This document shows, piece after piece, positions 1-64,000 of a stretch of 64,000 nt of DNA. The translations under genes were made by a program, and so were the position numbers. The notes beneath the pieces were generated by a model. That model had not been told where the DNA came from, did no database searches, and was given only the letters and a program-made list of their open reading frames with translations. Source of the DNA: a virus (Duplodnaviria; Caudoviricetes); the IMG/VR virus record IMGVR_UViG_3300032232_001415, positions 32,001 to 96,000 of that record. The stretch is one strand, 5' to 3'. Every line of letters starts with the position of its first letter. Positions within the stretch are counted from its first letter, which is position 1.

Positions 1-1
1 A

Positions 2-58
2 TCTGATGACGTTGACTATGTTTGCTCTACTATCAAGCAATATTTTTTAAATAAGTAA
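2..58 (+). CDS. 3' end of an upstream gene, possibly a DegT/DnrJ/RfbH-family PLP sugar enzyme (partial)
   Basis: Frame 2 reads SDDVDYVCSTIKQYFLNK* before the first full ORF. This resembles the C-terminal helix of DegT-family enzymes, but only 18 residues are visible. Confidence 0.35.
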   Translation, partial: SDDVDYVCSTIKQYFLNK

Positions 59-64
59 CTGACA

Positions 65-949
65 ATGAAAAAAAATAAACCATTCGTTATAAGTACAGGA
101 TCATTCGATTTAGGCATTGGTGGAATCAAAGTACTACATAAACTTTGTGATTTATTAAATAGGTCTAATATTGAAGCATATATTATTGGAGCAGAAGACT
201 CTGGTAAAAAAACATCAGATCATACTAATTTTTTTATATATGATCAATATAAAACACCTCTAGCACCACAAGAACTTTTAAATCATAAAAATGATTTTAT
301 AGCCATATATCCAGAAAGCTGGTATGGTAATCATCTAGGATGTAATAATGTTGTTAGATGGATTTTAGGTCCAACAAGCGAGGATCATATAAAAACTTGG
401 TCAAATAAAGATCTTTGGTTTTGGTATATACCAATGTTTCAAAACAAAGAATATAATAAACAATTACAAAATATTGAAAATCAATTATATGTTGGAGAAT
501 TTCATAGAGACGTATTTAAAAATAATCATTTAGATAGATTCACTACATGCTGGGCGCTCAGAAAAGCAGAAACAGAAAAAGACAAGGTGAGATTAATACA
601 TCCTTCTGATGGTCAATTTATACCATATCAAGCTGCCGGTCAAATATTAAAATTATCAAAATTGTTCAACGCTAGTACTCATTTTTATTGTTATGATACT
701 TATACTTTTTTGCCAATACAGGCTTTAATGTGTGGTTGTTTATCTATAGTTATTCCTAAAAATAATATATCATATGACGATTTTATGAATGGTTTTAAAT
801 TATGTAAATATATAGCATATGGGGAAGAAGATCTGCCAAGAGCCATAACTATCCAGAATGAGCTATATCAAGATATAGATGCCATAGAAAATGAAACTAA
901 ACAACAAATCCAAAATTTTGTGGAAAAATGTTATGATTACTTCCGATGA
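65..949 (+). CDS. putative glycosyltransferase (WavQ-like, GT-B type)
   Basis: GGIKVLHKLCDLLN, IAIYPE, NVVRWILG and YDTYTFLPIQALMCGC motifs resemble WavQ-like GT proteins of polysaccharide clusters. Confidence 0.55.
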   Translation: MKKNKPFVISTGSFDLGIGGIKVLHKLCDLLNRSNIEAYIIGAEDSGKKTSDHTNFFIYDQYKTPLAPQELLNHKNDFIAIYPESWYGNHLGCNNVVRWILGPTSEDHIKTWSNKDLWFWYIPMFQNKEYNKQLQNIENQLYVGEFHRDVFKNNHLDRFTTCWALRKAETEKDKVRLIHPSDGQFIPYQAAGQILKLSKLFNASTHFYCYDTYTFLPIQALMCGCLSIVIPKNNISYDDFMNGFKLCKYIAYGEEDLPRAITIQNELYQDIDAIENETKQQIQNFVEKCYDYFR

Positions 950-2009
950 TTTTAGCTTTTTAATAGTCACGCCAGCTAAAGACCCACTAAGACTTATAGC
1001 GGTTATTAAACAAATAAGAAATTATTATCCAAATAATGAAATAGTTATTGTGTATGATAATATTAAATTTCAATTAAAAAAATACATACAAACTCATAAT
1101 ATAAAAGAAATCTATCCAAACAAAAGAGTTTATATCGGTGGCGGATATAATTTAGCATTAAAAAATGCTTCAAATAAATGTTTTGCATTTCTTCATGATG
1201 ATACTTATATATATGAAAATTTTATAGAAAATCTTCTTGAATATATTGATGAAACAACATTTGCTAATTTCTCTTTAATAGAACCAAATTTATATAATAA
1301 TAGACAAGACTCAATTCTTAATCCTATAAGAAATTTTGGACGAGATAGTATAAGTTTTGATTATACATCATTTGAAAAATTTTGTAAACACCACATACAA
1401 TCCATACCACCAGATAAAATAACTGCACCTTCTATATTTGGTGGATTTTTTATGTGCGGATTTATTAAGCCAATACTTGATATAGGCGGTTTTGATGAAT
1501 ATATAACGCCATATTTTAGCGAAGATGCTGATTTAATACTGCGTATGATTCTTAAAGGATATAAATTTATTCATATTACAACCAGTCTAGTATATCATAT
1601 GGGTAGTTTAACATCAAGATCGGATAAAGAAGAATACGTATTGTCCGAAACAACAACAAAAAATAAATTTCTCAAAAAATGGCGAGTACCATTTGAGCTG
1701 ATAAAAGAAAATACTATTAAAAATCAAATACCATTAATTAAATTTAATGTAAAAATTGATACAACGAATATTAAAGATTATTATATAATTAATTATATTA
1801 ATAATATATCAGATAATATGAATTATACTGTTGATCACAGCACAGTAACTATAGAATCAGATCTGGATGAAAATGATATGGCAAATTTAAATGTTTTACC
1901 ATATATAGCAACACTGAATAAAGATAAACCAATAGTTACAATAGGAAATCTAACAATAAATATTAATCCAAAATCTTTTTCTCCATATCAAATAATGGCA
2001 AATATATGA
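933..2009 (+). CDS. glycosyltransferase family 2
   Basis: FSFLIVTP, GGGYNLALKNA, FLHDD (DxD-like), GGFDE and SEDADL motifs. Start placed at ATG 933 rather than 891 to reduce the overlap. Confidence 0.8.
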   Translation: MITSDDFSFLIVTPAKDPLRLIAVIKQIRNYYPNNEIVIVYDNIKFQLKKYIQTHNIKEIYPNKRVYIGGGYNLALKNASNKCFAFLHDDTYIYENFIENLLEYIDETTFANFSLIEPNLYNNRQDSILNPIRNFGRDSISFDYTSFEKFCKHHIQSIPPDKITAPSIFGGFFMCGFIKPILDIGGFDEYITPYFSEDADLILRMILKGYKFIHITTSLVYHMGSLTSRSDKEEYVLSETTTKNKFLKKWRVPFELIKENTIKNQIPLIKFNVKIDTTNIKDYYIINYINNISDNMNYTVDHSTVTIESDLDENDMANLNVLPYIATLNKDKPIVTIGNLTININPKSFSPYQIMANI

Positions 2010-2953
2010 AAACATTATATATAACAGGATGCTTAGGCTTTATAGGCTCTTATGTTACAATCGAATGCCTAAATAGAGGCTGGTTTGTAAAAGGTGTTGA
2101 TAAAATAACATACGCTGCCAATAAAACTTTGTTAGATAAATTTAAAAAATACACTAATTTTTCATTTATTCATTGTGATATTAATGATATTAAATTTTTA
2201 TATGACTGTGACTATGTAATAAATACTGCTGCGGAAACACATGTAGGAAATTCTATAGCAAAAAGTGAAGACTTTGTTAGTTCAAATATTAATGGAGTAT
2301 ATAATATATTAGAACTATTAAAAAATTATAGACAAGAAACTACAAATTTTCCTACGCTTATACACTTTAGTACAGATGAAGTTTATGGAGATATATCATC
2401 TGGTCATCATTTAGAGTCAGACATACTAAAACCTAGTAATCCATATTCCGCTACAAAAGCTGCCGCAGATATGTTAATATTAGCTTGGGCAAGAACATAT
2501 AAATTACCATATATTATAGTCAGGCCAACTAATAATTATGGAATTGGTCAATATGTAGAAAAATTAATACCAAAAACTTGTAAATATTTGAATTTAAATA
2601 GGAGGATACCACTTCATAATAATGGAACACCAATAAGAAATTGGCTCCATGCACAAGATACCGCCAAAGCTATAATGACAATTATTGATAGTAATATTAA
2701 AAATGAAATATATAATGTCTGTGGAGGATTTGAACTATCAAACATAGATGTTGTCAGATCTATCATAGAACTCGTGCATAAAAATAATGACTATCAAAAA
2801 TATATTGATTTTTCTGTAGAAAGACCAGGACAAGATGTTAGATACTCTTTAGACGATTCAAAATTAAGATCATTAGGATGGCAACCAGAAAAGATTTTTG
2901 CAGCAGAACTTCCATCTATAGTATCGTATTACAAGGATAAATTTATATGGTAA
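2006..2953 (+). CDS. rfbB: dTDP-glucose 4,6-dehydratase
   Basis: TGCLGFIG Rossmann motif, DKITYAA, AAETHV, STDEVYG, PYSATKA (YxxxK), NNYG, RNWLHA and RPGQDVRY. Confidence 0.9.
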   Translation: MKTLYITGCLGFIGSYVTIECLNRGWFVKGVDKITYAANKTLLDKFKKYTNFSFIHCDINDIKFLYDCDYVINTAAETHVGNSIAKSEDFVSSNINGVYNILELLKNYRQETTNFPTLIHFSTDEVYGDISSGHHLESDILKPSNPYSATKAAADMLILAWARTYKLPYIIVRPTNNYGIGQYVEKLIPKTCKYLNLNRRIPLHNNGTPIRNWLHAQDTAKAIMTIIDSNIKNEIYNVCGGFELSNIDVVRSIIELVHKNNDYQKYIDFSVERPGQDVRYSLDDSKLRSLGWQPEKIFAAELPSIVSYYKDKFIW

Positions 2954-3561
2954 ATGAAAGAAAATATAGCGTCGATTGGTTCAGTCATAATATACCAATA
3001 TGGAATGAAGTTTTTACTAAAAATAATATTATTGGTAAAGATAATTTAAGATTTTTAGAAATTGGTTGTTTTGAAGGTTTAGCAACTAATTATATGTTAG
3101 ATAATATCTTAACTCATGAAACATCAAAAATTGATATTATTGATACATTTCTTGGCTCAGTTTCAGAAGCTGGGATGTCTGGACATACTCATAATGATAC
3201 AGGATTTAAAGAACTATATAATATTTTTATGTCTAATACTCTAGATCATAAAGCAAAATTAAATGTTCATATCGGACAATCAAATGATATATTAAGAACT
3301 TTTCCTAATACTCCAACGTTCGATTGTATTTATATAGATGGATCCCATAAAGCTTTTAATGTTTTAGAGGATGCCGTTTTATGTAACTCCTTGCTTAAAA
3401 CTAATGGGATTTTAATTTTTGATGACTATGAATGGAAAGATAGCAACAACCCAGAACCATATAATTCACCTAAAATAGCAATAGATTCCTTTATATATAA
3501 CTTTGCTCCATTTTATGGACTTATCAATAAAGGATATCAGATTATAGTTAAAAAATTATGA
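2947..3561 (+). CDS. class I SAM-dependent methyltransferase (Methyltransf_24-like)
   Basis: LEIGCFEG, IDTF, FDCIYIDGSH and GILIFDDY. Confidence 0.85.
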   Translation: MVNERKYSVDWFSHNIPIWNEVFTKNNIIGKDNLRFLEIGCFEGLATNYMLDNILTHETSKIDIIDTFLGSVSEAGMSGHTHNDTGFKELYNIFMSNTLDHKAKLNVHIGQSNDILRTFPNTPTFDCIYIDGSHKAFNVLEDAVLCNSLLKTNGILIFDDYEWKDSNNPEPYNSPKIAIDSFIYNFAPFYGLINKGYQIIVKKL

Positions 3562-3851
3562 TTATCTATATAGATATAGATGAAACAATATGTAATAGTC
3601 CAGATGCTCCAGATTATACCACTAGTGTTCCGATATGTGAAAATATTAAAAAGGCCAATTTACTATTTGATCTTGGACATACTATAATATACTGGACGGC
3701 TCGTGGCAATAGGACAGGAATGGACTGGAGAGAATTAACAGAAAAACAGTTTAAGCATTGGGATGTCAAGTATCATGATTTAAAATTTGGAAAACCATCG
3801 TACGATCTTTTTATAGATGACAAAAATATGAATACTATAGACTGGAAATAA
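3558..3851 (+). CDS. small HAD-superfamily phosphatase-like protein
   Basis: IDIDETIC (DxD), YWTARG and GKP..DLFIDDK. Confidence 0.75.
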   Translation: MIIYIDIDETICNSPDAPDYTTSVPICENIKKANLLFDLGHTIIYWTARGNRTGMDWRELTEKQFKHWDVKYHDLKFGKPSYDLFIDDKNMNTIDWK

Positions 3852-3870
3852 AACTAATTATAGGTATACT

Positions 3871-4671
3871 ATGAATAATAGAGAAGTTCAATGTGTAACA
3901 ATACTTTCAGACTTAATAGAAAATGAAGGATTAATTGGAATTAAAACTTCTTTTGAGGATGAGGGGGCATCTTTCAACGAAACTATACGCCTTAAAGAAA
4001 TTTGTAATCAAGCTAATACCAAAATTACACTCAAAATTGGGGGACCAGAAGCTATTAGAGATATAAAGGATTCCTTGATCATAGGAGTTAAAGGACTTGT
4101 TGCTCCTATGGTAGAATCAGCTTTTGGACTTCAAAAATTCGTCCAAGCAATTGATAAAAATATTCCTGAGACTTCACTATCTACTATCAATTTAAATATC
4201 AATATTGAAACTATAGGTGCTATTCAAAATTTAGAAAAAATATTAAACACAGATGAGATAAATAAACTATATGGCATAACTATCGGTAGAGTTGATTTGG
4301 TTTCTTCATTTGGTAAAGATAGAACTTTTGTGGATAGCGATGAAATATATTTGATTGTAAAAAATGCTTTTATTAAAATTAAAGAAAAAGGACTAAAATT
4401 ATGTTTAGGAGGAGCAATATCTATGGATTCTTTGGTTTTTTTAAAGAAATTACATTCTGAAGGATTATTAGATAAATTTGAAACAAGGTACGCCATATAC
4501 GACCCATCAATTGCTTTAAAAAATTTATCAAGATCCCTTACTAAGGGACAGCTATTTGAATACGAATGGCTACAATATAAACATGAATATTATATGAATT
4601 TTGCTAATCAAGATATCAAAAGAATACAAATGATACAAGATAGAATCAATCAGTCGCTACAAAAGAGGTAA
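3871..4671 (+). CDS. HpcH/HpaI aldolase / citrate lyase family protein
   Basis: GIKTSFEDEG, KIGGPEAIRD, APMVES, INIET and IGRVDL. Confidence 0.8.
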   Translation: MNNREVQCVTILSDLIENEGLIGIKTSFEDEGASFNETIRLKEICNQANTKITLKIGGPEAIRDIKDSLIIGVKGLVAPMVESAFGLQKFVQAIDKNIPETSLSTINLNINIETIGAIQNLEKILNTDEINKLYGITIGRVDLVSSFGKDRTFVDSDEIYLIVKNAFIKIKEKGLKLCLGGAISMDSLVFLKKLHSEGLLDKFETRYAIYDPSIALKNLSRSLTKGQLFEYEWLQYKHEYYMNFANQDIKRIQMIQDRINQSLQKR

Positions 4672-4682
4672 AAATTAAATAT

Positions 4683-5081
4683 ATGACAACATACTCTAAT
4701 TTAGTAAAAGAAGAAGAATCCAATATAATTGCTATAGATTTTGATGGCGTAATTCATAGCTTTGAATATGGGTTTCATGATGGAACAATCTACGGAACAC
4801 CAATAGAAGGGTCAATCGATGCCATTAAAAGAATAGCTGCGGCCTATAAGATTGTCCTGTTCACTGCAAAAGCAAGATCAGATAGACCATTAATCAATGG
4901 CAAAACTGGAAAAGAACTAGTATGGGAATGGCTAAAAAAATATGATATATCGCAATACATATTTGATATAACAGCAGAAAAACCCAGATGTATTTGTTAT
5001 ATAGATGATAAAGCTATAAATTTTAAAAATTGGACCCAGGCACTAAATGACTTGAAAGATTTTATAAATGAAAGTGTCTGA
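4683..5081 (+). CDS. HAD-superfamily phosphatase-like protein
   Basis: IAIDFDGVIH, FTAK and EKP..YIDDKA. Confidence 0.75.
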   Translation: MTTYSNLVKEEESNIIAIDFDGVIHSFEYGFHDGTIYGTPIEGSIDAIKRIAAAYKIVLFTAKARSDRPLINGKTGKELVWEWLKKYDISQYIFDITAEKPRCICYIDDKAINFKNWTQALNDLKDFINESV

Positions 5082-6813
5082 TATAGTAATTCAATTTTTA
5101 GAATCAAAAAATATTGAACATGTATTTACTGTTTCTGGTGGCGGATGCATACACCTAATAGATTCTTTAGGTAAATCAAAAAGAATACAATATGTTTGCA
5201 CACATCATGAACAATCAGCAACTATGGCCACTGAAGGATATTTCAGACTAAGTAATAAGATTAGTGCATCCATTGTCACAACAGGGCCGGGAGGAACCAA
5301 TGCTCTTACTGGAGTGTTAGGATGTTGGTTAGATAGTATACCATCAATCATAATCTCTGGACAAGTTCCATCAAAACAATTAAATATTGGTACTGGTTGC
5401 AGACAAATCGGCGATCAAGAATTCAATATTATAGATTGTGTTAAGTCAATGACCAAATATGCAGTTGTGCTAGATAAACCAGAGAATATATTATATGAAT
5501 TAGAAAAAGCATATCAATATGCTACTACTGGCCGTCCTGGTCCAGTGTGGATAGATATTCCATTAGATTTTCAGGGGGCGGAAATCGATATAGAAAATAT
5601 TAATAAATATCAAAGCAATAATATTGATTACAAAATATCTAATGATGAATTATTAAAATTTAAAAATTTGCTAGAACAAGCTAAACAGCCATTGATTGTA
5701 GCTGGTAATGGCATTAGAATTTCTAATAGTATTAAATTATTAGATAAGTTTATTAAAAAATATAATATTCCAGTTGTTACTGGAATTCATAGTGGAATAG
5801 ATAGCGTAGATAACGAATATGCATTTTATTGTGGAAGAATTGGTATTCTAGGACAAATAACTGCTAATGAAATAATTCAAGAAGCTGATTTATTAATTGT
5901 TCTAGGTAGTAGACTAAGTGTTAAGATGTCAGGATACAATATTACTGAATTTGCTCCAAAAGCTAAAAAAATTCAAGTAGACATAGATCCTGCAGAAATT
6001 AATAAGCATAAATTTTTAATAGATCTTAAAATAATTACAGATTTGACACAATTTTTAAATATTATAAACAAAAAAAAATATAACATACAAATAGATCCAT
6101 GGAAAAATCATGTTTACGAAATAAGAAAACAACAAAAATATTTTTATGCAAAACATGAGAATATGCAAAACTATGTTAGTATCTATTATTTTATGAGTAT
6201 ACTTAAAAAATATGCATATAATTATCCAATAATAACTAGTGATGGCTCGGCACATGTTGTAACATTACAATCGTACAATCTTATAAAAGATCAAATATGC
6301 TTTACTAATGTTGGGTGCGCAAGTATGGGATATGGATTACCAGCATCTATCGGGGCATGCTTTGCAAATAATAAAGAACCCGTTATTTGTATGGAAGGCG
6401 ATGGAAGCATACAGATGAATATTCAAGAACTACAAACCATTATTCATCATAAACTACCAATAAAAATATTTGTAATAAATAATCAAGGATATTTATCTAT
6501 TAAAATAACACAAGAATCATTTTTTGGTGGAAACGAGGTCGCATCTGGCCCAGATAATGGAGTTAGTTTTCCTAATTTAGAAAAAATTAGTAATGCTTAT
6601 GGCATCAAATACTATAGTATTAATAATAATAAAAATATAAATACAATATTAAATGATGTATTTAGTTATGATGGACCATTAATTTGTGAATTATTTGGAT
6701 ATCCTTATGAGAAGCACGAACCAAAAGTCACTCATAAAGGTATTGATAAAAATGGAAATATTATTCCTGGCAATTTAACCAATATGACTATCTCTGATTC
6801 ATTTAACTTATGA
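5068..6813 (+). CDS. ThDP-dependent acetolactate-synthase-like enzyme (YerE-like branched-sugar synthase by context)
   Basis: HHEQ, TTGPGGTN, GRPGPVWIDIPLD, SMGYGLPASIGA and the GDGS..N ThDP motif. It sits inside a nucleotide-sugar cluster. Confidence 0.85.
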   Translation: MKVSDIVIQFLESKNIEHVFTVSGGGCIHLIDSLGKSKRIQYVCTHHEQSATMATEGYFRLSNKISASIVTTGPGGTNALTGVLGCWLDSIPSIIISGQVPSKQLNIGTGCRQIGDQEFNIIDCVKSMTKYAVVLDKPENILYELEKAYQYATTGRPGPVWIDIPLDFQGAEIDIENINKYQSNNIDYKISNDELLKFKNLLEQAKQPLIVAGNGIRISNSIKLLDKFIKKYNIPVVTGIHSGIDSVDNEYAFYCGRIGILGQITANEIIQEADLLIVLGSRLSVKMSGYNITEFAPKAKKIQVDIDPAEINKHKFLIDLKIITDLTQFLNIINKKKYNIQIDPWKNHVYEIRKQQKYFYAKHENMQNYVSIYYFMSILKKYAYNYPIITSDGSAHVVTLQSYNLIKDQICFTNVGCASMGYGLPASIGACFANNKEPVICMEGDGSIQMNIQELQTIIHHKLPIKIFVINNQGYLSIKITQESFFGGNEVASGPDNGVSFPNLEKISNAYGIKYYSINNNKNINTILNDVFSYDGPLICELFGYPYEKHEPKVTHKGIDKNGNIIPGNLTNMTISDSFNL

Positions 6814-7940
6814 AAAAATGTAATTTTTGCAATAATATTCTAGAACATATATATACTCCTTATAATTCTAAAATTAATTTAGAAATTTTCATATGCGTCG
6901 AGTGCGGATTGGTTCAGAGCGATTATGATCAGGCATTGTACGAAGAATCTAATGTATGTAAAAAAATAAAGTTTGATCATTTAGGTTGTGATGCAAATTA
7001 TTCTGATATTAGAGTTGGCAAACAACAAATGGTCAAATATATTTTTGATATTTTTGATAATTTAAAATTAAAACATCCTATTAAAAAAGTGCTTGATATG
7101 AGATCGGCCAGAGGTCATTTTGCATTAAGAGCATTAGACTATTTTAATATAGATAGCATAGATTGTATAGAAGAAGATATTTATATGCTAGATAACTATA
7201 AAAATAATTCTAAAATTAATATCATTAATACTAAATACCATCAACATATTAATTATGATTATGATTTGATATATTCTTGTCATAGTTTAGAGCATTATCA
7301 AAATCCTTCTAAATATTTAAAGTTTGTTAGAACTCTTTTAAATATTAATGGATATTTTTATATAGATGTTCCTAATTTAAACAATATTAATCATCAAAAT
7401 AATATAGATGAATTTTTTTATGATAAACACTTATATTATTATGATGCAATTACATTAATAAATTTTATAGAGAATATTGGATTTGAATTAGTTACACAAA
7501 AAATTTCAAATCAAAATATTGGGCTTTTATTCTATAAGTCCGATAATATTAATCTTTCTATTAAAAATAATCAATACATAAAAAATAAAAATTTAATAAG
7601 GTCTTACACATATAACATAAAACAAAATAGAAATAAACTTAGTAATATTAGTGTAAATTTTAATTCTGGAAATAATATTATTTTTGGTTGTGGTCGTCCT
7701 CTTGATGCTCTTGTCAAATATGCAAATTTAAATCTAAATCAGTTCAATTTTTTAGTAGATGATTTTTTATCAGAAATTACGGATACAATATATAGTAAAC
7801 CACTATATAATAGTAGCATATTAAAAAATAATAATATTGATAATATGTTATTAATGGTTAAAGAACCAGATATGTTATTAACAAAATTTAAAAACATTCC
7901 TAATATATTAACTTTATCTAGATTATTACATAATGAATAA
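6810..7940 (+). CDS. class I SAM methyltransferase with N-terminal Zn finger (sugar C/O-methyltransferase-like)
   Basis: CNFC..CVECGLVQ, YDLIYSCHSLEH, IDVPN, and a C-terminal IIFGCG Rossmann-like domain. Confidence 0.7.
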   Translation: MKKCNFCNNILEHIYTPYNSKINLEIFICVECGLVQSDYDQALYEESNVCKKIKFDHLGCDANYSDIRVGKQQMVKYIFDIFDNLKLKHPIKKVLDMRSARGHFALRALDYFNIDSIDCIEEDIYMLDNYKNNSKINIINTKYHQHINYDYDLIYSCHSLEHYQNPSKYLKFVRTLLNINGYFYIDVPNLNNINHQNNIDEFFYDKHLYYYDAITLINFIENIGFELVTQKISNQNIGLLFYKSDNINLSIKNNQYIKNKNLIRSYTYNIKQNRNKLSNISVNFNSGNNIIFGCGRPLDALVKYANLNLNQFNFLVDDFLSEITDTIYSKPLYNSSILKNNNIDNMLLMVKEPDMLLTKFKNIPNILTLSRLLHNE

Positions 7941-8784
7941 AATTATTATTTTAAGTCCACCAAGAAGTGGTAGTTCTATTCTAGCTAAACTAATAGAATC
8001 AGCTGGATATAAAAATTTTATTTCAAAAAATTCATTCCTACTATCTGGATCAGAATACAATAAAGATGGATATTTTGAGGATATTGCAATAACACTATTA
8101 AATGATCAACTTATTCGTATGTGCTACGGAAGCGACTATAGTTTTTTACATACTCCATCATTTGATTCATACAAAAAAATTAATTTACACAATAATATAT
8201 CATTTAAATATAATTTAGAAAATTTATTTATACCTAGTCAATATAAAGAAAAAATATTTGAGTATACTGGGAATACTTGGGATTCGTGGGGCATTACCAG
8301 AATGCTTGAAGGAGAAAAATGGCATAAGTGCTATAATAGATATAATATAGATAATTATACTAATATCATAGATGCTTTATCTGAGATAGTAACATCTTTC
8401 AATAATAATAACCAAAACATAATTATTAAAGATCCAAGACTTGCTTTAATAATGCCAGTATATAAGTTTGATCAAAAAATAAAAATTTTATATATTAAAC
8501 GTCAATATAAAAATATAAAAAAATCAATTTTAAAACACTATGGACCTAATTTATTCACCAAAAAATATATTTTTGATACTAAATATTGTTCAAATTATTT
8601 TAATTATTTAATTAAATATCAAAGCTTTAGATACTATATAAAGACATATAATAAAATTATTGAAGAGTCATTGAATAAATATGAATCATTGACTATAGAT
8701 TATGAAAAATTAAATAAAAAATCTACAATTGATAAAATTAATTACTTTATTGGTTCCTCAATAGACTCTACTCTGATTAAATAA
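7933..8784 (+). CDS. sulfotransferase-family protein
   Basis: SPPRSGSS PAPS-binding-like loop, GYFED, IKDPRL and IDYEKL. Confidence 0.7.
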   Translation: MNKIIILSPPRSGSSILAKLIESAGYKNFISKNSFLLSGSEYNKDGYFEDIAITLLNDQLIRMCYGSDYSFLHTPSFDSYKKINLHNNISFKYNLENLFIPSQYKEKIFEYTGNTWDSWGITRMLEGEKWHKCYNRYNIDNYTNIIDALSEIVTSFNNNNQNIIIKDPRLALIMPVYKFDQKIKILYIKRQYKNIKKSILKHYGPNLFTKKYIFDTKYCSNYFNYLIKYQSFRYYIKTYNKIIEESLNKYESLTIDYEKLNKKSTIDKINYFIGSSIDSTLIK

Positions 8785-8794
8785 AAAAATACTT

Positions 8795-9598
8795 ATGAAT
8801 AAAAAAATATTAATAACAGGAGGAAATGGATATCTTGCAAAAGAAATAAAAAAATATTTCCAAGACTGTTATGATGTAGTCTCAATTTCAAGATCAGATT
8901 TTGATCTTTCGTCTTATGATGAAACTAAAAAATGGTTTAATGATAAATATTTTGACATAGTAATACATACTGCAATTTCTGGAGGTAGCAGACTTAAAGA
9001 AGACGGACCCGATATACTAGATAATAATATTCGAATGATATATAATCTAATAGATAATAAAAATAAATTCAATAAATTTGTAAATTTTAGTTCTGGTGCT
9101 GAGATTTTTAAACCAAATGAACCATATGGACTTAGTAAAAGAGTCATATCGAATATTCTGCCAACAGCATTTGATAATTATTTAAATATAAGAATATATG
9201 CTATTTTTAATGAAAATGAAATAGAAACAAGATTTATTAAATCTAATATAATAAGATATATTAAAAAAGAACCAATAATAGTTCATATCAATAAAATTAT
9301 GGATTTTTTTTATATAACTGATTTATTAACAATAATAAAATTATATATTAAAGATGAATTAAATTGCATCAAAGAAATAGATTGTACATATAGTCAAACA
9401 TTATGCTTACTTGATATAGCAGAAATAATAAATAATTTATCTTCACATAAAGTAAAGATCATATTAGAAAATGATAAAAATATGCAATCTTATAATGGAA
9501 ACTATAATTATATTTTAGACTCTATTCCTATTATTGGATTAGAACAAGGAATCAAACAAACATATTCTAAACTAGAAAGACTATATGAAACCAATTAG
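8795..9598 (+). CDS. NAD-dependent epimerase/dehydratase/reductase (extended SDR)
   Basis: ITGGNGYLA, IHTA, FSSGAE, PYGLSK and MDFFY. Confidence 0.85.
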   Translation: MNKKILITGGNGYLAKEIKKYFQDCYDVVSISRSDFDLSSYDETKKWFNDKYFDIVIHTAISGGSRLKEDGPDILDNNIRMIYNLIDNKNKFNKFVNFSSGAEIFKPNEPYGLSKRVISNILPTAFDNYLNIRIYAIFNENEIETRFIKSNIIRYIKKEPIIVHINKIMDFFYITDLLTIIKLYIKDELNCIKEIDCTYSQTLCLLDIAEIINNLSSHKVKIILENDKNMQSYNGNYNYILDSIPIIGLEQGIKQTYSKLERLYETN

Positions 9599-10889
9599 TT
9601 TTTGTATACCAACGGCAAAAAATGAAAAAGATTATATCTTTTTATTATTAAAATCACTAACAGATAATATTGAAATTTCATCACATGAAATTATTATTTT
9701 TATAGATACTGATAATCAAAATTCTTATGAAGAATTAATGCAATTTAAGAAAGATAAACCATATATTAAAATTTGTAAAAATCCACATCCTTATATGATT
9801 GGGGCTCAAATAAACATGACAGTAATGTTTAATGAAGCTAAAAATGATATAGTTTGCTACTTGCAATCTGACATGGTAGTGGGTAAGGATCTTGATAAAC
9901 ATATATTAAATAATATAGATGAAAATACCGTGTTGTCTTGCACCAGAATAGAGCCTCCACTGCATCCACAATCTCCAGAAAAAATAGTTGAAAATTTTGG
10001 AGTTAATCCAGAAGAATTCCGCTATGATGACTTTAATAAATATGTGGCTAAAATACAATCAGAGAATAGGGCCGACACACAGTTTTATTTTGCGCCATTT
10101 GCCATATTTAAAAAGACATGGTTCGATGTGCTTGGGGGATTTGATACGCAGTTCAGATGCTCAAGGGAGGACTCTGACATTCAATTAAGGATGCAGATCG
10201 CCGGGTTAAAAATAGTTCAAAACTGGCAAGCTTGCGTTTATCATTTCACATGCGTATCATCAAGAGGTAAGAATTGGTTCAAACCGGACAAAGCTGGTAA
10301 AATTCAAAATATACTACAACAAAATGCCGACAATGAAGAAATGAAAAGGTTTATTAGGAAATGGGGCTATTATGGTCCAACCTCTAAGTCTTCCTATGAT
10401 ATTGGCCTATATATTGAAATTGATCAATTTGTGGATTTTCAATTCTTAGAATGGATAGAAATATATTTTAAAACACTATATCTAAATGAAAAATATCTTT
10501 GCGATGAATTGACGCATAGAATTAAATTTAATAGTAAATATTATTGTAATATGAGATGGAGCTATCCAGACGAATACTGGGAGTCTAAGAGATATCTATT
10601 CAATCAAGATTCTTTAGACAACCATGTTCAATATGTAACAAATCCTGATAAAATTACAAACGACATCGTAATTCAATGTAAATATTCTGATATCATTACA
10701 GACTTTGATCAAAATAGAAAAAATTTCATAGAAAATATAAGCTCAATTATTGAAATAAATGATATTGGACAGTATAATGTAGATATATTTCAATTAAATA
10801 TTAAACAAAAAAATGATTTGAGTAAATCATATATAAAAACTAATAATACAAAAATTTTACTTTCAGACAAAACCCTTATATTTAAATAA
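9585..10889 (+). CDS. glycosyltransferase family 2 with C-terminal extension
   Basis: ISFCIP, YLQSDM, TRIEPPLH, GGFD, REDSD and VYHFTCVSSRG. Confidence 0.8.
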   Translation: MKPISFCIPTAKNEKDYIFLLLKSLTDNIEISSHEIIIFIDTDNQNSYEELMQFKKDKPYIKICKNPHPYMIGAQINMTVMFNEAKNDIVCYLQSDMVVGKDLDKHILNNIDENTVLSCTRIEPPLHPQSPEKIVENFGVNPEEFRYDDFNKYVAKIQSENRADTQFYFAPFAIFKKTWFDVLGGFDTQFRCSREDSDIQLRMQIAGLKIVQNWQACVYHFTCVSSRGKNWFKPDKAGKIQNILQQNADNEEMKRFIRKWGYYGPTSKSSYDIGLYIEIDQFVDFQFLEWIEIYFKTLYLNEKYLCDELTHRIKFNSKYYCNMRWSYPDEYWESKRYLFNQDSLDNHVQYVTNPDKITNDIVIQCKYSDIITDFDQNRKNFIENISSIIEINDIGQYNVDIFQLNIKQKNDLSKSYIKTNNTKILLSDKTLIFK

Positions 10890-10893
10890 TACT

Positions 10894-11355
10894 ATGAGAC
10901 CAAACGATTGGACTTCTTATTACATCGGATTAGCGCATATTGTTTCAAAAAAAAGTCACGATACCCAAACTCAGCATGGATGCATTATTACAGACAGAAA
11001 AAATAGAGTTCTTGGCTTAGGGTATAATGACTTTCCCCGTGGTTTAAAAGACGATAATCTTCCAAATACAAGACCAGATAAATATCCTTGGATGATTCAT
11101 GCTGAACGTAATGCTTTAGCTAATTGCGTAGTAAGACCAGATGGAGGAATAGCATATGTTACAGGACAGTGCTGCAATGATTGTATAATGAGCCTATGGC
11201 AGGAAGGCATAGAAACAGTGATTATGCATAATGCTCATGGTACTCATTTATTTGATACTAAGCAAAAAGAAATATTTGATAAATTTATATCAATGAGTAA
11301 AATAAAAATAGATTATGTAAATCCAGATCTATCTTGGTTAAATATCAATATTTAA
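10894..11355 (+). CDS. dCMP deaminase
   Basis: GCII, GYN, IHAERNA and CCNDC zinc motifs of the cytidine/dCMP deaminase family. Confidence 0.85.
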   Translation: MRPNDWTSYYIGLAHIVSKKSHDTQTQHGCIITDRKNRVLGLGYNDFPRGLKDDNLPNTRPDKYPWMIHAERNALANCVVRPDGGIAYVTGQCCNDCIMSLWQEGIETVIMHNAHGTHLFDTKQKEIFDKFISMSKIKIDYVNPDLSWLNINI

Positions 11356-11901
11356 TAATTTTAAAACAGCATCGCTGATTTCTTTTGGCGATATTTTATC
11401 TATCAGTCTAAAATTATCATCATAAGAATAACTTGGTCTTATATCTTTATATGATGATTCTAATATTATAATATCTTCATCTTTTGAAAAATATGGTCCA
11501 CTATTTTTTGCCAAATAGGAATAGATTGCAACTATCTTGGTTTGGAAATGAGAAGCCAAATGTACAGGGAGGCTATCATAGCCCAAATGCAAAGATGCAT
11601 TATGAACTAAATATGCTAGTTCATGATAATTAGTTTTTTCTAAATAGTCAACACTTGCACCATAGTCAATTCCGTCGTGCTCTCCTATTTGTATTATGTC
11701 ATAGTCAGATATAAAACTATTATTATTTTTTAAATTAATAATTACATCTTTCCAATAGGAATATTTTCTAGCATTTCCTTTAGAATGAACAGGATGAAAA
11801 GTTATATATTTTTTAGATGGCAGAGATATTTCTTTTTCTTTTATCCAGCTTTGTCCGATTCTTGCTCCGCTCACGAGAGAATATGTTTCAAGTAAATGCA
11901 T
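11338..11901 (-). CDS. GT9 (heptosyltransferase-like) C-terminal domain
   Basis: YITFHP, IIQIG and LHLGYDSLPVHLAS (GxDSxxxHxA) match the GT9 nucleotide-binding domain. Confidence 0.75.
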   Translation of the reverse strand: MHLLETYSLVSGARIGQSWIKEKEISLPSKKYITFHPVHSKGNARKYSYWKDVIINLKNNNSFISDYDIIQIGEHDGIDYGASVDYLEKTNYHELAYLVHNASLHLGYDSLPVHLASHFQTKIVAIYSYLAKNSGPYFSKDEDIIILESSYKDIRPSYSYDDNFRLIDKISPKEISDAVLKLLNIDI

Positions 11902-11904
11902 ATA

Positions 11905-12342
11905 TCATCCTAATTCAAAGTATTGTGTTGTTAATTCTTGTCCATAATTTTTAGTCTTAAAAAATACTGATCTGTCTCTTCCATTCCTTGTGTAGTTAGT
12001 TATTGCAGATTGTGTTAATATACCAGCATTGATACTAATGTCGAATATTCCTGGCCAATCACCCTGACCTTCCATTCTCCAAAAATGCATCATTTCGGGA
12101 TGAAAATCTATAATTTTATATATATACGGATTATCTTCTAATATCTGAGCAAAAACAGAACTACATGCAAAGTATATATCAAATTCTGGATACAGTTCTT
12201 CTTTTAGGCTTTTCAATAAACTTGTGGCTAAGAATATATCCCCAGCGCTAGATGGTAATATAAATAATAATGTTGGTCTATTATTTATTCTGCTGTCCCT
12301 TGTCTGATCAAAAATTCTTTTAGCAAAATCTTTATTGCTCAT
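11905..12342 (-). CDS. GT9 (heptosyltransferase-like) N-terminal domain
   Basis: SAGDIFLATSLLKSLKE..YP...ILEDNPYI matches the GT9 acceptor domain (xxGDx motif, NPxI). Confidence 0.75.
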   Translation of the reverse strand: MSNKDFAKRIFDQTRDSRINNRPTLLFILPSSAGDIFLATSLLKSLKEELYPEFDIYFACSSVFAQILEDNPYIYKIIDFHPEMMHFWRMEGQGDWPGIFDISINAGILTQSAITNYTRNGRDRSVFFKTKNYGQELTTQYFELG

Positions 12343-12731
12343 TTAATAGATCCTAAAATATTTGTTGTTGATAAATTTTTTATTTTCTGAAAAAATACTA
12401 TATTATCTACGATATCTTGACCAACAACTCTCTTATATTTATAATCGTCACCGATAACAATTGTGTCAATATGATTTTTTATTAATTGATTGCACAAGTC
12501 CTCTTCGCTGCTAAATATTACTACTTGATCTATATATTTAATACTCAATAAAAATTCTAACCTATTTTTTTCATTATTTATAGGTCTACTATTTCCTTTT
12601 AATTCCTTTACTCTGCTATCACTGTCAATGCCAACGGTTAATTTGTTTCCTAGAGCTTTTGCATATTCGAATAATTTAATGTGACCTATATGTAACACAT
12701 CGAAACATCCGTTAGTCCATATATTATTCAA
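12339..12731 (-). CDS. rfaE2: HldC/RfaE domain II-like sugar-1-phosphate nucleotidyltransferase
   Basis: TNGCFDVLHIGH (HxGH), GIDSDSRVKELKG.SRPIN, GDDY and STTNI. Confidence 0.9.
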   Translation of the reverse strand: MNNIWTNGCFDVLHIGHIKLFEYAKALGNKLTVGIDSDSRVKELKGNSRPINNEKNRLEFLLSIKYIDQVVIFSSEEDLCNQLIKNHIDTIVIGDDYKYKRVVGQDIVDNIVFFQKIKNLSTTNILGSIK

Positions 12732-13504
12732 GGAACTACCACTCCAAACTTACTTACTACTATTGAGGCGCATTCATTAGCGTATATAATAGATTTTTTT
12801 ATATCATTGGTTTCTATATATTTAACAACAAGTCCAGCTAAAAATGTGTCACCAGCCCCACACACATCTCTTAGAGATACTTTTTTCGTATTAAAATATT
12901 CAGCCTCTGATTTATTATCCTTGTACAAGACTGCTCCATCTTCCCCTTTGGTAACTATAATGGATGTATGGTTTAATATTTCTTTTATATTAACATTTAC
13001 AATATTTTCTTTGTATTCTTTATCATTAATTTTTAAAAAATCAACATCAACAACAGTATCACTATCTAATTTTTTCTTAGTATCCATAAATACTATACAA
13101 TTTTCTTTTTTTTGACTACAAATATTTTTTATGTCTGATTGTGAAATAAACCCTTTGCAATAATCTGATATTATGATATAATCATATGTATTAAATTTAT
13201 ATTGATCTAATATTATTCTAGAACAATTATCATTAATATCTTGTCTAAATACAATAGTATTATATTTTGTATCTACAAATCTTCTTTTAATAATCTTACT
13301 TTTGGGTGTTATATGATCTATAATTAAGTTTGAATTTAATGAAATAATATTATTATATACATTAGCAGACATTCCTAAATTTTCATTAAATGTTCCATTG
13401 TCTTTGAAACACATAGCAGCAGCCTCTGGACATACTCTATCGCATGATCCATAAACATACTGGTCTATACAACTTTCTCCAATTATAGCTATGTTTTTTG
13501 TCAT
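12728..13504 (-). CDS. rfaE1: HldA/RfaE domain I-like PfkB sugar kinase
   Basis: IGE..D.YVYG.CDRVCPEA, ISDYCKG, VTKGEDGA and DVCGAGDTF. Confidence 0.85.
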   Translation of the reverse strand: MTKNIAIIGESCIDQYVYGSCDRVCPEAAAMCFKDNGTFNENLGMSANVYNNIISLNSNLIIDHITPKSKIIKRRFVDTKYNTIVFRQDINDNCSRIILDQYKFNTYDYIIISDYCKGFISQSDIKNICSQKKENCIVFMDTKKKLDSDTVVDVDFLKINDKEYKENIVNVNIKEILNHTSIIVTKGEDGAVLYKDNKSEAEYFNTKKVSLRDVCGAGDTFLAGLVVKYIETNDIKKSIIYANECASIVVSKFGVVVP

Positions 13505-13560
13505 ATATTATATTTTTTCTATAAAACACATATTTGGCGCATCTGCTATTTTATGTGAGA

Positions 13561-13923
13561 TTAAATACTTTCTATAATTCTATAAGAATCATTATCATCA
13601 TGGTGAGTAGATATCTCAATAAAATCGCATGGGACATTAAGATTACTTGTGAATCTATGAGCAACCATTGGTTCTAAAGTTATAGAATCTCCTTCTTTTA
13701 AAACTATTGCATTTATGTATTCTTTATTCCAATACTCGATATCTAACACAGTTGAATATTGAATCTTCAACTCTCCTTTAATAATATAAAAAGTTTCTTT
13801 TTTATTTTTATGATAATGAACCGAACACCATTTTTGTGGAACAACATGCAAATGTTTGCCACAGTACAATTGGTTATTTTCTATCCACAGCTCATAGCCC
13901 CATCGTTTCATTACTGTAATCAT
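13561..13923 (-). CDS. cupin sugar isomerase (D-lyxose / mannose-6-phosphate isomerase-like)
   Basis: KRWGYELWI, YCGK, SVHYHKNKKETFY, HRF and EIST. Start set at ATG 13923 because the upstream extension overlaps a + strand promoter. Confidence 0.75.
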   Translation of the reverse strand: MITVMKRWGYELWIENNQLYCGKHLHVVPQKWCSVHYHKNKKETFYIIKGELKIQYSTVLDIEYWNKEYINAIVLKEGDSITLEPMVAHRFTSNLNVPCDFIEISTHHDDNDSYRIIESI

Positions 13924-13948
13924 TTTGTGTACACCGAAAAAACTTTTG

Positions 13949-13976
13949 TTGCAACTTTCTGACGCCATCCTATAAT
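13949..13976 (+). promoter_or_regulatory. sigma70-type promoter upstream of nrdJ
   Basis: TTGCAA-16 nt-TATAAT in the divergent intergenic region. A second TATAAT lies at 14030-14035. Confidence 0.55.
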
Positions 13977-14079
13977 AGGGGATCCAGACTACAAAACAAG
14001 ACTTTTATCTTAGTTTTCAGTCTATAGTGTATAATGTATTATTAAAATCAAACTTCTTAAAGAAAAATTACCAATAAAT

Positions 14080-17000
14080 ATGTCAGCATTACAGGAACTT
14101 CAGAACTATACATTTGTTAGCAAATATGCTCGTTGGATCGAAGACAAAAACAGAAGAGAAACTTGGAAAGAGGCTGTTGAGCGTGTGAAAAATATGATGC
14201 ACACTCAGTACCCAAACGTAAAAGAAGAAATCGATTGGGCATATGACATGATGTACAAAAAGAAAGTTCTTGGAAGTCAAAGAGCTCTCCAATTTGGTGG
14301 AGACCCCATTCTAAAAAGACATGCAAAAATATATAATTGCACAAGTTCGTATTGTGACAGATTAAGGTTTTTTCAAGAATGTTTCTGGCTATTGCTTTGC
14401 GGAAGCGGTACTGGGTTTAGCGTTCAAAAACACCATGTTTCCAAATTACCAACATTAGAACACGATGTTCCGAACAATAATGAAGGAATAAAGTATGTAA
14501 TAGAAGACAGTATAGAAGGCTGGGCTGATGCTCTTGGCGTACTATTAAGTTCATATTTTAGCAAACCAATTGAAGAATTCAAAATATATAAAAATACCTA
14601 TGTAGTTTTTGACTATTCTAATATTAGACCAAAAGGATCATCATTAGCTAGTGGTGTAGGAAAGGCTCCTGGATTTGAACCATTACAAAATGGACTAGAA
14701 AAAATAAGAACTCTACTAGATCGTTGTGTGGCTAATGGCCAAAAGAAACTACGACCAGTTGACGCCTATGATATTGTTATGCATAGTAGCGATGCTGTTT
14801 TAAGCGGAGGGGTTAGACGTAGTGCTAGTCTTGCTTTATTTAGTCATGATGATGAAGAAATGGCAAAAGCAAAAACTGGCAATTGGTACATAGATAATCC
14901 ACAAAGAGCACGAAGTAATAATTCTGCACTTCTACTTAAAAACGAAACAACCCTTGAAGAGTTTCAAGAACTAATGGAGAGCGTCAAAGAATTCGGAGAA
15001 CCCGGATTTATCTGGAGCGACTCAACAGAAATGACATTTAATCCTTGCGTTGTAGCAGATTCAACTGTGGTCACCGATTGCGGAATAAAGTTAGTCTCTG
15101 ATCTCATTGACAAGCCGTTCAACGCAATAGTTGATGGAGTATCATATCCTAGTTATAAAGGCTTTTGGAAAACCGGCACAAAACAAGTAATCGAGCTGCA
15201 ATTTAAGTCTGGTAGATCATTAAAAGTAACTCCTAATCATAAAATAATGACAACAACAGGCTGGAAAGAAGCTGGAAATATTAATTTTGGTGAAAATGTA
15301 GTTATTAATAATCATAGAGGAGTTACTAACGGAATAGCAAAATTTAGTCAATCGGATAATGATTGGAAAAAAGGGTATTTACTTGGTTTGTTTTTAGGCG
15401 ACGGAAACCACACTAAGGGTTCGGCACAACTAAAGTGGTGGGGCGAATCAAAAGAGTCTTATAGACAAGAAGCATATCAAATGCTCTCAGACGTTGGTTT
15501 TATAAATAATCACAATAAGTCAGAACAAAATTCTGTTGCTGTTTATAGCTCTATAGAATCTAAAAAGCTCATGCAGTTTGCAATTGATAACGATTGTATG
15601 ATTGGAACATCCAAAATATTAAGTAAAAAATCTATCTGTGGATCGTGGGGTCATATTTCTGGTTTAGTCGCTGGTTATTTTGATGCCGATGGAACGGTAT
15701 TAGTCAATAATATTAAAGGATCTTCTTTAAGAATCTCTTCTGTTCAGTTAGACAATTTACAAAATCTACAAATAGCGCTCAATTCTCTAGGGATTTATTC
15801 TAAAATCTATAAGAACCGAAGACCGGAGGGTGACAGAGTTATGCCAGATGGCAATGGTGGAACTAAAAGCTATTTCTGTCAAGCTTCGCATGAGCTTGTT
15901 ATCAGTAGCGATAGTATAACTAGATTTGCAAAATACATTCCTATTAAAAATACTGACAAAGCGAATAAAATTCAAACAATAGTTAATAACTATCAAAGAA
16001 TGCCAAATAGAACTAACTTCGTTGATAAGCTTATTAATAAAACTATAGTTGGGGAATTAGATGTATACGATTGCACAGTCGAAGATATTCACGCATTCGA
16101 TAACGACGGCGTTTATGTTCATAACTGTGTGGAAGTGGGTATGTGGCCAGTCGATGAAGAAACTGGAAAGAGTGGATGGCAAGGATGTAATCTATCTACT
16201 ATTAATTGCTCTTCTATTGAAGATGAAGATGATTTTTATGAAAGATGCAAAGCTGCTGCTATTATAGGAACTTTACAAGCTGGATTCACTAAGCTAGATT
16301 ACCTTGGAGAGATCACTTGCAGAATTTTCGAAAGAGAAGCTTTGCTCGGAGTTTCATTAACTGGAACAATGGAAAAGCATGATCTTGTTCTTTCAGAAAA
16401 AGTTCTTCGTGCTGGTGCAAAAATTGCTGTTGAAACTAATAAGGAACTTTCAAAGAAAATTAAGATTAATCAAGCTGCAAGAGTGACTTGTTTAAAACCA
16501 GAGGGAACAAGTAGCAGTATGCTTGGAACAAGTTCTGGTATACACCCACATCATGCAAAAAGATATATTCGTCATGTACAAGCTAACGTTCTTGAAGCAC
16601 CGTACCAACACTTCAAGAAGATAAACAAACAAGCCTGTGAAAAATCTAGTTGGTCAGCAAATAATACAGATGAGGTAATTAAATTTCCAATAGAAGTACC
16701 AGATGGTGCAAAACTAAAGAATCAATTACCAGCTGTCGAGATGCTATCAATTGTAAAAGATACTCAAAAGAATTGGGTTCAAAGTGGGAAAAATAGATCA
16801 TTATGCACCCAAGAATACTTAAGCCATAATGTTAGTAATACGGTAACAGTAAAACCAGACGAATGGGATGATGTTACTAAGTATATTTATGACAATAGAA
16901 AGTATTTTGCTGGAATTAGCCTTATTCCTCAAAGCGGAGATAAGGACTATACACAAGCCCCATTTACTACTGTTTATACTAGTCGTGAAATTGTAAAAGA

Positions 17001-17349
17001 ATACGGTGATGCTGCATTATGGTGCTCAGGACTTATTGAATTGGGTTTAAATGCATTTAATAATAATCTATGGGCAGCTTGTGACTATGTTAGTATGAAT
17101 CAAGCAAAAGAGAATGATGATCAAGAAAAATTACTATTTATTACTAAGATGAAAAATTTTAGTGGTAAATATTTTAATGGAGATATCAAACGTCTTACGT
17201 ATTGTATGAAAGATGTTTATAATTGGAAAATTTATTGTGATTTATTTAATAGTTTCAAGAAGGTTGATTATACACAACTATCTGAGACTGAGGACAATAC
17301 TACTGGTATAGAGGAAATTAGTTGTGCTGGCGGCGCGTGTCTAATTTAA
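14080..17349 (+). CDS. nrdJ: class II (adenosylcobalamin-dependent) ribonucleotide reductase, intein-containing
   Basis: YNC, LLCGSGTGFSV, SGGVRRSA, RSNNS, GEPG, NP/CVE, GCNL, TCLKPEGT and a C-terminal CAGGAC. The extein is about 729 aa. Confidence 0.92.
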   Translation: MSALQELQNYTFVSKYARWIEDKNRRETWKEAVERVKNMMHTQYPNVKEEIDWAYDMMYKKKVLGSQRALQFGGDPILKRHAKIYNCTSSYCDRLRFFQECFWLLLCGSGTGFSVQKHHVSKLPTLEHDVPNNNEGIKYVIEDSIEGWADALGVLLSSYFSKPIEEFKIYKNTYVVFDYSNIRPKGSSLASGVGKAPGFEPLQNGLEKIRTLLDRCVANGQKKLRPVDAYDIVMHSSDAVLSGGVRRSASLALFSHDDEEMAKAKTGNWYIDNPQRARSNNSALLLKNETTLEEFQELMESVKEFGEPGFIWSDSTEMTFNPCVVADSTVVTDCGIKLVSDLIDKPFNAIVDGVSYPSYKGFWKTGTKQVIELQFKSGRSLKVTPNHKIMTTTGWKEAGNINFGENVVINNHRGVTNGIAKFSQSDNDWKKGYLLGLFLGDGNHTKGSAQLKWWGESKESYRQEAYQMLSDVGFINNHNKSEQNSVAVYSSIESKKLMQFAIDNDCMIGTSKILSKKSICGSWGHISGLVAGYFDADGTVLVNNIKGSSLRISSVQLDNLQNLQIALNSLGIYSKIYKNRRPEGDRVMPDGNGGTKSYFCQASHELVISSDSITRFAKYIPIKNTDKANKIQTIVNNYQRMPNRTNFVDKLINKTIVGELDVYDCTVEDIHAFDNDGVYVHNCVEVGMWPVDEETGKSGWQGCNLSTINCSSIEDEDDFYERCKAAAIIGTLQAGFTKLDYLGEITCRIFEREALLGVSLTGTMEKHDLVLSEKVLRAGAKIAVETNKELSKKIKINQAARVTCLKPEGTSSSMLGTSSGIHPHHAKRYIRHVQANVLEAPYQHFKKINKQACEKSSWSANNTDEVIKFPIEVPDGAKLKNQLPAVEMLSIVKDTQKNWVQSGKNRSLCTQEYLSHNVSNTVTVKPDEWDDVTKYIYDNRKYFAGISLIPQSGDKDYTQAPFTTVYTSREIVKEYGDAALWCSGLIELGLNAFNNNLWAACDYVSMNQAKENDDQEKLLFITKMKNFSGKYFNGDIKRLTYCMKDVYNWKIYCDLFNSFKKVDYTQLSETEDNTTGIEEISCAGGACLI
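15046..16125 (+). mobile_element. 360-aa intein with LAGLIDADG homing endonuclease
   Basis: Starts at C (CVVADS), has block B VTPNH, LAGLIDADG blocks LLGLFLGDG and VAGYFDADG, and block F VYDCTV. It ends HN followed by Cys+1; removal restores NPCVE. Confidence 0.95.
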
Positions 17350-17371
17350 CTCTATAGCTAAAGGGTAAAAA

Positions 17372-18103
17372 TTGAGAAAAAATACTAAAGGTAAGAAGAA
17401 AAAAGTAATTGATGCTACCAAACCATTGGTAAATGAAAATAGTGGACATGCTTATAGAAATAGGCTAAAACCACGCACAGACAATCAAAAAGAATATATT
17501 CGTACCATAGCTGAAAATACCATCACCTTTTGTCAAGGACTAGCGGGAAGTGGAAAAACTCATATTGGTATTGGTATGGCAATAGAGTATTTATTAGATG
17601 CAAAAGTAAAAAAGATTGTAATAACTAGACCAGTTATTGAGGCTGGTGAAAAAATTGGATATTTGCCAGGAACCGCAGAAGAAAAACTTCATCCTTATCT
17701 ATTACCGATAATAGATGAAATACATCATTTTATTTCTCCTGCTCATTATGCTAGTTTAAAACTGAATAATAAAATAGAAGTTGTTCCACTCGGTTTAATG
17801 AGAGGTCGTAATTTTCATGATTGTTTCATAGTTGCAGACGAGTGCCAGAATGCATCATATGAACAACTAAAAATGTTAATAACAAGAATAGGTAAAGATA
17901 GTAAACTAGTATTAACTGGAGATGTGGGTCAATCAGATTTACATAGACACATACAGGGTGGATTCATTGAAATGATTAACAATCTGAATGATATAGATGG
18001 AATAGGAATTTCTAAATTAGAATCTTCTGATATTGTTAGAAATCCTATTATTGCAAAAATTTTACTAAGACTAGAATCTTATGAGAACGGAAATACAAAA
18101 TAG
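17372..18103 (+). CDS. phoH: PhoH-like ATPase
   Basis: GLAGSGKT, ITRP, GYLPG, MRGRNF, DECQN, GDVGQSD and DIVRNP. Confidence 0.93.
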   Translation: MRKNTKGKKKKVIDATKPLVNENSGHAYRNRLKPRTDNQKEYIRTIAENTITFCQGLAGSGKTHIGIGMAIEYLLDAKVKKIVITRPVIEAGEKIGYLPGTAEEKLHPYLLPIIDEIHHFISPAHYASLKLNNKIEVVPLGLMRGRNFHDCFIVADECQNASYEQLKMLITRIGKDSKLVLTGDVGQSDLHRHIQGGFIEMINNLNDIDGIGISKLESSDIVRNPIIAKILLRLESYENGNTK

Positions 18104-18662
18104 TAAATGTCTAGTACTAAATGCTGACTACACGCCATTAAAAGTAATAGATTGGCAAAAAGCAATCTTATTATCTGTAAAATGTTCTATAACATCAAAA
18201 TGTAGTGTTGAAATTATTGAATACTATAATGATAGGCATATTCATGGTGTTTGTGGAAAAGTGTATAAGTTACCCAAATTAATAAGAACCACCAAATATT
18301 TTAACTTGTATAATAAACCAATGAATTTTTCTAGAAAAAATTTGTTTATAAGAGATAAATATACTTGTCAATATTGCGGGATGCAACATGCTACTAATCA
18401 TTTAACATATGATCATATTATACCAAAATCCAGATTTAAAGGACAAAAGCACCATTGTACGAATTGGGAAAATATAGTTACGGCATGTATAAAATGTAAT
18501 CATAAAAAAGGCAACAGAACACCGTCCGAAGCCAATATGAAATTAATAAAATCTCCAATTAGACCAAATTACTCTCCAGAATACTTGCCTTGGGTGGATG
18601 ATCTCGATACTATAAAAGACGATGATGAAATCATGAAACTCTGCAGACCATACCTAGGATAA
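18081..18662 (+). CDS. HNH endonuclease (McrA-like)
   Basis: LVLNADYTPL, RDKYTCQYCG, DHIIPKS and WENIVTACIKCNHKKG. Confidence 0.9.
   Translation: MRTEIQNSKCLVLNADYTPLKVIDWQKAILLSVKCSITSKCSVEIIEYYNDRHIHGVCGKVYKLPKLIRTTKYFNLYNKPMNFSRKNLFIRDKYTCQYCGMQHATNHLTYDHIIPKSRFKGQKHHCTNWENIVTACIKCNHKKGNRTPSEANMKLIKSPIRPNYSPEYLPWVDDLDTIKDDDEIMKLCRPYLG
18585..18613 (+). promoter_or_regulatory. putative sigma70-type promoter inside the HNH 3' end
   Basis: TTGCCT-17 nt-TACTAT, about 60 nt upstream of the next start codon. Confidence 0.4.
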
Positions 18663-18670
18663 TATACATA

Positions 18671-19084
18671 ATGAAAAAAGAAAATATATTCCAAATAAAT
18701 CATGCTGTTGAAAATAGTGATAAATTTTATACACTATTAGGATTAGAATCATTTGTAGATGATCTAGGATTTCCAAGATTAAATGAGAATGACGATAATA
18801 TTTTTGCAAAAGTAATATATAATAAACCAAGAAAAAATATCAATAATAATCAACAGCATCCAAGATTCTATATTAAAACAGATCCACAGAAAAATATACA
18901 TAATCCAATTAAGCTTTTTTCTTCACCAAACCATAATACTAAATCTATGCCATACATTAATAAAGTATGTAAAGATCCTTTAAAATTTACAGAAGTTACA
19001 GAATCTGTATTTACTAAATACATTAATTTCCTTAAAACTAAGAATATTACATGGTTAACTAATGCTCAAAGGGATATAATATAA
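18671..19084 (+). CDS. hypothetical phage protein (paralog of 19431-19835)
   Basis: 137-aa ORF sharing motifs with the downstream ORF. Confidence 0.7.
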   Translation: MKKENIFQINHAVENSDKFYTLLGLESFVDDLGFPRLNENDDNIFAKVIYNKPRKNINNNQQHPRFYIKTDPQKNIHNPIKLFSSPNHNTKSMPYINKVCKDPLKFTEVTESVFTKYINFLKTKNITWLTNAQRDII

Positions 19085-19441
19085 ATGCCAGAGTATACTT
19101 TTGAGTGTGAAAACTGTAAAAATAAATTTGAAATAGTATGTTCAATAAAAGACTACACAGATAAACAGTCGTGCCCAATGTGCAAAAGCTCATCAACATC
19201 TAGATCATATATAGATGATTGCATGAATATATCTGGATCGGTTAAAAAGTCTGATAGTGAACTTAAAACATTGGGTGATTTAGCAAATAGAAATAGAGAT
19301 AGATTAAGTGATGATACAAAAATAGCATTACATAAAAAACATAATGAGTATAAAGATGTAGCTTTCCAAAAAGAGCTACCTAAAGGAATGTCTAGAATTG
19401 AAAAACCTAAAACCAAAACGAAATGGACAAATGATGGATAA
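19085..19441 (+). CDS. FmdB-family zinc ribbon protein
   Basis: MPEYTFECENC..FE...CPMC and KTLGDLANRN. Confidence 0.85.
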   Translation: MPEYTFECENCKNKFEIVCSIKDYTDKQSCPMCKSSSTSRSYIDDCMNISGSVKKSDSELKTLGDLANRNRDRLSDDTKIALHKKHNEYKDVAFQKELPKGMSRIEKPKTKTKWTNDG

Positions 19442-19835
19442 TTATATGTTTAAGCCTAAAAGTGTCTTTGATAAAAAAGATAAAGATACAGATCCAGAAC
19501 AAGAACTATTTACTTTAATAGGAATGGAAGATTTTGTTGATGAATCATCCTTAGCCAGAATAAAAGATGAACTATCTCAAGATAAAATTTTTGCTAAAAA
19601 AATTATAAGAAAAAATGGTAGTAATAAATATATGATTAGATTAGCAAACAATGCTAAATTATATAATCCACTATCTATATATAATAAAGAAAAAATTAAT
19701 GTATTTTTAGATAATGTTTGTAGATCTGATAAAAAATTCAAAGAAGTAAATGAAAAAACTTTTAATTGGTATATTAAATTTTTAAATAGTAAGAATATTT
19801 CATGGCTAAATAATGCAGAAAGAGAGAGTGAATGA
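19431..19835 (+). CDS. hypothetical phage protein (paralog of 18671-19084)
   Basis: LFTLIGMEDFVD, IFAK, NP, VC and YIKFLNSKNISWLNNAER are shared with the paralog. ATG 19431 chosen as start. Confidence 0.7.
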   Translation: MMDNYMFKPKSVFDKKDKDTDPEQELFTLIGMEDFVDESSLARIKDELSQDKIFAKKIIRKNGSNKYMIRLANNAKLYNPLSIYNKEKINVFLDNVCRSDKKFKEVNEKTFNWYIKFLNSKNISWLNNAERESE

Positions 19836-20164
19836 TGGCATCGTTGACAAAAATGAATAAGTATGCTATACTGTGGTTGAATTCTCAGGGATACTCAAAT
19901 GAAAATATCTCAAAAGAATTAGATATATCTATTAAACAAATAGACAATTTAATAAATAAAAATTCACCACAGCTAAAGACATCTTCCGGACCCGTAAAGA
20001 AATATCCATCTAAAGAATTAATGATAACAGAATCTGCTAATAAGAAAAATAGAGTTTCTATTATGACAAAAGAGTCTTCTGCTATTAATGATGAAAAAAG
20101 AAAAAATACTCAAACTAAATCATCAAAATTAGAAAAAGGAATATTTAGACCATATGGAAAATAA
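19832..20164 (+). CDS. small HTH-like DNA-binding protein
   Basis: QGYSNENISKELDISIKQI resembles an HTH, followed by a basic tail. Confidence 0.5.
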   Translation: MMASLTKMNKYAILWLNSQGYSNENISKELDISIKQIDNLINKNSPQLKTSSGPVKKYPSKELMITESANKKNRVSIMTKESSAINDEKRKNTQTKSSKLEKGIFRPYGK

Positions 20165-20597
20165 TTATGAGATAGAAGATTTACTAGAATTAGGCATTGA
20201 TTTAACAGATGAAGAAAGAGCCATTATCGAAAAACTTGATAAAAAAATATCATCTATTTTAGAAAAAAAAAGAGAAGAGTATTACGAAAATATAGATGAC
20301 AATTTAGGAAAGCATTTTAATGATAAACATCCAGGAATAGCTCCTCCAAAAGGAGTGACCCAGTGTCAACATGAAATCAGAATAACTACGATTGGTCAAG
20401 TTTACGAGGTTGATGAGAATGGATATGTATCACAGACCAAAGAAATGTATAGAAAATTTTATCATATTCCTGTTGGCGTGGGATCGGAGCATTATGAGAC
20501 ATATATTGAAAAATTCTTCAATACTTTTGAAGAAAAACTAACATCAACTTGTAAAGAATATATAAAAACAGAAGAGAAGGATCAAGAAAATAATTAG
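20154..20597 (+). CDS. hypothetical acidic protein
   Basis: 147-aa ORF translationally coupled within the operon. Confidence 0.6.
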   Translation: MENNYEIEDLLELGIDLTDEERAIIEKLDKKISSILEKKREEYYENIDDNLGKHFNDKHPGIAPPKGVTQCQHEIRITTIGQVYEVDENGYVSQTKEMYRKFYHIPVGVGSEHYETYIEKFFNTFEEKLTSTCKEYIKTEEKDQENN

Positions 20598-20598
20598 T

Positions 20599-21018
20599 AT
20601 GGAAGAATATATATCAAAGTATTCTAATGGCAAAGTTGTATCAGCAGCTCAATACATTACAGAAATAATATGTGAGAGAAAAGCACTGATCAATAAAGAA
20701 GATTTACATTATAGATTTTGGCTTCAGTCAAAATGGGAAGTTTTTTATAGAAATCAAATTGGTTCAGCACATAAGCTATTAAAAAAATATTCTTCAAAAT
20801 CTATTATAAGAGCACTTAATACAGACAAGGGGAAGAAAATATATTCTTTGCGAGCACCCCACCTTCCTCCTATCATAGAAGAACAAGAAGTGGTTCTAAA
20901 ATCAGAAAATCAGAATCTAAATCTTAATTTGCAAAGGAAAGAGAATGTTAGTTTTCCTACAAATAAAGCTACAAAAAATATAATTTCAAAACTAAAAGGA
21001 TTAGATTATGAGTCTTAA
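20599..21018 (+). CDS. hypothetical phage protein
   Basis: 139-aa ORF directly upstream of the recA-like gene. Confidence 0.6.
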   Translation: MEEYISKYSNGKVVSAAQYITEIICERKALINKEDLHYRFWLQSKWEVFYRNQIGSAHKLLKKYSSKSIIRALNTDKGKKIYSLRAPHLPPIIEEQEVVLKSENQNLNLNLQRKENVSFPTNKATKNIISKLKGLDYES

Positions 21019-22027
21019 AGAAGATGTAAGAAAAAAATTTGGCGATGATATAATGTTAACAGCAAATGCTGTAATTGATAAAAATTTAATAACCATCCCA
21101 GTAAGCCCAGCGTTGGATATAGTTCTAAATGGTGGTATTCCAGAAGGGTCGTTCGTTATTCTTACTGGACAACCAAAATGTGGCAAAACAACTACATCAT
21201 TAGATTTCTGTGCTACCGCACAAAGACCAGAATATGCCTATGGTTCCTTTAAAGAAGGAAGGGAAGTGTATTACCTAAACATAGAAGGTAGATTGAAAAA
21301 GAGAGACCTAGAAGGAATACCAGGATTGAATTTAGAAAAATTTAATATTATAGGTTCTCAAGAGGGCAAGATACTTCATGCTGAAGAATATCTGCAAATA
21401 GCTGAACGAATTATTAATGAAATTCCAGGATCTGTAGTAATAATAGATTCATATTCAGCCCTTTGTACAGAGGCTGAGATCACATCCGATATGGATAAAA
21501 TGCAAAGAGCAGACGGAGCAAAGCTATTAGCAAAATTTTGTAGGAAAGTAGCAAATGTTATTCCTGTAAATAGGAATATAGTCATAGGCATAACACATTT
21601 GATGGGAAATCCAGGTTATGGTACATCCGAATGGAAAGAAAAAAGTGGACAAGCCATAGCATATCAAACTGATATAAAACTTAAAGCAAAGTTTTTTAAA
21701 AAATGGAATCTTAGTGATGATAGTCCCCAAATAGGACAAGAAGTTGAATGGGAAGTATTATGTTCTGCTTTGGGGCCTCCGGGTGGTAATATTACAAGCT
21801 ATATAAGATATGGTCAAGGAATAGACAGGCAAATGGAATTGCTTACTTTAGCTGTTGATCTTGGATTCATTCATAAGGGTGGAGCTTGGTATACTATGAG
21901 TTCTGTCGAAGATAAACCAAAATTTCAAGGACTGGAAAAAACAAGACAATATTTAGTAGATAATCCAAAGGTTTATGAAGATTTGTTGCTAAAGGTCAGA
22001 GATACTATGGGAATAAAATGCAAGTGA
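21008..22027 (+). CDS. recA: RecA/UvsX-like recombinase
   Basis: LDIVLNGGIPEG, Walker A GQPKCGKTT, Walker B IIDS, IRYGQGID and KGGAWY..KFQG. Confidence 0.88.
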   Translation: MSLKEDVRKKFGDDIMLTANAVIDKNLITIPVSPALDIVLNGGIPEGSFVILTGQPKCGKTTTSLDFCATAQRPEYAYGSFKEGREVYYLNIEGRLKKRDLEGIPGLNLEKFNIIGSQEGKILHAEEYLQIAERIINEIPGSVVIIDSYSALCTEAEITSDMDKMQRADGAKLLAKFCRKVANVIPVNRNIVIGITHLMGNPGYGTSEWKEKSGQAIAYQTDIKLKAKFFKKWNLSDDSPQIGQEVEWEVLCSALGPPGGNITSYIRYGQGIDRQMELLTLAVDLGFIHKGGAWYTMSSVEDKPKFQGLEKTRQYLVDNPKVYEDLLLKVRDTMGIKCK

Positions 22028-22425
22028 TAGATTTGGATGGAAATTCATATAATTGGCAACTTATTGGGAATATTGCTCATGGTATGGTAAATAAAAAATC
22101 AAGCCTTCATTTAAAAGCTAGAGAACTAATACATTCATGCTTCCCAACATTACAAGTATTGGAAGAAGTTCCAATACAAATTAGAAGAGCAGAAACACTA
22201 TATCTAGATTTTTATCTTCCATTAACAAAAAAATGCATAGAGGTTCATGGAGAACAACATTATTCTTTTAATAGATTTTATCATAATACATTATTGGGTT
22301 TCATTAAACATCAAAAAAGAGATAAAGAAAAAAAGGAATGGTGTGATATGAATAGTTTAAAATATATAGAATTACCTTTTAGCGAAACTATAGATCAATG
22401 GAAAGAAAGAATAACCAATGATTAA
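22018..22425 (+). CDS. DUF559/Vsr-like PD-(D/E)XK endonuclease
   Basis: EEVP, LDFYLP, IEVHGEQHY and QKRDKEKKEWC. Confidence 0.75.
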   Translation: MQVIDLDGNSYNWQLIGNIAHGMVNKKSSLHLKARELIHSCFPTLQVLEEVPIQIRRAETLYLDFYLPLTKKCIEVHGEQHYSFNRFYHNTLLGFIKHQKRDKEKKEWCDMNSLKYIELPFSETIDQWKERITND

Positions 22426-22906
22426 AACAACAAAAGAAGAAATATCTGAGTGGGATAAATTATTAGACGAATATGAAAATAGTATAGGGCTATCTCAATA
22501 TAATCCGTCTGGTCTTTCTGATACTGAACTAAATAGTTATTTAACGATGAATAGAGATGAACTAGAAAAATTAACACCAGAAGATTGTGCTCAAATTTCT
22601 TATAGACTTGGACAATTTTCTTTTCATATACAAAGAACTATTAATAGAGAAATAGCCAGATTAAATTGGGCTGAAGAAAATATTAAAGAAGTAATAGCAG
22701 ATGAAATTAATAACTATAAAGGATATGGCTATATAGAAAAATCTTATCAGGCTATTAAGCACAATGATAGGGCGCAGTCATTAAATAAAATAAAAAAATA
22801 TGCTAAACAAAGAAGTGATAGACTTTCATATTTAGCTAATGGAACTAAAAATTTAGCAGATATTTTATTGTCTATTCAAAAAATAAAGGTACTAAAAAAT
22901 GGATAA
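22418..22906 (+). CDS. hypothetical helical protein (possible recombination mediator, UvsY-like by size and context)
   Basis: 162-aa coiled-coil-like ORF between the recA-like gene and dnaB. Confidence 0.45.
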   Translation: MIKTTKEEISEWDKLLDEYENSIGLSQYNPSGLSDTELNSYLTMNRDELEKLTPEDCAQISYRLGQFSFHIQRTINREIARLNWAEENIKEVIADEINNYKGYGYIEKSYQAIKHNDRAQSLNKIKKYAKQRSDRLSYLANGTKNLADILLSIQKIKVLKNG

Positions 22907-23297
22907 TTTATCTCCAGAACAAATTCAAACAATGATTTCTATGTTACAGGCAATGCTTCCTCAAACCGAGGCAGTATCGAAGAAAAAAAAGGATGCCATA
23001 CACAGCTCCCCCGCTAAAAAAACTAAGAAATTATTACCATCGACATCAACAAGAAATAAAAATAAATCAGTCAGGACTAATAAGTTTGTTGATATGCCAG
23101 AGAAAGCTATGCACAAAGAAGATGTAGCAATAGATAAAAAACTGTCTGTAAGACCTCCGGTCCCCAGAGCCCGATCTTTTAAACTGGTCAAAGTAGTATG
23201 CAGAGTTTGTGGAAAGAGAGAAGAAGTCAGTCCTGGACTTATCCACGAATCCATCGATAGATATAAGTGTAACAAGTGTTCGACCTCCAGCGGGTGA
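22899..23297 (+). CDS. hypothetical basic protein with C-terminal Zn finger
   Basis: CRVC...CNKC. Confidence 0.6.
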   Translation: MDNLSPEQIQTMISMLQAMLPQTEAVSKKKKDAIHSSPAKKTKKLLPSTSTRNKNKSVRTNKFVDMPEKAMHKEDVAIDKKLSVRPPVPRARSFKLVKVVCRVCGKREEVSPGLIHESIDRYKCNKCSTSSG

Positions 23298-23300
23298 AAA

Positions 23301-24767
23301 ATGATTTTATGTGATCCTTCTGCCGAAAGGGCAGTATTGGCGGGAATTTGCAGTTACGGCGATGACGCATATTTGGATATTGCTGACATAGTTCAAGAAA
23401 CTTCTTTTACTATAGATAGCAATATTGTGATATATAAATGCTTAAAAAAGCTTTGTGAGCTAGATACAAAAACAAAAATAGATATAGCATCAATATACTC
23501 TATAGCTCAAGAGCTTGGCCTCGATCATATTCTTTCTAAAAAAGAAGAAACTCAACACCTAAAAGCTATTATGGATTTTCCTGTAAGTCAGGAAAATATA
23601 AGAAGATTTGCAGCAAAAATACGTAAGCTAGAAATAGCAAGACTATTAAGACAACAGCTAGAATTAGCTCAGAATAAAATTTTAGACGTTACGGGAAGCG
23701 AGTCCATATCATCTATAATCGGTCTTGCCGAAGACACGATCTTTAATTTTACGTCTTTGCTTAATGATGGAGATAGTGGACCAGAAAAAATTGGTTCAAC
23801 AATAGAAGAGTATATTAGAGATCTAGAAGAGAACAAAATTGATCAAGTTGGCATACCAACAGGATTTCCTATTTATGATCAATCAATTGGAGGAGGATTA
23901 AGAAAAGGTACTATTAACGTTATCGGAGCTAGACCAAAAACTGGAAAAACTCTTTTATCAGATAATATGGGTCAAAATATAGCTAAACTTGGTATTCCAG
24001 TTTTAAATATGGATACCGAAATGAATAGAGAAGACCATATTCATAGACTATTAGCTATGATGACAGAAATTGAAATCAATGCAATTGAAACTGGTAAATT
24101 TGCTGATTCTCCAGATACTAAAAATAAAATATCAAAAGCGGCACTTGATATCAAGAATATGAATCTGTATCATAAAAGTATAGCCGGAAAACCTTTTGAG
24201 GATCAATTAGCAATAATGAGAAGATGGTTAGTAAAAGAGGTTGGATTAAATGATGACGGAACTGCAAAAGATTGTGTTATATTTTATGACTATTTAAAGC
24301 TAATGGATAGTGCGGGAATCTCTCAGGATATGAAGGAGTATCAAGTATTGGGATTCATGATGACAAGTCTGCATAATTTTGCTGTTAGATATAAAGTTCC
24401 AATCGTGGCATTTATACAGTTAAATAGAGATGGCATAACCAAAGAAAGCACAGACTCTGCCAGCGGATCTGATCGTATAATATGGTTATGTAGTAACTTT
24501 ACAATTTTTAAAAGAAAGAGTGATGAAGAAATAGCGGAGGATGGTCTTACAAATGGAAACAGAAAATTAGTTCCTCTTATTAGTCGTCACGGCGGTGGAC
24601 TAGACGATAATGATTATATAAATTGTTATATGAAGGGCTGGTGTGCTAAGATAACAGAAGGCAAAACAAGATTAGAATTACTGAATAAAAAATCAAAGGA
24701 TGATGAAGGATTTATATTAGATAATGAAAACTCAAATAATGATGAAGAAGAAATTCCATTCGAATGA
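23301..24767 (+). CDS. dnaB: replicative DNA helicase DnaB
   Basis: AERAVL, GIPTGF, GARPKTGKT, DTEM, FYDYLKL, QLNR and SRHG. Confidence 0.92.
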   Translation: MILCDPSAERAVLAGICSYGDDAYLDIADIVQETSFTIDSNIVIYKCLKKLCELDTKTKIDIASIYSIAQELGLDHILSKKEETQHLKAIMDFPVSQENIRRFAAKIRKLEIARLLRQQLELAQNKILDVTGSESISSIIGLAEDTIFNFTSLLNDGDSGPEKIGSTIEEYIRDLEENKIDQVGIPTGFPIYDQSIGGGLRKGTINVIGARPKTGKTLLSDNMGQNIAKLGIPVLNMDTEMNREDHIHRLLAMMTEIEINAIETGKFADSPDTKNKISKAALDIKNMNLYHKSIAGKPFEDQLAIMRRWLVKEVGLNDDGTAKDCVIFYDYLKLMDSAGISQDMKEYQVLGFMMTSLHNFAVRYKVPIVAFIQLNRDGITKESTDSASGSDRIIWLCSNFTIFKRKSDEEIAEDGLTNGNRKLVPLISRHGGGLDDNDYINCYMKGWCAKITEGKTRLELLNKKSKDDEGFILDNENSNNDEEEIPFE

Positions 24768-25890
24768 TCAGGCCAAACTTAAAATAGTTTGCGATGATCT
24801 TTGTGATAATATTGAACTGCTATTGGAGACCTTAGATATAAAATATATCCTAAGATCTAAAATGGCCACTATGGCATGTCCGATACATGATGGAGATAAC
24901 GCGTCGGCCTTAAATATATATACTGAGGGTGATACATACAGAGGAAATTGGAAATGCAGAACACATAATTGTGAAAAAATTTTTAAGGGATCAATTATAG
25001 GTTTTGTTAGGGGTGTCATCTCTAATAGAAAATATAAATGGCAAAAAGATGGAGATGATACCTGTTCTTTTAATGAGGCTTTAGATTTTTGTCTATCATT
25101 AATCAATAAAGACTTAAAAAATATTAAAATTTCTAAAACTGATAGAGATAAGAAAAATTTCACGAATATAGTATCTAACCTTCAGACAAATCATTCATCT
25201 AAGGTTGTTAATAAAGTTAGTAGAGAAAAAGTCAGATCAACATTATCTATTCCATGTCAATATTTCGTTGATAGAGGATTTTCTAAAGAAATATTAGATA
25301 AGTACGATGTTGGTCTATGTGATAATCCAAATAAAGAAATGTTTAACAGGGGTGTTGTTCCAATCTATGATAATGATTATCAATATTTAGTAGGATGTAC
25401 TGGAAGAAGCATTTTTGACAAATGCCCTAAATGTAAAAGTCACCATAAAAATATAGACAATTGCCCAATAGAGTCCGACCTTTGGAAGCATCCAAAATGG
25501 AAACATAATTTTGATTTTAAGAGTCAAAATCATCTTTATAATTTTTGGTTTGCTAAAGAGCATATCTTGAAAAGTGGCACAGCAATAATAGTTGAAAGCC
25601 CAGGAAATGTTTGGAGATTGGAAGAAAACAATATACATAATAGCGTAGGAATTTTTGGATCATCATTAAGCGATAGACAAAAAATTATTCTTGATTCTTC
25701 TGGCGCTATGAACTTAGTGATACTCACAGACAATGACGAAGCTGGTAAAAAAGCTGCTATTCAGATTAAACAAAAATGCCAAAATACGTACAGAGTTTTC
25801 ATATTGAATATTACCAAATCTGATGTTGCCGAAATGAATAGTTCAGATATTGATTCAGAAATTAAATCCTATTTAGAGAATATTAAATGA
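24724..25890 (+). CDS. dnaG: DNA primase (Zn-binding + TOPRIM)
   Basis: CPIHDGDN..WKCRTHNC, YFVDRG, VESPGNV and TDNDEAG. Confidence 0.85.
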   Translation: MKTQIMMKKKFHSNDQAKLKIVCDDLCDNIELLLETLDIKYILRSKMATMACPIHDGDNASALNIYTEGDTYRGNWKCRTHNCEKIFKGSIIGFVRGVISNRKYKWQKDGDDTCSFNEALDFCLSLINKDLKNIKISKTDRDKKNFTNIVSNLQTNHSSKVVNKVSREKVRSTLSIPCQYFVDRGFSKEILDKYDVGLCDNPNKEMFNRGVVPIYDNDYQYLVGCTGRSIFDKCPKCKSHHKNIDNCPIESDLWKHPKWKHNFDFKSQNHLYNFWFAKEHILKSGTAIIVESPGNVWRLEENNIHNSVGIFGSSLSDRQKIILDSSGAMNLVILTDNDEAGKKAAIQIKQKCQNTYRVFILNITKSDVAEMNSSDIDSEIKSYLENIK

Positions 25891-26459
25891 CAAAAATAAT
25901 AGCATTCGCTGGACGAAAACAATCTGGAAAAACTACATGCTCTGAATTTTTATCACAAAATTATAGTGGTAGTTCAAAGATTTATAATTTTGCTGATCCT
26001 CTCAAAAAAGATATTTGCATGGGAATATTAGGTATGAGCTATAATCAATGTTATGGGTCAGATGAATATAAAAACACCCTTACTGAATGCTATTGGAATA
26101 ATAAGCAGATGACAGCAAGAGAAGTCATGCAATTTGTTGGTACTGATCTTTTTCGTCAGATGAAAAATGACGTATGGGCTAGTGCTACTATAAATAAGAT
26201 TATTATAGAAAAACCAGAATTGGCTATAATTGCGGATTGCAGATTTCCAAACGAAGTTGAGTCAGTAAAAGATGCTGGTGGAATAGTTATAAAACTTATG
26301 CGCAATCCATACAATTCTAACCATCTGAGCGAAATAGCATTAGATATAGAGAATTATAACCCTGATAATTTTGATTTAGTTGTAGATAATACATCTATGA
26401 ACATAGATGAACAATATCAGTGCATACATTCATTTTTATTACAGAGGAATATACTATGA
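25887..26459 (+). CDS. deoxynucleoside monophosphate kinase
   Basis: AGRKQSGKT, FADPLK, REVMQFVGT, DCRFPNE and HLSE. Confidence 0.88.
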   Translation: MTKIIAFAGRKQSGKTTCSEFLSQNYSGSSKIYNFADPLKKDICMGILGMSYNQCYGSDEYKNTLTECYWNNKQMTAREVMQFVGTDLFRQMKNDVWASATINKIIIEKPELAIIADCRFPNEVESVKDAGGIVIKLMRNPYNSNHLSEIALDIENYNPDNFDLVVDNTSMNIDEQYQCIHSFLLQRNIL

Positions 26460-26986
26460 GCGAAACAAAAAATATAAAACATTTAGTATCAGATTTCTGT
26501 GTTGGTTTAGGCATAGATATAGGATGCGGTGGCGACCCGGTTGCGCCAGATGTTCTTAGGTTTGATTTAAAAACACCATACACCCAGGAGAACAATTATC
26601 CGGCACAATTTATACTGAAAGAAAAACCAATATTATACTATATAAACAATAATTCTCTAGACTATATCTATAGTAGCCATCTAATAGAAGATTTTTTTTA
26701 TGAGGAACTTAAAGTCATAATAGCAGATTGGTTTCGAGCTTTAAAAGTTAATGGAAAACTCATATTGTGTGCCCCTGACCAAAAAGAATATATAAGACAT
26801 AACGAAGAAGTTTTAGGTATAAATAGATTCGACCATAGAGTTAATCAAGCTCATAAAGAGCAAGATTTCTCTATTGATACTTTTATAAATAATGTGTTAT
26901 CTCATATATCTATACAATATAATACAATCTTATCAATTCCGTCCATCAAACCATACTCATGGATTTTAATCCTAGAAAAATTATGA
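26456..26986 (+). CDS. class I SAM methyltransferase (type 11-like)
   Basis: GIDIGCGG, LDYIYSSHLIED and LKVNGKLILCAPD. There is a GAGG Shine-Dalgarno and an ATGA overlap at 26456. Confidence 0.8.
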   Translation: MSETKNIKHLVSDFCVGLGIDIGCGGDPVAPDVLRFDLKTPYTQENNYPAQFILKEKPILYYINNNSLDYIYSSHLIEDFFYEELKVIIADWFRALKVNGKLILCAPDQKEYIRHNEEVLGINRFDHRVNQAHKEQDFSIDTFINNVLSHISIQYNTILSIPSIKPYSWILILEKL

Positions 26987-28026
26987 TTATTACCTATCTA
27001 AGAAGTAGTTCATACGGTACGCACTCGATGTGTCCTCAACAATATTTTTTTGAATATGTTCTAGGATGGAAATCTCCATCTAATAAAAAAGCTGATAAAG
27101 GCACAATTTGCCACAAGGTCTTAGAAATTTTAGCACATATTAAACTTTGTTCTCAAAATAAAGAAAAAATATATACTGATGATATACTTGGCGATATAAA
27201 TATCAAAAAATATGATATAGTAGATATATCTAACAGAGTTTACGAATATTATACCAGCCTTTTCACTCATCATGTGTGGGAGAATAAAGATCTAAAAGAT
27301 TGTATACTGTGGGTTAATAAGGCATTAACAGAGCATAATGGAACATTCGATCCAAGGAACAGGGATATTCTACAACCCGAACAAAGATTTGACATAGTAA
27401 TAGAAAAGCCGTGGGCTAAATTCAAATATAAAACACCAACAGAGAATCTGGAAGGTTATTTGGCAATAAAAGGAACTATCGATCTAATAACAAGAGTTAA
27501 TGAAGATACCATAGAAGTTATAGATTGGAAAACAGGAAGAAGATTAGACTGGGCTACTGGTGAAGAAAAAACACTAGCTAAGCTACAAGACGATCCTCAA
27601 CTAAGAATATACCACTATGCTGTTAGCAAACTATATCCTGATATAAATCATATTATGATAACGATAAATTTTATTAATGACGGTGGAGCGTTTACTATCT
27701 GCTATGATAAAAAAGATTTATCGAAAACCGAAGATATGATAAGACATAAGTTTGATAAAATAAAAAACACAAAAACTCCAGAATTGAATAAATCGTGGAA
27801 ATGTAATAAACTTTGTCATTTTGGAAAAACAACATTTGAAAATACAAATATTCTTCCAATATTAGAGTATCGTGGTGGACAATTAGTTCAAGTCGATAAG
27901 CCTATGACCAAATGCGAACAAGTTAAGCATGATATCGAACTCAAAGGAATAGACAATGTGATTGACCAATATACCGTCTCAGGATACAATATTGGTAGTT
28001 ACAAACCCCCAGGAAGTGCAGAATAA
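26983..28026 (+). CDS. PD-(D/E)XK exonuclease (RecB/Cas4-like, possible Fe-S)
   Basis: SSY..CPQQY, GTICH, GTIDLI, IDWKTG, QLRIY and C-terminal cysteines (CNKLC..C). Confidence 0.85.
   Translation: MIITYLRSSSYGTHSMCPQQYFFEYVLGWKSPSNKKADKGTICHKVLEILAHIKLCSQNKEKIYTDDILGDINIKKYDIVDISNRVYEYYTSLFTHHVWENKDLKDCILWVNKALTEHNGTFDPRNRDILQPEQRFDIVIEKPWAKFKYKTPTENLEGYLAIKGTIDLITRVNEDTIEVIDWKTGRRLDWATGEEKTLAKLQDDPQLRIYHYAVSKLYPDINHIMITINFINDGGAFTICYDKKDLSKTEDMIRHKFDKIKNTKTPELNKSWKCNKLCHFGKTTFENTNILPILEYRGGQLVQVDKPMTKCEQVKHDIELKGIDNVIDQYTVSGYNIGSYKPPGSAE
27962..27990 (+). promoter_or_regulatory. sigma70-type promoter for dnaE-N, embedded in the nuclease 3' end
   Basis: TTGACC-17 nt-TACAAT, ending 35 nt before the dnaE ATG. 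Confidence 0.6.
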
Positions 28027-29897
28027 TGAATTATATTCCTCTCCATTGTCATTCCATGTTTAGTCTGTTGGATGGATTATCAAAACCTTCGCAGATTGCT
28101 GATAGGTGCCTAGAAATCAATGCGACCTCATGTGCATTAACCGATCATGGAAATATAGCTGGCGCTATCAAGTTTTATACTGAGATGAAGTCACGCGGCA
28201 TAAAGCCAATTCTTGGTTGCGAAATATATCTGTGTGAACAAGATCCAAAAATTCAAGAAAAGTCCAACAAAGATTTGACACATTTTATAGTTTTGGCCAA
28301 AAACTACCAAGGATGGAAAAATTTAATCAGGCTAGTGTCTGAGTCCAACAGACCAGACTTTTATTATCACAAGCCACGCCTCAATCTGGAGTCTCTGGCA
28401 GCATTCTGTGACGGTAACCTAATAGGATTTTGCGGCCATCTAGGATCACTCTTGGCAGATAAAATTATTGACCAGAATAAAATAATTGAGGATTGGCAAA
28501 ATGTTGGAGTGGAGATAATAGCCAAATTAAAGAAAATATTTGGTGAAGATAATTTTTTTCTAGAAGCTCAGTTAATGGATTGTGAAAATACCCCAATACA
28601 AAAAGAATTAACAGATATAATAAGAAAGTTGGGAAAAATAACCCACACTAAAGTAATATGCACACCAGACGCTCACTACTGTAAAAAAGAAGATGCTAAT
28701 GATCAAAGAATTTTATTATGCAATAATCTAAAAACAACATTTCCTGATATTAGTAGAAAAATCAGTAACGATGAAGATGTTCCGTTATCCTGTTTTTTTA
28801 CTTCTGATAATTTTCATATTCTCTCACAAGAAGAAATGAGAAACTTGCACACAGAAGAAGAAATTGCTAATACTAATTATGTAGCATCTTTATGTGAAGA
28901 ATATAATATTCTTAGTAAACCAAAATTACCACCATTCAAATGTCCTGAAGGATATAATCCAGATGAATACCTAAGACAACTTTGCAGAAATGGCTGGAGA
29001 GATAAGATAGCTAATAAAATCAAACAAGAAGATCAACAAATATATATTGATCGCATAAAATACGAATTAGATGTTCTACAGGGCGCTGGGCTGTCAAGTT
29101 ATTTTCTTATTGTTCAGGATATTGTTGATTATGTCAGAAAAAATAAATGGCTACCCGGACCAGGAAGAGGAAGCGCAGCAGGATGTCTGGTATCATACTT
29201 AATAGGCATAACTAGTATAGATCCGATTAGATATAATCTATTATTTGATAGATTTTATAATGCTGGAAGAAATACTGCTGATCGTATTTCAATGCCAGAT
29301 ATTGATGTTGATGTGCCAATAGATAAAAGAGAAATTATAATTGATTACATTAAAAATAGATATGGTCATGACAAAGTATCTCAAATGGTCACATTTAATA
29401 CCATTAAGGGACGAGGGGCCTTAAAGGATGTTTTAAGAGTTTATGGTAATATATCATTTGATGAGATGAATAAAATTACAAAAAATATTCCTGATGAAGC
29501 AAAAATTGCGGATGAACTCCAAGAGATGAAAGATGAGACGGGCGAGGCATCTATCATAAGATGGGCTTTGGAAAATAATCCAGAAAAATTAAAAGAATGG
29601 TGTTTTATCGACGAAAATAACGAATTACAAGGACCACTTGCAAAAAGGTTCGAGCAGGCTATAAGATTAGAGGGCACAAAGTCCAACCAATCCAAACATG
29701 CTGCTGGTATAGCCATTAGTGCAGAGCCGCTGAACATAACTTGCCCAATGGTATATGATGCAAAAAATGAACAATCTATAGCTGGTATGGAGATGCAAGA
29801 CTTGGAATCAATAGGTATTATAAAATTTGATATTTTAGGTGTAGCAATGTTGGACAAAATAATGACTATTCAAGATATTCTTAAAAATGGAGGATAA
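28026..29897 (+). CDS. dnaE: DNA polymerase III alpha, N-terminal piece (PHP + palm/thumb)
   Basis: LHCHS..SLLDG, TDHGN, DAHY, GPGRGSAAG, PDIDVD, SKHAAG and KFDILG, followed by a stop. Confidence 0.93.
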   Translation: MNYIPLHCHSMFSLLDGLSKPSQIADRCLEINATSCALTDHGNIAGAIKFYTEMKSRGIKPILGCEIYLCEQDPKIQEKSNKDLTHFIVLAKNYQGWKNLIRLVSESNRPDFYYHKPRLNLESLAAFCDGNLIGFCGHLGSLLADKIIDQNKIIEDWQNVGVEIIAKLKKIFGEDNFFLEAQLMDCENTPIQKELTDIIRKLGKITHTKVICTPDAHYCKKEDANDQRILLCNNLKTTFPDISRKISNDEDVPLSCFFTSDNFHILSQEEMRNLHTEEEIANTNYVASLCEEYNILSKPKLPPFKCPEGYNPDEYLRQLCRNGWRDKIANKIKQEDQQIYIDRIKYELDVLQGAGLSSYFLIVQDIVDYVRKNKWLPGPGRGSAAGCLVSYLIGITSIDPIRYNLLFDRFYNAGRNTADRISMPDIDVDVPIDKREIIIDYIKNRYGHDKVSQMVTFNTIKGRGALKDVLRVYGNISFDEMNKITKNIPDEAKIADELQEMKDETGEASIIRWALENNPEKLKEWCFIDENNELQGPLAKRFEQAIRLEGTKSNQSKHAAGIAISAEPLNITCPMVYDAKNEQSIAGMEMQDLESIGIIKFDILGVAMLDKIMTIQDILKNGG

Positions 29898-29899
29898 TT

Positions 29900-30085
29900 A
29901 TGGCGATCAAAAAATTTATGGATTTGTCTATTGGTGATAAATTCAAATTAAATGGTATTAATTATGTTAAGATTCAAGAAGAGAGAATTAGTTGTTGTCA
30001 GGTTATAAATGCCTCACAAGAAGATTTACCTAGTACCAGAATACAGGTTACTCCAATAACGGAAGTGGAAACAGATATTAACTAA
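29900..30085 (+). CDS. small hypothetical protein
   Basis: 61-aa ORF with a GGAGG Shine-Dalgarno; contains KFMDLSIGDKF. Confidence 0.6.
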   Translation: MAIKKFMDLSIGDKFKLNGINYVKIQEERISCCQVINASQEDLPSTRIQVTPITEVETDIN

Positions 30086-30786
30086 TGATAAACTATAATA
30101 AAATATGCGTTTTTGATTTTGAAACAGACGGTTCTGACCCGTCCGTGTGTAGTCCCGTTCAAATGGCTGCTGTAATTGTTGATCCAATAAAATTGGAAAT
30201 AATCCCAAAATCAGAATTTAATATCTTTTTTAAACCAGAAGTATTGGCAAAAGACGATAATTATGTATATGAAACTGACATTCTAGATTTTCATTCTAAG
30301 GTTAGAGGATGCTCCAAGGATGAGATTCTAGAAACTTGGAAAAAGTATCCATCACAAGATCAGTCGTGGAAAATTTTTACTAATTACCTTGAAATGTATC
30401 ACACAAGAGCGTCTAAGAAAAGCCAATTTAGTGCTCCAATAGCCGCTGGATATAACATTAATAGGTTTGATTTGAGAATAATTAATAGATTAAGTAAAAA
30501 ATATGGTAATGTAAATAAAGAAGAAAATTCAGATATTTTTTTTCCAAGAGATGTTTTAGATATAATGAATTTGGTTTTTTATTGGTTTGAACACAATGGT
30601 GACTTAAAAAGCTATTCACTAGATACTTTAAGAGATTATTTTGGTATTTCAAAAGAAGGTGCTCATGATGCTCTTAAAGACGTTAAAGACTGTGCAAATA
30701 TAATGATAAGATTTCTTAAGCTACATAGAAGCCTATCAAATAAAATAAAATTTAAAGATTCATTTTTGGAAGCTATTGATAAATAA
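30085..30786 (+). CDS. dnaQ: DEDDh 3'-5' exonuclease (DnaQ/epsilon-like)
   Basis: ExoI FDFETDG, ExoII GYNINRFD and ExoIII HDALKD. Confidence 0.85.
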   Translation: MINYNKICVFDFETDGSDPSVCSPVQMAAVIVDPIKLEIIPKSEFNIFFKPEVLAKDDNYVYETDILDFHSKVRGCSKDEILETWKKYPSQDQSWKIFTNYLEMYHTRASKKSQFSAPIAAGYNINRFDLRIINRLSKKYGNVNKEENSDIFFPRDVLDIMNLVFYWFEHNGDLKSYSLDTLRDYFGISKEGAHDALKDVKDCANIMIRFLKLHRSLSNKIKFKDSFLEAIDK

Positions 30787-30796
30787 AAATAAATAT

Positions 30797-32422
30797 ATGA
30801 CAAAAGAATTTTGTTATCCATGCGGATGTTCTTTCAAAGTCTTGGAAGAAACTAAAGATTTTCCTAGGCTAGAATTTACCCCTATAATAGAAGATATTAA
30901 TTTAGAATGTTCAAAAACATGGGAACTAATATCTGATGGTAACACCAAGGGATGTTTCCAATTAGAAAGCAGACTAGGTCGATCAATAGCTAAAAAACTT
31001 AAACCAGAGAATGTTGAACAACTATCAGCGTTGATTAGTATTTTAAGACCAGGATGTTTGGAAGCTATACGAGATGGTAAAAGCGTAACAAATCATTATA
31101 TAGATAAAAAAAATGGTAAAGAATCCATAGACTACTACCATCCTGCTCTAGAACCAATACTAAAGACAACATACGGAGAAATGGTATATCAAGAACAAGC
31201 AATGGAAATTGCAAAAGTTATTGCTGGATTTAATTTACAAGAAGCAGACATGTTAAGAAAAGCCATCGGTAAAAAGAAGCCAGAAGAAATGGCAAAGGTA
31301 AAAGAAAAATTCTTGTCTGGTGCTAAATTAATAGGAAAGGTTTCAATAGATGAGGCAGAAGAAATTTTCGGATGGATAGAAAAAAGCCAAAGATATTCAT
31401 TTAATAAGTCCCATTCTGTTAGTTATGCTATAAATGCATATTTATCTGCTTATACTAAAGCACATTTTCCTAAAATATTTTTTGCTTCATATCTAAGATT
31501 TGCAAAAGATAAGATTGATCCAAAAGCAGAAATAAAAGAATTAGTCCAAAATGCAAGCGAAATGGATATAAATGTTTATACTCCTGATATCAGAAATATA
31601 AATAAATTATTCATCTTAAAAAATAATGGTATATATTTTGGCTTAACGGATATCAAGGGTTTTGGTAATTCTGTATACGATAAATTATTGGCTATTCTAG
31701 ATAAAAAATCAATAGAAATAGAAAAGCTTAATTGGATACAAATGCTCTGTCTTGTATTACAGGATATTAATTCTACAGCAGCAAAAGCCCTCATAAAGTC
31801 AGGTGCTCTATCGTATATAAAAAAAACAAGAAACTCGATGTTATTTGAATACGAATTAATCAGCCAGCTAACTAAAAAAGAATTAGAATATATCAATAAA
31901 AATATATATGGATATGAAACACTCGATCAAGCATTATCTAGTCTAATAAAGCTAGGAAAGATCAATAAAAAAAGATTAATAAATGTTCAAAATATATTGT
32001 ACGCATATGGAAATCCACCCTATTCTCTAGACGATAATCCTGAATGGATTTCAGATTCTGAAGAAGAGATTCTTGGATGCTCAATAACTTGTTCAAAAAT
32101 AGATATGTATGATATCAGTATGACAAATACTACTTGTAAAGATTTCAAAAATGGCACAAATAGAGAAAATATTATACTTTGTGCAGAGATCGACAATATT
32201 AGTGTGACAAAAACAAAGACTGGAAAAAATCCAGGACTTGAAATGGCATTCGTAACTATGGTTGATAGTTATGGAGTACTTGACTCGGTTGTATTTTTCC
32301 CTGAGCAATATAGAACATACAGAAACATGCTTTTTGATAATAATGTTGTTATTATAAAAGGTAATAGGTCTAAAACCGGAGATTCTCTAATAGTGGAGAA
32401 AGCGTATATTCCTAAATCTTGA
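30797..32422 (+). CDS. dnaE: DNA polymerase III alpha, C-terminal piece (fingers, HhH, OB)
   Basis: TKGCFQLES, LRPG, TYGEMVYQEQ, ADMLRKAIGKK, YSFNKSHS..Y, PDI, FGLTDIKG and MAFVT OB fold. Confidence 0.92.
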   Translation: MTKEFCYPCGCSFKVLEETKDFPRLEFTPIIEDINLECSKTWELISDGNTKGCFQLESRLGRSIAKKLKPENVEQLSALISILRPGCLEAIRDGKSVTNHYIDKKNGKESIDYYHPALEPILKTTYGEMVYQEQAMEIAKVIAGFNLQEADMLRKAIGKKKPEEMAKVKEKFLSGAKLIGKVSIDEAEEIFGWIEKSQRYSFNKSHSVSYAINAYLSAYTKAHFPKIFFASYLRFAKDKIDPKAEIKELVQNASEMDINVYTPDIRNINKLFILKNNGIYFGLTDIKGFGNSVYDKLLAILDKKSIEIEKLNWIQMLCLVLQDINSTAAKALIKSGALSYIKKTRNSMLFEYELISQLTKKELEYINKNIYGYETLDQALSSLIKLGKINKKRLINVQNILYAYGNPPYSLDDNPEWISDSEEEILGCSITCSKIDMYDISMTNTTCKDFKNGTNRENIILCAEIDNISVTKTKTGKNPGLEMAFVTMVDSYGVLDSVVFFPEQYRTYRNMLFDNNVVIIKGNRSKTGDSLIVEKAYIPKS

Positions 32423-32447
32423 CACTCGACTTATGGTGTGTTATCAT
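32419..32447 (+). promoter_or_regulatory. strong sigma70-type promoter with extended -10 for ssb
   Basis: TTGACA-17 nt-TATCAT, with TG two bases upstream of the -10 box. A TAAGGAG Shine-Dalgarno is at 32471-32477. Confidence 0.75.
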
Positions 32448-32485
32448 AAGTTTGTAATTTGGTCCATAACTAAGGAGTTTATTCA

Positions 32486-32857
32486 ATGAATATTAATATA
32501 TTAAGAGGAAATTTAGCAAGAGATCCAGAAGTTAGAACTGTTAATACAGGTGGCAAGCAAACTACCGTAGTTAATTTTACAGTTGCTGTTTCTAGAGAAT
32601 ACACAAAAGCCAATGGAGAGAAGGACAAGGTAACAACGTTTGTTCCTTGTGAAGCATGGGATACTGGAGCCGAGATTATCGCAGAATCATTTAAAAAGGG
32701 CGATCTTGTTTTAGTAGAAGGATCTTTAAGAAATGATTCTTGGGAAAAGGATGGAGTAAAGCACAATACTCTCAAGGTTAGAGTAAATAACTTTTCAAAG
32801 ATTACTAAACTCTCAAAGAAGAACAAAGTAGATCAAACCGAGCCAGTAGCGTTCTGA
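32486..32857 (+). CDS. ssb: single-stranded DNA-binding protein
   Basis: GNLARDPE, NFTVAVSR, CEAW, KKGDLVLVEGSL and a C-terminal EPVAF. Confidence 0.95.
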   Translation: MNINILRGNLARDPEVRTVNTGGKQTTVVNFTVAVSREYTKANGEKDKVTTFVPCEAWDTGAEIIAESFKKGDLVLVEGSLRNDSWEKDGVKHNTLKVRVNNFSKITKLSKKNKVDQTEPVAF

Positions 32858-32876
32858 TATAAGGGGAACCAAGATT

Positions 32877-32902
32877 AGGGGATATAAAAATCCCCTTTTC
32901 TT
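32877..32902 (+). terminator. intrinsic terminator after ssb
   Basis: AGGGGAT-ataaaa-ATCCCCT hairpin followed by TTTCTT. Confidence 0.75.
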
Positions 32903-32933
32903 GTGTTTCTACATAAGCCAGTACAATAAACAT

Positions 32934-34601
32934 ATGATAAAAAAACTAAAAATATTAATGTGCTCAGAGGCTAGTTTTTTAAGTTCTGGTTTCGGAACTT
33001 ATGCTAAAGAAATTTTAAGCCGTCTACATAAAACTGGCAAATATGAAATAGCAGAATTTGCATCTTATGGAAAAACTAATGACCCTAAAGATATTGGTAT
33101 AGATTGGAAATATTATGCCAATGCTGTTGATGACAAAGACCCTAGGCATCAAGAATACTCATCGTCTGCAGAAAATCAATTTGGTAGATGGAGATTTGAG
33201 AGGGTTCTATTAGATTTTAAGCCAGACATAGTTTTTGACGTTAGAGACTATTGGATGAGTTCATATCAACAATTTTCTCCATTAAGACCATTTTTCCACT
33301 GGGTCCTTATGCCAACCGTCGATTCCGAACCACAGCAAGAGGATTGGATAGATACTTTTTTACATGCAGATGCCATATTCACCTATTCTGATTTTGGAAG
33401 AGATACTCTTATAAAGCAATCTAATAATCGTATAAATTATATAGATACAACATCTCCAGGTGTTGATCTTAATACATTTATTCCGATGGATAAGAAAAGC
33501 ATAAAACAAAGCTTTAATCTAGATCCAGATATGTTTATTATTGGATCTATTATGAGAAATCAAAAGCGTAAGTTAATACCAGACCTGTTCTATTCTGTAA
33601 AAAAACTATTAGAAAAATGCGAAAAAGAAGGAAATCATAAATTAGGTAAAAATATATATCTATATTTACACACTAGTTATCCTGATGCTGGTTGGGATAT
33701 CCCTCAATTATTGAAAGAATATAAGATAGGCAATAGGGTTCTGTTTACATATACATGTAAAAATTGTGGACATTATTATCCATCATTATTTCAACATCCT
33801 GTGGCACACTGTCAAAGATGCGGACAAAAAAGTTGTTCTATGCCAAACGTAAGTGCCGGCATACCAGCAAATGATCTTGCACGAATTATTAATCTATTCG
33901 ATATCTACGCACAATATGCGATATGCGAAGGTTTTGGAATGCCACAAGTTGAAGCCGCATCTTGTGGAATTCCGATAGCATCTGTAGACTATAGTGCAAT
34001 GAGTGACGTTGTTAGAAAAGTCAATGGATACCCAATTAAGGTTGGTCAATATTTTAAAGAACTAGAAACTAAAGCTATCAGAGTATTTCCAGATAATGAA
34101 GATTTTATTAACATAGTTGAAAATTTTTATAATCTTCCAGATTTTCTTAAAAAACAAAAGTCTTCTGAGACTAGATTATTAACTGAAAAATATTATAATT
34201 GGGATAATATTGCTAAAAAATGGGAAAACTATTTTGATAATATAAAGCTAACAGGATTGCAAGGAAGATGGGACGTAGAAATTCCGCAGATGCCGGAAAT
34301 AACAGAGTTACCAAAAGATCTATCTAATCCCTATGATCTAATTACTAATCTCATATCAAAACATTTGCCAAATCATCACATGGCATCATCAATTTTGTCT
34401 TTAAATATGATAAGAGATCTTACTTATGGATTTGTTGTTAATGGATATCAAACAGAAGGCTATAATATAAATAGAGCTGTTGATACTTTAAATACTATAA
34501 TAAAAAATCATAATATTGCTCAAATAGGAAAATCAAATCATGATAAATTATCAAAAGAAGATTTTATCGATTATGCACATATGAAGGATAGCTTAAAATG
34601 A
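32934..34601 (+). CDS. GT4-like glycosyltransferase with internal Zn finger
   Basis: SGFG, RNQKRK, YLHT, EGFGMPQVEAASCG, plus a CKNC..CQRC insertion. Confidence 0.85.
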   Translation: MIKKLKILMCSEASFLSSGFGTYAKEILSRLHKTGKYEIAEFASYGKTNDPKDIGIDWKYYANAVDDKDPRHQEYSSSAENQFGRWRFERVLLDFKPDIVFDVRDYWMSSYQQFSPLRPFFHWVLMPTVDSEPQQEDWIDTFLHADAIFTYSDFGRDTLIKQSNNRINYIDTTSPGVDLNTFIPMDKKSIKQSFNLDPDMFIIGSIMRNQKRKLIPDLFYSVKKLLEKCEKEGNHKLGKNIYLYLHTSYPDAGWDIPQLLKEYKIGNRVLFTYTCKNCGHYYPSLFQHPVAHCQRCGQKSCSMPNVSAGIPANDLARIINLFDIYAQYAICEGFGMPQVEAASCGIPIASVDYSAMSDVVRKVNGYPIKVGQYFKELETKAIRVFPDNEDFINIVENFYNLPDFLKKQKSSETRLLTEKYYNWDNIAKKWENYFDNIKLTGLQGRWDVEIPQMPEITELPKDLSNPYDLITNLISKHLPNHHMASSILSLNMIRDLTYGFVVNGYQTEGYNINRAVDTLNTIIKNHNIAQIGKSNHDKLSKEDFIDYAHMKDSLK

Positions 34602-35719
34602 ATATTTTATACATTGGACCATACAGGCAAAAAGATAGTATGGGACTAACATCGAGAAATCATCTCAAAACTATAGCAAAAAAATATAGCAATATTACTG
34701 TTAGACCGGTATATTTTAAAAAACATGATCCATTTTTTAATGATCAACAAATTTTATCTTTAGAAGATAGCGAATACGAAAATTATGATGTTGTAATACA
34801 ACATAGTATTCCAGGATATTTATTTAGAAATAAGTCCTATTCTAAAAATATAGGATTAATCTCCGTAGAGTCTCATAATCTTAATGATTCTAGTATTATA
34901 TCCAATATTAATACTATGGATGAAATATGGGTATCAACAGATTATGAAAAAAATATACTTATTAAATCTGGAGTTAATAAAAATATAAAAATTATACCTC
35001 CATCTCTAGATATTGATCTGATACAATCCTTTAAGGATCACAAAATACCTTTAAATCCTATTATAGACAGAATGTTTAAATTTTATTTTATTGGAGATTA
35101 TTTAGAAAGAAAAAATCTAACAGATCTAATAGTAGCATTTAATTTAGCATTTGACTATAACGATCAGGTCTGTCTTATTATAAAAACTAATATCGATGAT
35201 ATTAATCCACAAGAAACTAAAAAGAAAATAGAACAAGATATTGTAAACATAAAAAAGAAATTAAGAATTGGTAATAAATATAAACAAGAAATTATAATTA
35301 CTGAAAATATATCATATAAGGATAAAATTGGATTACATAACACATGTGACTGTTTTATAGCCCCATCATATGGAGAATCATTTTGTAAATCCGTTGCCGA
35401 AGCTGTGGTACTGGGGAAAACTCCAATTTTTAATAATAATACAGCAATGAGGGAATATGTTGATGAATCTTCAGGATTTCCCCTGAAGAGTCATAAGATT
35501 CCAGTACTTGTCGATAATGTGGATATAAAAGATTTTGATACCCTTACAGCTAATGAGTATTGGTACAGAATAGACATTTATGATTTAATTGAGAAGATGC
35601 AAGAAGTATATAAAATGCATAAATCAAAAAATGATAAACTAATTAAAAAAATTGAACAAGGCAAACTAAATTCTAACACTTTTTCATTTGAAGAAACTGG
35701 TAAAAAAATATGCATTTAG
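34598..35719 (+). CDS. GT4-like glycosyltransferase
   Basis: MDEIWVS, ERKNL and DCFIAPSYGESF...EA. Confidence 0.85.
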   Translation: MNILYIGPYRQKDSMGLTSRNHLKTIAKKYSNITVRPVYFKKHDPFFNDQQILSLEDSEYENYDVVIQHSIPGYLFRNKSYSKNIGLISVESHNLNDSSIISNINTMDEIWVSTDYEKNILIKSGVNKNIKIIPPSLDIDLIQSFKDHKIPLNPIIDRMFKFYFIGDYLERKNLTDLIVAFNLAFDYNDQVCLIIKTNIDDINPQETKKKIEQDIVNIKKKLRIGNKYKQEIIITENISYKDKIGLHNTCDCFIAPSYGESFCKSVAEAVVLGKTPIFNNNTAMREYVDESSGFPLKSHKIPVLVDNVDIKDFDTLTANEYWYRIDIYDLIEKMQEVYKMHKSKNDKLIKKIEQGKLNSNTFSFEETGKKICI

Positions 35720-36630
35720 GAACAAGTGTAGCTAATATTTTAAATAAATTCAATAATCAACCCATTAATATATTGTATAATCCACAATATAATATGTTTG
35801 ACATGCTCTTAGGGTTGGTCAGCGATAATATATACGTTGTTGATGATAGAATATCCACACTAAATAATAATTCAATTAAAGTATTAAAAAATAATCAAAT
35901 TGATTTATTTTCATACAATGTTGGTATAACGAATAGTATATTTCAATATACGTCAAATAAGTATTTTAATAATCTTCATATTAATGGAATTATACTAACA
36001 CATTCTAATAAACCCAATCAGATAAAAAAAGAAGATTCATTGCTCATGAATCAGAATCTAGAAAAAGAATATAAGATATTTTTTACACAAAAGATAGCTT
36101 CTTCATGGAGATTATCTAATAGCATAGTTGTACCTTATGGGATTCCACTGAACTTATTTAATATTGATGCAAATATAAATAGAAAACCAAATACTGTTCT
36201 TATAATAAATTATGAAAGAATGCCTAATATTAATGCCTTAAAACAATTATTAGAGACCAATGGGATAAAAGTGGATATCTCATCAGAGATTAATTTTAAT
36301 CCTAAGGATGTAAAAAAACTATTCAATCAATATAAAGTATGTATAGATATTAGTGAACATAATATTAGTAATTTATTATGCTCCATAGCTTGTGGATGTA
36401 ATGCTATAACCTATGCGACACCTATGATAATGGAGAATTTTGCTAATACACCAAATCTTTATACTGCAAAATCAGTTGAAGATTTAATAAATGTTATCAA
36501 GAAAATCTTTGAAAAAGAAACAATAAATGATTTTACTGAATATTTTGATAAAAACTATAATTTTGAATTAATGAAAGATAAATTATCAACACTTATTAAG
36601 AAATGTAATCAAGAGGCATTTGTATTATGA
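35710..36630 (+). CDS. divergent GT-B glycosyltransferase-like protein
   Basis: VVPYGIPLNLF and LFNQYKVCID..NLLCSIACGC. Confidence 0.55.
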   Translation: MHLGTSVANILNKFNNQPINILYNPQYNMFDMLLGLVSDNIYVVDDRISTLNNNSIKVLKNNQIDLFSYNVGITNSIFQYTSNKYFNNLHINGIILTHSNKPNQIKKEDSLLMNQNLEKEYKIFFTQKIASSWRLSNSIVVPYGIPLNLFNIDANINRKPNTVLIINYERMPNINALKQLLETNGIKVDISSEINFNPKDVKKLFNQYKVCIDISEHNISNLLCSIACGCNAITYATPMIMENFANTPNLYTAKSVEDLINVIKKIFEKETINDFTEYFDKNYNFELMKDKLSTLIKKCNQEAFVL

Positions 36631-37046
36631 ATAATATTAAGATCAATATCATGCATGATCATCATGGAGAAGAGATTGATGGTTTTACAAACATACCACA
36701 TGATCAAATAACAAATGTTATTAATGGCACTATTAATGAAATAATTTGTAGTACTCTGGATTATTGTGAATATCAAGATAGAATCAATCTAATAATTACT
36801 CTTTGTAAAAAAATCGCAAATAATGGGACGATAACTTTCAAATTTATTAATGGAACAAAATTACTTAAAGATGCTATCAAAGGCAATTCAAATAGTCAAT
36901 ATCTGTCAAAAATTATCAAAGAGTCAAAATCATTATTTTTGGAATCGGATGTGTTAGAGATAGTATCTCAAATTAATACAGTACAAATACTTAAACAGTT
37001 TAATAGCAATGAATACTCCGTATTAGTTCTTCAAAAGAAACTATGA
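36627..37046 (+). CDS. degenerate methyltransferase-like protein
   Basis: EII..TLDY...LCKKIANNGTI resembles MTase motifs but lacks a clear GxG motif I. Confidence 0.4.
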   Translation: MNNIKINIMHDHHGEEIDGFTNIPHDQITNVINGTINEIICSTLDYCEYQDRINLIITLCKKIANNGTITFKFINGTKLLKDAIKGNSNSQYLSKIIKESKSLFLESDVLEIVSQINTVQILKQFNSNEYSVLVLQKKL

Positions 37047-37726
37047 AAAAACTAGCTTGTTTTATACTATCCTACGACATAACAAAAGGAATGAAATCAA
37101 TAGGCCCAAAAGCACTATTGAAATCCAAAAAATCAAAAGAACTAATAAATTGTCAAATATCTAGTATTAAAGATAAAAATATAGATATAAATATAATTCT
37201 TGGATTTGGTTCTGAAAAAATTAAGAAAAAAGTAGATCACAATGTTAACTTTATTGATAATCTATTATATGAATCTACTAATCAAGCTTATGCTTTAGAA
37301 CTCATTATGGATAACTATGATTATGAAATTTATGATGGATGTATTATTATTAATAATGGTATACTATTCCATTATGACATAAAAAATATTTTACTACAAG
37401 ATAAAAATATATCGAAGATTTTTTATATGCAAAATTCAAAAAAAAATGAGTTTTCCATAGGTGTTACGATTCACAACGATAATGCATCACATATGTTTTT
37501 TAATTTAGATCATAATTCTTGGTGTGAAATAATATATCTTAATAATGAAACTATGAACTACTACAAAAATACATATATAAAAGAAATGAGAAATATGTTT
37601 TTATTTGAATTATTCAATAAGTCTATTGATGATGGAAATACTTTCAAAGCAGTTAAAATTAATAAAAATAAATTAATAAAAATTTCTTCAATAAAGGATT
37701 CTGAAAAGATAAAAAACATTTTATGA
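37043..37726 (+). CDS. sugar nucleotidyltransferase-like protein (GT-A / NTP_transf fold)
   Basis: KGMKSIGPKALL, ILGF and NLLYESTNQAY resemble LicC/NTP-transferases. Confidence 0.6.
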   Translation: MKKLACFILSYDITKGMKSIGPKALLKSKKSKELINCQISSIKDKNIDINIILGFGSEKIKKKVDHNVNFIDNLLYESTNQAYALELIMDNYDYEIYDGCIIINNGILFHYDIKNILLQDKNISKIFYMQNSKKNEFSIGVTIHNDNASHMFFNLDHNSWCEIIYLNNETMNYYKNTYIKEMRNMFLFELFNKSIDDGNTFKAVKINKNKLIKISSIKDSEKIKNIL

Positions 37727-38478
37727 AAATATTAATACATAAAGCAGATCAAAAACTGTATCTCCCTATCATCTCTGTTATTGCTGAAGACAAAAGTAAT
37801 ATTGTTATGACAGGATCATTACACGGCAACGCATTTGATACTTTTAATCAAGTTATGCCGGATATGGTCATATTACCGATATACGAATATACTCAAGAGC
37901 TACATGAACTTGTAAACGCTTTTAAAGATAAAAGTAGATTCGCACTATTTATGGGTGATATTAACAATGACAGCTTAATTGACTATTATAATAAAAATAA
38001 TATTATGATAATATCAAAAGAATCTAAGAAACAACTTAAATTGCCAAATCATATAACATATGACTATCTTTATGATTCCAATTTATTTTCCAATAAAAAT
38101 TTGCAAAGAAATGATAAGTTATTAGTTATTCTATCATCAAATAATGATACTAACCACAAAAAATTAGACAATTTACTTTATCCACACACAAAATCAAAAC
38201 TATGCTTAATCAATAATCCAGACTTTGAACATGCTCAGAATATTGGTCTAGCCAATGAACTAGACATATCTCATCTGATGAATACATACGGGTCATTAAT
38301 AGATATTGATAATAATTATATAGTTGAAGCAAAAGTTTGTGGTATCAAAAACATTGAATTAGAAGATTCTGTACCAATTGGCGAATCAAAAGAAAAGACT
38401 CTAGATATAGACGTTAATAAATGCGATACAAAATATTTTGTGCAAAATAAATTATTACCAATAATACAAGGGAAATAA
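37723..38478 (+). CDS. divergent GT-B-like protein
   Basis: PDMVI, HAQNIG and YIVEAKVCG; lies within the GT cluster. Confidence 0.4.
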   Translation: MKILIHKADQKLYLPIISVIAEDKSNIVMTGSLHGNAFDTFNQVMPDMVILPIYEYTQELHELVNAFKDKSRFALFMGDINNDSLIDYYNKNNIMIISKESKKQLKLPNHITYDYLYDSNLFSNKNLQRNDKLLVILSSNNDTNHKKLDNLLYPHTKSKLCLINNPDFEHAQNIGLANELDISHLMNTYGSLIDIDNNYIVEAKVCGIKNIELEDSVPIGESKEKTLDIDVNKCDTKYFVQNKLLPIIQGK

Positions 38479-38479
38479 A

Positions 38480-38944
38480 ATGGATATAGGATTTTATGCT
38501 ATAGATATGGATTATTCTGAAAAAAATAATGATATCGTTAAAGCAATGAATGATATTGTTGAAAATGATATTTATAGCAATGTTATATTATTCAATAATA
38601 CATACAATAGAGCAGATGGTAATAAGAAATTTCCTATCATAAATTTTAATCAAGCAAAATATTTTAAAGGAATATTAATTAGTTTTGACTTAAGAAGCGC
38701 TGCTATAACAAGAACTTTTCCTAGTCCGATAAAACAATTTTTTGTTGTTGATGAGTTGCCATGGATAAATAATACTAAAGCTCCAGTATCATTTTGGAAT
38801 AGCATATATAATAATCAATATATAGATCTGATAGTAAATAATCAAGAAAATTTTGATCTATTAGAAATATGTTGGAAAAAACCAGTTAAAGTCCTGGAAA
38901 AAATAGAAGCGAAAGGTATTTTAGATGTTATTAAAACATTATAA
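38480..38944 (+). CDS. hypothetical protein (GT-like single domain)
   Basis: 154-aa ORF in the GT cluster. Confidence 0.45.
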   Translation: MDIGFYAIDMDYSEKNNDIVKAMNDIVENDIYSNVILFNNTYNRADGNKKFPIINFNQAKYFKGILISFDLRSAAITRTFPSPIKQFFVVDELPWINNTKAPVSFWNSIYNNQYIDLIVNNQENFDLLEICWKKPVKVLEKIEAKGILDVIKTL

Positions 38945-39719
38945 AGATTTGTCTGATACTGAAAAAAAGAACATACTGAATGATAAGTATGTTGCAAAAA
39001 AAATGAGTTTTGCAGATATAGCGTCGGAGTATAAAACATATGCTAATAAAATCAGAAGAGATGCTGTGAAATTTGGAATAAAAATTAGAGATAAAAGTGA
39101 AGCTCAATCAAATGCTTTAAAAAGCGGCAAGCATTGTCATCCAACAAAAGGTAAACAGCGAACCGATGATGTTAAAGAAAAAATTGGTATATCTGTTATG
39201 AAAAACTGGGAAGATTTAACAGACGCTGAGCTTGATCAAAGAAAAAAGAAAAGTAAGTTAGCATGGGAAAATTTAAGCGATGAACAAAAAGAAAATATCA
39301 CATCAGCAGCAAATAAGGCTGTTAGAGTAAGTAGTAAAGTAGGATCAAAACTAGAAAAGTTCATATTGAAAAAACTGCTACAAGATGGATTTGTGGTAGA
39401 GTTTCACAAAGAGCAGATTCTATCAAATACAAAGTTGCAAATTGATCTGTTTCTGCCTACAATGAATGTGGCGATTGAGATTGATGGACCATCACACTTT
39501 CTTCCGGTTTGGGGAGATGATGCTCTAAAGAGAAATCAAAAATATGATCAGAAAAAAACAGGACTGTTACTAGGCAAAGGACTATCCTTAATAAGAGTAA
39601 AACAACAACACGATTATTCGAATGCTAGGGCATTATTAGTTTATAATAAACTAAAAATAGCAATAGATATAATTAAGGACAACACAAATACAACAATCGA
39701 AATAGAGGATTCATTATGA
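38925..39719 (+). CDS. Vsr/DUF559 (EDxHD-type) endonuclease with N-terminal DNA-binding region, putative homing endonuclease
   Basis: HTH-like N-terminus, NUMOD-like HPTKGKQRTDDVKEKI, IDLFLP and EIDGPSHF. Confidence 0.7.
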   Translation: MLLKHYKDLSDTEKKNILNDKYVAKKMSFADIASEYKTYANKIRRDAVKFGIKIRDKSEAQSNALKSGKHCHPTKGKQRTDDVKEKIGISVMKNWEDLTDAELDQRKKKSKLAWENLSDEQKENITSAANKAVRVSSKVGSKLEKFILKKLLQDGFVVEFHKEQILSNTKLQIDLFLPTMNVAIEIDGPSHFLPVWGDDALKRNQKYDQKKTGLLLGKGLSLIRVKQQHDYSNARALLVYNKLKIAIDIIKDNTNTTIEIEDSL

Positions 39720-40429
39720 GTAAGGAAAAAGAAATAAAAGTGGTCAAAGAAGAAAAAAGTAAAATCCCATCAATAAATGATCTTGAATGGACAGATCATG
39801 TGCTAGAATTGCTATCTGATGATGAAAAAATTAATGGTAATCCTACAACAGATGGTTTAAGGAGAGTATTCGAAATAGCATTAAATTGCACAGTTATTGG
39901 CTCAGAATCTAGCGTGATTCAATCTCCATCTCCTGACAACGAAAAAAGAGCCACGGTAGTTCATTGTATATCCTTTGTTATAAATAATGAGTCTCAGGAC
40001 GATGCAATTAAATACAGGTCTGTCAGCGGCGCTGCGGACGTTTATTGGGGAAATTGTGACAAGATATATAGAAACCACCCAGTGGCCGTGGCAGAAACAA
40101 GAGCAGAAGGAAGAGCACTCAGGAGAGCACTAAAGTTAAGAAAAGTGGTTGCTGCTGAAGAATTGGCCAAAGAAATAGAAGATGATCCAGATAGGGGAAA
40201 TGTATCAAAAATTAGCAGTAATCAGATCAATTTTATTGATGTGATGTCTAAAAGACTAAATATAAGCGTGGTTGAATTAATGAATTCTCTTGCTATTGTG
40301 AACGACAACATTCATAATATATCTCACGATGACGCTGTGACAGTTATTAAAGAGCTATCACAGCATCAGCAAAAAACCACAGAAATTCCCCAAGATCTCA
40401 TTGGGTATCAACCAACATGGAAAGAGTAG
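39716..40429 (+). CDS. Rad52/Sak-like ssDNA annealing protein
   Basis: PTTDGLRR, SGAADV, AVAETRAEGRALRRALKL..AAEE and a C-terminal SSNQINFI domain. Confidence 0.6.
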   Translation: MSKEKEIKVVKEEKSKIPSINDLEWTDHVLELLSDDEKINGNPTTDGLRRVFEIALNCTVIGSESSVIQSPSPDNEKRATVVHCISFVINNESQDDAIKYRSVSGAADVYWGNCDKIYRNHPVAVAETRAEGRALRRALKLRKVVAAEELAKEIEDDPDRGNVSKISSNQINFIDVMSKRLNISVVELMNSLAIVNDNIHNISHDDAVTVIKELSQHQQKTTEIPQDLIGYQPTWKE

Positions 40430-40435
40430 GATAAC

Positions 40436-40762
40436 ATGAAACTCAGATACAAACCAAACAACAAGCTAGAATTCGAATTAGAGGGTGCTGGACAAAAAGA
40501 AATTTTCAAAGAATTAGCTGCTGTTCAAGAAATCTTCGGAGAAGAAAAGTGTGGCATTTGTAGCAGCACAAATATAAAATTCGTAGTAAGAAATGTTGAT
40601 GGAAATGATTTTTATGAGATGAGATGCATGGATTGTGGCGCAATATTGGCTTTTGGACAACATAAGAAGGGTGGTACTCTTTTCCCCAAAAGAAAAGATG
40701 ACAATAACAATTGGTTACCACATAATGGTTGGCATAAATGGCAAAAAACAAACGAAGCGTAA
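40436..40762 (+). CDS. zinc-ribbon hypothetical phage protein
   Basis: CGIC..CMDC and LFPKRKD..GWHKW; AGGA Shine-Dalgarno. Confidence 0.65.
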   Translation: MKLRYKPNNKLEFELEGAGQKEIFKELAAVQEIFGEEKCGICSSTNIKFVVRNVDGNDFYEMRCMDCGAILAFGQHKKGGTLFPKRKDDNNNWLPHNGWHKWQKTNEA

Positions 40763-41748
40763 AAAACAAAACAAGACAACAATTATCTGAAAAGCTAAAT
40801 ACTACAGTTCTTTACTTATATGATACTGGCGTTATCCATAGCACCATTGTTCATTCTGTAATACTTTTATTATTAGCTATTTCTTTTCCTTTGTTAACAA
40901 ATAATAGGCCCTCGCCTATTGTTATAAGTTTTGCGTCCTTTGATGAAGAAACTATAAATTTTGAGACTATTCAGCCAATAGAAATCAAAATCCCCAAAGA
41001 GCCCAGCAATGATCAGCAAGAAACAGAATCAGAATCTTTTGTTGAAGATAAGCCAAATGATATTATACCAGTATCGATAGATGATGTTGTTGTAGAAGAA
41101 GATGTACAAAATGACTTAATTGAAGATTTATCAGTAGAAGATCTTAGTGAACAATTTGTAGCAGATATTTCGGATACAGAAGCTTCTGAGAAACCTTCTG
41201 TTACGAAAGAAAAAAAGATAGCAAGATCTGAGAAAAAAACATCATCTAATAAAAAAGGGAATCAGCCTGTTTTTGGCGATGGTAACTTGAATGCTAATAA
41301 TGATCAGGGCATAGGTATGATGAAACAGAGGCTGGCCGCATACGGAGCAAAAACCGGAGATGTCCAAATATCTTTATCGTGGGATACTATCGATGATATC
41401 GATCTTCATGTTGAAGTATATCCAATAGCATCTAGAATAAATTGGACCAGAAGATTCGGAAGATGCGGAGGAATGTTGGATATAGACATGAATGCTCATC
41501 CCTCTAGATTAAGTAATGTTCCTGTAGAAAACATTTTTTGGGAAAAAGGATTAGCCCCTTATGGAGAATATGTTATAGGAGTACACAATTATATGAATTG
41601 GTCAAGAAACGGAGCAACAAAAGTTAATCTCTTAATAACTATCGATGGAAAAAGTAAAATGATTCCATTAATAGTAAGATTTGGTGATCCTGTAACAAAA
41701 GTTACTAGTTTTATAAGAGAAAATCCAGCCTCTACGGCTAGTCGATAA
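40738..41748 (+). CDS. membrane-anchored protein with acidic linker and YfaP/DUF2135-like C-terminal domain
   Basis: TM segment STIVHSVILLLLAISF, an acidic linker, GDVQISLSWDTIDDIDLHV, GGMLDIDMN, VENIFW and GEY..VHNY. Confidence 0.7.
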   Translation: MAKNKRSVKNKTRQQLSEKLNTTVLYLYDTGVIHSTIVHSVILLLLAISFPLLTNNRPSPIVISFASFDEETINFETIQPIEIKIPKEPSNDQQETESESFVEDKPNDIIPVSIDDVVVEEDVQNDLIEDLSVEDLSEQFVADISDTEASEKPSVTKEKKIARSEKKTSSNKKGNQPVFGDGNLNANNDQGIGMMKQRLAAYGAKTGDVQISLSWDTIDDIDLHVEVYPIASRINWTRRFGRCGGMLDIDMNAHPSRLSNVPVENIFWEKGLAPYGEYVIGVHNYMNWSRNGATKVNLLITIDGKSKMIPLIVRFGDPVTKVTSFIRENPASTASR

Positions 41749-42244
41749 TACTTAATATCGGCCCCCACTTATTTGCTGGACAAGATTGATCCTTATGAGC
41801 CAGTTTATTCATATGATTAACTTCTCTAACTATTCTACATCCGCATAATAAACAACTATTATCTTGATAATGTTCACAAGATTCACAAATTGTTAATCTA
41901 GCTGATATTTCTTCTTGAGAACACATATTCTTTTCACTATTATCTATTATAGTTTCATTCTTCTCTTCAGCAATCTCTTTGGATCTTTCTATCACTCTTT
42001 CAAGAACAAGATTTTGCATATTGCTTGGATCATCCACCATCGTTATTCTGTGTTCTTTATAGTTTGGATCGGTAGCTTTTCTTATGGATAGTGAAAAATC
42101 TTGCATTTTTTTAAAACAAATCATTTTAGTATCAGCACTATCTAAACCTATTTTTATATTACAATAATTACATTGGTATACTTTCTTATTATTAAAATAA
42201 GTGTTAGTGTCTATTAAATCACAATGTGGATTCATATCATTCAT
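41738..42244 (-). CDS. Cys-rich hypothetical protein
   Basis: RLTICESC..CLLCGC..SCPANKW C-terminal domain and an N-terminal CNYC. Confidence 0.65.
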   Translation of the reverse strand: MNDMNPHCDLIDTNTYFNNKKVYQCNYCNIKIGLDSADTKMICFKKMQDFSLSIRKATDPNYKEHRITMVDDPSNMQNLVLERVIERSKEIAEEKNETIIDNSEKNMCSQEEISARLTICESCEHYQDNSCLLCGCRIVREVNHMNKLAHKDQSCPANKWGPILSIID

Positions 42245-45200
42245 CTAAAAATCCTCCGATAAATGGCGTTGTGATGTTTTACAACAAAAATCTTGAGTAT
42301 CACAAGTATCAACTGTAGTATCATAGCATGATGGACTATTGCTGCAATCTGGTGTCTTATATTTTTCTGTAATATTGTGTTTAGAATTAGGGGCCGAAGG
42401 TAGAGCTTCATTACATTTTTTATAATTTGATCCTATTAATATATCATAAATATTTTTTGGTCTTTTATATTTATATTCATAATATGCAACATGTACCCCT
42501 ATTGTTGCTGAAGTTGATTCGCCACCCTCATATCCTGCTCTCCAAGCAGTGGCTGGAAATGAAATAACTTTGAATTTTAAACGGCAACTACCAGGAACTA
42601 CTCCTTCTACTAGATCATTAATATTAATACCCTCAGATGATTTTCTACATATTGCAATATCATTAAATGCTTGTTTCATTAATGATTTCCAATATGCTAC
42701 TTTCGCCCCCTTTACGGCACCATTATCGCTACCAAACTCAAGCCTTATCTGACTACCAATATTAAACAATCCGCCAGCTCCTCTTCCTCTGGTACATGGC
42801 ACAAACTGCATACCAGGAGATCCTGCTAAATCACAGGCAATTCCATAATTCCATACGAATGCGCTATTTCCTGTTTTTCCACACATTCCGACAGCGCCTG
42901 CTCCGTCATAACAAGCATCACCCCAACAAAAAGTAGGCTCAGGAACACTACATATTCCTTTTCCTAAGTGCGCCGTCCCCCCTGCACAAAATGCATCTTT
43001 GTTTAAATCTCCTTCGATAGCAAATGTTCCTAATATCGCTATTTTATTTTCTATTATTGTTTCCCATTTTGGATTTTGTGGAGTCATATTAATTTTTTCA
43101 TTAATAACATCACAGGTGGTACATTCGCTATTTATAGAATCATTAACAGTAAACGTATTATCTGGTACTTCAATAGTGATTTCTGGACAATCGTTTTTTA
43201 TTAAGATATCAAAACAACCGAGTACAGACCCCATACTTAAATTAACAGAAAAATTATCATAAGATATACTACATAATGAAGTTGGACACAATGGTGCGTA
43301 TGGATTTGTTGTTGTTGTTTTTTCAATATATATATCATAGCTTGATGGTGGTGGAAAAATACACTCAGTCCAACCCCAATGCTCTGTTGCGGTTCCATCT
43401 GCTTTGAATTCATATGGAACAAAGCCATTACAATTGCCAATGTCACTTGTTTTACCACTATGTTTGGCCGGCTCTCCATGTTTCATTCGATATATATGGC
43501 CATTTAGATTAAATTTATAATTACAGTCCTCAAATTGATAAGTAAAAATTTTAGGATATCCTTCTGCCCATTGTGGACAAGAACATCTATTTGGCACAAT
43601 CTGACAATATTTTATTTCTGGAAGATTAGAACATTCACAAGGGGTTCCTGCATTTCTATAACCAGCTAATACTGGATCATGAACTTGTTGACCTAAATTA
43701 TTACTATAACTTAATGGATAACAATTTCCTTCACACGGAGCCGGAGCTGCCGAACAATTAGTTCCTCCGCAAAGAGGTTGAACTAATGTACCACCACACA
43801 TATCAAAAAAGTTTCCAACTCTAAATGCTGGACTCAAATCTATATAACCATTTGCCGCTACGCACGTTGCATAAATACTACAGCTAGTACTTCCTCTGCT
43901 AGCTCCACCGGCGGAAACTTCCGCACTTTGTTCATTTATAATGCTACAAGGAGCCTGGGTCGTATATACATCTCCAATAGCATGCTTATCACAGAATAGG
44001 AATCCCATATAGGTATATGATACTAAATTACCAGCAAATGATTGGCAATTACCTGGATCAGTACGACATTGTTCACACTTAGCATATTCTGCTAGAATAT
44101 CATAACCAAAAACAGTAGCTTTCGAAATATAGCCGAATGGATTCCAATCCTTTCTGGGTATATTGTCTCCACATGTTCCTATTAATTGATAAGATATATT
44201 GTCACCAAACGGAGATGGGGCTCCCGGCTTTTGAATTGCCACTAGCCTTTCTTCTATTGTTTTTTCATGATGAATAATAGTTTCATATGTTTTACCACCA
44301 CCAGCTGCTACTATTTTAACTTTTCCTTCGACATTTTTTACTTCAAAATTTATAGTTAGATCACCTATTGTAACTTTTACTTTTGATCCAAGCTTTAATA
44401 CTCCAGCTATGTCTATATTTCCAGATATTTTTCTTCTTGAACTATCACTATTAGATGAATAATCATATGGTATCAAGTCATAAATTTTATCTGGAGTTGT
44501 TCTAATGTCAGCATACTGTAATAAATATCCTACTGATCTATTTTTATTAGTTAATAAATCTACTATTGTTTTCTTTTTAATATTATCATATGATATTTTT
44601 TGTTTTTCACCATATAATACTCTAAATAACATTTCATTAGCTAATATATCAGTATTAGATACTAAAGTACTTTTATCATTATCTACATTACTATTCAATT
44701 CATTCTGATAGTTTTTGTCCATATATGTAAATGGTCTGTCTGGCTTATTTTTGGTCTGAGATGAACAATAATTTGGATTATCTCCATTTTTATCATTTAA
44801 TATAGAATATGGTGGTATTTCAAATCTTTGTATATAAGGTATACTCTGATATCCTATACCGTTAAAAAGTCCTTCATCAAAAGAAAGATAATATTCAACA
44901 GAATCATTTGTTAAATCGCTACCCTTGATATATTTATAATCATAGTTTTGATAGCTAGCACTTAGTCTTGTATATCCTGCTGTTTTCATAGAACAAGTTA
45001 ATTGATCACATGGGCCTAATTTATCAGAATCACAATATATTGGCAAATCAAGAAATGGTTTACCATCAATACCAGTTACAGGATTGGTTAAACTTCCTAT
45101 ATTAAAATAAGGACCAATATTTTCACTAGCAACAGATAAATTTGGTCTATAATATGTTGTGCAATCTGTGCTGTTTGATTCGGTATCTTTTCTAGTATAT

Positions 45201-48200
45201 TTTGACAAAACATAGTACGGCTGATCAACCCTTAACGTATCATGGTAAAACGTCTTATCAAAAATTAAAGGTTTTAATAAAGCATTTTTATCTATATTAA
45301 TAAAAAATCCAGACGTTTTTATAGGGTCTGCTGGAAGACTTGATCGTGGCATTTTTTCTCTAATTCCACTAAAATAAATATTACCAGTAGATAATAAGTG
45401 GTTATCAAAATTAGTTTTTAAATTAGATATCAAGTCAGAAGCTTGTGAATTATATCTGATTCCACTCAAATTCATAAAATTAATATCTAAAAATGGCAAA
45501 TAGTTGTTAACATCTTGCTGAGATGATGATAAGTATATAGGATCAACATTGCTTATATCTTGTCCTATATTATATTTTTGATGTATCGTAAAGTAGGTTT
45601 CGCCATGATATGATATATTTATTTTTGTTGATTGTTTTTGGGGGTCGCTAGTTGTTAAAATAAAATTTATTAATCCAGTATTAGTATCATTAATTACAAG
45701 ATTATTATACATATTCTGGTATGGTACTTTAGGATATGAATAATTAATTTTATCATATAAAAATCTAGAATTTAAAATATCTGTATATTGATTTTTATTA
45801 TCAAATCTTGCCAGATCTCCCCATTTAGTAGAATACAATATTTGAGCTAAATAACTATCATACTCTGATCTTAAAGAATTTCCCATGTTGTCATATATAA
45901 CAAATGATTCTACTCCAATAGGATTCTGACTTTTAATCATTGAAAAATCAATCACGCCCTCAGCTAAAGGAATTTCACAACTAGAACAAAGATCTAACTC
46001 AAAAACAGTAAAAATTTTGCGATATTGTTTTTGTTTATTGCTATCAAATATGGTTATTTTTTTACCACCTTCGTCAACCAGCTGTGAATATAAAGATTTT
46101 GATTTAATTTTAGCATCATATTGTATAGTAGAATCATTTAGATCAATTAATTTAACTGATGTTAATATACATTTTAAATCAGTATTAGCAATATAACCAT
46201 CTTTATTTGTTTTTAAATAGTCTATACTAGATTCATAAAAATTATTATCATAATAGTTTCTTGGGGGCAGAGAAACATATGATTCTTTTGTCATTTTGTC
46301 TCCAATACCCTTATATTTCCATCTTTTATTATTGTCGTCTACTATTATAGTATTTTCAATTATTTTCTCCAAATCTTCTTCCGATATATTCTCTATACTG
46401 TTTATTGCTATGGCAGAATCAGCCTCCTTAACCATAAAATATGCTCTTGATCCATCAACTATAATTTTGGTTGTTGAGTCTTTATCTATGTAAAATTTAT
46501 TTGTGGAAATAGGATATAGTCTAGGACCATATGTATAAATATCATCATAATGAGGAACTGAAATGGATCCCGTAGCTCCAACATTCGGCATGTTATACAT
46601 ATATGACAGTTGAACATTTTTCTTTGCTTGGGCCGGTATTAGTGGTCCATAGGTATAGTCTAAATCATTAGTATAATTGAATAATAGAGGATATCCTGGA
46701 TAAGTTTCGTCTTTATCTGGATTATAAAAACCAAAAATATTTGAATTTAAATATTCATACCAATTATTTTTTACTTTTAAATAAAGTCTAATTTTTTTAT
46801 GATTATCTAATTGATTTAGCACTTTTATAAAATTTTTGACTCCATCATTCAAATCTCCTTTAAACATTATTCCACTATCACTATATATAACTGAATCTAA
46901 AAATAGTTTTCTTTCATAGTCAAAATCAAAAGTACAAGTATCTTTATTAAATAACAGAGATGTTTTATCTTTAAAATTACTAGCTGATACTATGCCACTA
47001 TTTGGGTGAAAAAAGGACTTAGTTAAAGTTCCCATGGACTTGATCTTTGGATCCATATTAAAAGCTAATATATGTTTTCTGGGAATTTGTTTGATTGTGA
47101 TACCAACATTTATTAATCTAGGATCTAAGTTATTATATGAAACATCAGTAGTACAATTCAATGGAGTATATAAAATATTTGTCTCAGATGGTTCTTCTCC
47201 GTTATTAAGAGCAGCTTCTAAAAAAGGATTTAATAATTCTATATTAATTTTGGGTTCAAATTTATTTGATTTATCGAATAGTGTTTTTTGCTGTCTATTC
47301 CATAGTACTAAATTGTTGATTGTTGTTTTAGTTGTAAATCTTCTAAAATTTGGATTATTTCTTGTTGTAAGCTCTTCATCATCCCAAACAATTATACTAG
47401 GATTTAATAAATTAGATCCATCTGATACGCTAACCCAAATATCAGAATGGTTAGTATTCAAATTTGGTAGTGTTAAATTCCATAATGTTTTAACATAATT
47501 TGGCAAAGAAAAAGATACATTTTTTGTACACTCATAAGGATTCAGAGGATCTATTTTTTTATCAACTGTGGGAATATTTGAACCAACTGCTGGATGATTA
47601 GGTATTCTAGTATCACCTATTAATTCAGTAACATAGGATAGCGGATATCCTCCATAAGATTTTAAACTTGGACTATTTAAGGTAGATATATTTGGAGTAT
47701 ATAAAATATTACTAGCGTTTGTATATATTAGTTTTCCATCACAATTATATGGATGAGAAGTAATCCTACTTAATGGAAAACATTTACAAGGCTGATCTGT
47801 TGGAAAAGTGGGACATCTAGCATTTCCAGAAGTAGAATCTCTTAATTTATTTAATGAAAATTCGTATAGTTTTATACCAACATTTTTTGTTGTAAATTTA
47901 ATTTCACAAATACCATCAGAAAAGGTTGTGCCTTGAACGAAAACAACATTACCGGAACCAAAAATATTGCTATCATAATATACTCCACCATCTCTATGAA
48001 AACCCAAACGATCAATATTAGTACTATATGCTATTGCTGGATAAGACCTTGTTAAATTAAAAGCTTTTTCATTATTAAATACTGACACTTTTCTTTGATT
48101 CGGAGTATTCCATAAACTTTTATTATTGTTGACTGTAAAAGCTGACTGAGCATCACAAAGATAGTTTTCATCGCACAGTTTATACTTGCCACCAACAGCA

Positions 48201-50134
48201 TTTGCTGCTGATTCATAAGATGGAGCTAATTCATACTTATTATTAAATAAAGTATATCCACTAGCAATAGAAATATGATTTAATAATTGTCCATTTAAAT
48301 GAGCACTAGTAGTATTAATAATATTTCCAATAGTAAAAACTCCACTATTGCAACTATTATTGTAATGTCTAGCATCGCCTGACGTGCTAAATATAGCATC
48401 TCCTAATTGTACTGATTGTTGATAACTAAAATTTTTCTTGATCGGAGTATTTCGACACACTTTGGGTATTGTTCCGGTATCTGTTGGAGCAAACTTAATA
48501 TCTGATGCATTAATAGACATTTCAAAATCAAGATTTAAGTAAGCGTGAGCTGGCAGCAATTCTTTTTTTAGCTTTAATGAAGTTGTAGAATTTGGCGGGA
48601 ACCATAAATAACATCCGTATTTATTAGCTATGGTATTGATAAAATCAATTTTAGTTTTTACTATATTTAAATTATTAGCAGTATTAATTGGTTTTTTTAG
48701 CATCTGAGATTCAAACAAATCAATCTGATTATATATATTTCTAGTATAAGTTATACCAGATATATTTTCAAATTTTGGTTGTTTTAATAGATCAACTGTA
48801 ACTTCATCGAAATTAGGTCCGGTAGCTAATAATGCTGCTAGTTTTAATTTATTCAGTGGTGATGTTTTTTTAGTATCTGGAATATCTAGTGAACTTTCTA
48901 AAAAATCTAGTCTATTTAATATATTGAAGCACTTGTTATAGATATTAGTAGACATATAAATAAATTCTGATCCACTAGGAATAACTCCACTAATAACATT
49001 ATTCTTAATTAATTTTAAACCTGATGGACAAGTTTTTATATTTCCATTTATCGATGAGCCTTGAAGATTTAAGGGTTCTGGACCATCATTTGTAGCATAA
49101 AACATATCTCCAGGAGATATATACAAGTCAACGCCAGGTATCATTCTTTTATCTTGATCTTTTGGTATATCTTTATCAAAATATCTATACCAACATAAAA
49201 CCCCTGAACTATAATTCCATTTCCAATAAGATCCAAGTTTTTCTGTTTTTACAAAAATATTATAATGATCTTCATTTGAAAAACCGTAAGGCATAGTAAA
49301 TTTCGATGGTTCTGGTAACAAGTATTTATATGTGCCAGTTTTTGCTATATCTCCTATATTGCCGCTTAATACTGGAAAATCCCCACCATTAGTGAGATAA
49401 TTAGCGTGTGGTTTTAGTAAAATAAAATTACCAGCTGTTTTATTATTTCTTAGATATCTATTATATGATTGTTCATGAACATCTATTGTATCATGATAAG
49501 TATCCATATCATTAGGAGGTATTTCACCTATTCGTTCTTGAATTTTCCAATCACACCTTAATTCCGGAGAAGAGCTAAAAGAATTTAATGTTCTAGTAGT
49601 AAATATCTTTTCAAAACCTAATGATCTATTATTACATGCTGGAAATTGACGCATATATTTAAAATCATGAAAATGATCAATATAAGTAGAATTCAATACC
49701 GGCAATTTTGCAAGATAGTCATCTTTATATGTTCTGGTATCACAAGCTCCGGAACAACATGAAGCATATATATTGGGACTTTTATGTCCAGATGTATCCG
49801 TTAAACTCCATGTAAAACTATGTGGGCTATTTGGATCTTGACAATATGAGCAATCTAAAGATGTTTTTTCTACATCAATCTCATCATAAGTATCTCCAGC
49901 ATTAATACAGTTACAAGGATTGACGGCAACAGATTCAGATCGTGCTCTTATAAATGGTTCAACATAATTAATATTTGATTTAGAAGCTTCAATAAAAATA
50001 GGTCGCCAAATTCCACTCAATAATGGATTATACGAAGGTATTAAAGATACTAGTTTAGAAGAATCAACTGTGCAAGAGTCTAAATCTGATATATCTTGAA
50101 AAAAATCTTTTTTATATATGTCGCAGCATCCCAT
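42245..50134 (-). CDS. giant 2629-aa Cys-rich putative virion (tail/baseplate/adhesion) protein
   Basis: Uninterrupted 7.9-kb ORF in the structural block with Cys-dense N- and C-terminal regions. Confidence 0.6.
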   Translation of the reverse strand: MGCCDIYKKDFFQDISDLDSCTVDSSKLVSLIPSYNPLLSGIWRPIFIEASKSNINYVEPFIRARSESVAVNPCNCINAGDTYDEIDVEKTSLDCSYCQDPNSPHSFTWSLTDTSGHKSPNIYASCCSGACDTRTYKDDYLAKLPVLNSTYIDHFHDFKYMRQFPACNNRSLGFEKIFTTRTLNSFSSSPELRCDWKIQERIGEIPPNDMDTYHDTIDVHEQSYNRYLRNNKTAGNFILLKPHANYLTNGGDFPVLSGNIGDIAKTGTYKYLLPEPSKFTMPYGFSNEDHYNIFVKTEKLGSYWKWNYSSGVLCWYRYFDKDIPKDQDKRMIPGVDLYISPGDMFYATNDGPEPLNLQGSSINGNIKTCPSGLKLIKNNVISGVIPSGSEFIYMSTNIYNKCFNILNRLDFLESSLDIPDTKKTSPLNKLKLAALLATGPNFDEVTVDLLKQPKFENISGITYTRNIYNQIDLFESQMLKKPINTANNLNIVKTKIDFINTIANKYGCYLWFPPNSTTSLKLKKELLPAHAYLNLDFEMSINASDIKFAPTDTGTIPKVCRNTPIKKNFSYQQSVQLGDAIFSTSGDARHYNNSCNSGVFTIGNIINTTSAHLNGQLLNHISIASGYTLFNNKYELAPSYESAANAVGGKYKLCDENYLCDAQSAFTVNNNKSLWNTPNQRKVSVFNNEKAFNLTRSYPAIAYSTNIDRLGFHRDGGVYYDSNIFGSGNVVFVQGTTFSDGICEIKFTTKNVGIKLYEFSLNKLRDSTSGNARCPTFPTDQPCKCFPLSRITSHPYNCDGKLIYTNASNILYTPNISTLNSPSLKSYGGYPLSYVTELIGDTRIPNHPAVGSNIPTVDKKIDPLNPYECTKNVSFSLPNYVKTLWNLTLPNLNTNHSDIWVSVSDGSNLLNPSIIVWDDEELTTRNNPNFRRFTTKTTINNLVLWNRQQKTLFDKSNKFEPKINIELLNPFLEAALNNGEEPSETNILYTPLNCTTDVSYNNLDPRLINVGITIKQIPRKHILAFNMDPKIKSMGTLTKSFFHPNSGIVSASNFKDKTSLLFNKDTCTFDFDYERKLFLDSVIYSDSGIMFKGDLNDGVKNFIKVLNQLDNHKKIRLYLKVKNNWYEYLNSNIFGFYNPDKDETYPGYPLLFNYTNDLDYTYGPLIPAQAKKNVQLSYMYNMPNVGATGSISVPHYDDIYTYGPRLYPISTNKFYIDKDSTTKIIVDGSRAYFMVKEADSAIAINSIENISEEDLEKIIENTIIVDDNNKRWKYKGIGDKMTKESYVSLPPRNYYDNNFYESSIDYLKTNKDGYIANTDLKCILTSVKLIDLNDSTIQYDAKIKSKSLYSQLVDEGGKKITIFDSNKQKQYRKIFTVFELDLCSSCEIPLAEGVIDFSMIKSQNPIGVESFVIYDNMGNSLRSEYDSYLAQILYSTKWGDLARFDNKNQYTDILNSRFLYDKINYSYPKVPYQNMYNNLVINDTNTGLINFILTTSDPQKQSTKINISYHGETYFTIHQKYNIGQDISNVDPIYLSSSQQDVNNYLPFLDINFMNLSGIRYNSQASDLISNLKTNFDNHLLSTGNIYFSGIREKMPRSSLPADPIKTSGFFINIDKNALLKPLIFDKTFYHDTLRVDQPYYVLSKYTRKDTESNSTDCTTYYRPNLSVASENIGPYFNIGSLTNPVTGIDGKPFLDLPIYCDSDKLGPCDQLTCSMKTAGYTRLSASYQNYDYKYIKGSDLTNDSVEYYLSFDEGLFNGIGYQSIPYIQRFEIPPYSILNDKNGDNPNYCSSQTKNKPDRPFTYMDKNYQNELNSNVDNDKSTLVSNTDILANEMLFRVLYGEKQKISYDNIKKKTIVDLLTNKNRSVGYLLQYADIRTTPDKIYDLIPYDYSSNSDSSRRKISGNIDIAGVLKLGSKVKVTIGDLTINFEVKNVEGKVKIVAAGGGKTYETIIHHEKTIEERLVAIQKPGAPSPFGDNISYQLIGTCGDNIPRKDWNPFGYISKATVFGYDILAEYAKCEQCRTDPGNCQSFAGNLVSYTYMGFLFCDKHAIGDVYTTQAPCSIINEQSAEVSAGGASRGSTSCSIYATCVAANGYIDLSPAFRVGNFFDMCGGTLVQPLCGGTNCSAAPAPCEGNCYPLSYSNNLGQQVHDPVLAGYRNAGTPCECSNLPEIKYCQIVPNRCSCPQWAEGYPKIFTYQFEDCNYKFNLNGHIYRMKHGEPAKHSGKTSDIGNCNGFVPYEFKADGTATEHWGWTECIFPPPSSYDIYIEKTTTTNPYAPLCPTSLCSISYDNFSVNLSMGSVLGCFDILIKNDCPEITIEVPDNTFTVNDSINSECTTCDVINEKINMTPQNPKWETIIENKIAILGTFAIEGDLNKDAFCAGGTAHLGKGICSVPEPTFCWGDACYDGAGAVGMCGKTGNSAFVWNYGIACDLAGSPGMQFVPCTRGRGAGGLFNIGSQIRLEFGSDNGAVKGAKVAYWKSLMKQAFNDIAICRKSSEGININDLVEGVVPGSCRLKFKVISFPATAWRAGYEGGESTSATIGVHVAYYEYKYKRPKNIYDILIGSNYKKCNEALPSAPNSKHNITEKYKTPDCSNSPSCYDTTVDTCDTQDFCCKTSQRHLSEDF

Positions 50135-50136
50135 AA

Positions 50137-51780
50137 TTAATTACAGTTATAAGAAGTTAATGTCCAGTAACCATCCAAAAAAGTAAACAAGCCAATACCA
50201 CCTGGAGAAATTGCAAAATTTAATGGATTTTTATATGTTGTAGTATATTTTTGTAAATTTGGATCATCAGATAGTTTTATACTAGGATTATTTGGTTTAG
50301 TATATATTTTATATATTTCTACGCTGTTAGTAGAATTAACAACTCCGGAAGTAACAAATGGTCTGTGGCCTATCGGCTCATAAAAACCATTATTTGAATT
50401 GTATTTACAATATAGTGTGCCTCCTCTGGGAGCGGGGAAAAGACCCAATTGATCTCTTACAAAAACTAATCTTCTTAATCCTGTTGGGAGTGGACTATTA
50501 TCATAAGAAGAATCTATAATTTCAGCTCTTACTGGTGATGTATTAACAAGATCCTCCTCTATTACAACAAATACTGGTTTATAATTAGCTCCAACAGTCC
50601 ACACCCTTCCTGCTTCGTCCCATCTCAAATCAATAGGACCAACAGGCCATGTTCCTGGAGATTGAGCCCATCCTTTATAAAAAGTATTTTCTTTATATGG
50701 TTTTGACCAATATCCACTACCAGTTGATGTTGATATAAACTTCTGATTTTTACCAATAATATTACCATTGCTATCTCTTACTATGCTTCCTCCTTGAGTT
50801 TTTGGTTCTCCAGAAGAATTTGGAACAGGATATCCTTCTAGGTCATATCCCCAGCCATGAACCATCAATGGACCACGTAATCCAAAAAATCTCATATTAT
50901 TCATTACAGTAGGATCTGGTGGTATACTAACTCCTTGTGCTCGTAAATTCTTATACCATTCCGTCATATTTACATCATAATCCAGATATGATCTTTCTAT
51001 ATTAGCAGAATATATAGCTCTTAATCCATTATCTCCTGTGGGTGGAATCATACTAAATCCAACCAAATCAATACAGTGTCCACATACGTCCCCCTTCTGC
51101 TTATTAGTAAAATTACTAAATTCTCCAGTAGTAAGTACTATAGGATTCAATGTAGAATAGTTTATTACCGGAGAACCATTACCTGTTACTGGTATGATAT
51201 TAGATATAATAGTTAAATCATTTCCACTAGCTATTACATACGGAGGATACGATTCTTTTGGAGATGAGCTTGTGCTCATTTTTGATAATTTTTCTTCTAA
51301 TGTTTCACAAAAAGTACATATAATAGATTTTGTATCATATGATGATACTATGGCTGTTGCTCCTTGATTTTGTGTTATACTAGCTTGATCTTGAGGAATT
51401 TTGTATGTATATGTTTTTGTTCCATTACAAAATGGACAACCACTAGTTAAATATTTGCTAATATGAAAAGTACTAGAGTACGGCGTCGGATAAAAAGATA
51501 CTGGAGAAAATAATCCATCTAAACTCATGAATGATTTATGAGCATAATTATTTCCAATTTCGCTATTTGCTTCATGATTACTAAATATGTTAACATCAGA
51601 CTGAAGTCTCGGAAATTCTCTTGGATTACAATTTAATGAGCCCAATGAATATGGTTTAGTTGACCATTCTGGATTATAATTTAATTGTTGTTGTTTTAAA
51701 ATCGTAGCATCCTGATGAACAACAAAGTAATTATTTCCTATTAATACATTAATATTGTCTGTTTTTTTATTTTTTTTCAT
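50137..51780 (-). CDS. putative tail/baseplate protein
   Basis: RGPLMVHGWGYD and GPIDLRWD motifs, CPFC/CTFC pairs and structural context. Confidence 0.55.
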   Translation of the reverse strand: MKKNKKTDNINVLIGNNYFVVHQDATILKQQQLNYNPEWSTKPYSLGSLNCNPREFPRLQSDVNIFSNHEANSEIGNNYAHKSFMSLDGLFSPVSFYPTPYSSTFHISKYLTSGCPFCNGTKTYTYKIPQDQASITQNQGATAIVSSYDTKSIICTFCETLEEKLSKMSTSSSPKESYPPYVIASGNDLTIISNIIPVTGNGSPVINYSTLNPIVLTTGEFSNFTNKQKGDVCGHCIDLVGFSMIPPTGDNGLRAIYSANIERSYLDYDVNMTEWYKNLRAQGVSIPPDPTVMNNMRFFGLRGPLMVHGWGYDLEGYPVPNSSGEPKTQGGSIVRDSNGNIIGKNQKFISTSTGSGYWSKPYKENTFYKGWAQSPGTWPVGPIDLRWDEAGRVWTVGANYKPVFVVIEEDLVNTSPVRAEIIDSSYDNSPLPTGLRRLVFVRDQLGLFPAPRGGTLYCKYNSNNGFYEPIGHRPFVTSGVVNSTNSVEIYKIYTKPNNPSIKLSDDPNLQKYTTTYKNPLNFAISPGGIGLFTFLDGYWTLTSYNCN

Positions 51781-51796
51781 ATATATATATTCCTAA

Positions 51797-54700
51797 TTAC
51801 ATGAATCTAATGGTTCCGCCACCCATCGCTCTCATTTTATCTGTTAAATTATTTAATTTACTATTAAATTCTTTTCTTCTTTTTATAGTTTCTTGATTAA
51901 GCTGTTTTATTCTTTCGGCATTCTCTTTATTAAATAGTCCTAATTTTCTTTGATATGTTCTAAAATTATATGTAGTCGTTATACCACCACCCTCAGCAAT
52001 TTGAACAACAATACTGCTAACAATAGGGCCATTAAATACAGCCCCATAATATTGTATCATATCACCAATTTGAAAATTATCAAATCCTGGTATTTGTACA
52101 GAACCAGCTTCTAATGTTTGCTGATAATTAACATCTTCTGTAATTTTTGTCATAACATAATCATCTAATGCATTCATACCTCCAAAATTCCATGGTACTA
52201 AATTCTCATCAACTTGTACCTTTACTCCTCCAATCAAATTCTCAACCTCTTGTTCTGCTATATTTTTTCCATAATCTGGGAAAATGTCAGTAGCTATTAA
52301 ACCAGGATGATTAATCCATGGTCCATAAACATGAGTATTTATTTGAAGTGGCAATGCACAAAATAGAGGAGTCGCTGCTTTTTGAGCAAAATTATTATCA
52401 TCATCATAACTACTCGGAGATGATGTTAAGGCAGCATCCATATGATTGGCTAATCCTAATACATATCCTCTAAAATTATATGGGTTATACATATGGGCTA
52501 ATCTTAATATGCTCCTTAATTTTAATCCATTATTTACTGTTTGTTCGCTAGTTCTTCCTGGTAATAGAGCTAATGGACTATTTACCACTTTTGACATTCC
52601 TTGAGGAATACTTACTCCTTTAAAAACTCTAGCAAAGCTATCCATAGCTATAACAGCAGAAAGATTATTATCTGTTGGATTAATATTTGAGCCTATATTA
52701 ACCTTGTCTGATACCTTTAATATTGCTCTAGGTTTTCCGTTATCCGCCATCAAAAAATGTATATCTTGATCCGCAGTTGCTTTCACATAAAATTTATATC
52801 GTCCTTGTGTGCCTGTGTTATCATCAGAATTTAGGGTTTGAGGCACTGTCACACCATAAGCGTCTGGTATGTTTAATTGTACACACGGATATTCTATCAG
52901 CTTACATTCTTCTGATGACAATTTATGGTTTATTGATAGATAAAAATTAGATTCATGATTTGCATTTTGTGATGGATCAGAAAGATCTGCACCTATTTGA
53001 GCCCACCAATTAGATTCACAAAATCTACTATCAGGGGTAGTCCAAGGATTGCCAACATAGACATTTTTGTATAATAATTTTTTAAAACGTTTTGAATGGT
53101 TTTTTTCTACAGAAGCGTTATATCCTAATAATGCTGGGGTTTTGCCGCTTTCATCAGCAAAATGAGACCAATTAAAACCCCCAACAACCATAGTATCGTC
53201 TATCCAATTTCCAGCTTCTTCCCAGGCTCCATCTGTTGATATTTCATAGTTTGTATAAACCTTTCCACTTCCTTCTATAGCATAAATATCGTTTCCATTC
53301 TCATCCTGTCCTAAAACGATAAATGATCCATCATTGTTTGTTGCTGTTTGATAATCTTTATACCATCCCATGTCTGGGATTTTAACCATAAATTGTTTAC
53401 CATAATATTGATTACCAATATCTTGAAAAAATCTATGAATATTTTTTAAATCATTATATAGTGCTTTTGTTTCAGGAGCGAATCCATCGAGATTAACTTG
53501 TAAAGGACGACCATTAGCGTCTCTTCTGCTTCCAATAGCAATTATATCTCCTAATGATCTAATATAATAATTATATGATCCTGTTTTACCAATACCGTAC
53601 TTTGTTCTGAAAGCTTTATATAAAACTTCTGATATGTCTGTGGTAAAAATTAAATTATTAGTATCAAAAACATAAGACATCCATTCTGAAAATCCTGTTA
53701 TGGCTGCTCTTATTTCATTTTCTAAAACTACGAAATAAGGAGAAGTGGATTCTGTATCAGTACCATCTCCTCTTCCATCTGCCCAAAAATTAGGATTAAA
53801 ATGTGCTGCCCATGATGGTCCCCAAACTCCACCAAACAATGAATCTATCCAACTTTCGTAAGGAGTAAATTTGTTTAATGGCAAACTACATAATTCTTGT
53901 ATGTCAGCTATTCCGAATAATATTTGCAACTGTCCCATATTTTTATCTAAAAATACAGGGCGTATAAGATTATTCCATCCTACTCCAAAGTATGGAGAGA
54001 TCTGATCTTCAAAAAGTGGCACATTAGCACCAATATTAAATGGGGCACTTCCTTCGAATAGTATTCCATTATTTGCTACATTTCCAGCGAGATAATAATT
54101 TCCTTTTTTAATAGCATTTGATGTGCCAGCAGTAGCAAAGTATGTTTGATTATTAAAATCATCAGAAGCACTAAAAACAGCTGCTCCATTTTTATACTTA
54201 AAAGTATAAGATCTGGTAGAATATAAGTTAGGTTGTCTTATCTGATTAGGAGTAGCAAAATTCAAAAAGGCAGATGAATCATAGCTTATAAAAGATCCTC
54301 CACCAAAGTTTGCAAAAGGATCATATATCATAGTATTTTGTTTATATGCTAATCTTGTATTTTTTATTTGTAATAATCTCTTTTGCTTTCCTCCTATATA
54401 CATGGTTCTGGTATTAGAGTCAGAATATTCTTTACCCTGATTTGCACTATTAACTCCGCATTGAGTTTTATAATAATTTACTAATGCTTGTATTTGATTT
54501 TTTTTGGGTTGTGTTCTTCTTGAAACAGTTCTAATTTTAATAATGCCACATATTCCATTCTGAAGCTGAGAGGTTGTTGGAAATAGAAAATCTACTATAA
54601 AATCAAACCCGGCACCATCACAAATTTCTGTAATAAAATCTAAAATACTAATATTTGGCCCTGGTATTCTCACCCATTTCGGTGGCCTCGGAACATCAGA

Positions 54701-55858
54701 AATATCAATTTTTAACAAACACCTTCTTTGACTATCATAAGCTATTGTATTGGGACATATACCCATATGAGTAAGATTTAACGATGCGCCCAAACTTCCT
54801 ACTGAAGCAGCAAGAGGATCAATATCCGAAGAAGTATCATTTTCTCTAATAGTTCTACAAACAATAGCCCCATAAGGAGAAAATGGACTAATACAATCTG
54901 GATTGCTATTAGAATTTGGTCCTAGCATATTAACTAATGTATCATAAATAAATTGCGCAGACATTCCATTTTCATTTACTCTTGCATTTCCATATATTTT
55001 ATTTTTATATCCTTGATATTCTAAATAACCATATATATTAAAAATGTTAGGAATATTGCCTTGTGTTATAGTTGCATTATATGGATAATAATGGAAAGTT
55101 GGAGGAGTTGTTGATCCATCCACATTGTATGCTATTGGTCCAGCTAAGTTTTTTGTAGTAGGATTATTATTAGTATTTGGCCAAATACCACATACTGTTC
55201 CAGCGTAATGATCTATTATTAATTCACACCCTTTTAATAAATTAGAAAAACTTTTTAATTCGACATCATATGTTAGTATTCCACCCTGTGATGAATTTTC
55301 TTTCCATGATGATACAATTCCTCCAAAGCTAAAGTCTTTAAATTTAAATCTTACAGGAGTTCCTATTATTTCATATCCTTTGCTATTGAAGGTATTCAAA
55401 GATCCTGTTGAAGGCAAAAATCCTATATCTGGTCCTTGCCAAAATGCGTAATTACCGTCAAAACCATAACATACTTTTCCATTATCTTTCCATTCTGGCG
55501 ACAGAGATATATTTTCAGTGTCTCTACCATCTTCTTGTGCTTTCATTGCAAAAATAAGAGATTTATGCAAAGCTTTTGTCGGATCTTCAGTTGTATAATT
55601 ACCATCATTTTGCTTATTGAATGCTGTTCCACCAGCAACGCTGTCTGGCTGTTGAGCCCAATTATTGATAGCATTATCAACAGTTCCAGCGAACGCTGAC
55701 TGAGGATGATAACATGGATCATGTGCTAATGTTATATTTAAACTACTTTGATCTCCTCCCCATCCAAGATTACAATTAAAATTAACAACACTGCATCCTA
55801 AAAATAATGTTTGATTATACGGTCCTGCTGTAGTAAGTGGAATATTACAATATGTCAT
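51797..55858 (-). CDS. putative baseplate hub / tail-associated protein
   Basis: FLGCSV..F..NLGWG at the N-terminus, LVPWNFGG, and GGITTTYNFRTY followed by a terminal coiled coil. Confidence 0.55.
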   Translation of the reverse strand: MTYCNIPLTTAGPYNQTLFLGCSVVNFNCNLGWGGDQSSLNITLAHDPCYHPQSAFAGTVDNAINNWAQQPDSVAGGTAFNKQNDGNYTTEDPTKALHKSLIFAMKAQEDGRDTENISLSPEWKDNGKVCYGFDGNYAFWQGPDIGFLPSTGSLNTFNSKGYEIIGTPVRFKFKDFSFGGIVSSWKENSSQGGILTYDVELKSFSNLLKGCELIIDHYAGTVCGIWPNTNNNPTTKNLAGPIAYNVDGSTTPPTFHYYPYNATITQGNIPNIFNIYGYLEYQGYKNKIYGNARVNENGMSAQFIYDTLVNMLGPNSNSNPDCISPFSPYGAIVCRTIRENDTSSDIDPLAASVGSLGASLNLTHMGICPNTIAYDSQRRCLLKIDISDVPRPPKWVRIPGPNISILDFITEICDGAGFDFIVDFLFPTTSQLQNGICGIIKIRTVSRRTQPKKNQIQALVNYYKTQCGVNSANQGKEYSDSNTRTMYIGGKQKRLLQIKNTRLAYKQNTMIYDPFANFGGGSFISYDSSAFLNFATPNQIRQPNLYSTRSYTFKYKNGAAVFSASDDFNNQTYFATAGTSNAIKKGNYYLAGNVANNGILFEGSAPFNIGANVPLFEDQISPYFGVGWNNLIRPVFLDKNMGQLQILFGIADIQELCSLPLNKFTPYESWIDSLFGGVWGPSWAAHFNPNFWADGRGDGTDTESTSPYFVVLENEIRAAITGFSEWMSYVFDTNNLIFTTDISEVLYKAFRTKYGIGKTGSYNYYIRSLGDIIAIGSRRDANGRPLQVNLDGFAPETKALYNDLKNIHRFFQDIGNQYYGKQFMVKIPDMGWYKDYQTATNNDGSFIVLGQDENGNDIYAIEGSGKVYTNYEISTDGAWEEAGNWIDDTMVVGGFNWSHFADESGKTPALLGYNASVEKNHSKRFKKLLYKNVYVGNPWTTPDSRFCESNWWAQIGADLSDPSQNANHESNFYLSINHKLSSEECKLIEYPCVQLNIPDAYGVTVPQTLNSDDNTGTQGRYKFYVKATADQDIHFLMADNGKPRAILKVSDKVNIGSNINPTDNNLSAVIAMDSFARVFKGVSIPQGMSKVVNSPLALLPGRTSEQTVNNGLKLRSILRLAHMYNPYNFRGYVLGLANHMDAALTSSPSSYDDDNNFAQKAATPLFCALPLQINTHVYGPWINHPGLIATDIFPDYGKNIAEQEVENLIGGVKVQVDENLVPWNFGGMNALDDYVMTKITEDVNYQQTLEAGSVQIPGFDNFQIGDMIQYYGAVFNGPIVSSIVVQIAEGGGITTTYNFRTYQRKLGLFNKENAERIKQLNQETIKRRKEFNSKLNNLTDKMRAMGGGTIRFM

Positions 55859-55889
55859 TTATTTTCCTTTTATATATTATATTAACTAA

Positions 55890-57455
55890 TTAATATAGAC
55901 CTAATGGAGATATTTGCTGTCCATCACATCTTGTCCATTGCCATGTTTTTTGTTTGACAAATCTTCCTTCGCTAATAAACCAATTTTCACTATTAGCCTT
56001 TACAAAAGCTTTACACGATCCTCCAGCTCCAAATATATATGATGGATTAAGAGATTCAACAATTCCGGTTATAGCTTGATATGCTGTTCTTGGAAATTTT
56101 AGCCCACTTAAACTTGATGGTTTTGGCATAACAACCTCGAAAGTTACATCTCTATTTGAAGTTGTCCATGTTCCTAAATCTTGTAAAATTGGACCAAGTC
56201 TTCTTCCAAGAATAAATATTTCTGCAATTTGTTGAGTAGGAAAACTATCATTAACACTTAAAGTTTCACTTATTGATCCACTAATTAAATTTAATGGACG
56301 ATTATTATAAGTCCAACTATAAGTAACGGTACCTTCTGTTGGATTAAAGCCTTCTGTTATTCCATATGGTACTGGATTCAATGGAGATTCATTTCTACCA
56401 AAGAACCTTCTCATTATACCACTAGCATCGTTAGGATTATCTATAAAAGATCTTGCACGATCAAACATAACATTTTTAATACCAGAATATCCACTAATAG
56501 CATTTTTAAATTTACTTTCTAAAGCTATTCTTCCAGGATTAGCCATTAATGAACCACTTGCAGAAGTCCCTATGTTTGTACTATTATATATTAATCCAGT
56601 ATTAAATGGCTCTAAACCTTTTACAGTGCCTTGTATGGTTATTGTTTTTTGAAAACTATTATCATAAGCAGTATCAATACTAAAACTTTCAGCATATCCA
56701 GAAACGGCTCCGCTGGGAGTTGCTAGCCATGTATCTGTTATTCTATATGATCCATCTTTATCATTTACAGAAGTTGATCTTATAAAATTATATAACTGTA
56801 GACCAGATAACATTCCTGTTATTGAAATTCCACTAGCTATTTGGTATTTAACCCAATCTTTAGCATTTTCTATTGATGATTTACCACTTGGAATATATTT
56901 ACCAACCGCACCCAAAACTCTAGTTACTCTATAATGAGGATATCCTGTACCATTATTAAATTGTAAGTTTGGAGTTAATGAAGCTATTGGACTATTAACA
57001 TATGATGCATCTTCTAATGTTTCCATACTCCATTCGTCTTGAACACTAGAGACATAATATATTCCACTACCAGTAACTGCTATATTTATTTCTAACTCAA
57101 TAGTATATCCAATAGTATTAAGCCATCTATCGTTAGTTTTATCTGCTGAATATCTTAAAATTTTTGCTATACCAGTTACTAATGGAGTAGTTCCTCCACC
57201 AACACCAGTACAACCCAATTCAAAATTTTTGCCATCCACAAAGTTTTGTCTTAATCCGCTCTCAGCTTGTAAAAGTAATTGAAATCCTCTTTCTCCACTA
57301 GAATAATATATCTGACCTTCTAATCCTATGATTAATTTTTCAGCAATTTGTTTTCCAGCACCGTCTCTCTCATATTCTCTAGAAATAGAAACCTGAGGAA
57401 CCGGATATCCGCTTACAGCAGCAAATTGAAAACTTCCATATTTAATATATGACAT
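55890..57455 (-). CDS. putative distal-tail/structural protein, Ser-Gly rich
   Basis: Beta-rich 521-aa ORF (PVPQVSIS, ITIQGTVKGL, GPILQD) in the tail block. Confidence 0.55.
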   Translation of the reverse strand: MSYIKYGSFQFAAVSGYPVPQVSISREYERDGAGKQIAEKLIIGLEGQIYYSSGERGFQLLLQAESGLRQNFVDGKNFELGCTGVGGGTTPLVTGIAKILRYSADKTNDRWLNTIGYTIELEINIAVTGSGIYYVSSVQDEWSMETLEDASYVNSPIASLTPNLQFNNGTGYPHYRVTRVLGAVGKYIPSGKSSIENAKDWVKYQIASGISITGMLSGLQLYNFIRSTSVNDKDGSYRITDTWLATPSGAVSGYAESFSIDTAYDNSFQKTITIQGTVKGLEPFNTGLIYNSTNIGTSASGSLMANPGRIALESKFKNAISGYSGIKNVMFDRARSFIDNPNDASGIMRRFFGRNESPLNPVPYGITEGFNPTEGTVTYSWTYNNRPLNLISGSISETLSVNDSFPTQQIAEIFILGRRLGPILQDLGTWTTSNRDVTFEVVMPKPSSLSGLKFPRTAYQAITGIVESLNPSYIFGAGGSCKAFVKANSENWFISEGRFVKQKTWQWTRCDGQQISPLGLY

Positions 57456-57479
57456 ATTATTTCCTAATATATATTCCTA

Positions 57480-60400
57480 TTAAGGATTAGTATTTGGATC
57501 TACATTTGCAAACCAATTTAATTGATTAACTTGAGCCGTTGCACTCCATAACATAGTACCAGTACCAGAAACCTGAATATCAATAGCATGAGTATTGCTG
57601 CCATCATATCCTGTAGGCACAATTCTAACTCCAATAGCTTCGCTACCATTACTTAGTTTTGGACTATTAGCTGGTAAAAATCCTGTAATAAAAGGGGTAC
57701 CAACATTATATACTGTACCACCAGCACTCATAATTGTTCCTTCGCAAATAAAACCTCCAGCATTCCAATTTCCTCCATCACCATATCTCACACAAGATAT
57801 CATAATTTTATAGGTATATGCTCCAATAAATCCACCATTATTAGAATTAGTTAGATCAGTATTTCTGAAACAAATAGTATTAGTAGGACTTGGACCAGAG
57901 TCAAAATTAGTTTGCCAATCTGTTGTTAATGATTTAAGACTCGTATTTATTGTTCTGGTTCTTAAGTAATATTGGGCATATTGAGATAGTCCTTGAACAC
58001 CAGGAACATAGGTATTTGTTGGATTGGGTCTTAAGAAAGATCCTGCAGAAAAAGCGTGCATATGTTTGGTAAGATTCAACTTGGATTGATATCCAAAATT
58101 TATGCCAACGGGGGCATCAAGACTTGTGGTGGACAATCCGCTTCCATGCAATTGAAGTTGTTCTGATATGTTCCATGATCCAGCATTTGTGAAGGCAATC
58201 ACCTTGCCTCTGTCTGATATTGCACTTAGTGTTGTTCCATTACTTCTGAAAGTGCTAAGAGAAACAGTATAACTTCCAACATCTTCTGTGACTCTAATTG
58301 GATATGTTCCAGCAAAATTAGCTGTAACAGTAGCGGCTGTAGCCTCAACTAGACCATTTGCTCCAATTCTAAGATAATTACCACTAGTTAAAGTACTTGG
58401 CAGTCTTAAAGATCTAGTATACGTACTTCCATTAACATATAGTGCAGCCGGTGTTTCTATTGTATAATCATTATAACTAGTATTAATTAATACGCTACCA
58501 CTTGGAAGAACATGAAAAGCACGATTACTATTTCCCTGGTATGTTCCAACACCAGATTGATATATGCTAAATTTATTACTATATCCTTTTTTATTAAATA
58601 CAGTATCAACAACTCCTGTTGAACTTAATACAATATTATATAAGCCTTGAACATCAAAATCTGTAGATGAATCATCTTGTGTTGATACTATATTACTATT
58701 AGTTCCTATAGTTAATAAATTATAGTTATTATTAAATCTTAATTTACTATTACCACTTAATGATGCACTGTTATTATTAAAAGCTATAGAGTTAGGACCA
58801 ATTTGCCTATTAATAAATTGTCCATTATTATCTATTGATAAAATACCACCAGTTAATGATACCGGGCCTCTCAATGATTCTGTAATATTAAATCCTTCTG
58901 TGGTTCCACTATATGAAACTATATTATAGAAATTGACTTTTTCATTTTCTGGAGTAACATCAGCATGCATCACTCTTATCGCTTGTGCTCCTCCTGATCC
59001 CCAAATAGTAAAGGGCATTGTGGCAGCATCTGTTCCTTTTGAAGCATTTATTGTAAAACCAAAATCATTATCTGTAGGATCTTGTATAATAAAAATATTA
59101 TCATATAAATTAAGTCCATCATTATTTGGCATATATTTAATAGAGTTTATGCCACTACCAGCTTTATTATTAATTTTTACTAGTATTCCATTATTTGTGC
59201 CAGATAATTTAACAGGCAGCTGCCATGTGCCTTCTCCGTCAGATCCTGCTGTTAATACATGGTCAGCAGTTGTTGATGATCCGAGTCTTATGCGAGATGT
59301 TGTTGTTAATCCATTAATATCTAGTGTTGAATCTGGTGATGTTTTATTAATTCCGACTCTACTATTTGTTAGATCATGATGCTCCATAATATTACCAGCA
59401 GTATTCATAACAAATAATGCTGTTTGAGCAGTGCCGCTGTTAATAACCACCTTAGTATTATCTATAACTAATTTGTGTAGATTAGATGGTCCTATAACAA
59501 CAGAATAGTCATTGTTATTGGGTATAGAGATATTATTTCCAATAATTACCGATCCTATACCAGATGATATATTATTATTTCCAATAATAATTCCACTATT
59601 ATATAATACAGAATTAGAATTACCCAAAGCAATATTGTCTAATCCATAAATTTTACTATCTCTACTAATAGGATATATAACCCCACTATATACATTATTA
59701 CCTAGAATATTATCATCAAAAGTACTGTTAATAGCTAATGGTTTTCCTGATGGTATAGATCCAAAAGTAACATCTGATAGATCTAATAGGGTATAATCTC
59801 CATCATTAGAGTATTCTTGAACATTAGTTATTGTGGTAATAAATGTGGCATTTTTATTTGTTGGACTTCTTAATTGTACTAAAGCCGTATCGCTAACAAT
59901 ATAATTTAGATTATGAGAATTAACTCTTATTCTGCTTTGAGCCAAGTCTGGTACTGTGAAATTATTAATCTTCGATCCTAGTTTATTATTTCGCCCAAAT
60001 ACTAAACCAGATTGTCCATATACGCTATTAGAATTACCAACAACTATTCCATTGATAACATAAGAATTATTTCCAACAACAATAGATCCGCTACCAAAAA
60101 TTTCTGATGATTGAGAAGAATTATTTATACCTATAGAATTTGTTCCTAAAACAACTGTTTTTTGACCAATGGCGACAGAATTATCAGATTCTATATAGTT
60201 AGAATTTCCAAGTACTGAAGATTTATCAGTATTAATAATTTTATTATAAGAACCAACAACATTAATATTAGAACCAGAAATAGTATTCTTGTTTCCAATA
60301 AACAAATTAGAATTACTATATTTTGATAAATTATTGGTACCAATAGATATAGTATTTGTATTTATAGCATCATATGCTACAGGATTTCCAACAGCACTAC

Positions 60401-61844
60401 CATAAGAGTCTATATAAACTCCTGTTTGATTATTTAGTGCGCCTATAATAACATTATTATTACTAGCATTTATTAATGAATTTCCGCTGCCCAATATGAT
60501 ATTATTATTAAGAGTTCCACTAGCATTATTAGAATTGCCAATAATTAATAATATAGAACCATCCTGAGTTTTATTATTTTGTCCTATTAATAAAAGATCA
60601 GTTAATGATCCATTACTAAGTTCATTCCTGGCTCCTAATATAACTGTATTATCTAATCCATCCGATGTGGCATTATCAAACCCGATTAATATAACATTAG
60701 AAGTATCTGCTAAACTAATATCATTACTAATTAAAACTCCATTAGAAATATTATTAATATCATTCATTGATCCTATAGATATTAGACTATTTCCACTAGC
60801 ATTTACAAAATTACCATATATTAAATTTTCATTCCCTGATGATGTAACACTAGAACCAAAAACTGCATTATTATGTCCTTTTAAATTAGTATTATTTCCT
60901 ATATGTATATTATGATTACCAGAACTATCAGAATTAGATCCTATGAATATGCCGGATAATCCTCTGATAGTACTATTTTTAGAAAGTCCAAAAGAATCTG
61001 ATGTACTTAGAGTGGTATTGTCTATTAGAAAAATATTATTGATACCAGTAACATAGGAATTAGTTCCATATAATAAATTATTATTTCCAGTTACAGCATT
61101 TGAGAAACCTATAACTGCTAATCCACTACCATTTAATAAAGAATCATTAGAAATTGAGATTATTTTTGGTCCAGTTAATCTATTATTATTACCAACAGAA
61201 ATACTATTATTTATAGATACTCCAGTATTATTAGATCCTACTAGAGAAAATAATACTCCGGTAGCAGTATTTTTTTGACCAACTATAGAGTATTGAACGC
61301 TTCCTGATGATTTATTATCTCCTCCTAAAATAATATTAGATAGATTACCAACAAATATTTCTTTGCTTATTCCAGTATTATCAACCAAGAATTGAATTTC
61401 TCCACTAGTTTGTCCACCTTTCCAGTCTAAAATTCTTGATCTAATTTGAGCATAAGGTATTTCTCTATAACTATTGTCTCTTCCAGCAAGAGTTATAATT
61501 GCCGGATAACTTCCTGATACTGGAGTTGTTTGTGGATTATGAACTAATAATAAAGTAACTCCTGTTGGACAATTAGTTATACTTTCCACAATCATACCAT
61601 CTTTTGCACAGGGGGCGACAACATGAAGAACAGCGTCTGGAACACCTGTTCCTATTCCTAATCTACCATAAGCGGAATCAAAGTATACTTGGGCGCGATT
61701 TCCTGTTCCATAAATACCAAATGAGCCGCTAAGTGAAATTTCTCCACCAGATAATGGATTAATAATATTAGTTCTAATTCCACTATTAAAAGTTATGATT
61801 CCACTAATAGTTTGATCACCACTTGTATAAACGATATCAGGCAT
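57480..61844 (-). CDS. tail fibre / adhesin with YadA-like beta-roll repeats
   Basis: GRLGIGT..P and RVGIN..PDSTLDING fibre motifs, plus many N/S-x-x-(I/V)-G-x-x-N repeats. Confidence 0.75.
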   Translation of the reverse strand: MPDIVYTSGDQTISGIITFNSGIRTNIINPLSGGEISLSGSFGIYGTGNRAQVYFDSAYGRLGIGTGVPDAVLHVVAPCAKDGMIVESITNCPTGVTLLLVHNPQTTPVSGSYPAIITLAGRDNSYREIPYAQIRSRILDWKGGQTSGEIQFLVDNTGISKEIFVGNLSNIILGGDNKSSGSVQYSIVGQKNTATGVLFSLVGSNNTGVSINNSISVGNNNRLTGPKIISISNDSLLNGSGLAVIGFSNAVTGNNNLLYGTNSYVTGINNIFLIDNTTLSTSDSFGLSKNSTIRGLSGIFIGSNSDSSGNHNIHIGNNTNLKGHNNAVFGSSVTSSGNENLIYGNFVNASGNSLISIGSMNDINNISNGVLISNDISLADTSNVILIGFDNATSDGLDNTVILGARNELSNGSLTDLLLIGQNNKTQDGSILLIIGNSNNASGTLNNNIILGSGNSLINASNNNVIIGALNNQTGVYIDSYGSAVGNPVAYDAINTNTISIGTNNLSKYSNSNLFIGNKNTISGSNINVVGSYNKIINTDKSSVLGNSNYIESDNSVAIGQKTVVLGTNSIGINNSSQSSEIFGSGSIVVGNNSYVINGIVVGNSNSVYGQSGLVFGRNNKLGSKINNFTVPDLAQSRIRVNSHNLNYIVSDTALVQLRSPTNKNATFITTITNVQEYSNDGDYTLLDLSDVTFGSIPSGKPLAINSTFDDNILGNNVYSGVIYPISRDSKIYGLDNIALGNSNSVLYNSGIIIGNNNISSGIGSVIIGNNISIPNNNDYSVVIGPSNLHKLVIDNTKVVINSGTAQTALFVMNTAGNIMEHHDLTNSRVGINKTSPDSTLDINGLTTTSRIRLGSSTTADHVLTAGSDGEGTWQLPVKLSGTNNGILVKINNKAGSGINSIKYMPNNDGLNLYDNIFIIQDPTDNDFGFTINASKGTDAATMPFTIWGSGGAQAIRVMHADVTPENEKVNFYNIVSYSGTTEGFNITESLRGPVSLTGGILSIDNNGQFINRQIGPNSIAFNNNSASLSGNSKLRFNNNYNLLTIGTNSNIVSTQDDSSTDFDVQGLYNIVLSSTGVVDTVFNKKGYSNKFSIYQSGVGTYQGNSNRAFHVLPSGSVLINTSYNDYTIETPAALYVNGSTYTRSLRLPSTLTSGNYLRIGANGLVEATAATVTANFAGTYPIRVTEDVGSYTVSLSTFRSNGTTLSAISDRGKVIAFTNAGSWNISEQLQLHGSGLSTTSLDAPVGINFGYQSKLNLTKHMHAFSAGSFLRPNPTNTYVPGVQGLSQYAQYYLRTRTINTSLKSLTTDWQTNFDSGPSPTNTICFRNTDLTNSNNGGFIGAYTYKIMISCVRYGDGGNWNAGGFICEGTIMSAGGTVYNVGTPFITGFLPANSPKLSNGSEAIGVRIVPTGYDGSNTHAIDIQVSGTGTMLWSATAQVNQLNWFANVDPNTNP
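59970..61340 (-). repeat. degenerate ~14-residue beta-roll peptide repeats (protein level)
   Basis: Repeated NNIILGSGN / SISVGNNN / NLFIGNKN-type units. The DNA copies are divergent and the boundaries approximate. Confidence 0.65.
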
Positions 61845-61877
61845 TATTAACCTCTTTTATAAAAAAATGTATATTAT

Positions 61878-64000
61878 TTAATTAATACTAATACCACCCT
61901 CAGTACTTGCTCTTAATTTATCAAACGCATTTTTAACACTATCTCTGACTAAATCTCCTATCGGTCCCTGTAATATATTCTGTAATGCTGATGCTCCATT
62001 AATAACTACTTCTACTTTATGAGTACCTTCTACATTAATTATTGGTGGTAAATTAATTTTTTGTAATTCTGATACAAAATTATTAAATTTATCAGTAAAT
62101 TGGCTCAATCCATCTAGTCCAATATTATTTGGTGCTCCATTATTAGATACACTATTTCCAGTAGTCGCACCACCAGAAACTATCTGTCTTTGATAGTCTT
62201 GTAACGCTTTAGTTGCTACTGTTATAGCATTATTAAAATCTCTAGAAGATTGTGTTAATGTTGTCAATATTTGACCAAATTCAGGAGAATCATTCTTTGT
62301 GGTATTCTGACTATTAGTTAAAGAAGGTGCCATATAACCAAGGTTAGCGTTATAATTTCTCATAGTGTTATATGTTAGTGGATCTCTATCCTGAATAGAA
62401 CTTAGTCTGCTTTGAAGACCACTTGGAAGAGAACGTCCGCTATCTTCATATTTTCTAGCAGAGACAAGGGATCTCATATCTTTATCTTCTCGATATGATC
62501 GTCTTCTTCTTTCCATTTCGTCTTGATATGCTTTTCTCTTTCTTTCTGCTTCTTCTTTGTATACTTCTCCGCCAGTAGCATACGCCCCAGCATTGATGCT
62601 CTTTAATAATGGTAGGTGTTTCTGAGTAGATTCTCTGTTTACTACAAATTCGCCCGGAGTTAACATGGCCGGAACAGTATCTGTGCCTTTTGGTTGATAT
62701 GGAACTAACGTTCCAGCAGAAGCATATACTATGCCTCCTCTCTTATATCCCATAGATTTCATTATTAGTTTTAAGGTATTATCATATAAATTATTAAAAT
62801 CATTAATATTTACTGTGTCGGCATCATTATACATTGCTCTGTCTATATCTTGTTGACTAGATCCTTTAATCAAATCCATAAATTGAACCATATTGGTAAA
62901 TACTTCCATACCGGGCATTTGTGTTTGATATAAGGTGTCGTGGCCAGTACGGCCTCTATGTAATTTTTGAACTAATGACCAACCAGCTTTGTTAGTTAAA
63001 TAATTATTCACATCAGCAGAAATATCAGTTTTCTTGCCGTATCCATCACTAATTTTTCCTTCATACATATCTTGCGTATATCCCATTCCTCCTCTAGTGC
63101 TAATGTCTTGTAGGGCGTGTGCCATTTCATGTTGAACTACTCCTTTTTGTATCTGTTCTTTGTTGAACATCATCCCATTATCTGTTTCTGGCAGACCCCT
63201 TTTTTCAGCACCAGCTCTGCCCATAAATCTTCCACGACCCCACTCAGACTCAGGAAATTCTTTTAAATCAACCCCATAATTTAATGATCCTCCAAAACCA
63301 ATACGGTTTTTATGCTTATTTTCTCCACTTTTAGACTTACTAATCAATTTTTTTGCACCCTCTGGGCTACTAGTATATGGTAGTAGCTTTTGAATGAATT
63401 CTTCTCTCGCAGCTATCATCGTATCAAAATCCGTTACGTTTATTTTAGCATATTGTCCTGCTCCCGCGAAGGTTGATTCCTGTCGATTCGGTCTAGGAGG
63501 CGGAGTATTAACAGCAGGATCACGAGGCCCCATTGTTTCGTGGGGCAAGCTCTCTGTTTTTGGATTTAATCTTTTTACGCCAGCTTCAGGATCCAGAGAT
63601 CCAATTTCTGGATCCAATATATTTTGTTTAGGTCTTAGTGACTTATTTAGTATGTCTGGTAGTTTTCTATTTTGCGGATCTAACTCATTTGCTTGTAATA
63701 GTCCATCTTTGTTGATATCCCAAAATTTAAAAATAACAGAAAGTTCATCTTTGGTTAAATATCCATCTTTTAAGCGAGTTAGATTAGTATCACTATCAAT
63801 CATGAATCCCATAATAAAGTCGGTTTTATCATATCCTTTGAATTCCTCCTTCCTTCTTTGGGTCTGTGTTTGGGCAGACCTGAACACGTTATCAAAAGAT
63901 GCTTGAGTCTTTGACATCCCCTCAGGAGTATATAATTTTTCATCTCTTATTCTTTTTAATGCTTCAATATTGTTTGGAAGTTTTGCATATTCTCCCTTCC
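61878..64000 (-). CDS. tape-measure-like protein, C-terminal part (5' truncated by the window edge)
   Basis: The frame stays open from 63998 through ATG 63917. GTDTVPAMLTPGEFVVNR and YxxGG motifs are typical of TMP C-termini. It also carries HEMAH and an EF-hand. Confidence 0.75.
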   Translation of the reverse strand, partial: KGEYAKLPNNIEALKRIRDEKLYTPEGMSKTQASFDNVFRSAQTQTQRRKEEFKGYDKTDFIMGFMIDSDTNLTRLKDGYLTKDELSVIFKFWDINKDGLLQANELDPQNRKLPDILNKSLRPKQNILDPEIGSLDPEAGVKRLNPKTESLPHETMGPRDPAVNTPPPRPNRQESTFAGAGQYAKINVTDFDTMIAAREEFIQKLLPYTSSPEGAKKLISKSKSGENKHKNRIGFGGSLNYGVDLKEFPESEWGRGRFMGRAGAEKRGLPETDNGMMFNKEQIQKGVVQHEMAHALQDISTRGGMGYTQDMYEGKISDGYGKKTDISADVNNYLTNKAGWSLVQKLHRGRTGHDTLYQTQMPGMEVFTNMVQFMDLIKGSSQQDIDRAMYNDADTVNINDFNNLYDNTLKLIMKSMGYKRGGIVYASAGTLVPYQPKGTDTVPAMLTPGEFVVNRESTQKHLPLLKSINAGAYATGGEVYKEEAERKRKAYQDEMERRRRSYREDKDMRSLVSARKYEDSGRSLPSGLQSRLSSIQDRDPLTYNTMRNYNANLGYMAPSLTNSQNTTKNDSPEFGQILTTLTQSSRDFNNAITVATKALQDYQRQIVSGGATTGNSVSNNGAPNNIGLDGLSQFTDKFNNFVSELQKINLPPIINVEGTHKVEVVINGASALQNILQGPIGDLVRDSVKNAFDKLRASTEGGISIN

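What the first reader, a model, noticed from the sequence alone, without database searches (positions are those of the whole stretch)
65..38944. Phage-encoded glycosylation system of ~25 genes in three clusters
Seen in sequence: a genome with phage replication and tail genes also carries about ten GT or GT-like ORFs (GT2, GT4, GT9 halves, WavQ-like). It further has RfbB, an SDR epimerase, a ThDP enzyme, an aldolase, two HADs, several methyltransferases, a sulfotransferase-fold protein, HldA/HldC-like enzymes and a nucleotidyltransferase-like protein (65-10889, 11338-13923, 32934-38944). No flippase, Wzy/Wzz, ABC exporter or undecaprenyl-phosphate initiating transferase is present, and none of these ORFs has obvious multi-TM segments. 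Established: host LPS/capsule pathways need such membrane components, and virion glycosylation is known in giant viruses and some actinobacteriophages. Inference: this is a soluble, self-contained pathway that builds a methylated, possibly sulfated glycan of unusual sugars on a cytoplasmic acceptor such as virion proteins or DNA.
Basis: partly seen in the sequence, partly recalled or inferred. Interest (0 to 1): 0.85.

Follow-up and report, generated by a model that had tools for sequence, protein, structure and literature searches.

The report
Modular sugar-building gene set in a jumbo phage
A ~226-kb uncultured aquatic phage really does carry about 24 soluble sugar-pathway genes. They are not one system: a seven-gene module is shared by its whole phage family, and a swappable "glycan island" differs even between sibling strains. 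What gets glycosylated is still unknown.

Summary
24 ORFs in three clusters are sugar-nucleotide enzymes, glycosyltransferases (GTs) or tailoring enzymes; about 20 have a significant family or fold match. None has several membrane-spanning segments.

The contig is a real phage. Relatives are complete 200-230 kb genomes with terminal repeats.

"One self-contained ~25-gene system" is not supported. Cluster 3 (32901-38944) is a syntenic core of a very large uncultured phage family. It holds two GT4, compact GT-B-like proteins and a LicC-like nucleotidyltransferase. Homologues of its first GT even carry inteins at three conserved sites.

Clusters 1 and 2 are accessory:
- The heptose module is a 2.7-kb insertion between dCMP deaminase and RNR.
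- A sibling phage that is ≥95% identical by DNA over window ~9800-23500 carries a different sugar cassette at window ~3850-9800.
- The window's cassette is 70-80% identical in protein to cassettes in T4-like phages.

Four complete relatives lack Wzx, Wzy, initiating transferases and GT-C enzymes. They also lack ThyA-type and C5-methylase genes, which known DNA glycosylation needs.

The acceptor is unresolved. My odds: virion proteins about 0.4, host envelope about 0.3, DNA about 0.2.

Sibling notes in this scan had already flagged the three clusters separately.

The parts
65..949 (+). 294-aa GT-B-like protein with a WavQ-type fold
   Evidence: No Pfam or PHROG hit. The Atlas model matches WavQ clusters at TM 0.72-0.81.
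891..2009 (+). GT2 glycosyltransferase (372 aa)
   Evidence: PF00535, E 2.7e-11.
2006..2953 (+). dTDP-glucose 4,6-dehydratase-like SDR (RfbB-like)
   Evidence: TIGR01181, E 2e-90, 303 bits against a cut-off of 365. 70-74% identical to genes in T4-like phage islands.
2947..3561 (+). Class I SAM methyltransferase (Methyltransf_24)
   Evidence: PF13578, E 9e-15.
3558..3851 (+). Short HAD-like protein (97 aa)
   Evidence: phrog_1238, E 1.5e-23. Retained at 87% identity in sibling L168.
3871..9598 (+). Exchangeable sugar cassette: HpcH/HpaI aldolase (3871-4671), HAD-like 132 aa (4683-5081), ALS-like ThDP enzyme (5068-6813), Methyltransf_23 (6810-7940), sulfotransferase-like (7933-8784), SDR (8795-9598)
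   Evidence: Family hits. The region is replaced in the sibling phage L168 by NeuB, a 58%-identical ThDP enzyme, adh_short, a DHQ-synthase-like gene, a 308-aa ORF and a 53%-identical SDR. Its genes are 52-80% identical to T4-like contigs L164 and L166.
9585..10889 (+). GT2 glycosyltransferase (434 aa). The right border of the divergent segment lies at about 9800, inside its 5' part.
   Evidence: PF00535, E 5e-9. Identity profile against L168.
11338..12342 (-). GT9-like GT-B encoded as two ORFs: N-domain 11905-12342, C-domain 11338-11901. A single in-frame TGA separates them, with an AGGA before the downstream ATG.
   Evidence: PF01075, E 1e-5 on the C-half. Sequence read. The same two-ORF split is seen in L168 (146+187 aa) and L169 (140+181 aa, different frames).
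12339..12731 (-). HldC-like heptose-1-phosphate nucleotidyltransferase (130 aa)
   Evidence: TIGR02199, E 9e-33, 113 bits against a cut-off of 181.5.
12728..13504 (-). HldA-like PfkB sugar kinase (258 aa)
   Evidence: TIGR02198, E 2e-33, 116 bits against a cut-off of 345. 3123 short homologues; every context I read (L168, L169) is a phage of this family.
13561..13968 (-). Cupin, candidate sugar-phosphate isomerase standing where GmhA would be
   Evidence: Cupin_2, Lyx_isomer and PMI C-terminal hits. Conserved at the head of the module in L168 and L169.
32901..34601 (+). Core GT4-type GT-B with an inserted Cys4 ribbon and a helical C-terminal domain. The likely start is 32934.
   Evidence: PF00534. 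Found in 79 of 80 relatives at up to 73% identity. 2946 homologues. Model pLDDT 86.5; best PDB match is chlorovirus NY-2A B736L, E 3e-16, TM 0.77. Homologues carry inteins.
34598..35719 (+). Core GT4 (373 aa)
   Evidence: PF00534, E 2e-10. The profile matches WbaZ, GlgA and B736L.
35710..37046 (+). Two core ORFs of uncertain function (306 aa, weakly GT-like; 139 aa, unknown)
   Evidence: Profile against PDB 8xsg, E 0.007. No Pfam hit in any of the 22 and 17 family members scanned. Syntenic in relatives.
37043..37726 (+). Core LicC-like nucleotidyltransferase (227 aa)
   Evidence: The profile matches CTP:phosphocholine cytidylyltransferase 1jyk, E 7e-12. It is kept even in the reduced four-gene version of the module (L025, L039).
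37723..38944 (+). Core compact GT-B-like protein (251 aa) and a single Rossmann-domain protein (154 aa) that resembles half of a GT-B
   Evidence: Atlas structure matches CgeB/GT4 at TM ~0.75. The 154-aa model has pLDDT 90; its best PDB rows are MshA and WbnH at E 5e-3, which is not significant.

Best explanation
The window holds two kinds of phage glycan machinery, not one pathway.

(1) A core module follows ssb directly. It has two GT4, two or three minimal GT-B-like proteins and a LicC-like nucleotidyltransferase. Thousands of related 200-230 kb aquatic phages carry it in the same order. It probably activates one host-supplied phospho-sugar or phospho-alcohol and transfers it, then further residues, onto a conserved acceptor.

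(2) An accessory glycan island comprises cluster 1 plus the inserted NDP-heptose module with its split GT9. It supplies unusual donors:
- a 6-deoxy sugar, or a branched or higher-carbon sugar, made through a 4,6-dehydratase, an aldolase, a ThDP enzyme and an SDR
- an NDP-heptose
- methyl groups and probably sulfate
- extra transferases

The island is rebuilt by cassette exchange, even with T4-like phages.

All steps are cytoplasmic and soluble. I infer that the acceptor is made by the phage itself, most likely virion proteins. The core module would lay a conserved inner glycan and the island a strain-specific outer part, as in chloroviruses.

Shown: gene identities, solubility, and the core-versus-accessory pattern. 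Inferred: the donors, the order of steps and the acceptor.
For: Core status of cluster 3:
- The first GT is in 79 of 80 DnaE-anchored relatives at 39-73% identity. The other six genes are found at 22-51% identity wherever the flank reaches, in fixed order and with fixed lengths.
- A reduced four-gene form keeps the first GT and the nucleotidyltransferase.
- 2946 homologues from freshwater and Tara marine samples. 876 representative clusters at E<=1e-30.
- Inteins sit at three conserved motifs of the GT, with Cys at the start and HN+Cys at the end.

Accessory status of clusters 1 and 2:
- No homologues of the heptose module or of the central sugar cassette at these positions in 160 relative loci; only distant SDR and GT2 hits (24-34% identity) turn up in a few.
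- The deaminase-RNR gap is 114-181 bp in 51 relatives and 2.7 kb here.
- No HldA-like gene in four complete relatives.
- Sibling L168 is 95-100% identical in every 100-nt window from ~9800 to 11400, and 96.7% overall across 8777-23504, but carries another cassette at ~3850-9800.
- The cassette is 70-80% identical to islands in contigs with gp44, gp62 and RegA.

Soluble machinery:
- No multi-TM ORF in the window.
- No Bac_transf, Glycos_transf_4, Wzx, Wzy_C or PMT_2 in four complete relatives, with positive controls.

Viral-protein precedent:
- The best structural match of the core GT is a chlorovirus GT.
- In the G001/G002 clade, a family-conserved GT2 lies among fibre-like genes and overlaps the stop of a poly-Thr protein.
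Against: - Nothing here identifies the acceptor.
- None of the three window clusters lies in a structural operon. Cluster 3 is co-directional with replication genes, and cluster 2 sits between nucleotide-metabolism genes.
- GT9, WavQ-like and HldA/HldC-like enzymes are typical of LPS inner-core synthesis.
- The GT2/poly-Thr link holds in only 3 of 80 GT2 loci. The fibre-anchor motif is found in only 4 of 80.
- The proposed [ST]G sequon bias is significant only in the 521-aa protein.
- After the chlorovirus protein, the nearest solved structures to the core GT are small-molecule GT4s, MshA and BshA.
Confidence: 0.4

Rival explanations
1. Host-envelope remodelling. The soluble transferases act at the cytoplasmic face of the host inner membrane, on lipid A-core or undecaprenyl-linked intermediates. 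The host's own MsbA, Wzx or ABC transporters export the altered glycan. This would change receptors, giving superinfection exclusion or keeping progeny from sticking to debris.
For: - GT9 heptosyltransferase-like, WavQ-fold, and HldA/HldC-like genes are LPS-core-type enzymes.
- Such enzymes need no TM segments and no phage-encoded flippase (established biochemistry of WaaC, WaaF and WaaG).
- The accessory, hypervariable, horizontally exchanged island behaves like an O-antigen or capsule locus.
- Islands in T4-like phages add GT10 and GT11 fucosyltransferase-type genes.
Against: - The core module is conserved across thousands of marine and freshwater phages. It even hosts inteins. That is unusual for host-specific accessory genes.
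- No initiating transferase and no periplasmic modification enzyme in complete relatives.
- Known seroconverting phages use membrane proteins such as GtrABC, Oac and Wzy (from my own knowledge).
Confidence: 0.3
2. DNA hypermodification. The core module, the heptose module or both glycosylate phage DNA to block restriction. The variable island would diversify the adduct in an arms race.
For: - Pyle et al. (bioRxiv 10.1101/2023.12.21.572611, read) showed phage GT-A and GT-B enzymes placing hexose, HexNAc, Kdo and heptose on 5hmC. One example uses a kinase/HAD enzyme, a cytidylyltransferase and a GT-B, which is the same logic as cluster 2.
- Cluster 2 lies between dCMP deaminase and RNR.
- Cluster 3 follows ssb and dnaE in one transcription direction, near a dNMP kinase.
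- The core GT has a Cys4 ribbon and a marginal PC4-like hit, E 9e-4.
- Inteins favour DNA-metabolism genes (my own knowledge).
- Glycan type differs between strains, as in T-even phages.
Against: - Four complete relatives have no ThyA-family gene and no C5-cytosine methylase. Tet_JBP also gave nothing, but its control was silent.
- The window has none of these either.
- T4 beta-GT is not among the 50 best PDB matches of the core GT.
- Eight or nine transferases plus methylation and sulfation imply a larger glycan than the one-to-three-sugar DNA adducts known so far.
Confidence: 0.2
3. A soluble product. The core GT4s make a small-molecule glycoside or a cytoplasmic oligosaccharide during infection, for example an osmolyte-like, thiol-cofactor-like or storage compound. 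They would not decorate a macromolecule.
For: After the chlorovirus protein, the best structural matches are MshA, BshA, GlgM and sucrose-phosphate synthase, all of which act on small acceptors.
Against: Several transferases in a row, plus a variable island of unusual sugar donors, are typical of heteropolysaccharide assembly. I know of no precedent in phages.
Confidence: 0.1

Closest known systems
Chlorovirus (PBCV-1, NY-2A) and mimivirus virion glycosylation machinery
   Same: - Virus-encoded soluble GTs, sugar-nucleotide enzymes and methyltransferases.
- No use of membrane export.
- A conserved part plus lineage-variable clusters.
- The core GT's best solved structural match is NY-2A B736L.
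   Different: - Here the virus is a tailed bacteriophage.
- The acceptor is unknown.
- The donors include an NDP-heptose and a ThDP-dependent cassette.
- No sequence-level orthology was shown (14% identity).
Mycobacteriophage virion glycosylation (Freeman et al. 2023, as cited in PMC12619734)
   Same: Phage-encoded GTs that act in the cytoplasm on capsid and tail proteins.
   Different: Those phages have one or two GTs inside the structural operon and use host sugar nucleotides. Here there are about 24 genes outside the structural operon, with their own donor synthesis.
Phage DNA sugar hypermodification clusters (T4 alpha/beta-GT; Pyle et al. 2023 preprint; Lee et al. 2026, PMC13326640)
   Same: GT-B and GT-A enzymes with dedicated sugar-activating enzymes, including a heptose route. 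They lie near nucleotide-metabolism genes and differ between strains.
   Different: No ThyA homologue and no C5-methylase in the window or in four complete relatives; the Tet_JBP search also found nothing, but its control was silent. There are many more transferases and tailoring enzymes.
Bacterial ADP-heptose / LPS inner-core pathway (GmhA, HldA/HldE, GmhB, HldC, GT9)
   Same: Kinase, nucleotidyltransferase and GT9 lie in pathway order. The best family hits are rfaE domains I and II and RfaQ.
   Different: - A cupin replaces the SIS-fold GmhA.
- No GmhB in the module.
- The kinase is N-terminally short.
- All scores are below equivalog cut-offs.
- The GT9 is split into two polypeptides.
Yersiniose-type branched-sugar synthesis (YerE/YerF)
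   Same: A 4,6-dehydratase plus an ALS-like three-domain ThDP enzyme plus an SDR. DegT-family genes flank the cassette in other phages.
   Different: The cassette always pairs the ThDP enzyme with a C3-condensing enzyme (HpcH aldolase or NeuB) and a small HAD. That points instead to chemistry on a 2-keto-3-deoxy acid. No assay and no YerE-specific test was done.

Membership tests
Wzx/Wzy- or ABC-dependent surface polysaccharide locus | Initiating phosphoglycosyl transferase (Bac_transf or Glycos_transf_4) | tested here: not met
   No hit in the window. 0 of 4 complete relatives, with controls positive.
Wzx/Wzy- or ABC-dependent surface polysaccharide locus | Flippase (Wzx) and polymerase/ligase (Wzy_C) | tested here: not met
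   0 of 4 complete relatives. No multi-TM ORF in the window. The rest of the phage's own genome could not be searched.
ADP-heptose pathway with GT9 transferase | HldA-type kinase and HldC-type nucleotidyltransferase | tested here: inconclusive
   The best NCBIfam hits are rfaE domains I and II (E 2e-33 and 9e-33), but at 116 and 113 bits against cut-offs of 345 and 181.5.
ADP-heptose pathway with GT9 transferase | SIS-fold isomerase GmhA and HAD phosphatase GmhB | tested here: not met
   No SIS domain; a cupin stands at that position. The small HADs lie in cluster 1 and travel with the ThDP cassette, not with the heptose module.
ADP-heptose pathway with GT9 transferase | GT9 heptosyltransferase | tested here: met
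   PF01075, 25.5 bits against a cut-off of 22, on the C-terminal ORF. The N-terminal ORF is assigned by position and by the read-through translation only.
Phage DNA glycosylation system | Enzyme that makes a hydroxylated pyrimidine (ThyA homologue, or C5-methylase plus TET/JBP dioxygenase) | tested here: not met
   PF00303 and PF00145: 0 of 4 complete relatives, controls positive. PF12851: 0 of 4, but the control was silent. None in the window.
Phage DNA glycosylation system | GT-B that resembles T4 beta-glucosyltransferase | tested here: not met
   T4 BGT is not among the 50 listed PDB matches of the core GT model. T4 alpha-GT appears only at E 0.1 for the 154-aa protein.
Virion glycosylation of the mycobacteriophage type | GT genes inside the structural operon, next to their substrates | tested here: inconclusive
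   The window clusters are not in the structural block. A different, family-conserved GT2 lies among fibre-like genes next to a poly-Thr protein in the G001/G002 clade. This holds in only 3 of 80 loci.
Virion glycosylation (any type) | Glycan attached to virion proteins | not testable with these tools
   Needs virions.
GT4 retaining glycosyltransferases | GT-B fold with the C-terminal donor-binding motif | tested here: met
   PF00534 on both proteins. The model matches GT4 structures at E 1e-11 to 3e-16. The C-E-G-x-G-x-P-Q-x-E-A block is invariant in 24 homologues.

The most novel reading that the evidence does not exclude
The family-wide core module next to ssb and dnaE glycosylates phage DNA by a route that needs neither a ThyA homologue nor a methylase/TET pair. 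That would be a new DNA-glycosylation chemistry. The swappable island would set a strain-specific glycan that escapes modification-dependent restriction.
Probability: 0.1. Interest if true: 0.9.

Novelty: new variant of a known kind. Interest (0 to 1): 0.6.

Why it matters
Phage-encoded glycosylation has been shown experimentally only in a few cases: T-even and related DNA adducts, mycobacteriophage virions, and seroconverting prophages.

Here a very abundant, uncultured family of 200-230 kb aquatic phages carries a conserved multi-GT module as a core function. On top of it sits a serotype-like island that is exchanged with T4-like phages. If the target is the virion or the DNA, phage particles in lakes and oceans would carry strain-specific glycans. 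That would bear on adsorption, restriction evasion, particle stickiness and carbon flux.

The work also yields concrete test objects:
- a minimal two-component core (the first GT plus the nucleotidyltransferase)
- a natural pair of sibling phages that differ mainly in one sugar cassette

Tried and rejected
- **Whole genome of the window.** None is held, and the phage's own contig could not be fetched. Genome-wide statements therefore rest on four complete relatives and on unchecked sibling notes.
- **Cultured relatives.** The best DnaE identity in 50,697 phage records is 35%.
- **'Moraphages' (PMC12619734).** I considered them as the family and rejected that. The paper builds its trees on a family B DNA polymerase and describes contractile-tail genes; this phage replicates with DnaE.
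- **GT9 interrupted by TGA as a pseudogene or recoding.** Rejected. The two-ORF form is conserved in L168 and L169, and in L169 the halves are in different frames.
- **[ST]G 'sequon' bias in virion proteins.** Significant only in the 521-aa protein (z 4.7); absent or reversed in the others.
- **GT2/poly-Thr pairing as a family trait.** Holds in only 3 of 80 loci. The fibre N-terminal anchor motif is in only 4 of 80.
- **306-aa, 139-aa and 154-aa ORFs.** Profile-against-PDB and Pfam scans of family members gave nothing significant.
- **Intein domains in long GT homologues.** phmmer against PDB found nothing. The inteins were recognised from their junction residues instead.
- **PC4-like hit in the core GT** (E 9e-4). 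I treat it as marginal.

Full report
**What the window is**

The 64-kb window is about 30% G+C. It has a long plus-strand block and a minus-strand block.
- The plus-strand block holds class II RNR with a LAGLIDADG intein, PhoH, RecA, DnaB, primase, dNMP kinase, a PD-(D/E)XK nuclease, a split DnaE with an exonuclease between the halves, and SSB.
- The minus-strand block holds very large proteins (2629, 1353 and 1454 aa) and the start of a giant tape measure protein.

No whole genome is held. The window's ThDP enzyme is recorded on a contig of 225,812 bp.

Cultured phages are distant: 35% or less on DnaE. IMG/VR holds at least 419 relatives by DnaE-C at 61-72% identity. These include complete genomes of 201-231 kb, three with direct terminal repeats. 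The contig is therefore a real phage of a large uncultured aquatic family, neither cellular nor chimeric.

**Check of the observation**

All ORFs of 80 aa or more were scanned.

| Cluster | Coordinates | Content |
|---|---|---|
| 1 | 65-10889 (+) | WavQ-fold GT-B protein; two GT2; RfbB-like 4,6-dehydratase; two class I methyltransferases; two small HAD-like proteins; HpcH/HpaI aldolase; three-domain ALS-like ThDP enzyme; sulfotransferase-like protein; SDR |
| 2 | 11338-13968 (-) | cupin; HldA-like kinase; HldC-like nucleotidyltransferase; GT9 in two ORFs |
| 3 | 32901-38944 (+) | two GT4; LicC-like nucleotidyltransferase; 251-aa compact GT-B; two weak GT-like proteins; one unexplained ORF |

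- The sulfotransferase-like protein is a sub-threshold Pfam hit, but it has an N-terminal SPPRSGSS loop that I read, from memory, as a PAPS-binding-type loop.
- The nucleotidyltransferase of cluster 3 is recognisable only with a family profile: 1jyk, E 7e-12.
- That makes 24 ORFs, about 20 with a significant family or fold match, and eight or nine transferases.
- A hydropathy scan finds at most one candidate TM segment in any of them.

**The three clusters have different histories**

*Cluster 3 is a core module.*
- In 80 loci anchored on DnaE-C, the first GT is present in 79, at 39-73% identity.
- The following six genes recur in the same order and with the same lengths wherever the flank reaches, at 22-51% identity. 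That is lower than the flanking SSB (67-89%) and the three genes downstream (50-82%).
- More distant members carry a reduced four-gene form that keeps the first GT and the nucleotidyltransferase (L025, L039).
- The first GT has 2946 homologues at E<1e-5, from lakes and from Tara ocean samples. It has 876 representative clusters at E<=1e-30.
- Many homologues are 700-1330 aa because of insertions at three conserved motifs: after DFKPDIV, after MRNQ, and inside the C-E-G-x-G donor motif. Most of the insertions I read show intein hallmarks: all that could be read start with Cys or Ser, and five of the eight end in HN followed by Cys. So these are inteins.
- The modelled GT (pLDDT 86.5) is a GT4-type GT-B with an inserted Cys4 ribbon and a helical C-terminal domain. 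Its best solved match is chlorovirus NY-2A B736L (E 3e-16, TM 0.77), followed by MshA and BshA.

*Cluster 2 is an insertion.*
- In 51 PhoH-anchored relatives, the dCMP deaminase gene ends 114-181 bp before RNR. In the window the gap is 2.7 kb and holds the minus-strand heptose module.
- None of four complete relatives has the kinase.
- The short kinase has 3123 homologues; the two contexts I read, L168 and L169, are phages of this family.
- In L169 the same five-gene module lies elsewhere, after RuvB, volactin and a trypsin gene. There it directly precedes another deoxysugar cassette: GT34, RfbB, a two-part ThDP enzyme, an SDR and DegT.
- The GT9 is two ORFs in all three phages. In the window one in-frame TGA separates them, with an AGGA before the next ATG. 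In L169 the halves are in different frames. It is therefore a conserved split at the GT-B domain boundary, not a broken gene.

*Cluster 1 is a mosaic island.*
- The 160 relative loci hold no homologue of its cassette genes (HADs, aldolase, ThDP enzyme, methyltransferases, sulfotransferase-like protein); only distant SDR and GT2 hits (24-34% identity) turn up in a few loci.
- Sibling contig L168 is 95-100% identical in every 100-nt window from ~9800 to 11400, and 96.7% overall across window 8777-23504. It is 88% identical at 3381-3851.
- Between about 3850 and 9800 it carries NeuB, a 58%-identical ThDP enzyme, an adh_short protein, a DHQ-synthase-like protein, a 308-aa ORF and a 53%-identical SDR. 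The window has aldolase, HAD, ThDP enzyme, methyltransferase, sulfotransferase-like protein and SDR there.
- The window's RfbB, aldolase, HAD and ThDP genes are 68-80% identical in protein to genes in 15-kb GT-rich islands on two other contigs; its methyltransferase (55%) and SDR (52%) match less closely. Those contigs also carry a gp44-type clamp loader, gp62 and RegA, so they are T4-like phages.
- More distant copies (63-71%) lie in other phage-like contigs.
- The sugar cassettes therefore move between unrelated phage lineages and are swapped between sibling strains.

In every version, the ThDP enzyme is paired with a C3-condensing enzyme (HpcH aldolase or NeuB), usually with a small HAD, and with an SDR. 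This fits either YerE-like branching of a 4-keto-6-deoxy sugar or chemistry on a 2-keto-3-deoxy acid. I could not tell these apart.

**What is absent**

Four complete relatives were searched.

| Family searched | Result | Control |
|---|---|---|
| Bac_transf | 0 of 4 | positive |
| Glycos_transf_4 | 0 of 4 | positive |
| Polysacc_synt (Wzx) | 0 of 4 | positive |
| Wzy_C | 0 of 4 | positive |
| PMT_2 | 0 of 4 | positive |
| Thymidylat_synt | 0 of 4 | positive |
| C5 DNA methylase | 0 of 4 | positive |
| Tet_JBP | 0 of 4 | silent, so inconclusive |

They do carry 1-4 GT2, 3 GT4 and 1-3 epimerase/dehydratase genes, spread over several sites.

**Which acceptor?**

No result names it.

*For a phage-made acceptor:*
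- The core module is conserved like a replication gene across hosts and biomes, and it even hosts inteins.
- The machinery is soluble and lacks lipid-carrier steps.
- The nearest solved structure is viral.
- In the G001/G002 clade, another family-conserved GT2 lies between fibre-like genes and overlaps the stop of a poly-Thr protein with 31-33 Thr in 40 residues. This pairing is seen in only 3 of 80 loci.
- The [ST]G bias suggested by sibling notes is significant in only one protein.

*For the host envelope:*
- GT9, WavQ-fold and heptose enzymes are LPS-core types that need no TM segments. The host could export the product.
- The island behaves like an O-antigen locus.

*For DNA:*
- The position is among replication and nucleotide-metabolism genes.
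- There is a published heptose-on-5hmC precedent with the same kinase, nucleotidyltransferase and GT-B logic.
- Against it: the base-hydroxylating enzymes that all known routes require are missing, and the number of transferases is large.

My estimates: virion proteins about 0.4, host envelope about 0.3, DNA about 0.2, a soluble product about 0.1.

**Verdict**

- It is best described as a new variant of virus-encoded glycosylation: a core multi-GT module plus an exchangeable glycan island in an abundant family of aquatic jumbo phages.
- Sibling notes of this scan had already listed each cluster separately. The comparative results here are new to the scan.

Noticed in passing
window 32901-34601; homologues P0362, P0371, P0372, P0377, P0387, P0424: Homologues of the core GT4 carry one or two inteins at three conserved sites: after DFKPDIV, after MRNQ, and inside the C-E-G-x-G motif. 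Most insertions read begin with Cys (one with Ser) and five of eight end in HN followed by Cys. A glycosyltransferase is an unusual intein host. The window's copy has no intein.
   Followed up: partly
window 11338-12342 (- strand); L168:11163-12170; L169:9150-10122: The GT9-like GT-B is encoded as separate N-domain and C-domain ORFs in three phages that are 49-98% identical. It is a conserved split enzyme rather than a pseudogene. In the window one in-frame TGA separates the halves, and AGGA precedes the next ATG.
   Followed up: yes
L171:9539-11387 (G001); L172:2513-5039 (G002); L174:3382-6546 (G004): A ~290-aa GT2 is conserved in all four complete relatives. It lies beside a protein with a poly-Thr tract of 25-33 Thr in 40 residues. 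In G001 it sits among fibre-like genes that share the common tail-fibre N-terminal anchor. This pairing is limited to a subclade (3 of 80 loci). The gene is not in this window.
   Followed up: partly
window 14080-17349: The class II RNR carries an intein with a LAGLIDADG domain. Most relatives have a 2.19-kb RNR without the intein. L104 and L160 have the long form.
   Followed up: partly
window 38925-39719: The 264-aa ORF that overlaps the end of cluster 3 is not a sugar gene. The family consensus has an IEVDGPSH block that I read, from memory, as typical of Vsr/DUF559-type endonucleases, and it matches an 'HNH endonuclease' PHROG. It is conserved at 50-65% in relatives. So are the next two ORFs (237 and 108 aa, unknown, 53-82%).
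   Followed up: partly
window 26420-26986: A 188-aa ORF with a weak methyltransferase hit lies between the dNMP kinase and the PD-(D/E)XK nuclease. It has no counterpart in 160 relative loci. The 98% sibling contig has a 176-aa ORF at the same place.
   Followed up: no
L101, L110, L130, L152, L095 (upstream of the dCMP deaminase): Several relatives have different large insertions (886-1019 aa plus about 266 aa ORFs) directly upstream of the deaminase gene. This junction looks like a hot spot for accessory DNA in the family.
   Followed up: no
window 55890-57455: The 521-aa minus-strand protein has 22 [ST]G dipeptides against 10 expected (z 4.7), with no excess of G[ST]. The other large virion proteins in the window do not show this.
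   Followed up: yes

Follow-up and report, generated by a model that had tools for sequence, protein, structure and literature searches.

A conserved, lineage-specific Ser-Gly excess in the predicted tail hub and fibre-like proteins of a tailed phage

In two neighbouring genes of a 64,000-nucleotide stretch of Caudoviricetes DNA (IMG/VR record IMGVR_UViG_3300032232_001415, positions 32,001 to 96,000; hereafter the window), serine is followed by glycine unusually often. Does this Ser-Gly (SG) dipeptide mark sites glycosylated by the phage's own glycosyltransferases (GTs), as the first-pass annotation suggested, or does it have another origin? The hand counts behind that suggestion were exact. 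On recounting, the 521-aa protein contains 15 SG and six GS, with all six quoted tetrapeptides (VSGY, ESGL, ASGI, LSGL, ISGY and YSGI), while the 1454-aa protein contains 34 SG, five of them at its N-terminus (residues 8, 14, 21, 32 and 39). For the remaining proteins the recount gave 21 SG (2629-aa protein), two (DnaB) and two (1353-aa protein). Table 1 lists the features discussed here.

Table 1. Features of the window that bear on the Ser-Gly excess (counts are observed versus expected).
Feature	Position	Strand	Remarks
GT2 genes	891-2009 and 9585-10889		Pfam family match
Accessory ADP-heptose-like module	11338..13968	-	cupin, HldE-kinase-like, HldE-adenylyltransferase-like, GT9 heptosyltransferase; NCBIfam and Pfam matches
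GT1-type glycosyltransferase pair (566 + 373 aa)	32901..35719	+	PF00534 and phrog_2170 matches
2629-aa structural protein	42245..50134	-	SG 21 vs 14.3, z 1.9; SG not among top dipeptides
1353-aa structural protein	51797..55858	-	SG depleted, 2 vs 8.2, z -2.4; GS 11
521-aa Dit-like hub (predicted)	55890..57455	-	tail-tube-fold beta-sandwich domains; strongest SG excess of the window
1454-aa fibre-like protein	57480..61844	-	between tape measure and hub; SG 34 vs 20
Tape measure, C-terminal part	61878..64000	-	gene runs off the window; SG 4 vs 4.2

Against composition-preserving shuffles, the 521-aa protein has 15 SG where 5.9 are expected (observed/expected (O/E) 2.5, z 4.2, p ~2.5 × 10−4), making SG the first of 89 testable dipeptides. 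The 1454-aa protein has 34 where 20 are expected (O/E 1.7, z 3.5, rank 1 of 183); GS is also raised here (31 versus 20), and SS and GG are depleted. The proposed enrichment thus survived composition correction in these two proteins and was no more than marginal in the 2629-aa protein (z 1.9). Likewise, the idea that a hydrophobic residue tends to follow SG applies to the 521-aa protein (11 of 15 sites, 2.3 expected, z 5.9) and not to the fibre-like protein (11 of 34). The excess was unchanged under local shuffles of 20, 40 or 80 residues, ruling out local compositional patches as its cause. Shuffling the 521-aa protein within predicted helix, strand and coil classes raised the expectation only to 6.35 (z 3.9), so a shared preference of Ser and Gly for loops is ruled out as the cause.

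An AlphaFold model (pLDDT 81) of the 521-aa protein identifies it as a hub of the distal-tail (Dit)/tail-tube-fold type. Residues 1–126 of the model, a tube-like beta-sandwich of the Dit 'belt' kind, align to the Dit proteins of monocin, 80alpha, p2, TP901-1 and SPP1 (Z 9.5–11.1, rmsd 2.5–3.0 across 107–112 residues), and Foldseek returned tube and baseplate matches. No Pfam or PHROG family, Dit models included, matched the hub at the thresholds used, and a profile of its family found nothing significant among PDB sequences. Whereas a Dit gene is expected to follow the tape measure gene directly, here and likewise in 16 relatives the 1454-aa gene comes between tape measure and hub.

For the fibre-like protein, a model of residues 1–700 predicts a heptad (xxNxhxG) beta-solenoid at approximately residues 170–660, with five-residue strands, two-residue turns and a pLDDT of 85–94. 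Its glycines recur with a period of seven (26 at lag 7 versus 6.7 expected). This period and the confident all-beta solenoid model are shared with the ryegrass ice-binding protein (PF21300, an xxNxVxG beta-roll), tailspikes and autotransporter passengers. However, the PF21300 match is weak and under the Pfam cut-off (E-value 0.0044), and the Foldseek matches to beta-helices (pertactin, Ag43 and tailspikes) have low TM-scores. The repeat was rejected as the source of SG, since residues 181–660 contain 10 SG versus 8.8 expected; what it explains instead is the GS excess in that segment (15 versus 8.8).

That the excess is an artefact of composition, repeats or nucleotide bias, arising without any selection for SG as such, is very improbable. 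Ser and Gly do each make up about 11% of both proteins, and the fibre has its heptad Gly repeat, but z stays at 3.2 or above under composition, 20-residue local and secondary-structure-class shuffles, and the heptad segment itself lacks the excess. Of the SG surplus in these two genes of the window, most falls on AGY-GGN codon pairs (12 versus 2.9 and 19 versus 7.7). Yet the preference for AGY before Gly is genome-wide (0.50–0.55 versus 0.31–0.39), extends over all gene classes and is also present in two relatives, so we rejected a DNA motif or codon-pair cause. The SG-rich genes of one relative, G002, are also abundant in TCN-GGN pairs, and homologues as distant as about 30% identity show the excess again. 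The AGY-GGN pattern is ordinary codon-pair bias overlying a protein-level SG excess.

Across 120 hub homologues, mean SG O/E was 2.0; SG was the top dipeptide over 119 members of the family (O/E 2.06), and 57% of its occurrences fell in columns common to at least a quarter of the sequences. In the fibre, 32 SG columns are common to at least half of 15 homologues. Giant fibre-like proteins encoded upstream of the tape measure in complete relatives are richer still in SG (z 7–8). Neither the terminase nor the tape measure of the relatives is enriched. The likely capsid and portal proteins are not enriched either, so that the glycan-shielded virion that had been proposed is not indicated. The tape measure homologue of G002 has 15 SG versus 23.2 expected; in a sibling contig, the tape measure product was called as 5549 aa. 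Homologues of the 1353-aa protein in close relatives have an SG O/E of 0.35–0.54, and other proteins of the same module are also SG-depleted, alongside the enriched hub and fibre. The 2629-aa protein had no Pfam or PHROG match.

Among approximately 75 proteins of the control phages lambda, T4, T5, BPP-1 and Flavobacterium phage 11b, none exceeded z 3.1. T5 pb1, which has a similar composition, has an SG O/E of 0.97. These controls reject a generic property of tail fibres and show the excess to be specific to the lineage. A tblastn search for cultured relatives, run with the hub and fibre against 50,697 phage records, returned no matches. We do not equate this phage with the moraphages (PMC12619734), a different large aquatic lineage that has a family B polymerase and in which no tape measure was identified. 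The SG enrichment is real, conserved and specific to the lineage.

We next consider what the sites have in common. About 30 alignment positions in the hub repeatedly show a small hydroxyl residue followed by Gly, flanked by hydrophobic strand residues; the fibre has about 65 positions with a small hydroxyl residue before Gly. Twelve of the 15 hub sites lie in predicted coil, compared to 45% coil overall, and these are mostly one to four residues from the end of a strand or helix. The other three, including the best-conserved site, are within helices. At SG columns, Gly is retained more often than Ser, both in the hub (0.52 versus 0.38) and in the fibre (0.78 versus 0.56). One hub sub-clade has no SG at all, and its two best-conserved sites (321 and 392) keep Gly while Ser is replaced by Arg, Gln, Asn or Pro. 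Gene neighbourhoods of the SG-poor homologues were taken from IMG/VR loci; G021, the phage of the SG-free sub-clade, retains the GT1 pair.

On balance, we favour reading the SG excess as an inherited structural signature of the lineage's beta-rich tail-tip proteins, not as a demonstrated modification site. Known Gly-dependent elements include the tight turn or bulge of a beta-hairpin (type II turn or G1 bulge), the ST-turn and the helix cap. By analogy, Gly would supply the conformation in which the backbone can turn tightly, bulge or cap a helix, Ser or, as second choice, Thr would take the exposed position ahead of it, and the hydrophobic flanks would anchor into the core of a beta-sandwich or solenoid; the turn geometry and the reason why Ser is favoured over Asn or Asp are inferred parts of this scheme. 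The SG sites resemble such Gly-dependent turns in placing a small polar residue and then Gly between hydrophobic strand residues, in loops or at element ends, with Gly the better conserved of the two. Support for the structural reading comes from the order-specificity of the excess after composition, local and secondary-structure controls, from its recurrence across the hub family, from the coil location of most hub sites, from the retention of Gly above Ser in hub and fibre, and from the Gly kept at 321 and 392 in the SG-free sub-clade. It also comes from SG O/E values of 2–3 in proteins with no known glycosylation, namely lambda C, E, H, J and O and the lineage's own cytoplasmic ribonucleotide reductase (RNR; 2.2), as well as from the fibre-like or beta-solenoid nature of the SG-enriched proteins.

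Other observations argue against a structural origin. In generic turns, Asn-Gly and Asp-Gly would be expected as well, but before conserved Gly, Asn and Asp occur at 0.4 times background and Ser/Thr is specifically preferred; NG is depleted in hub and fibre (O/E 0.52–0.64). SG is also unusually frequent here for such turns. Control tail and fibre proteins of like composition lack the excess, so a structural account must assume a habit of the lineage, and a purely structural one does not predict the SG-depleted proteins of the same module.

A variant of the structural reading, which we consider improbable, invokes stability: long-lived virions would swap Asn-Gly and Asp-Gly, prone to deamidation or isomerisation, for Ser-Gly and Thr-Gly at polar-Gly turns. 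NG is indeed low: its O/E is 0.64 across the hub family, the window hub and fibre together have 13 versus 25, and the G002 fibre of 3409 aa has 21, with per-segment expectations summing to about 31. Control tail proteins are rich in NG (T5 pb3, 12 versus 4.8; a 930-aa protein of 11b, 14 versus 6.5). However, the SG surplus of the two window proteins (about 23) exceeds their NG deficit (about 12), mild NG depletion (0.8–0.9) is genome-wide and includes enzymes, and DG is not depleted. Pre-Gly Ser codons favour AGY, one transition from Asn AAY, but this preference is genome-wide and hence nothing site-specific.

Turning to the enzymes that could glycosylate such sites, the lineage carries about two dozen sugar-pathway genes. 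The GT ORFs scanned matched only GT1-type, GT2 and GT9 Pfam families and no xylosyltransferase type; several ORFs between 35710 and 40429 had no Pfam match. GT1 matches occur in 19 of 20 related contigs and in every genome at least 90% complete, and most of these 19 carry a pair of comparable size (~550–590 and ~375–425 aa). Because GT1 is universal among complete relatives, the core pair offers no presence/absence contrast; of the candidate enzymes, only this pair has an occurrence compatible with the sequon idea. Two complete genomes lack GT2, and their hub SG O/E is 2.15 and 1.33. The prediction that SG enrichment would track GT presence was not borne out: GT count and SG O/E are uncorrelated (rho 0.006), and GT9 matches, weak and sub-cut-off, occur in two of 20 relatives. 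G002 and G011 have the strongest SG excess, yet no GT9. In the window, GT9 is split over two ORFs of 145 and 187 aa (332 in total). At 12339–13504 lie an HldE domain I-like kinase (E-value 2 × 10−33) and a domain II-like adenylyltransferase (E-value 9 × 10−33), both under equivalog cut-offs. Profile matches thus point to a predicted ADP-heptose donor supply of the kind that a TibC/AAH-type system uses.

TibC and AAH, the bacterial autotransporter heptosyltransferases (BAHT), are soluble cytoplasmic GT9-family enzymes that O-glycosylate serines, not threonines, in short beta-helix loops of TibA and AIDA-I (PMC4358343). TibC heptosylates Ser-313 (...QNSGGAV...) in the TibA beta-helix, and has an iron finger of Cys-339, 342, 358 and 370 and an N-terminal 97-residue beta-barrel (PMC4358343). 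The window resembles this system in its predicted ADP-heptose-type genes with a GT9 and in the predicted beta-solenoid of the fibre. The GT9/ADP-heptose module is all that connects the window with a known system for O-glycosylating Ser in a beta-helix. Unlike in TibC and AAH, the window GT9 is short, in two ORFs and has one Cys in total, so that it lacks a four-Cys iron finger. Neither half matches TIGR04414, the TibC/AAH model, at an E-value of 0.01 or better, the best matches being LPS heptosyltransferases, and none of the 20 related contigs matches this model. As for TibC/AAH-type substrates, the predicted solenoid segment of the fibre (170–660) has no SG excess, and the hub is not a beta-helix in its AlphaFold model. 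Enzyme and substrate also fail to co-occur, as GT9 is missing in nine of ten complete relatives that keep the SG excess.

Two further systems invite comparison. In mycobacteriophages, phage GTs glycosylate virion proteins, and the capsid and tail-tube subunits carry their glycans C-terminally (Freeman et al. 2023, as summarised in PMC12619734 and PMC11600133). Phage GT genes are present here too (the GT1 pair and GT2), but compared with the sites described in those summaries, the SG motif is dispersed, internal and located in hub and fibres, and the likely capsid and portal proteins have no excess. The first-pass annotation also drew on the eukaryotic proteoglycan site, which shares the Ser-Gly dipeptide. 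Such sites, for example the chondroitin sulfate sequon, require a nearby acidic cluster (PMC13405426). The analogy breaks down at the flanks, which are hydrophobic, with Asp and Glu within four residues of SG scarcer than background in both the hub family (5.4% versus 8.4%) and the fibre family (4.9% versus 6.1%).

We consider it unlikely that the phage's soluble GTs, most plausibly the GT1 pair, act in the cytoplasm to O-glycosylate exposed Ser/Thr before Gly in hub and fibre loops and so decorate the distal tail and fibres. We find it less likely again that Ser/Thr-Gly is the acceptor motif of a phage cytoplasmic O-glycosylation system (most plausibly the GT1 pair with a sugar-nucleotide module) that coats the distal tail and fibres of widespread uncultured large aquatic phages, with proteins that must stay unmodified avoiding the motif. 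Several observations do fit an acceptor role: the many sugar-pathway genes, the GT1 pair kept in all complete relatives, hydroxyl residues at 80% of positions before retained Gly with Asn and Asp disfavoured, and sites that lie mostly in predicted loops and accept Arg or Gln, a sign of likely exposure. The control phages lack the excess, which within this lineage is limited to the outer tail and fibres, the SG depletion of some neighbouring proteins could mean avoidance, and TibA Ser-313 is a precedent (PMC4358343). However, an SG sequon features in no known bacterial or phage O-glycosylation system (review PMC12645811). Conservation favours Gly over Ser, G021 combines an SG-free hub with a GT1 pair, SG O/E shows no correlation with the number of GTs, and most complete relatives keep the excess without the GT9/heptose module, which itself shows no BAHT features. 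The similar O/E of the cytoplasmic RNR and the helical hub sites, the best-conserved one included, also speak against glycosylation. The tests of the acceptor role were all negative or uninformative and gave no positive evidence, so they do not tell whether the serines are modified. An acceptor and a structural role could also coexist, by analogy with the strand-loop-strand sites of TibA and AIDA-I.

If structural, the SG excess is a lineage-specific sequence habit, chiefly useful as a flag for the outer tail and fibre proteins of phages that otherwise defy annotation. Were the serines glycosylated, SG would, mycobacteriophages aside, be the first sequence motif for glycosylation of tailed-phage virion proteins, and it would explain the lineage's roughly two dozen sugar-pathway genes of unknown target.

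The minus-strand region at 55890-61844 comprises two genes, for the 1454-aa fibre and the 521-aa hub, and is part of a tail module ordered as giant tape measure, fibre, hub, and 1353-aa, 547-aa and 2629-aa proteins. The window belongs to a large uncultured phage. It also encodes a DnaB helicase and a primase, together with a ribonucleotide reductase and a DnaE-type polymerase that is split into two ORFs (623 and 548 aa) with a separate gene in between. Its G+C content is about 30%, no close cultured relative was found, and its relatives sit on viral contigs of 90-230 kb.

We recounted the Ser-Gly (SG) and Gly-Ser (GS) dipeptides reported in the first-pass annotation, and every hand count was exact. 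Enrichment had been proposed for three proteins and, after composition correction, it held for two of them. In the hub, 15 SG were observed against 5.9 expected from 20,000 composition-preserving shuffles (z 4.2, p ~2.5e-4), making SG the top outlier among 89 testable dipeptides, while GS was at expectation (6 vs 5.9). SG was also the top outlier in the fibre (34 vs 20, z 3.5), where GS was high too (31) and SS and GG were low. The 2629-aa protein, with 21 vs 14.3 (z 1.9), was not noteworthy. The excess persisted under local shuffles in windows of 20-80 residues and, for the hub, when residues were exchanged only among positions of one predicted class, be it helix, strand or coil (expected 6.35, z 3.9). 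The reported tendency of SG to precede a hydrophobic residue was confirmed in the hub (11 vs 2.3, z 5.9) but not in the fibre. The 1353-aa protein was depleted in SG (2 vs 8.2) with normal GS (11), and this depletion recurred in its closest relatives (observed/expected ratio, O/E, 0.35-0.54).

At the nucleotide level, the excess lay in AGY-GGN codon pairs, of which the hub gene has 12 vs 2.9 and the fibre gene 19 vs 7.7; TCN-GGN pairs were at expectation in both. AGY made up 50-55% of serine codons before glycine and 31-39% elsewhere in the window and in two complete relatives, G002 and G011. As this preference was found in structural and non-structural genes alike, it represents a genome-wide codon-pair bias, and we rejected it as the source of the SG excess.

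Coordinates of the features discussed, in the window and in related contigs (G) and IMG/VR loci (L)
Feature	Sequence	Coordinates	Strand	Details
Sugar genes	Window	65-10889		GT2, NDP-sugar dehydratase/epimerases, methyltransferases, TPP enzyme, sulfotransferase-like ORF
ADP-heptose-like module	Window	11338-13968	-	Cupin, HldE-kinase-like, HldE-adenylyltransferase-like, split GT9 heptosyltransferase
Ribonucleotide reductase	Window	14080-17349	+	1089 aa
DnaE-type polymerase	Window	28026-32422	+	Separate gene at 30085-30786
GT1 pair	Window	32901-35719
1353-aa protein	Window	51797-55858	-
Hub	Window	55890-57455	-	521 aa
Fibre	Window	57480-61844	-	1454 aa
Tape measure	Window	61878 to beyond window end
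Large terminase	G002	20225-23227 (L027:225-3227)		1000 aa
Giant fibre-like protein	G002	40069-50298 (L028:69-10298)		3409 aa; SG 77 vs 34.7, z 8.0
Giant fibre-like protein	G011	60832-73170		4112 aa; SG 82 vs 41.7, z 7.0
SG-poor hub	L048	1739-3781
SG-poor hub	L049	10001-11971

For a genome-wide view, we assembled the two complete relatives (G002, 149.5 kb; G011, 201 kb). SG enrichment is broader than the first-pass annotation had seen. The strongest excess of the lineage was in giant fibre-like proteins encoded upstream of the tape measure, one of which has an Mtd-type ...ISGIKTF motif; the window phage's counterpart lies past the window end. A 1274-aa Mtd_N-type tail fibre in these genomes belongs to the same upstream, strongly enriched group (z 4.1). 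No excess was found in their terminase, likely portal, likely capsid or tape measure, so the signal characterises outer tail and fibre proteins rather than the whole virion. The remainder of both genomes had an SG O/E of 1.1-1.4, and the ribonucleotide reductase, a cytoplasmic enzyme, reached 2.2. The window's own ribonucleotide reductase (SG O/E 1.8) is longer than the 730-aa protein of G002, and its residues ~318-576 match helicase and endonuclease-type PHROGs, suggesting an inserted intein or homing endonuclease. Internal matches to HNH and endonuclease PHROGs similarly suggest an intein-like insertion in the G002 large terminase.

Control proteins, ~75 in all, came from lambda, T4, T5, BPP-1 and Flavobacterium phage 11b; z was never above 3.1 in this set, and we therefore rejected SG excess as a generic tail-protein trait. 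T5 pb1 equals the fibre in Ser and Gly content, yet its SG O/E was 0.97. Ratios of 1.9-3.0 occurred in lambda C, E, H, J and O without any glycosylation machinery.

The hub had no match to a Pfam or PHROG family. Its AlphaFold model (pLDDT 81) is built from a repeated sandwich unit of the form beta-beta-alpha-beta. Structural superposition matched residues 1-126 to N-terminal domains in the distal tail proteins of monocin, 80alpha, p2, TP901-1 and SPP1 (Z 9.5-11.1), as well as to many tail-tube and tube-initiator proteins. From this model we read it as a Dit-like hub protein with a tail-tube fold. In the fibre, glycines at residues 181-660 recur with a period of seven (26 lag-7 pairs vs 6.7 expected), and the model (pLDDT 85-94) shows five-residue strands separated by two-residue turns. 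The fibre weakly matched a ryegrass ice-binding beta-roll, and the likeness of its model to autotransporter passengers and to tailspikes is only loose. Model quality is poor over the first 170 residues; within residues 1-60, where pLDDT is below 50, five SG fall in 40 residues (TSG..ISG..NSG..LSG..LSG). Relatives retain a similar ...TISGxLxIGSG...TSG... pattern.

Comparison with homologues shows that the SG excess is inherited. Across 120 hub homologues, with identity down to ~28%, mean O/E was 2.0 for SG and 1.2 for GS, and in the pooled family SG was the most over-represented dipeptide (2.06; TG 1.47, NG 0.64). SG reached a frequency of at least 10% in 31 alignment columns, about twice any control dipeptide, and 57% of its occurrences were in columns common to a quarter of the family. 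The 15 fibre homologues (~40% identity) had 32 SG columns common to at least half of them. At syntenic loci of 16 relatives, enrichment was kept in fibre (O/E 1.4-2.3) and hub (1.4-2.8). One hub sub-clade (P0084, P0086, P0087 and P0091, on contigs G021 and G022) has 0-3 SG; its hubs at L048 and L049 are ~650-720 aa long with insertions, and have no SG (vs ~4) and 7-8 GS.

The first-pass annotation had proposed SG as a candidate O-glycosylation sequon, an acceptor for the phage's own glycosyltransferases (GTs). That the SG serines are glycan attachment sites is in our view unlikely. The lineage specificity of the excess, its limitation to outer proteins, the SG depletion of some neighbouring proteins, and the identity of the residue before retained glycines (80% Ser or Thr; Asn and Asp 0.4-fold relative to background) are consistent with it. 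GT count and SG O/E were uncorrelated across relatives. GT1 genes occur in 19 of 20 relatives, including all complete ones, leaving no contrast for linking their presence to SG. G021 keeps a GT1 pair (559 and 378 aa) alongside a hub without SG, although its fibre is still SG-rich. The proposed analogy with proteoglycan Ser-Gly sites does not hold for the sequence context: the chondroitin sequon requires an acidic cluster (PMC13405426), whereas acidic residues are under-represented around the phage sites. No SG sequon is among the bacterial O-glycosylation systems listed in a recent review, which notes that cytoplasmic flagellin glycosyltransferases act without a sequon and may recognise patterns of hydrophobicity (PMC12645811). 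The autotransporter heptosyltransferases TibC/AAH O-heptosylate serines in beta-helix loops, with a mapped site, Ser-313, in ...NSGG... (PMC4358343). The window GT9, however, consists of two ORFs (145 and 187 aa) with a stop between them, neither of which matched the TibC/AAH model TIGR04414; the two have a single Cys between them, which rules out the four-Cys iron finger of TibC/AAH. The ADP-heptose-like module is accessory: GT9 was found in just 2 of the 20 related contigs and is absent from G002 and G011, which have the strongest SG excess. These results speak against TibC/AAH-type O-heptosylation.

Of the hub SG sites, 12 of 15 are in predicted coil, mostly adjoining a strand or helix end, and three are inside predicted helices, including the best-conserved site, ISGYSG. 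Hydrophobic residues flank SG more often than background (54% before and 63% after, vs 38%). Gly is retained more than Ser at SG columns, and at the two best-conserved sites the SG-poor sub-clade keeps Gly with Ser replaced by Arg, Gln, Asn or Pro. This makes Gly the constrained residue, and the preceding one exposed and free to vary. We lean towards a lineage-specific structural habit, with a slim chance that avoidance of labile Asn-Gly reinforces it. Under this most economical explanation of the SG excess, beta-rich tail proteins would place a hydroxyl residue followed by Gly at their exposed turns and edges.
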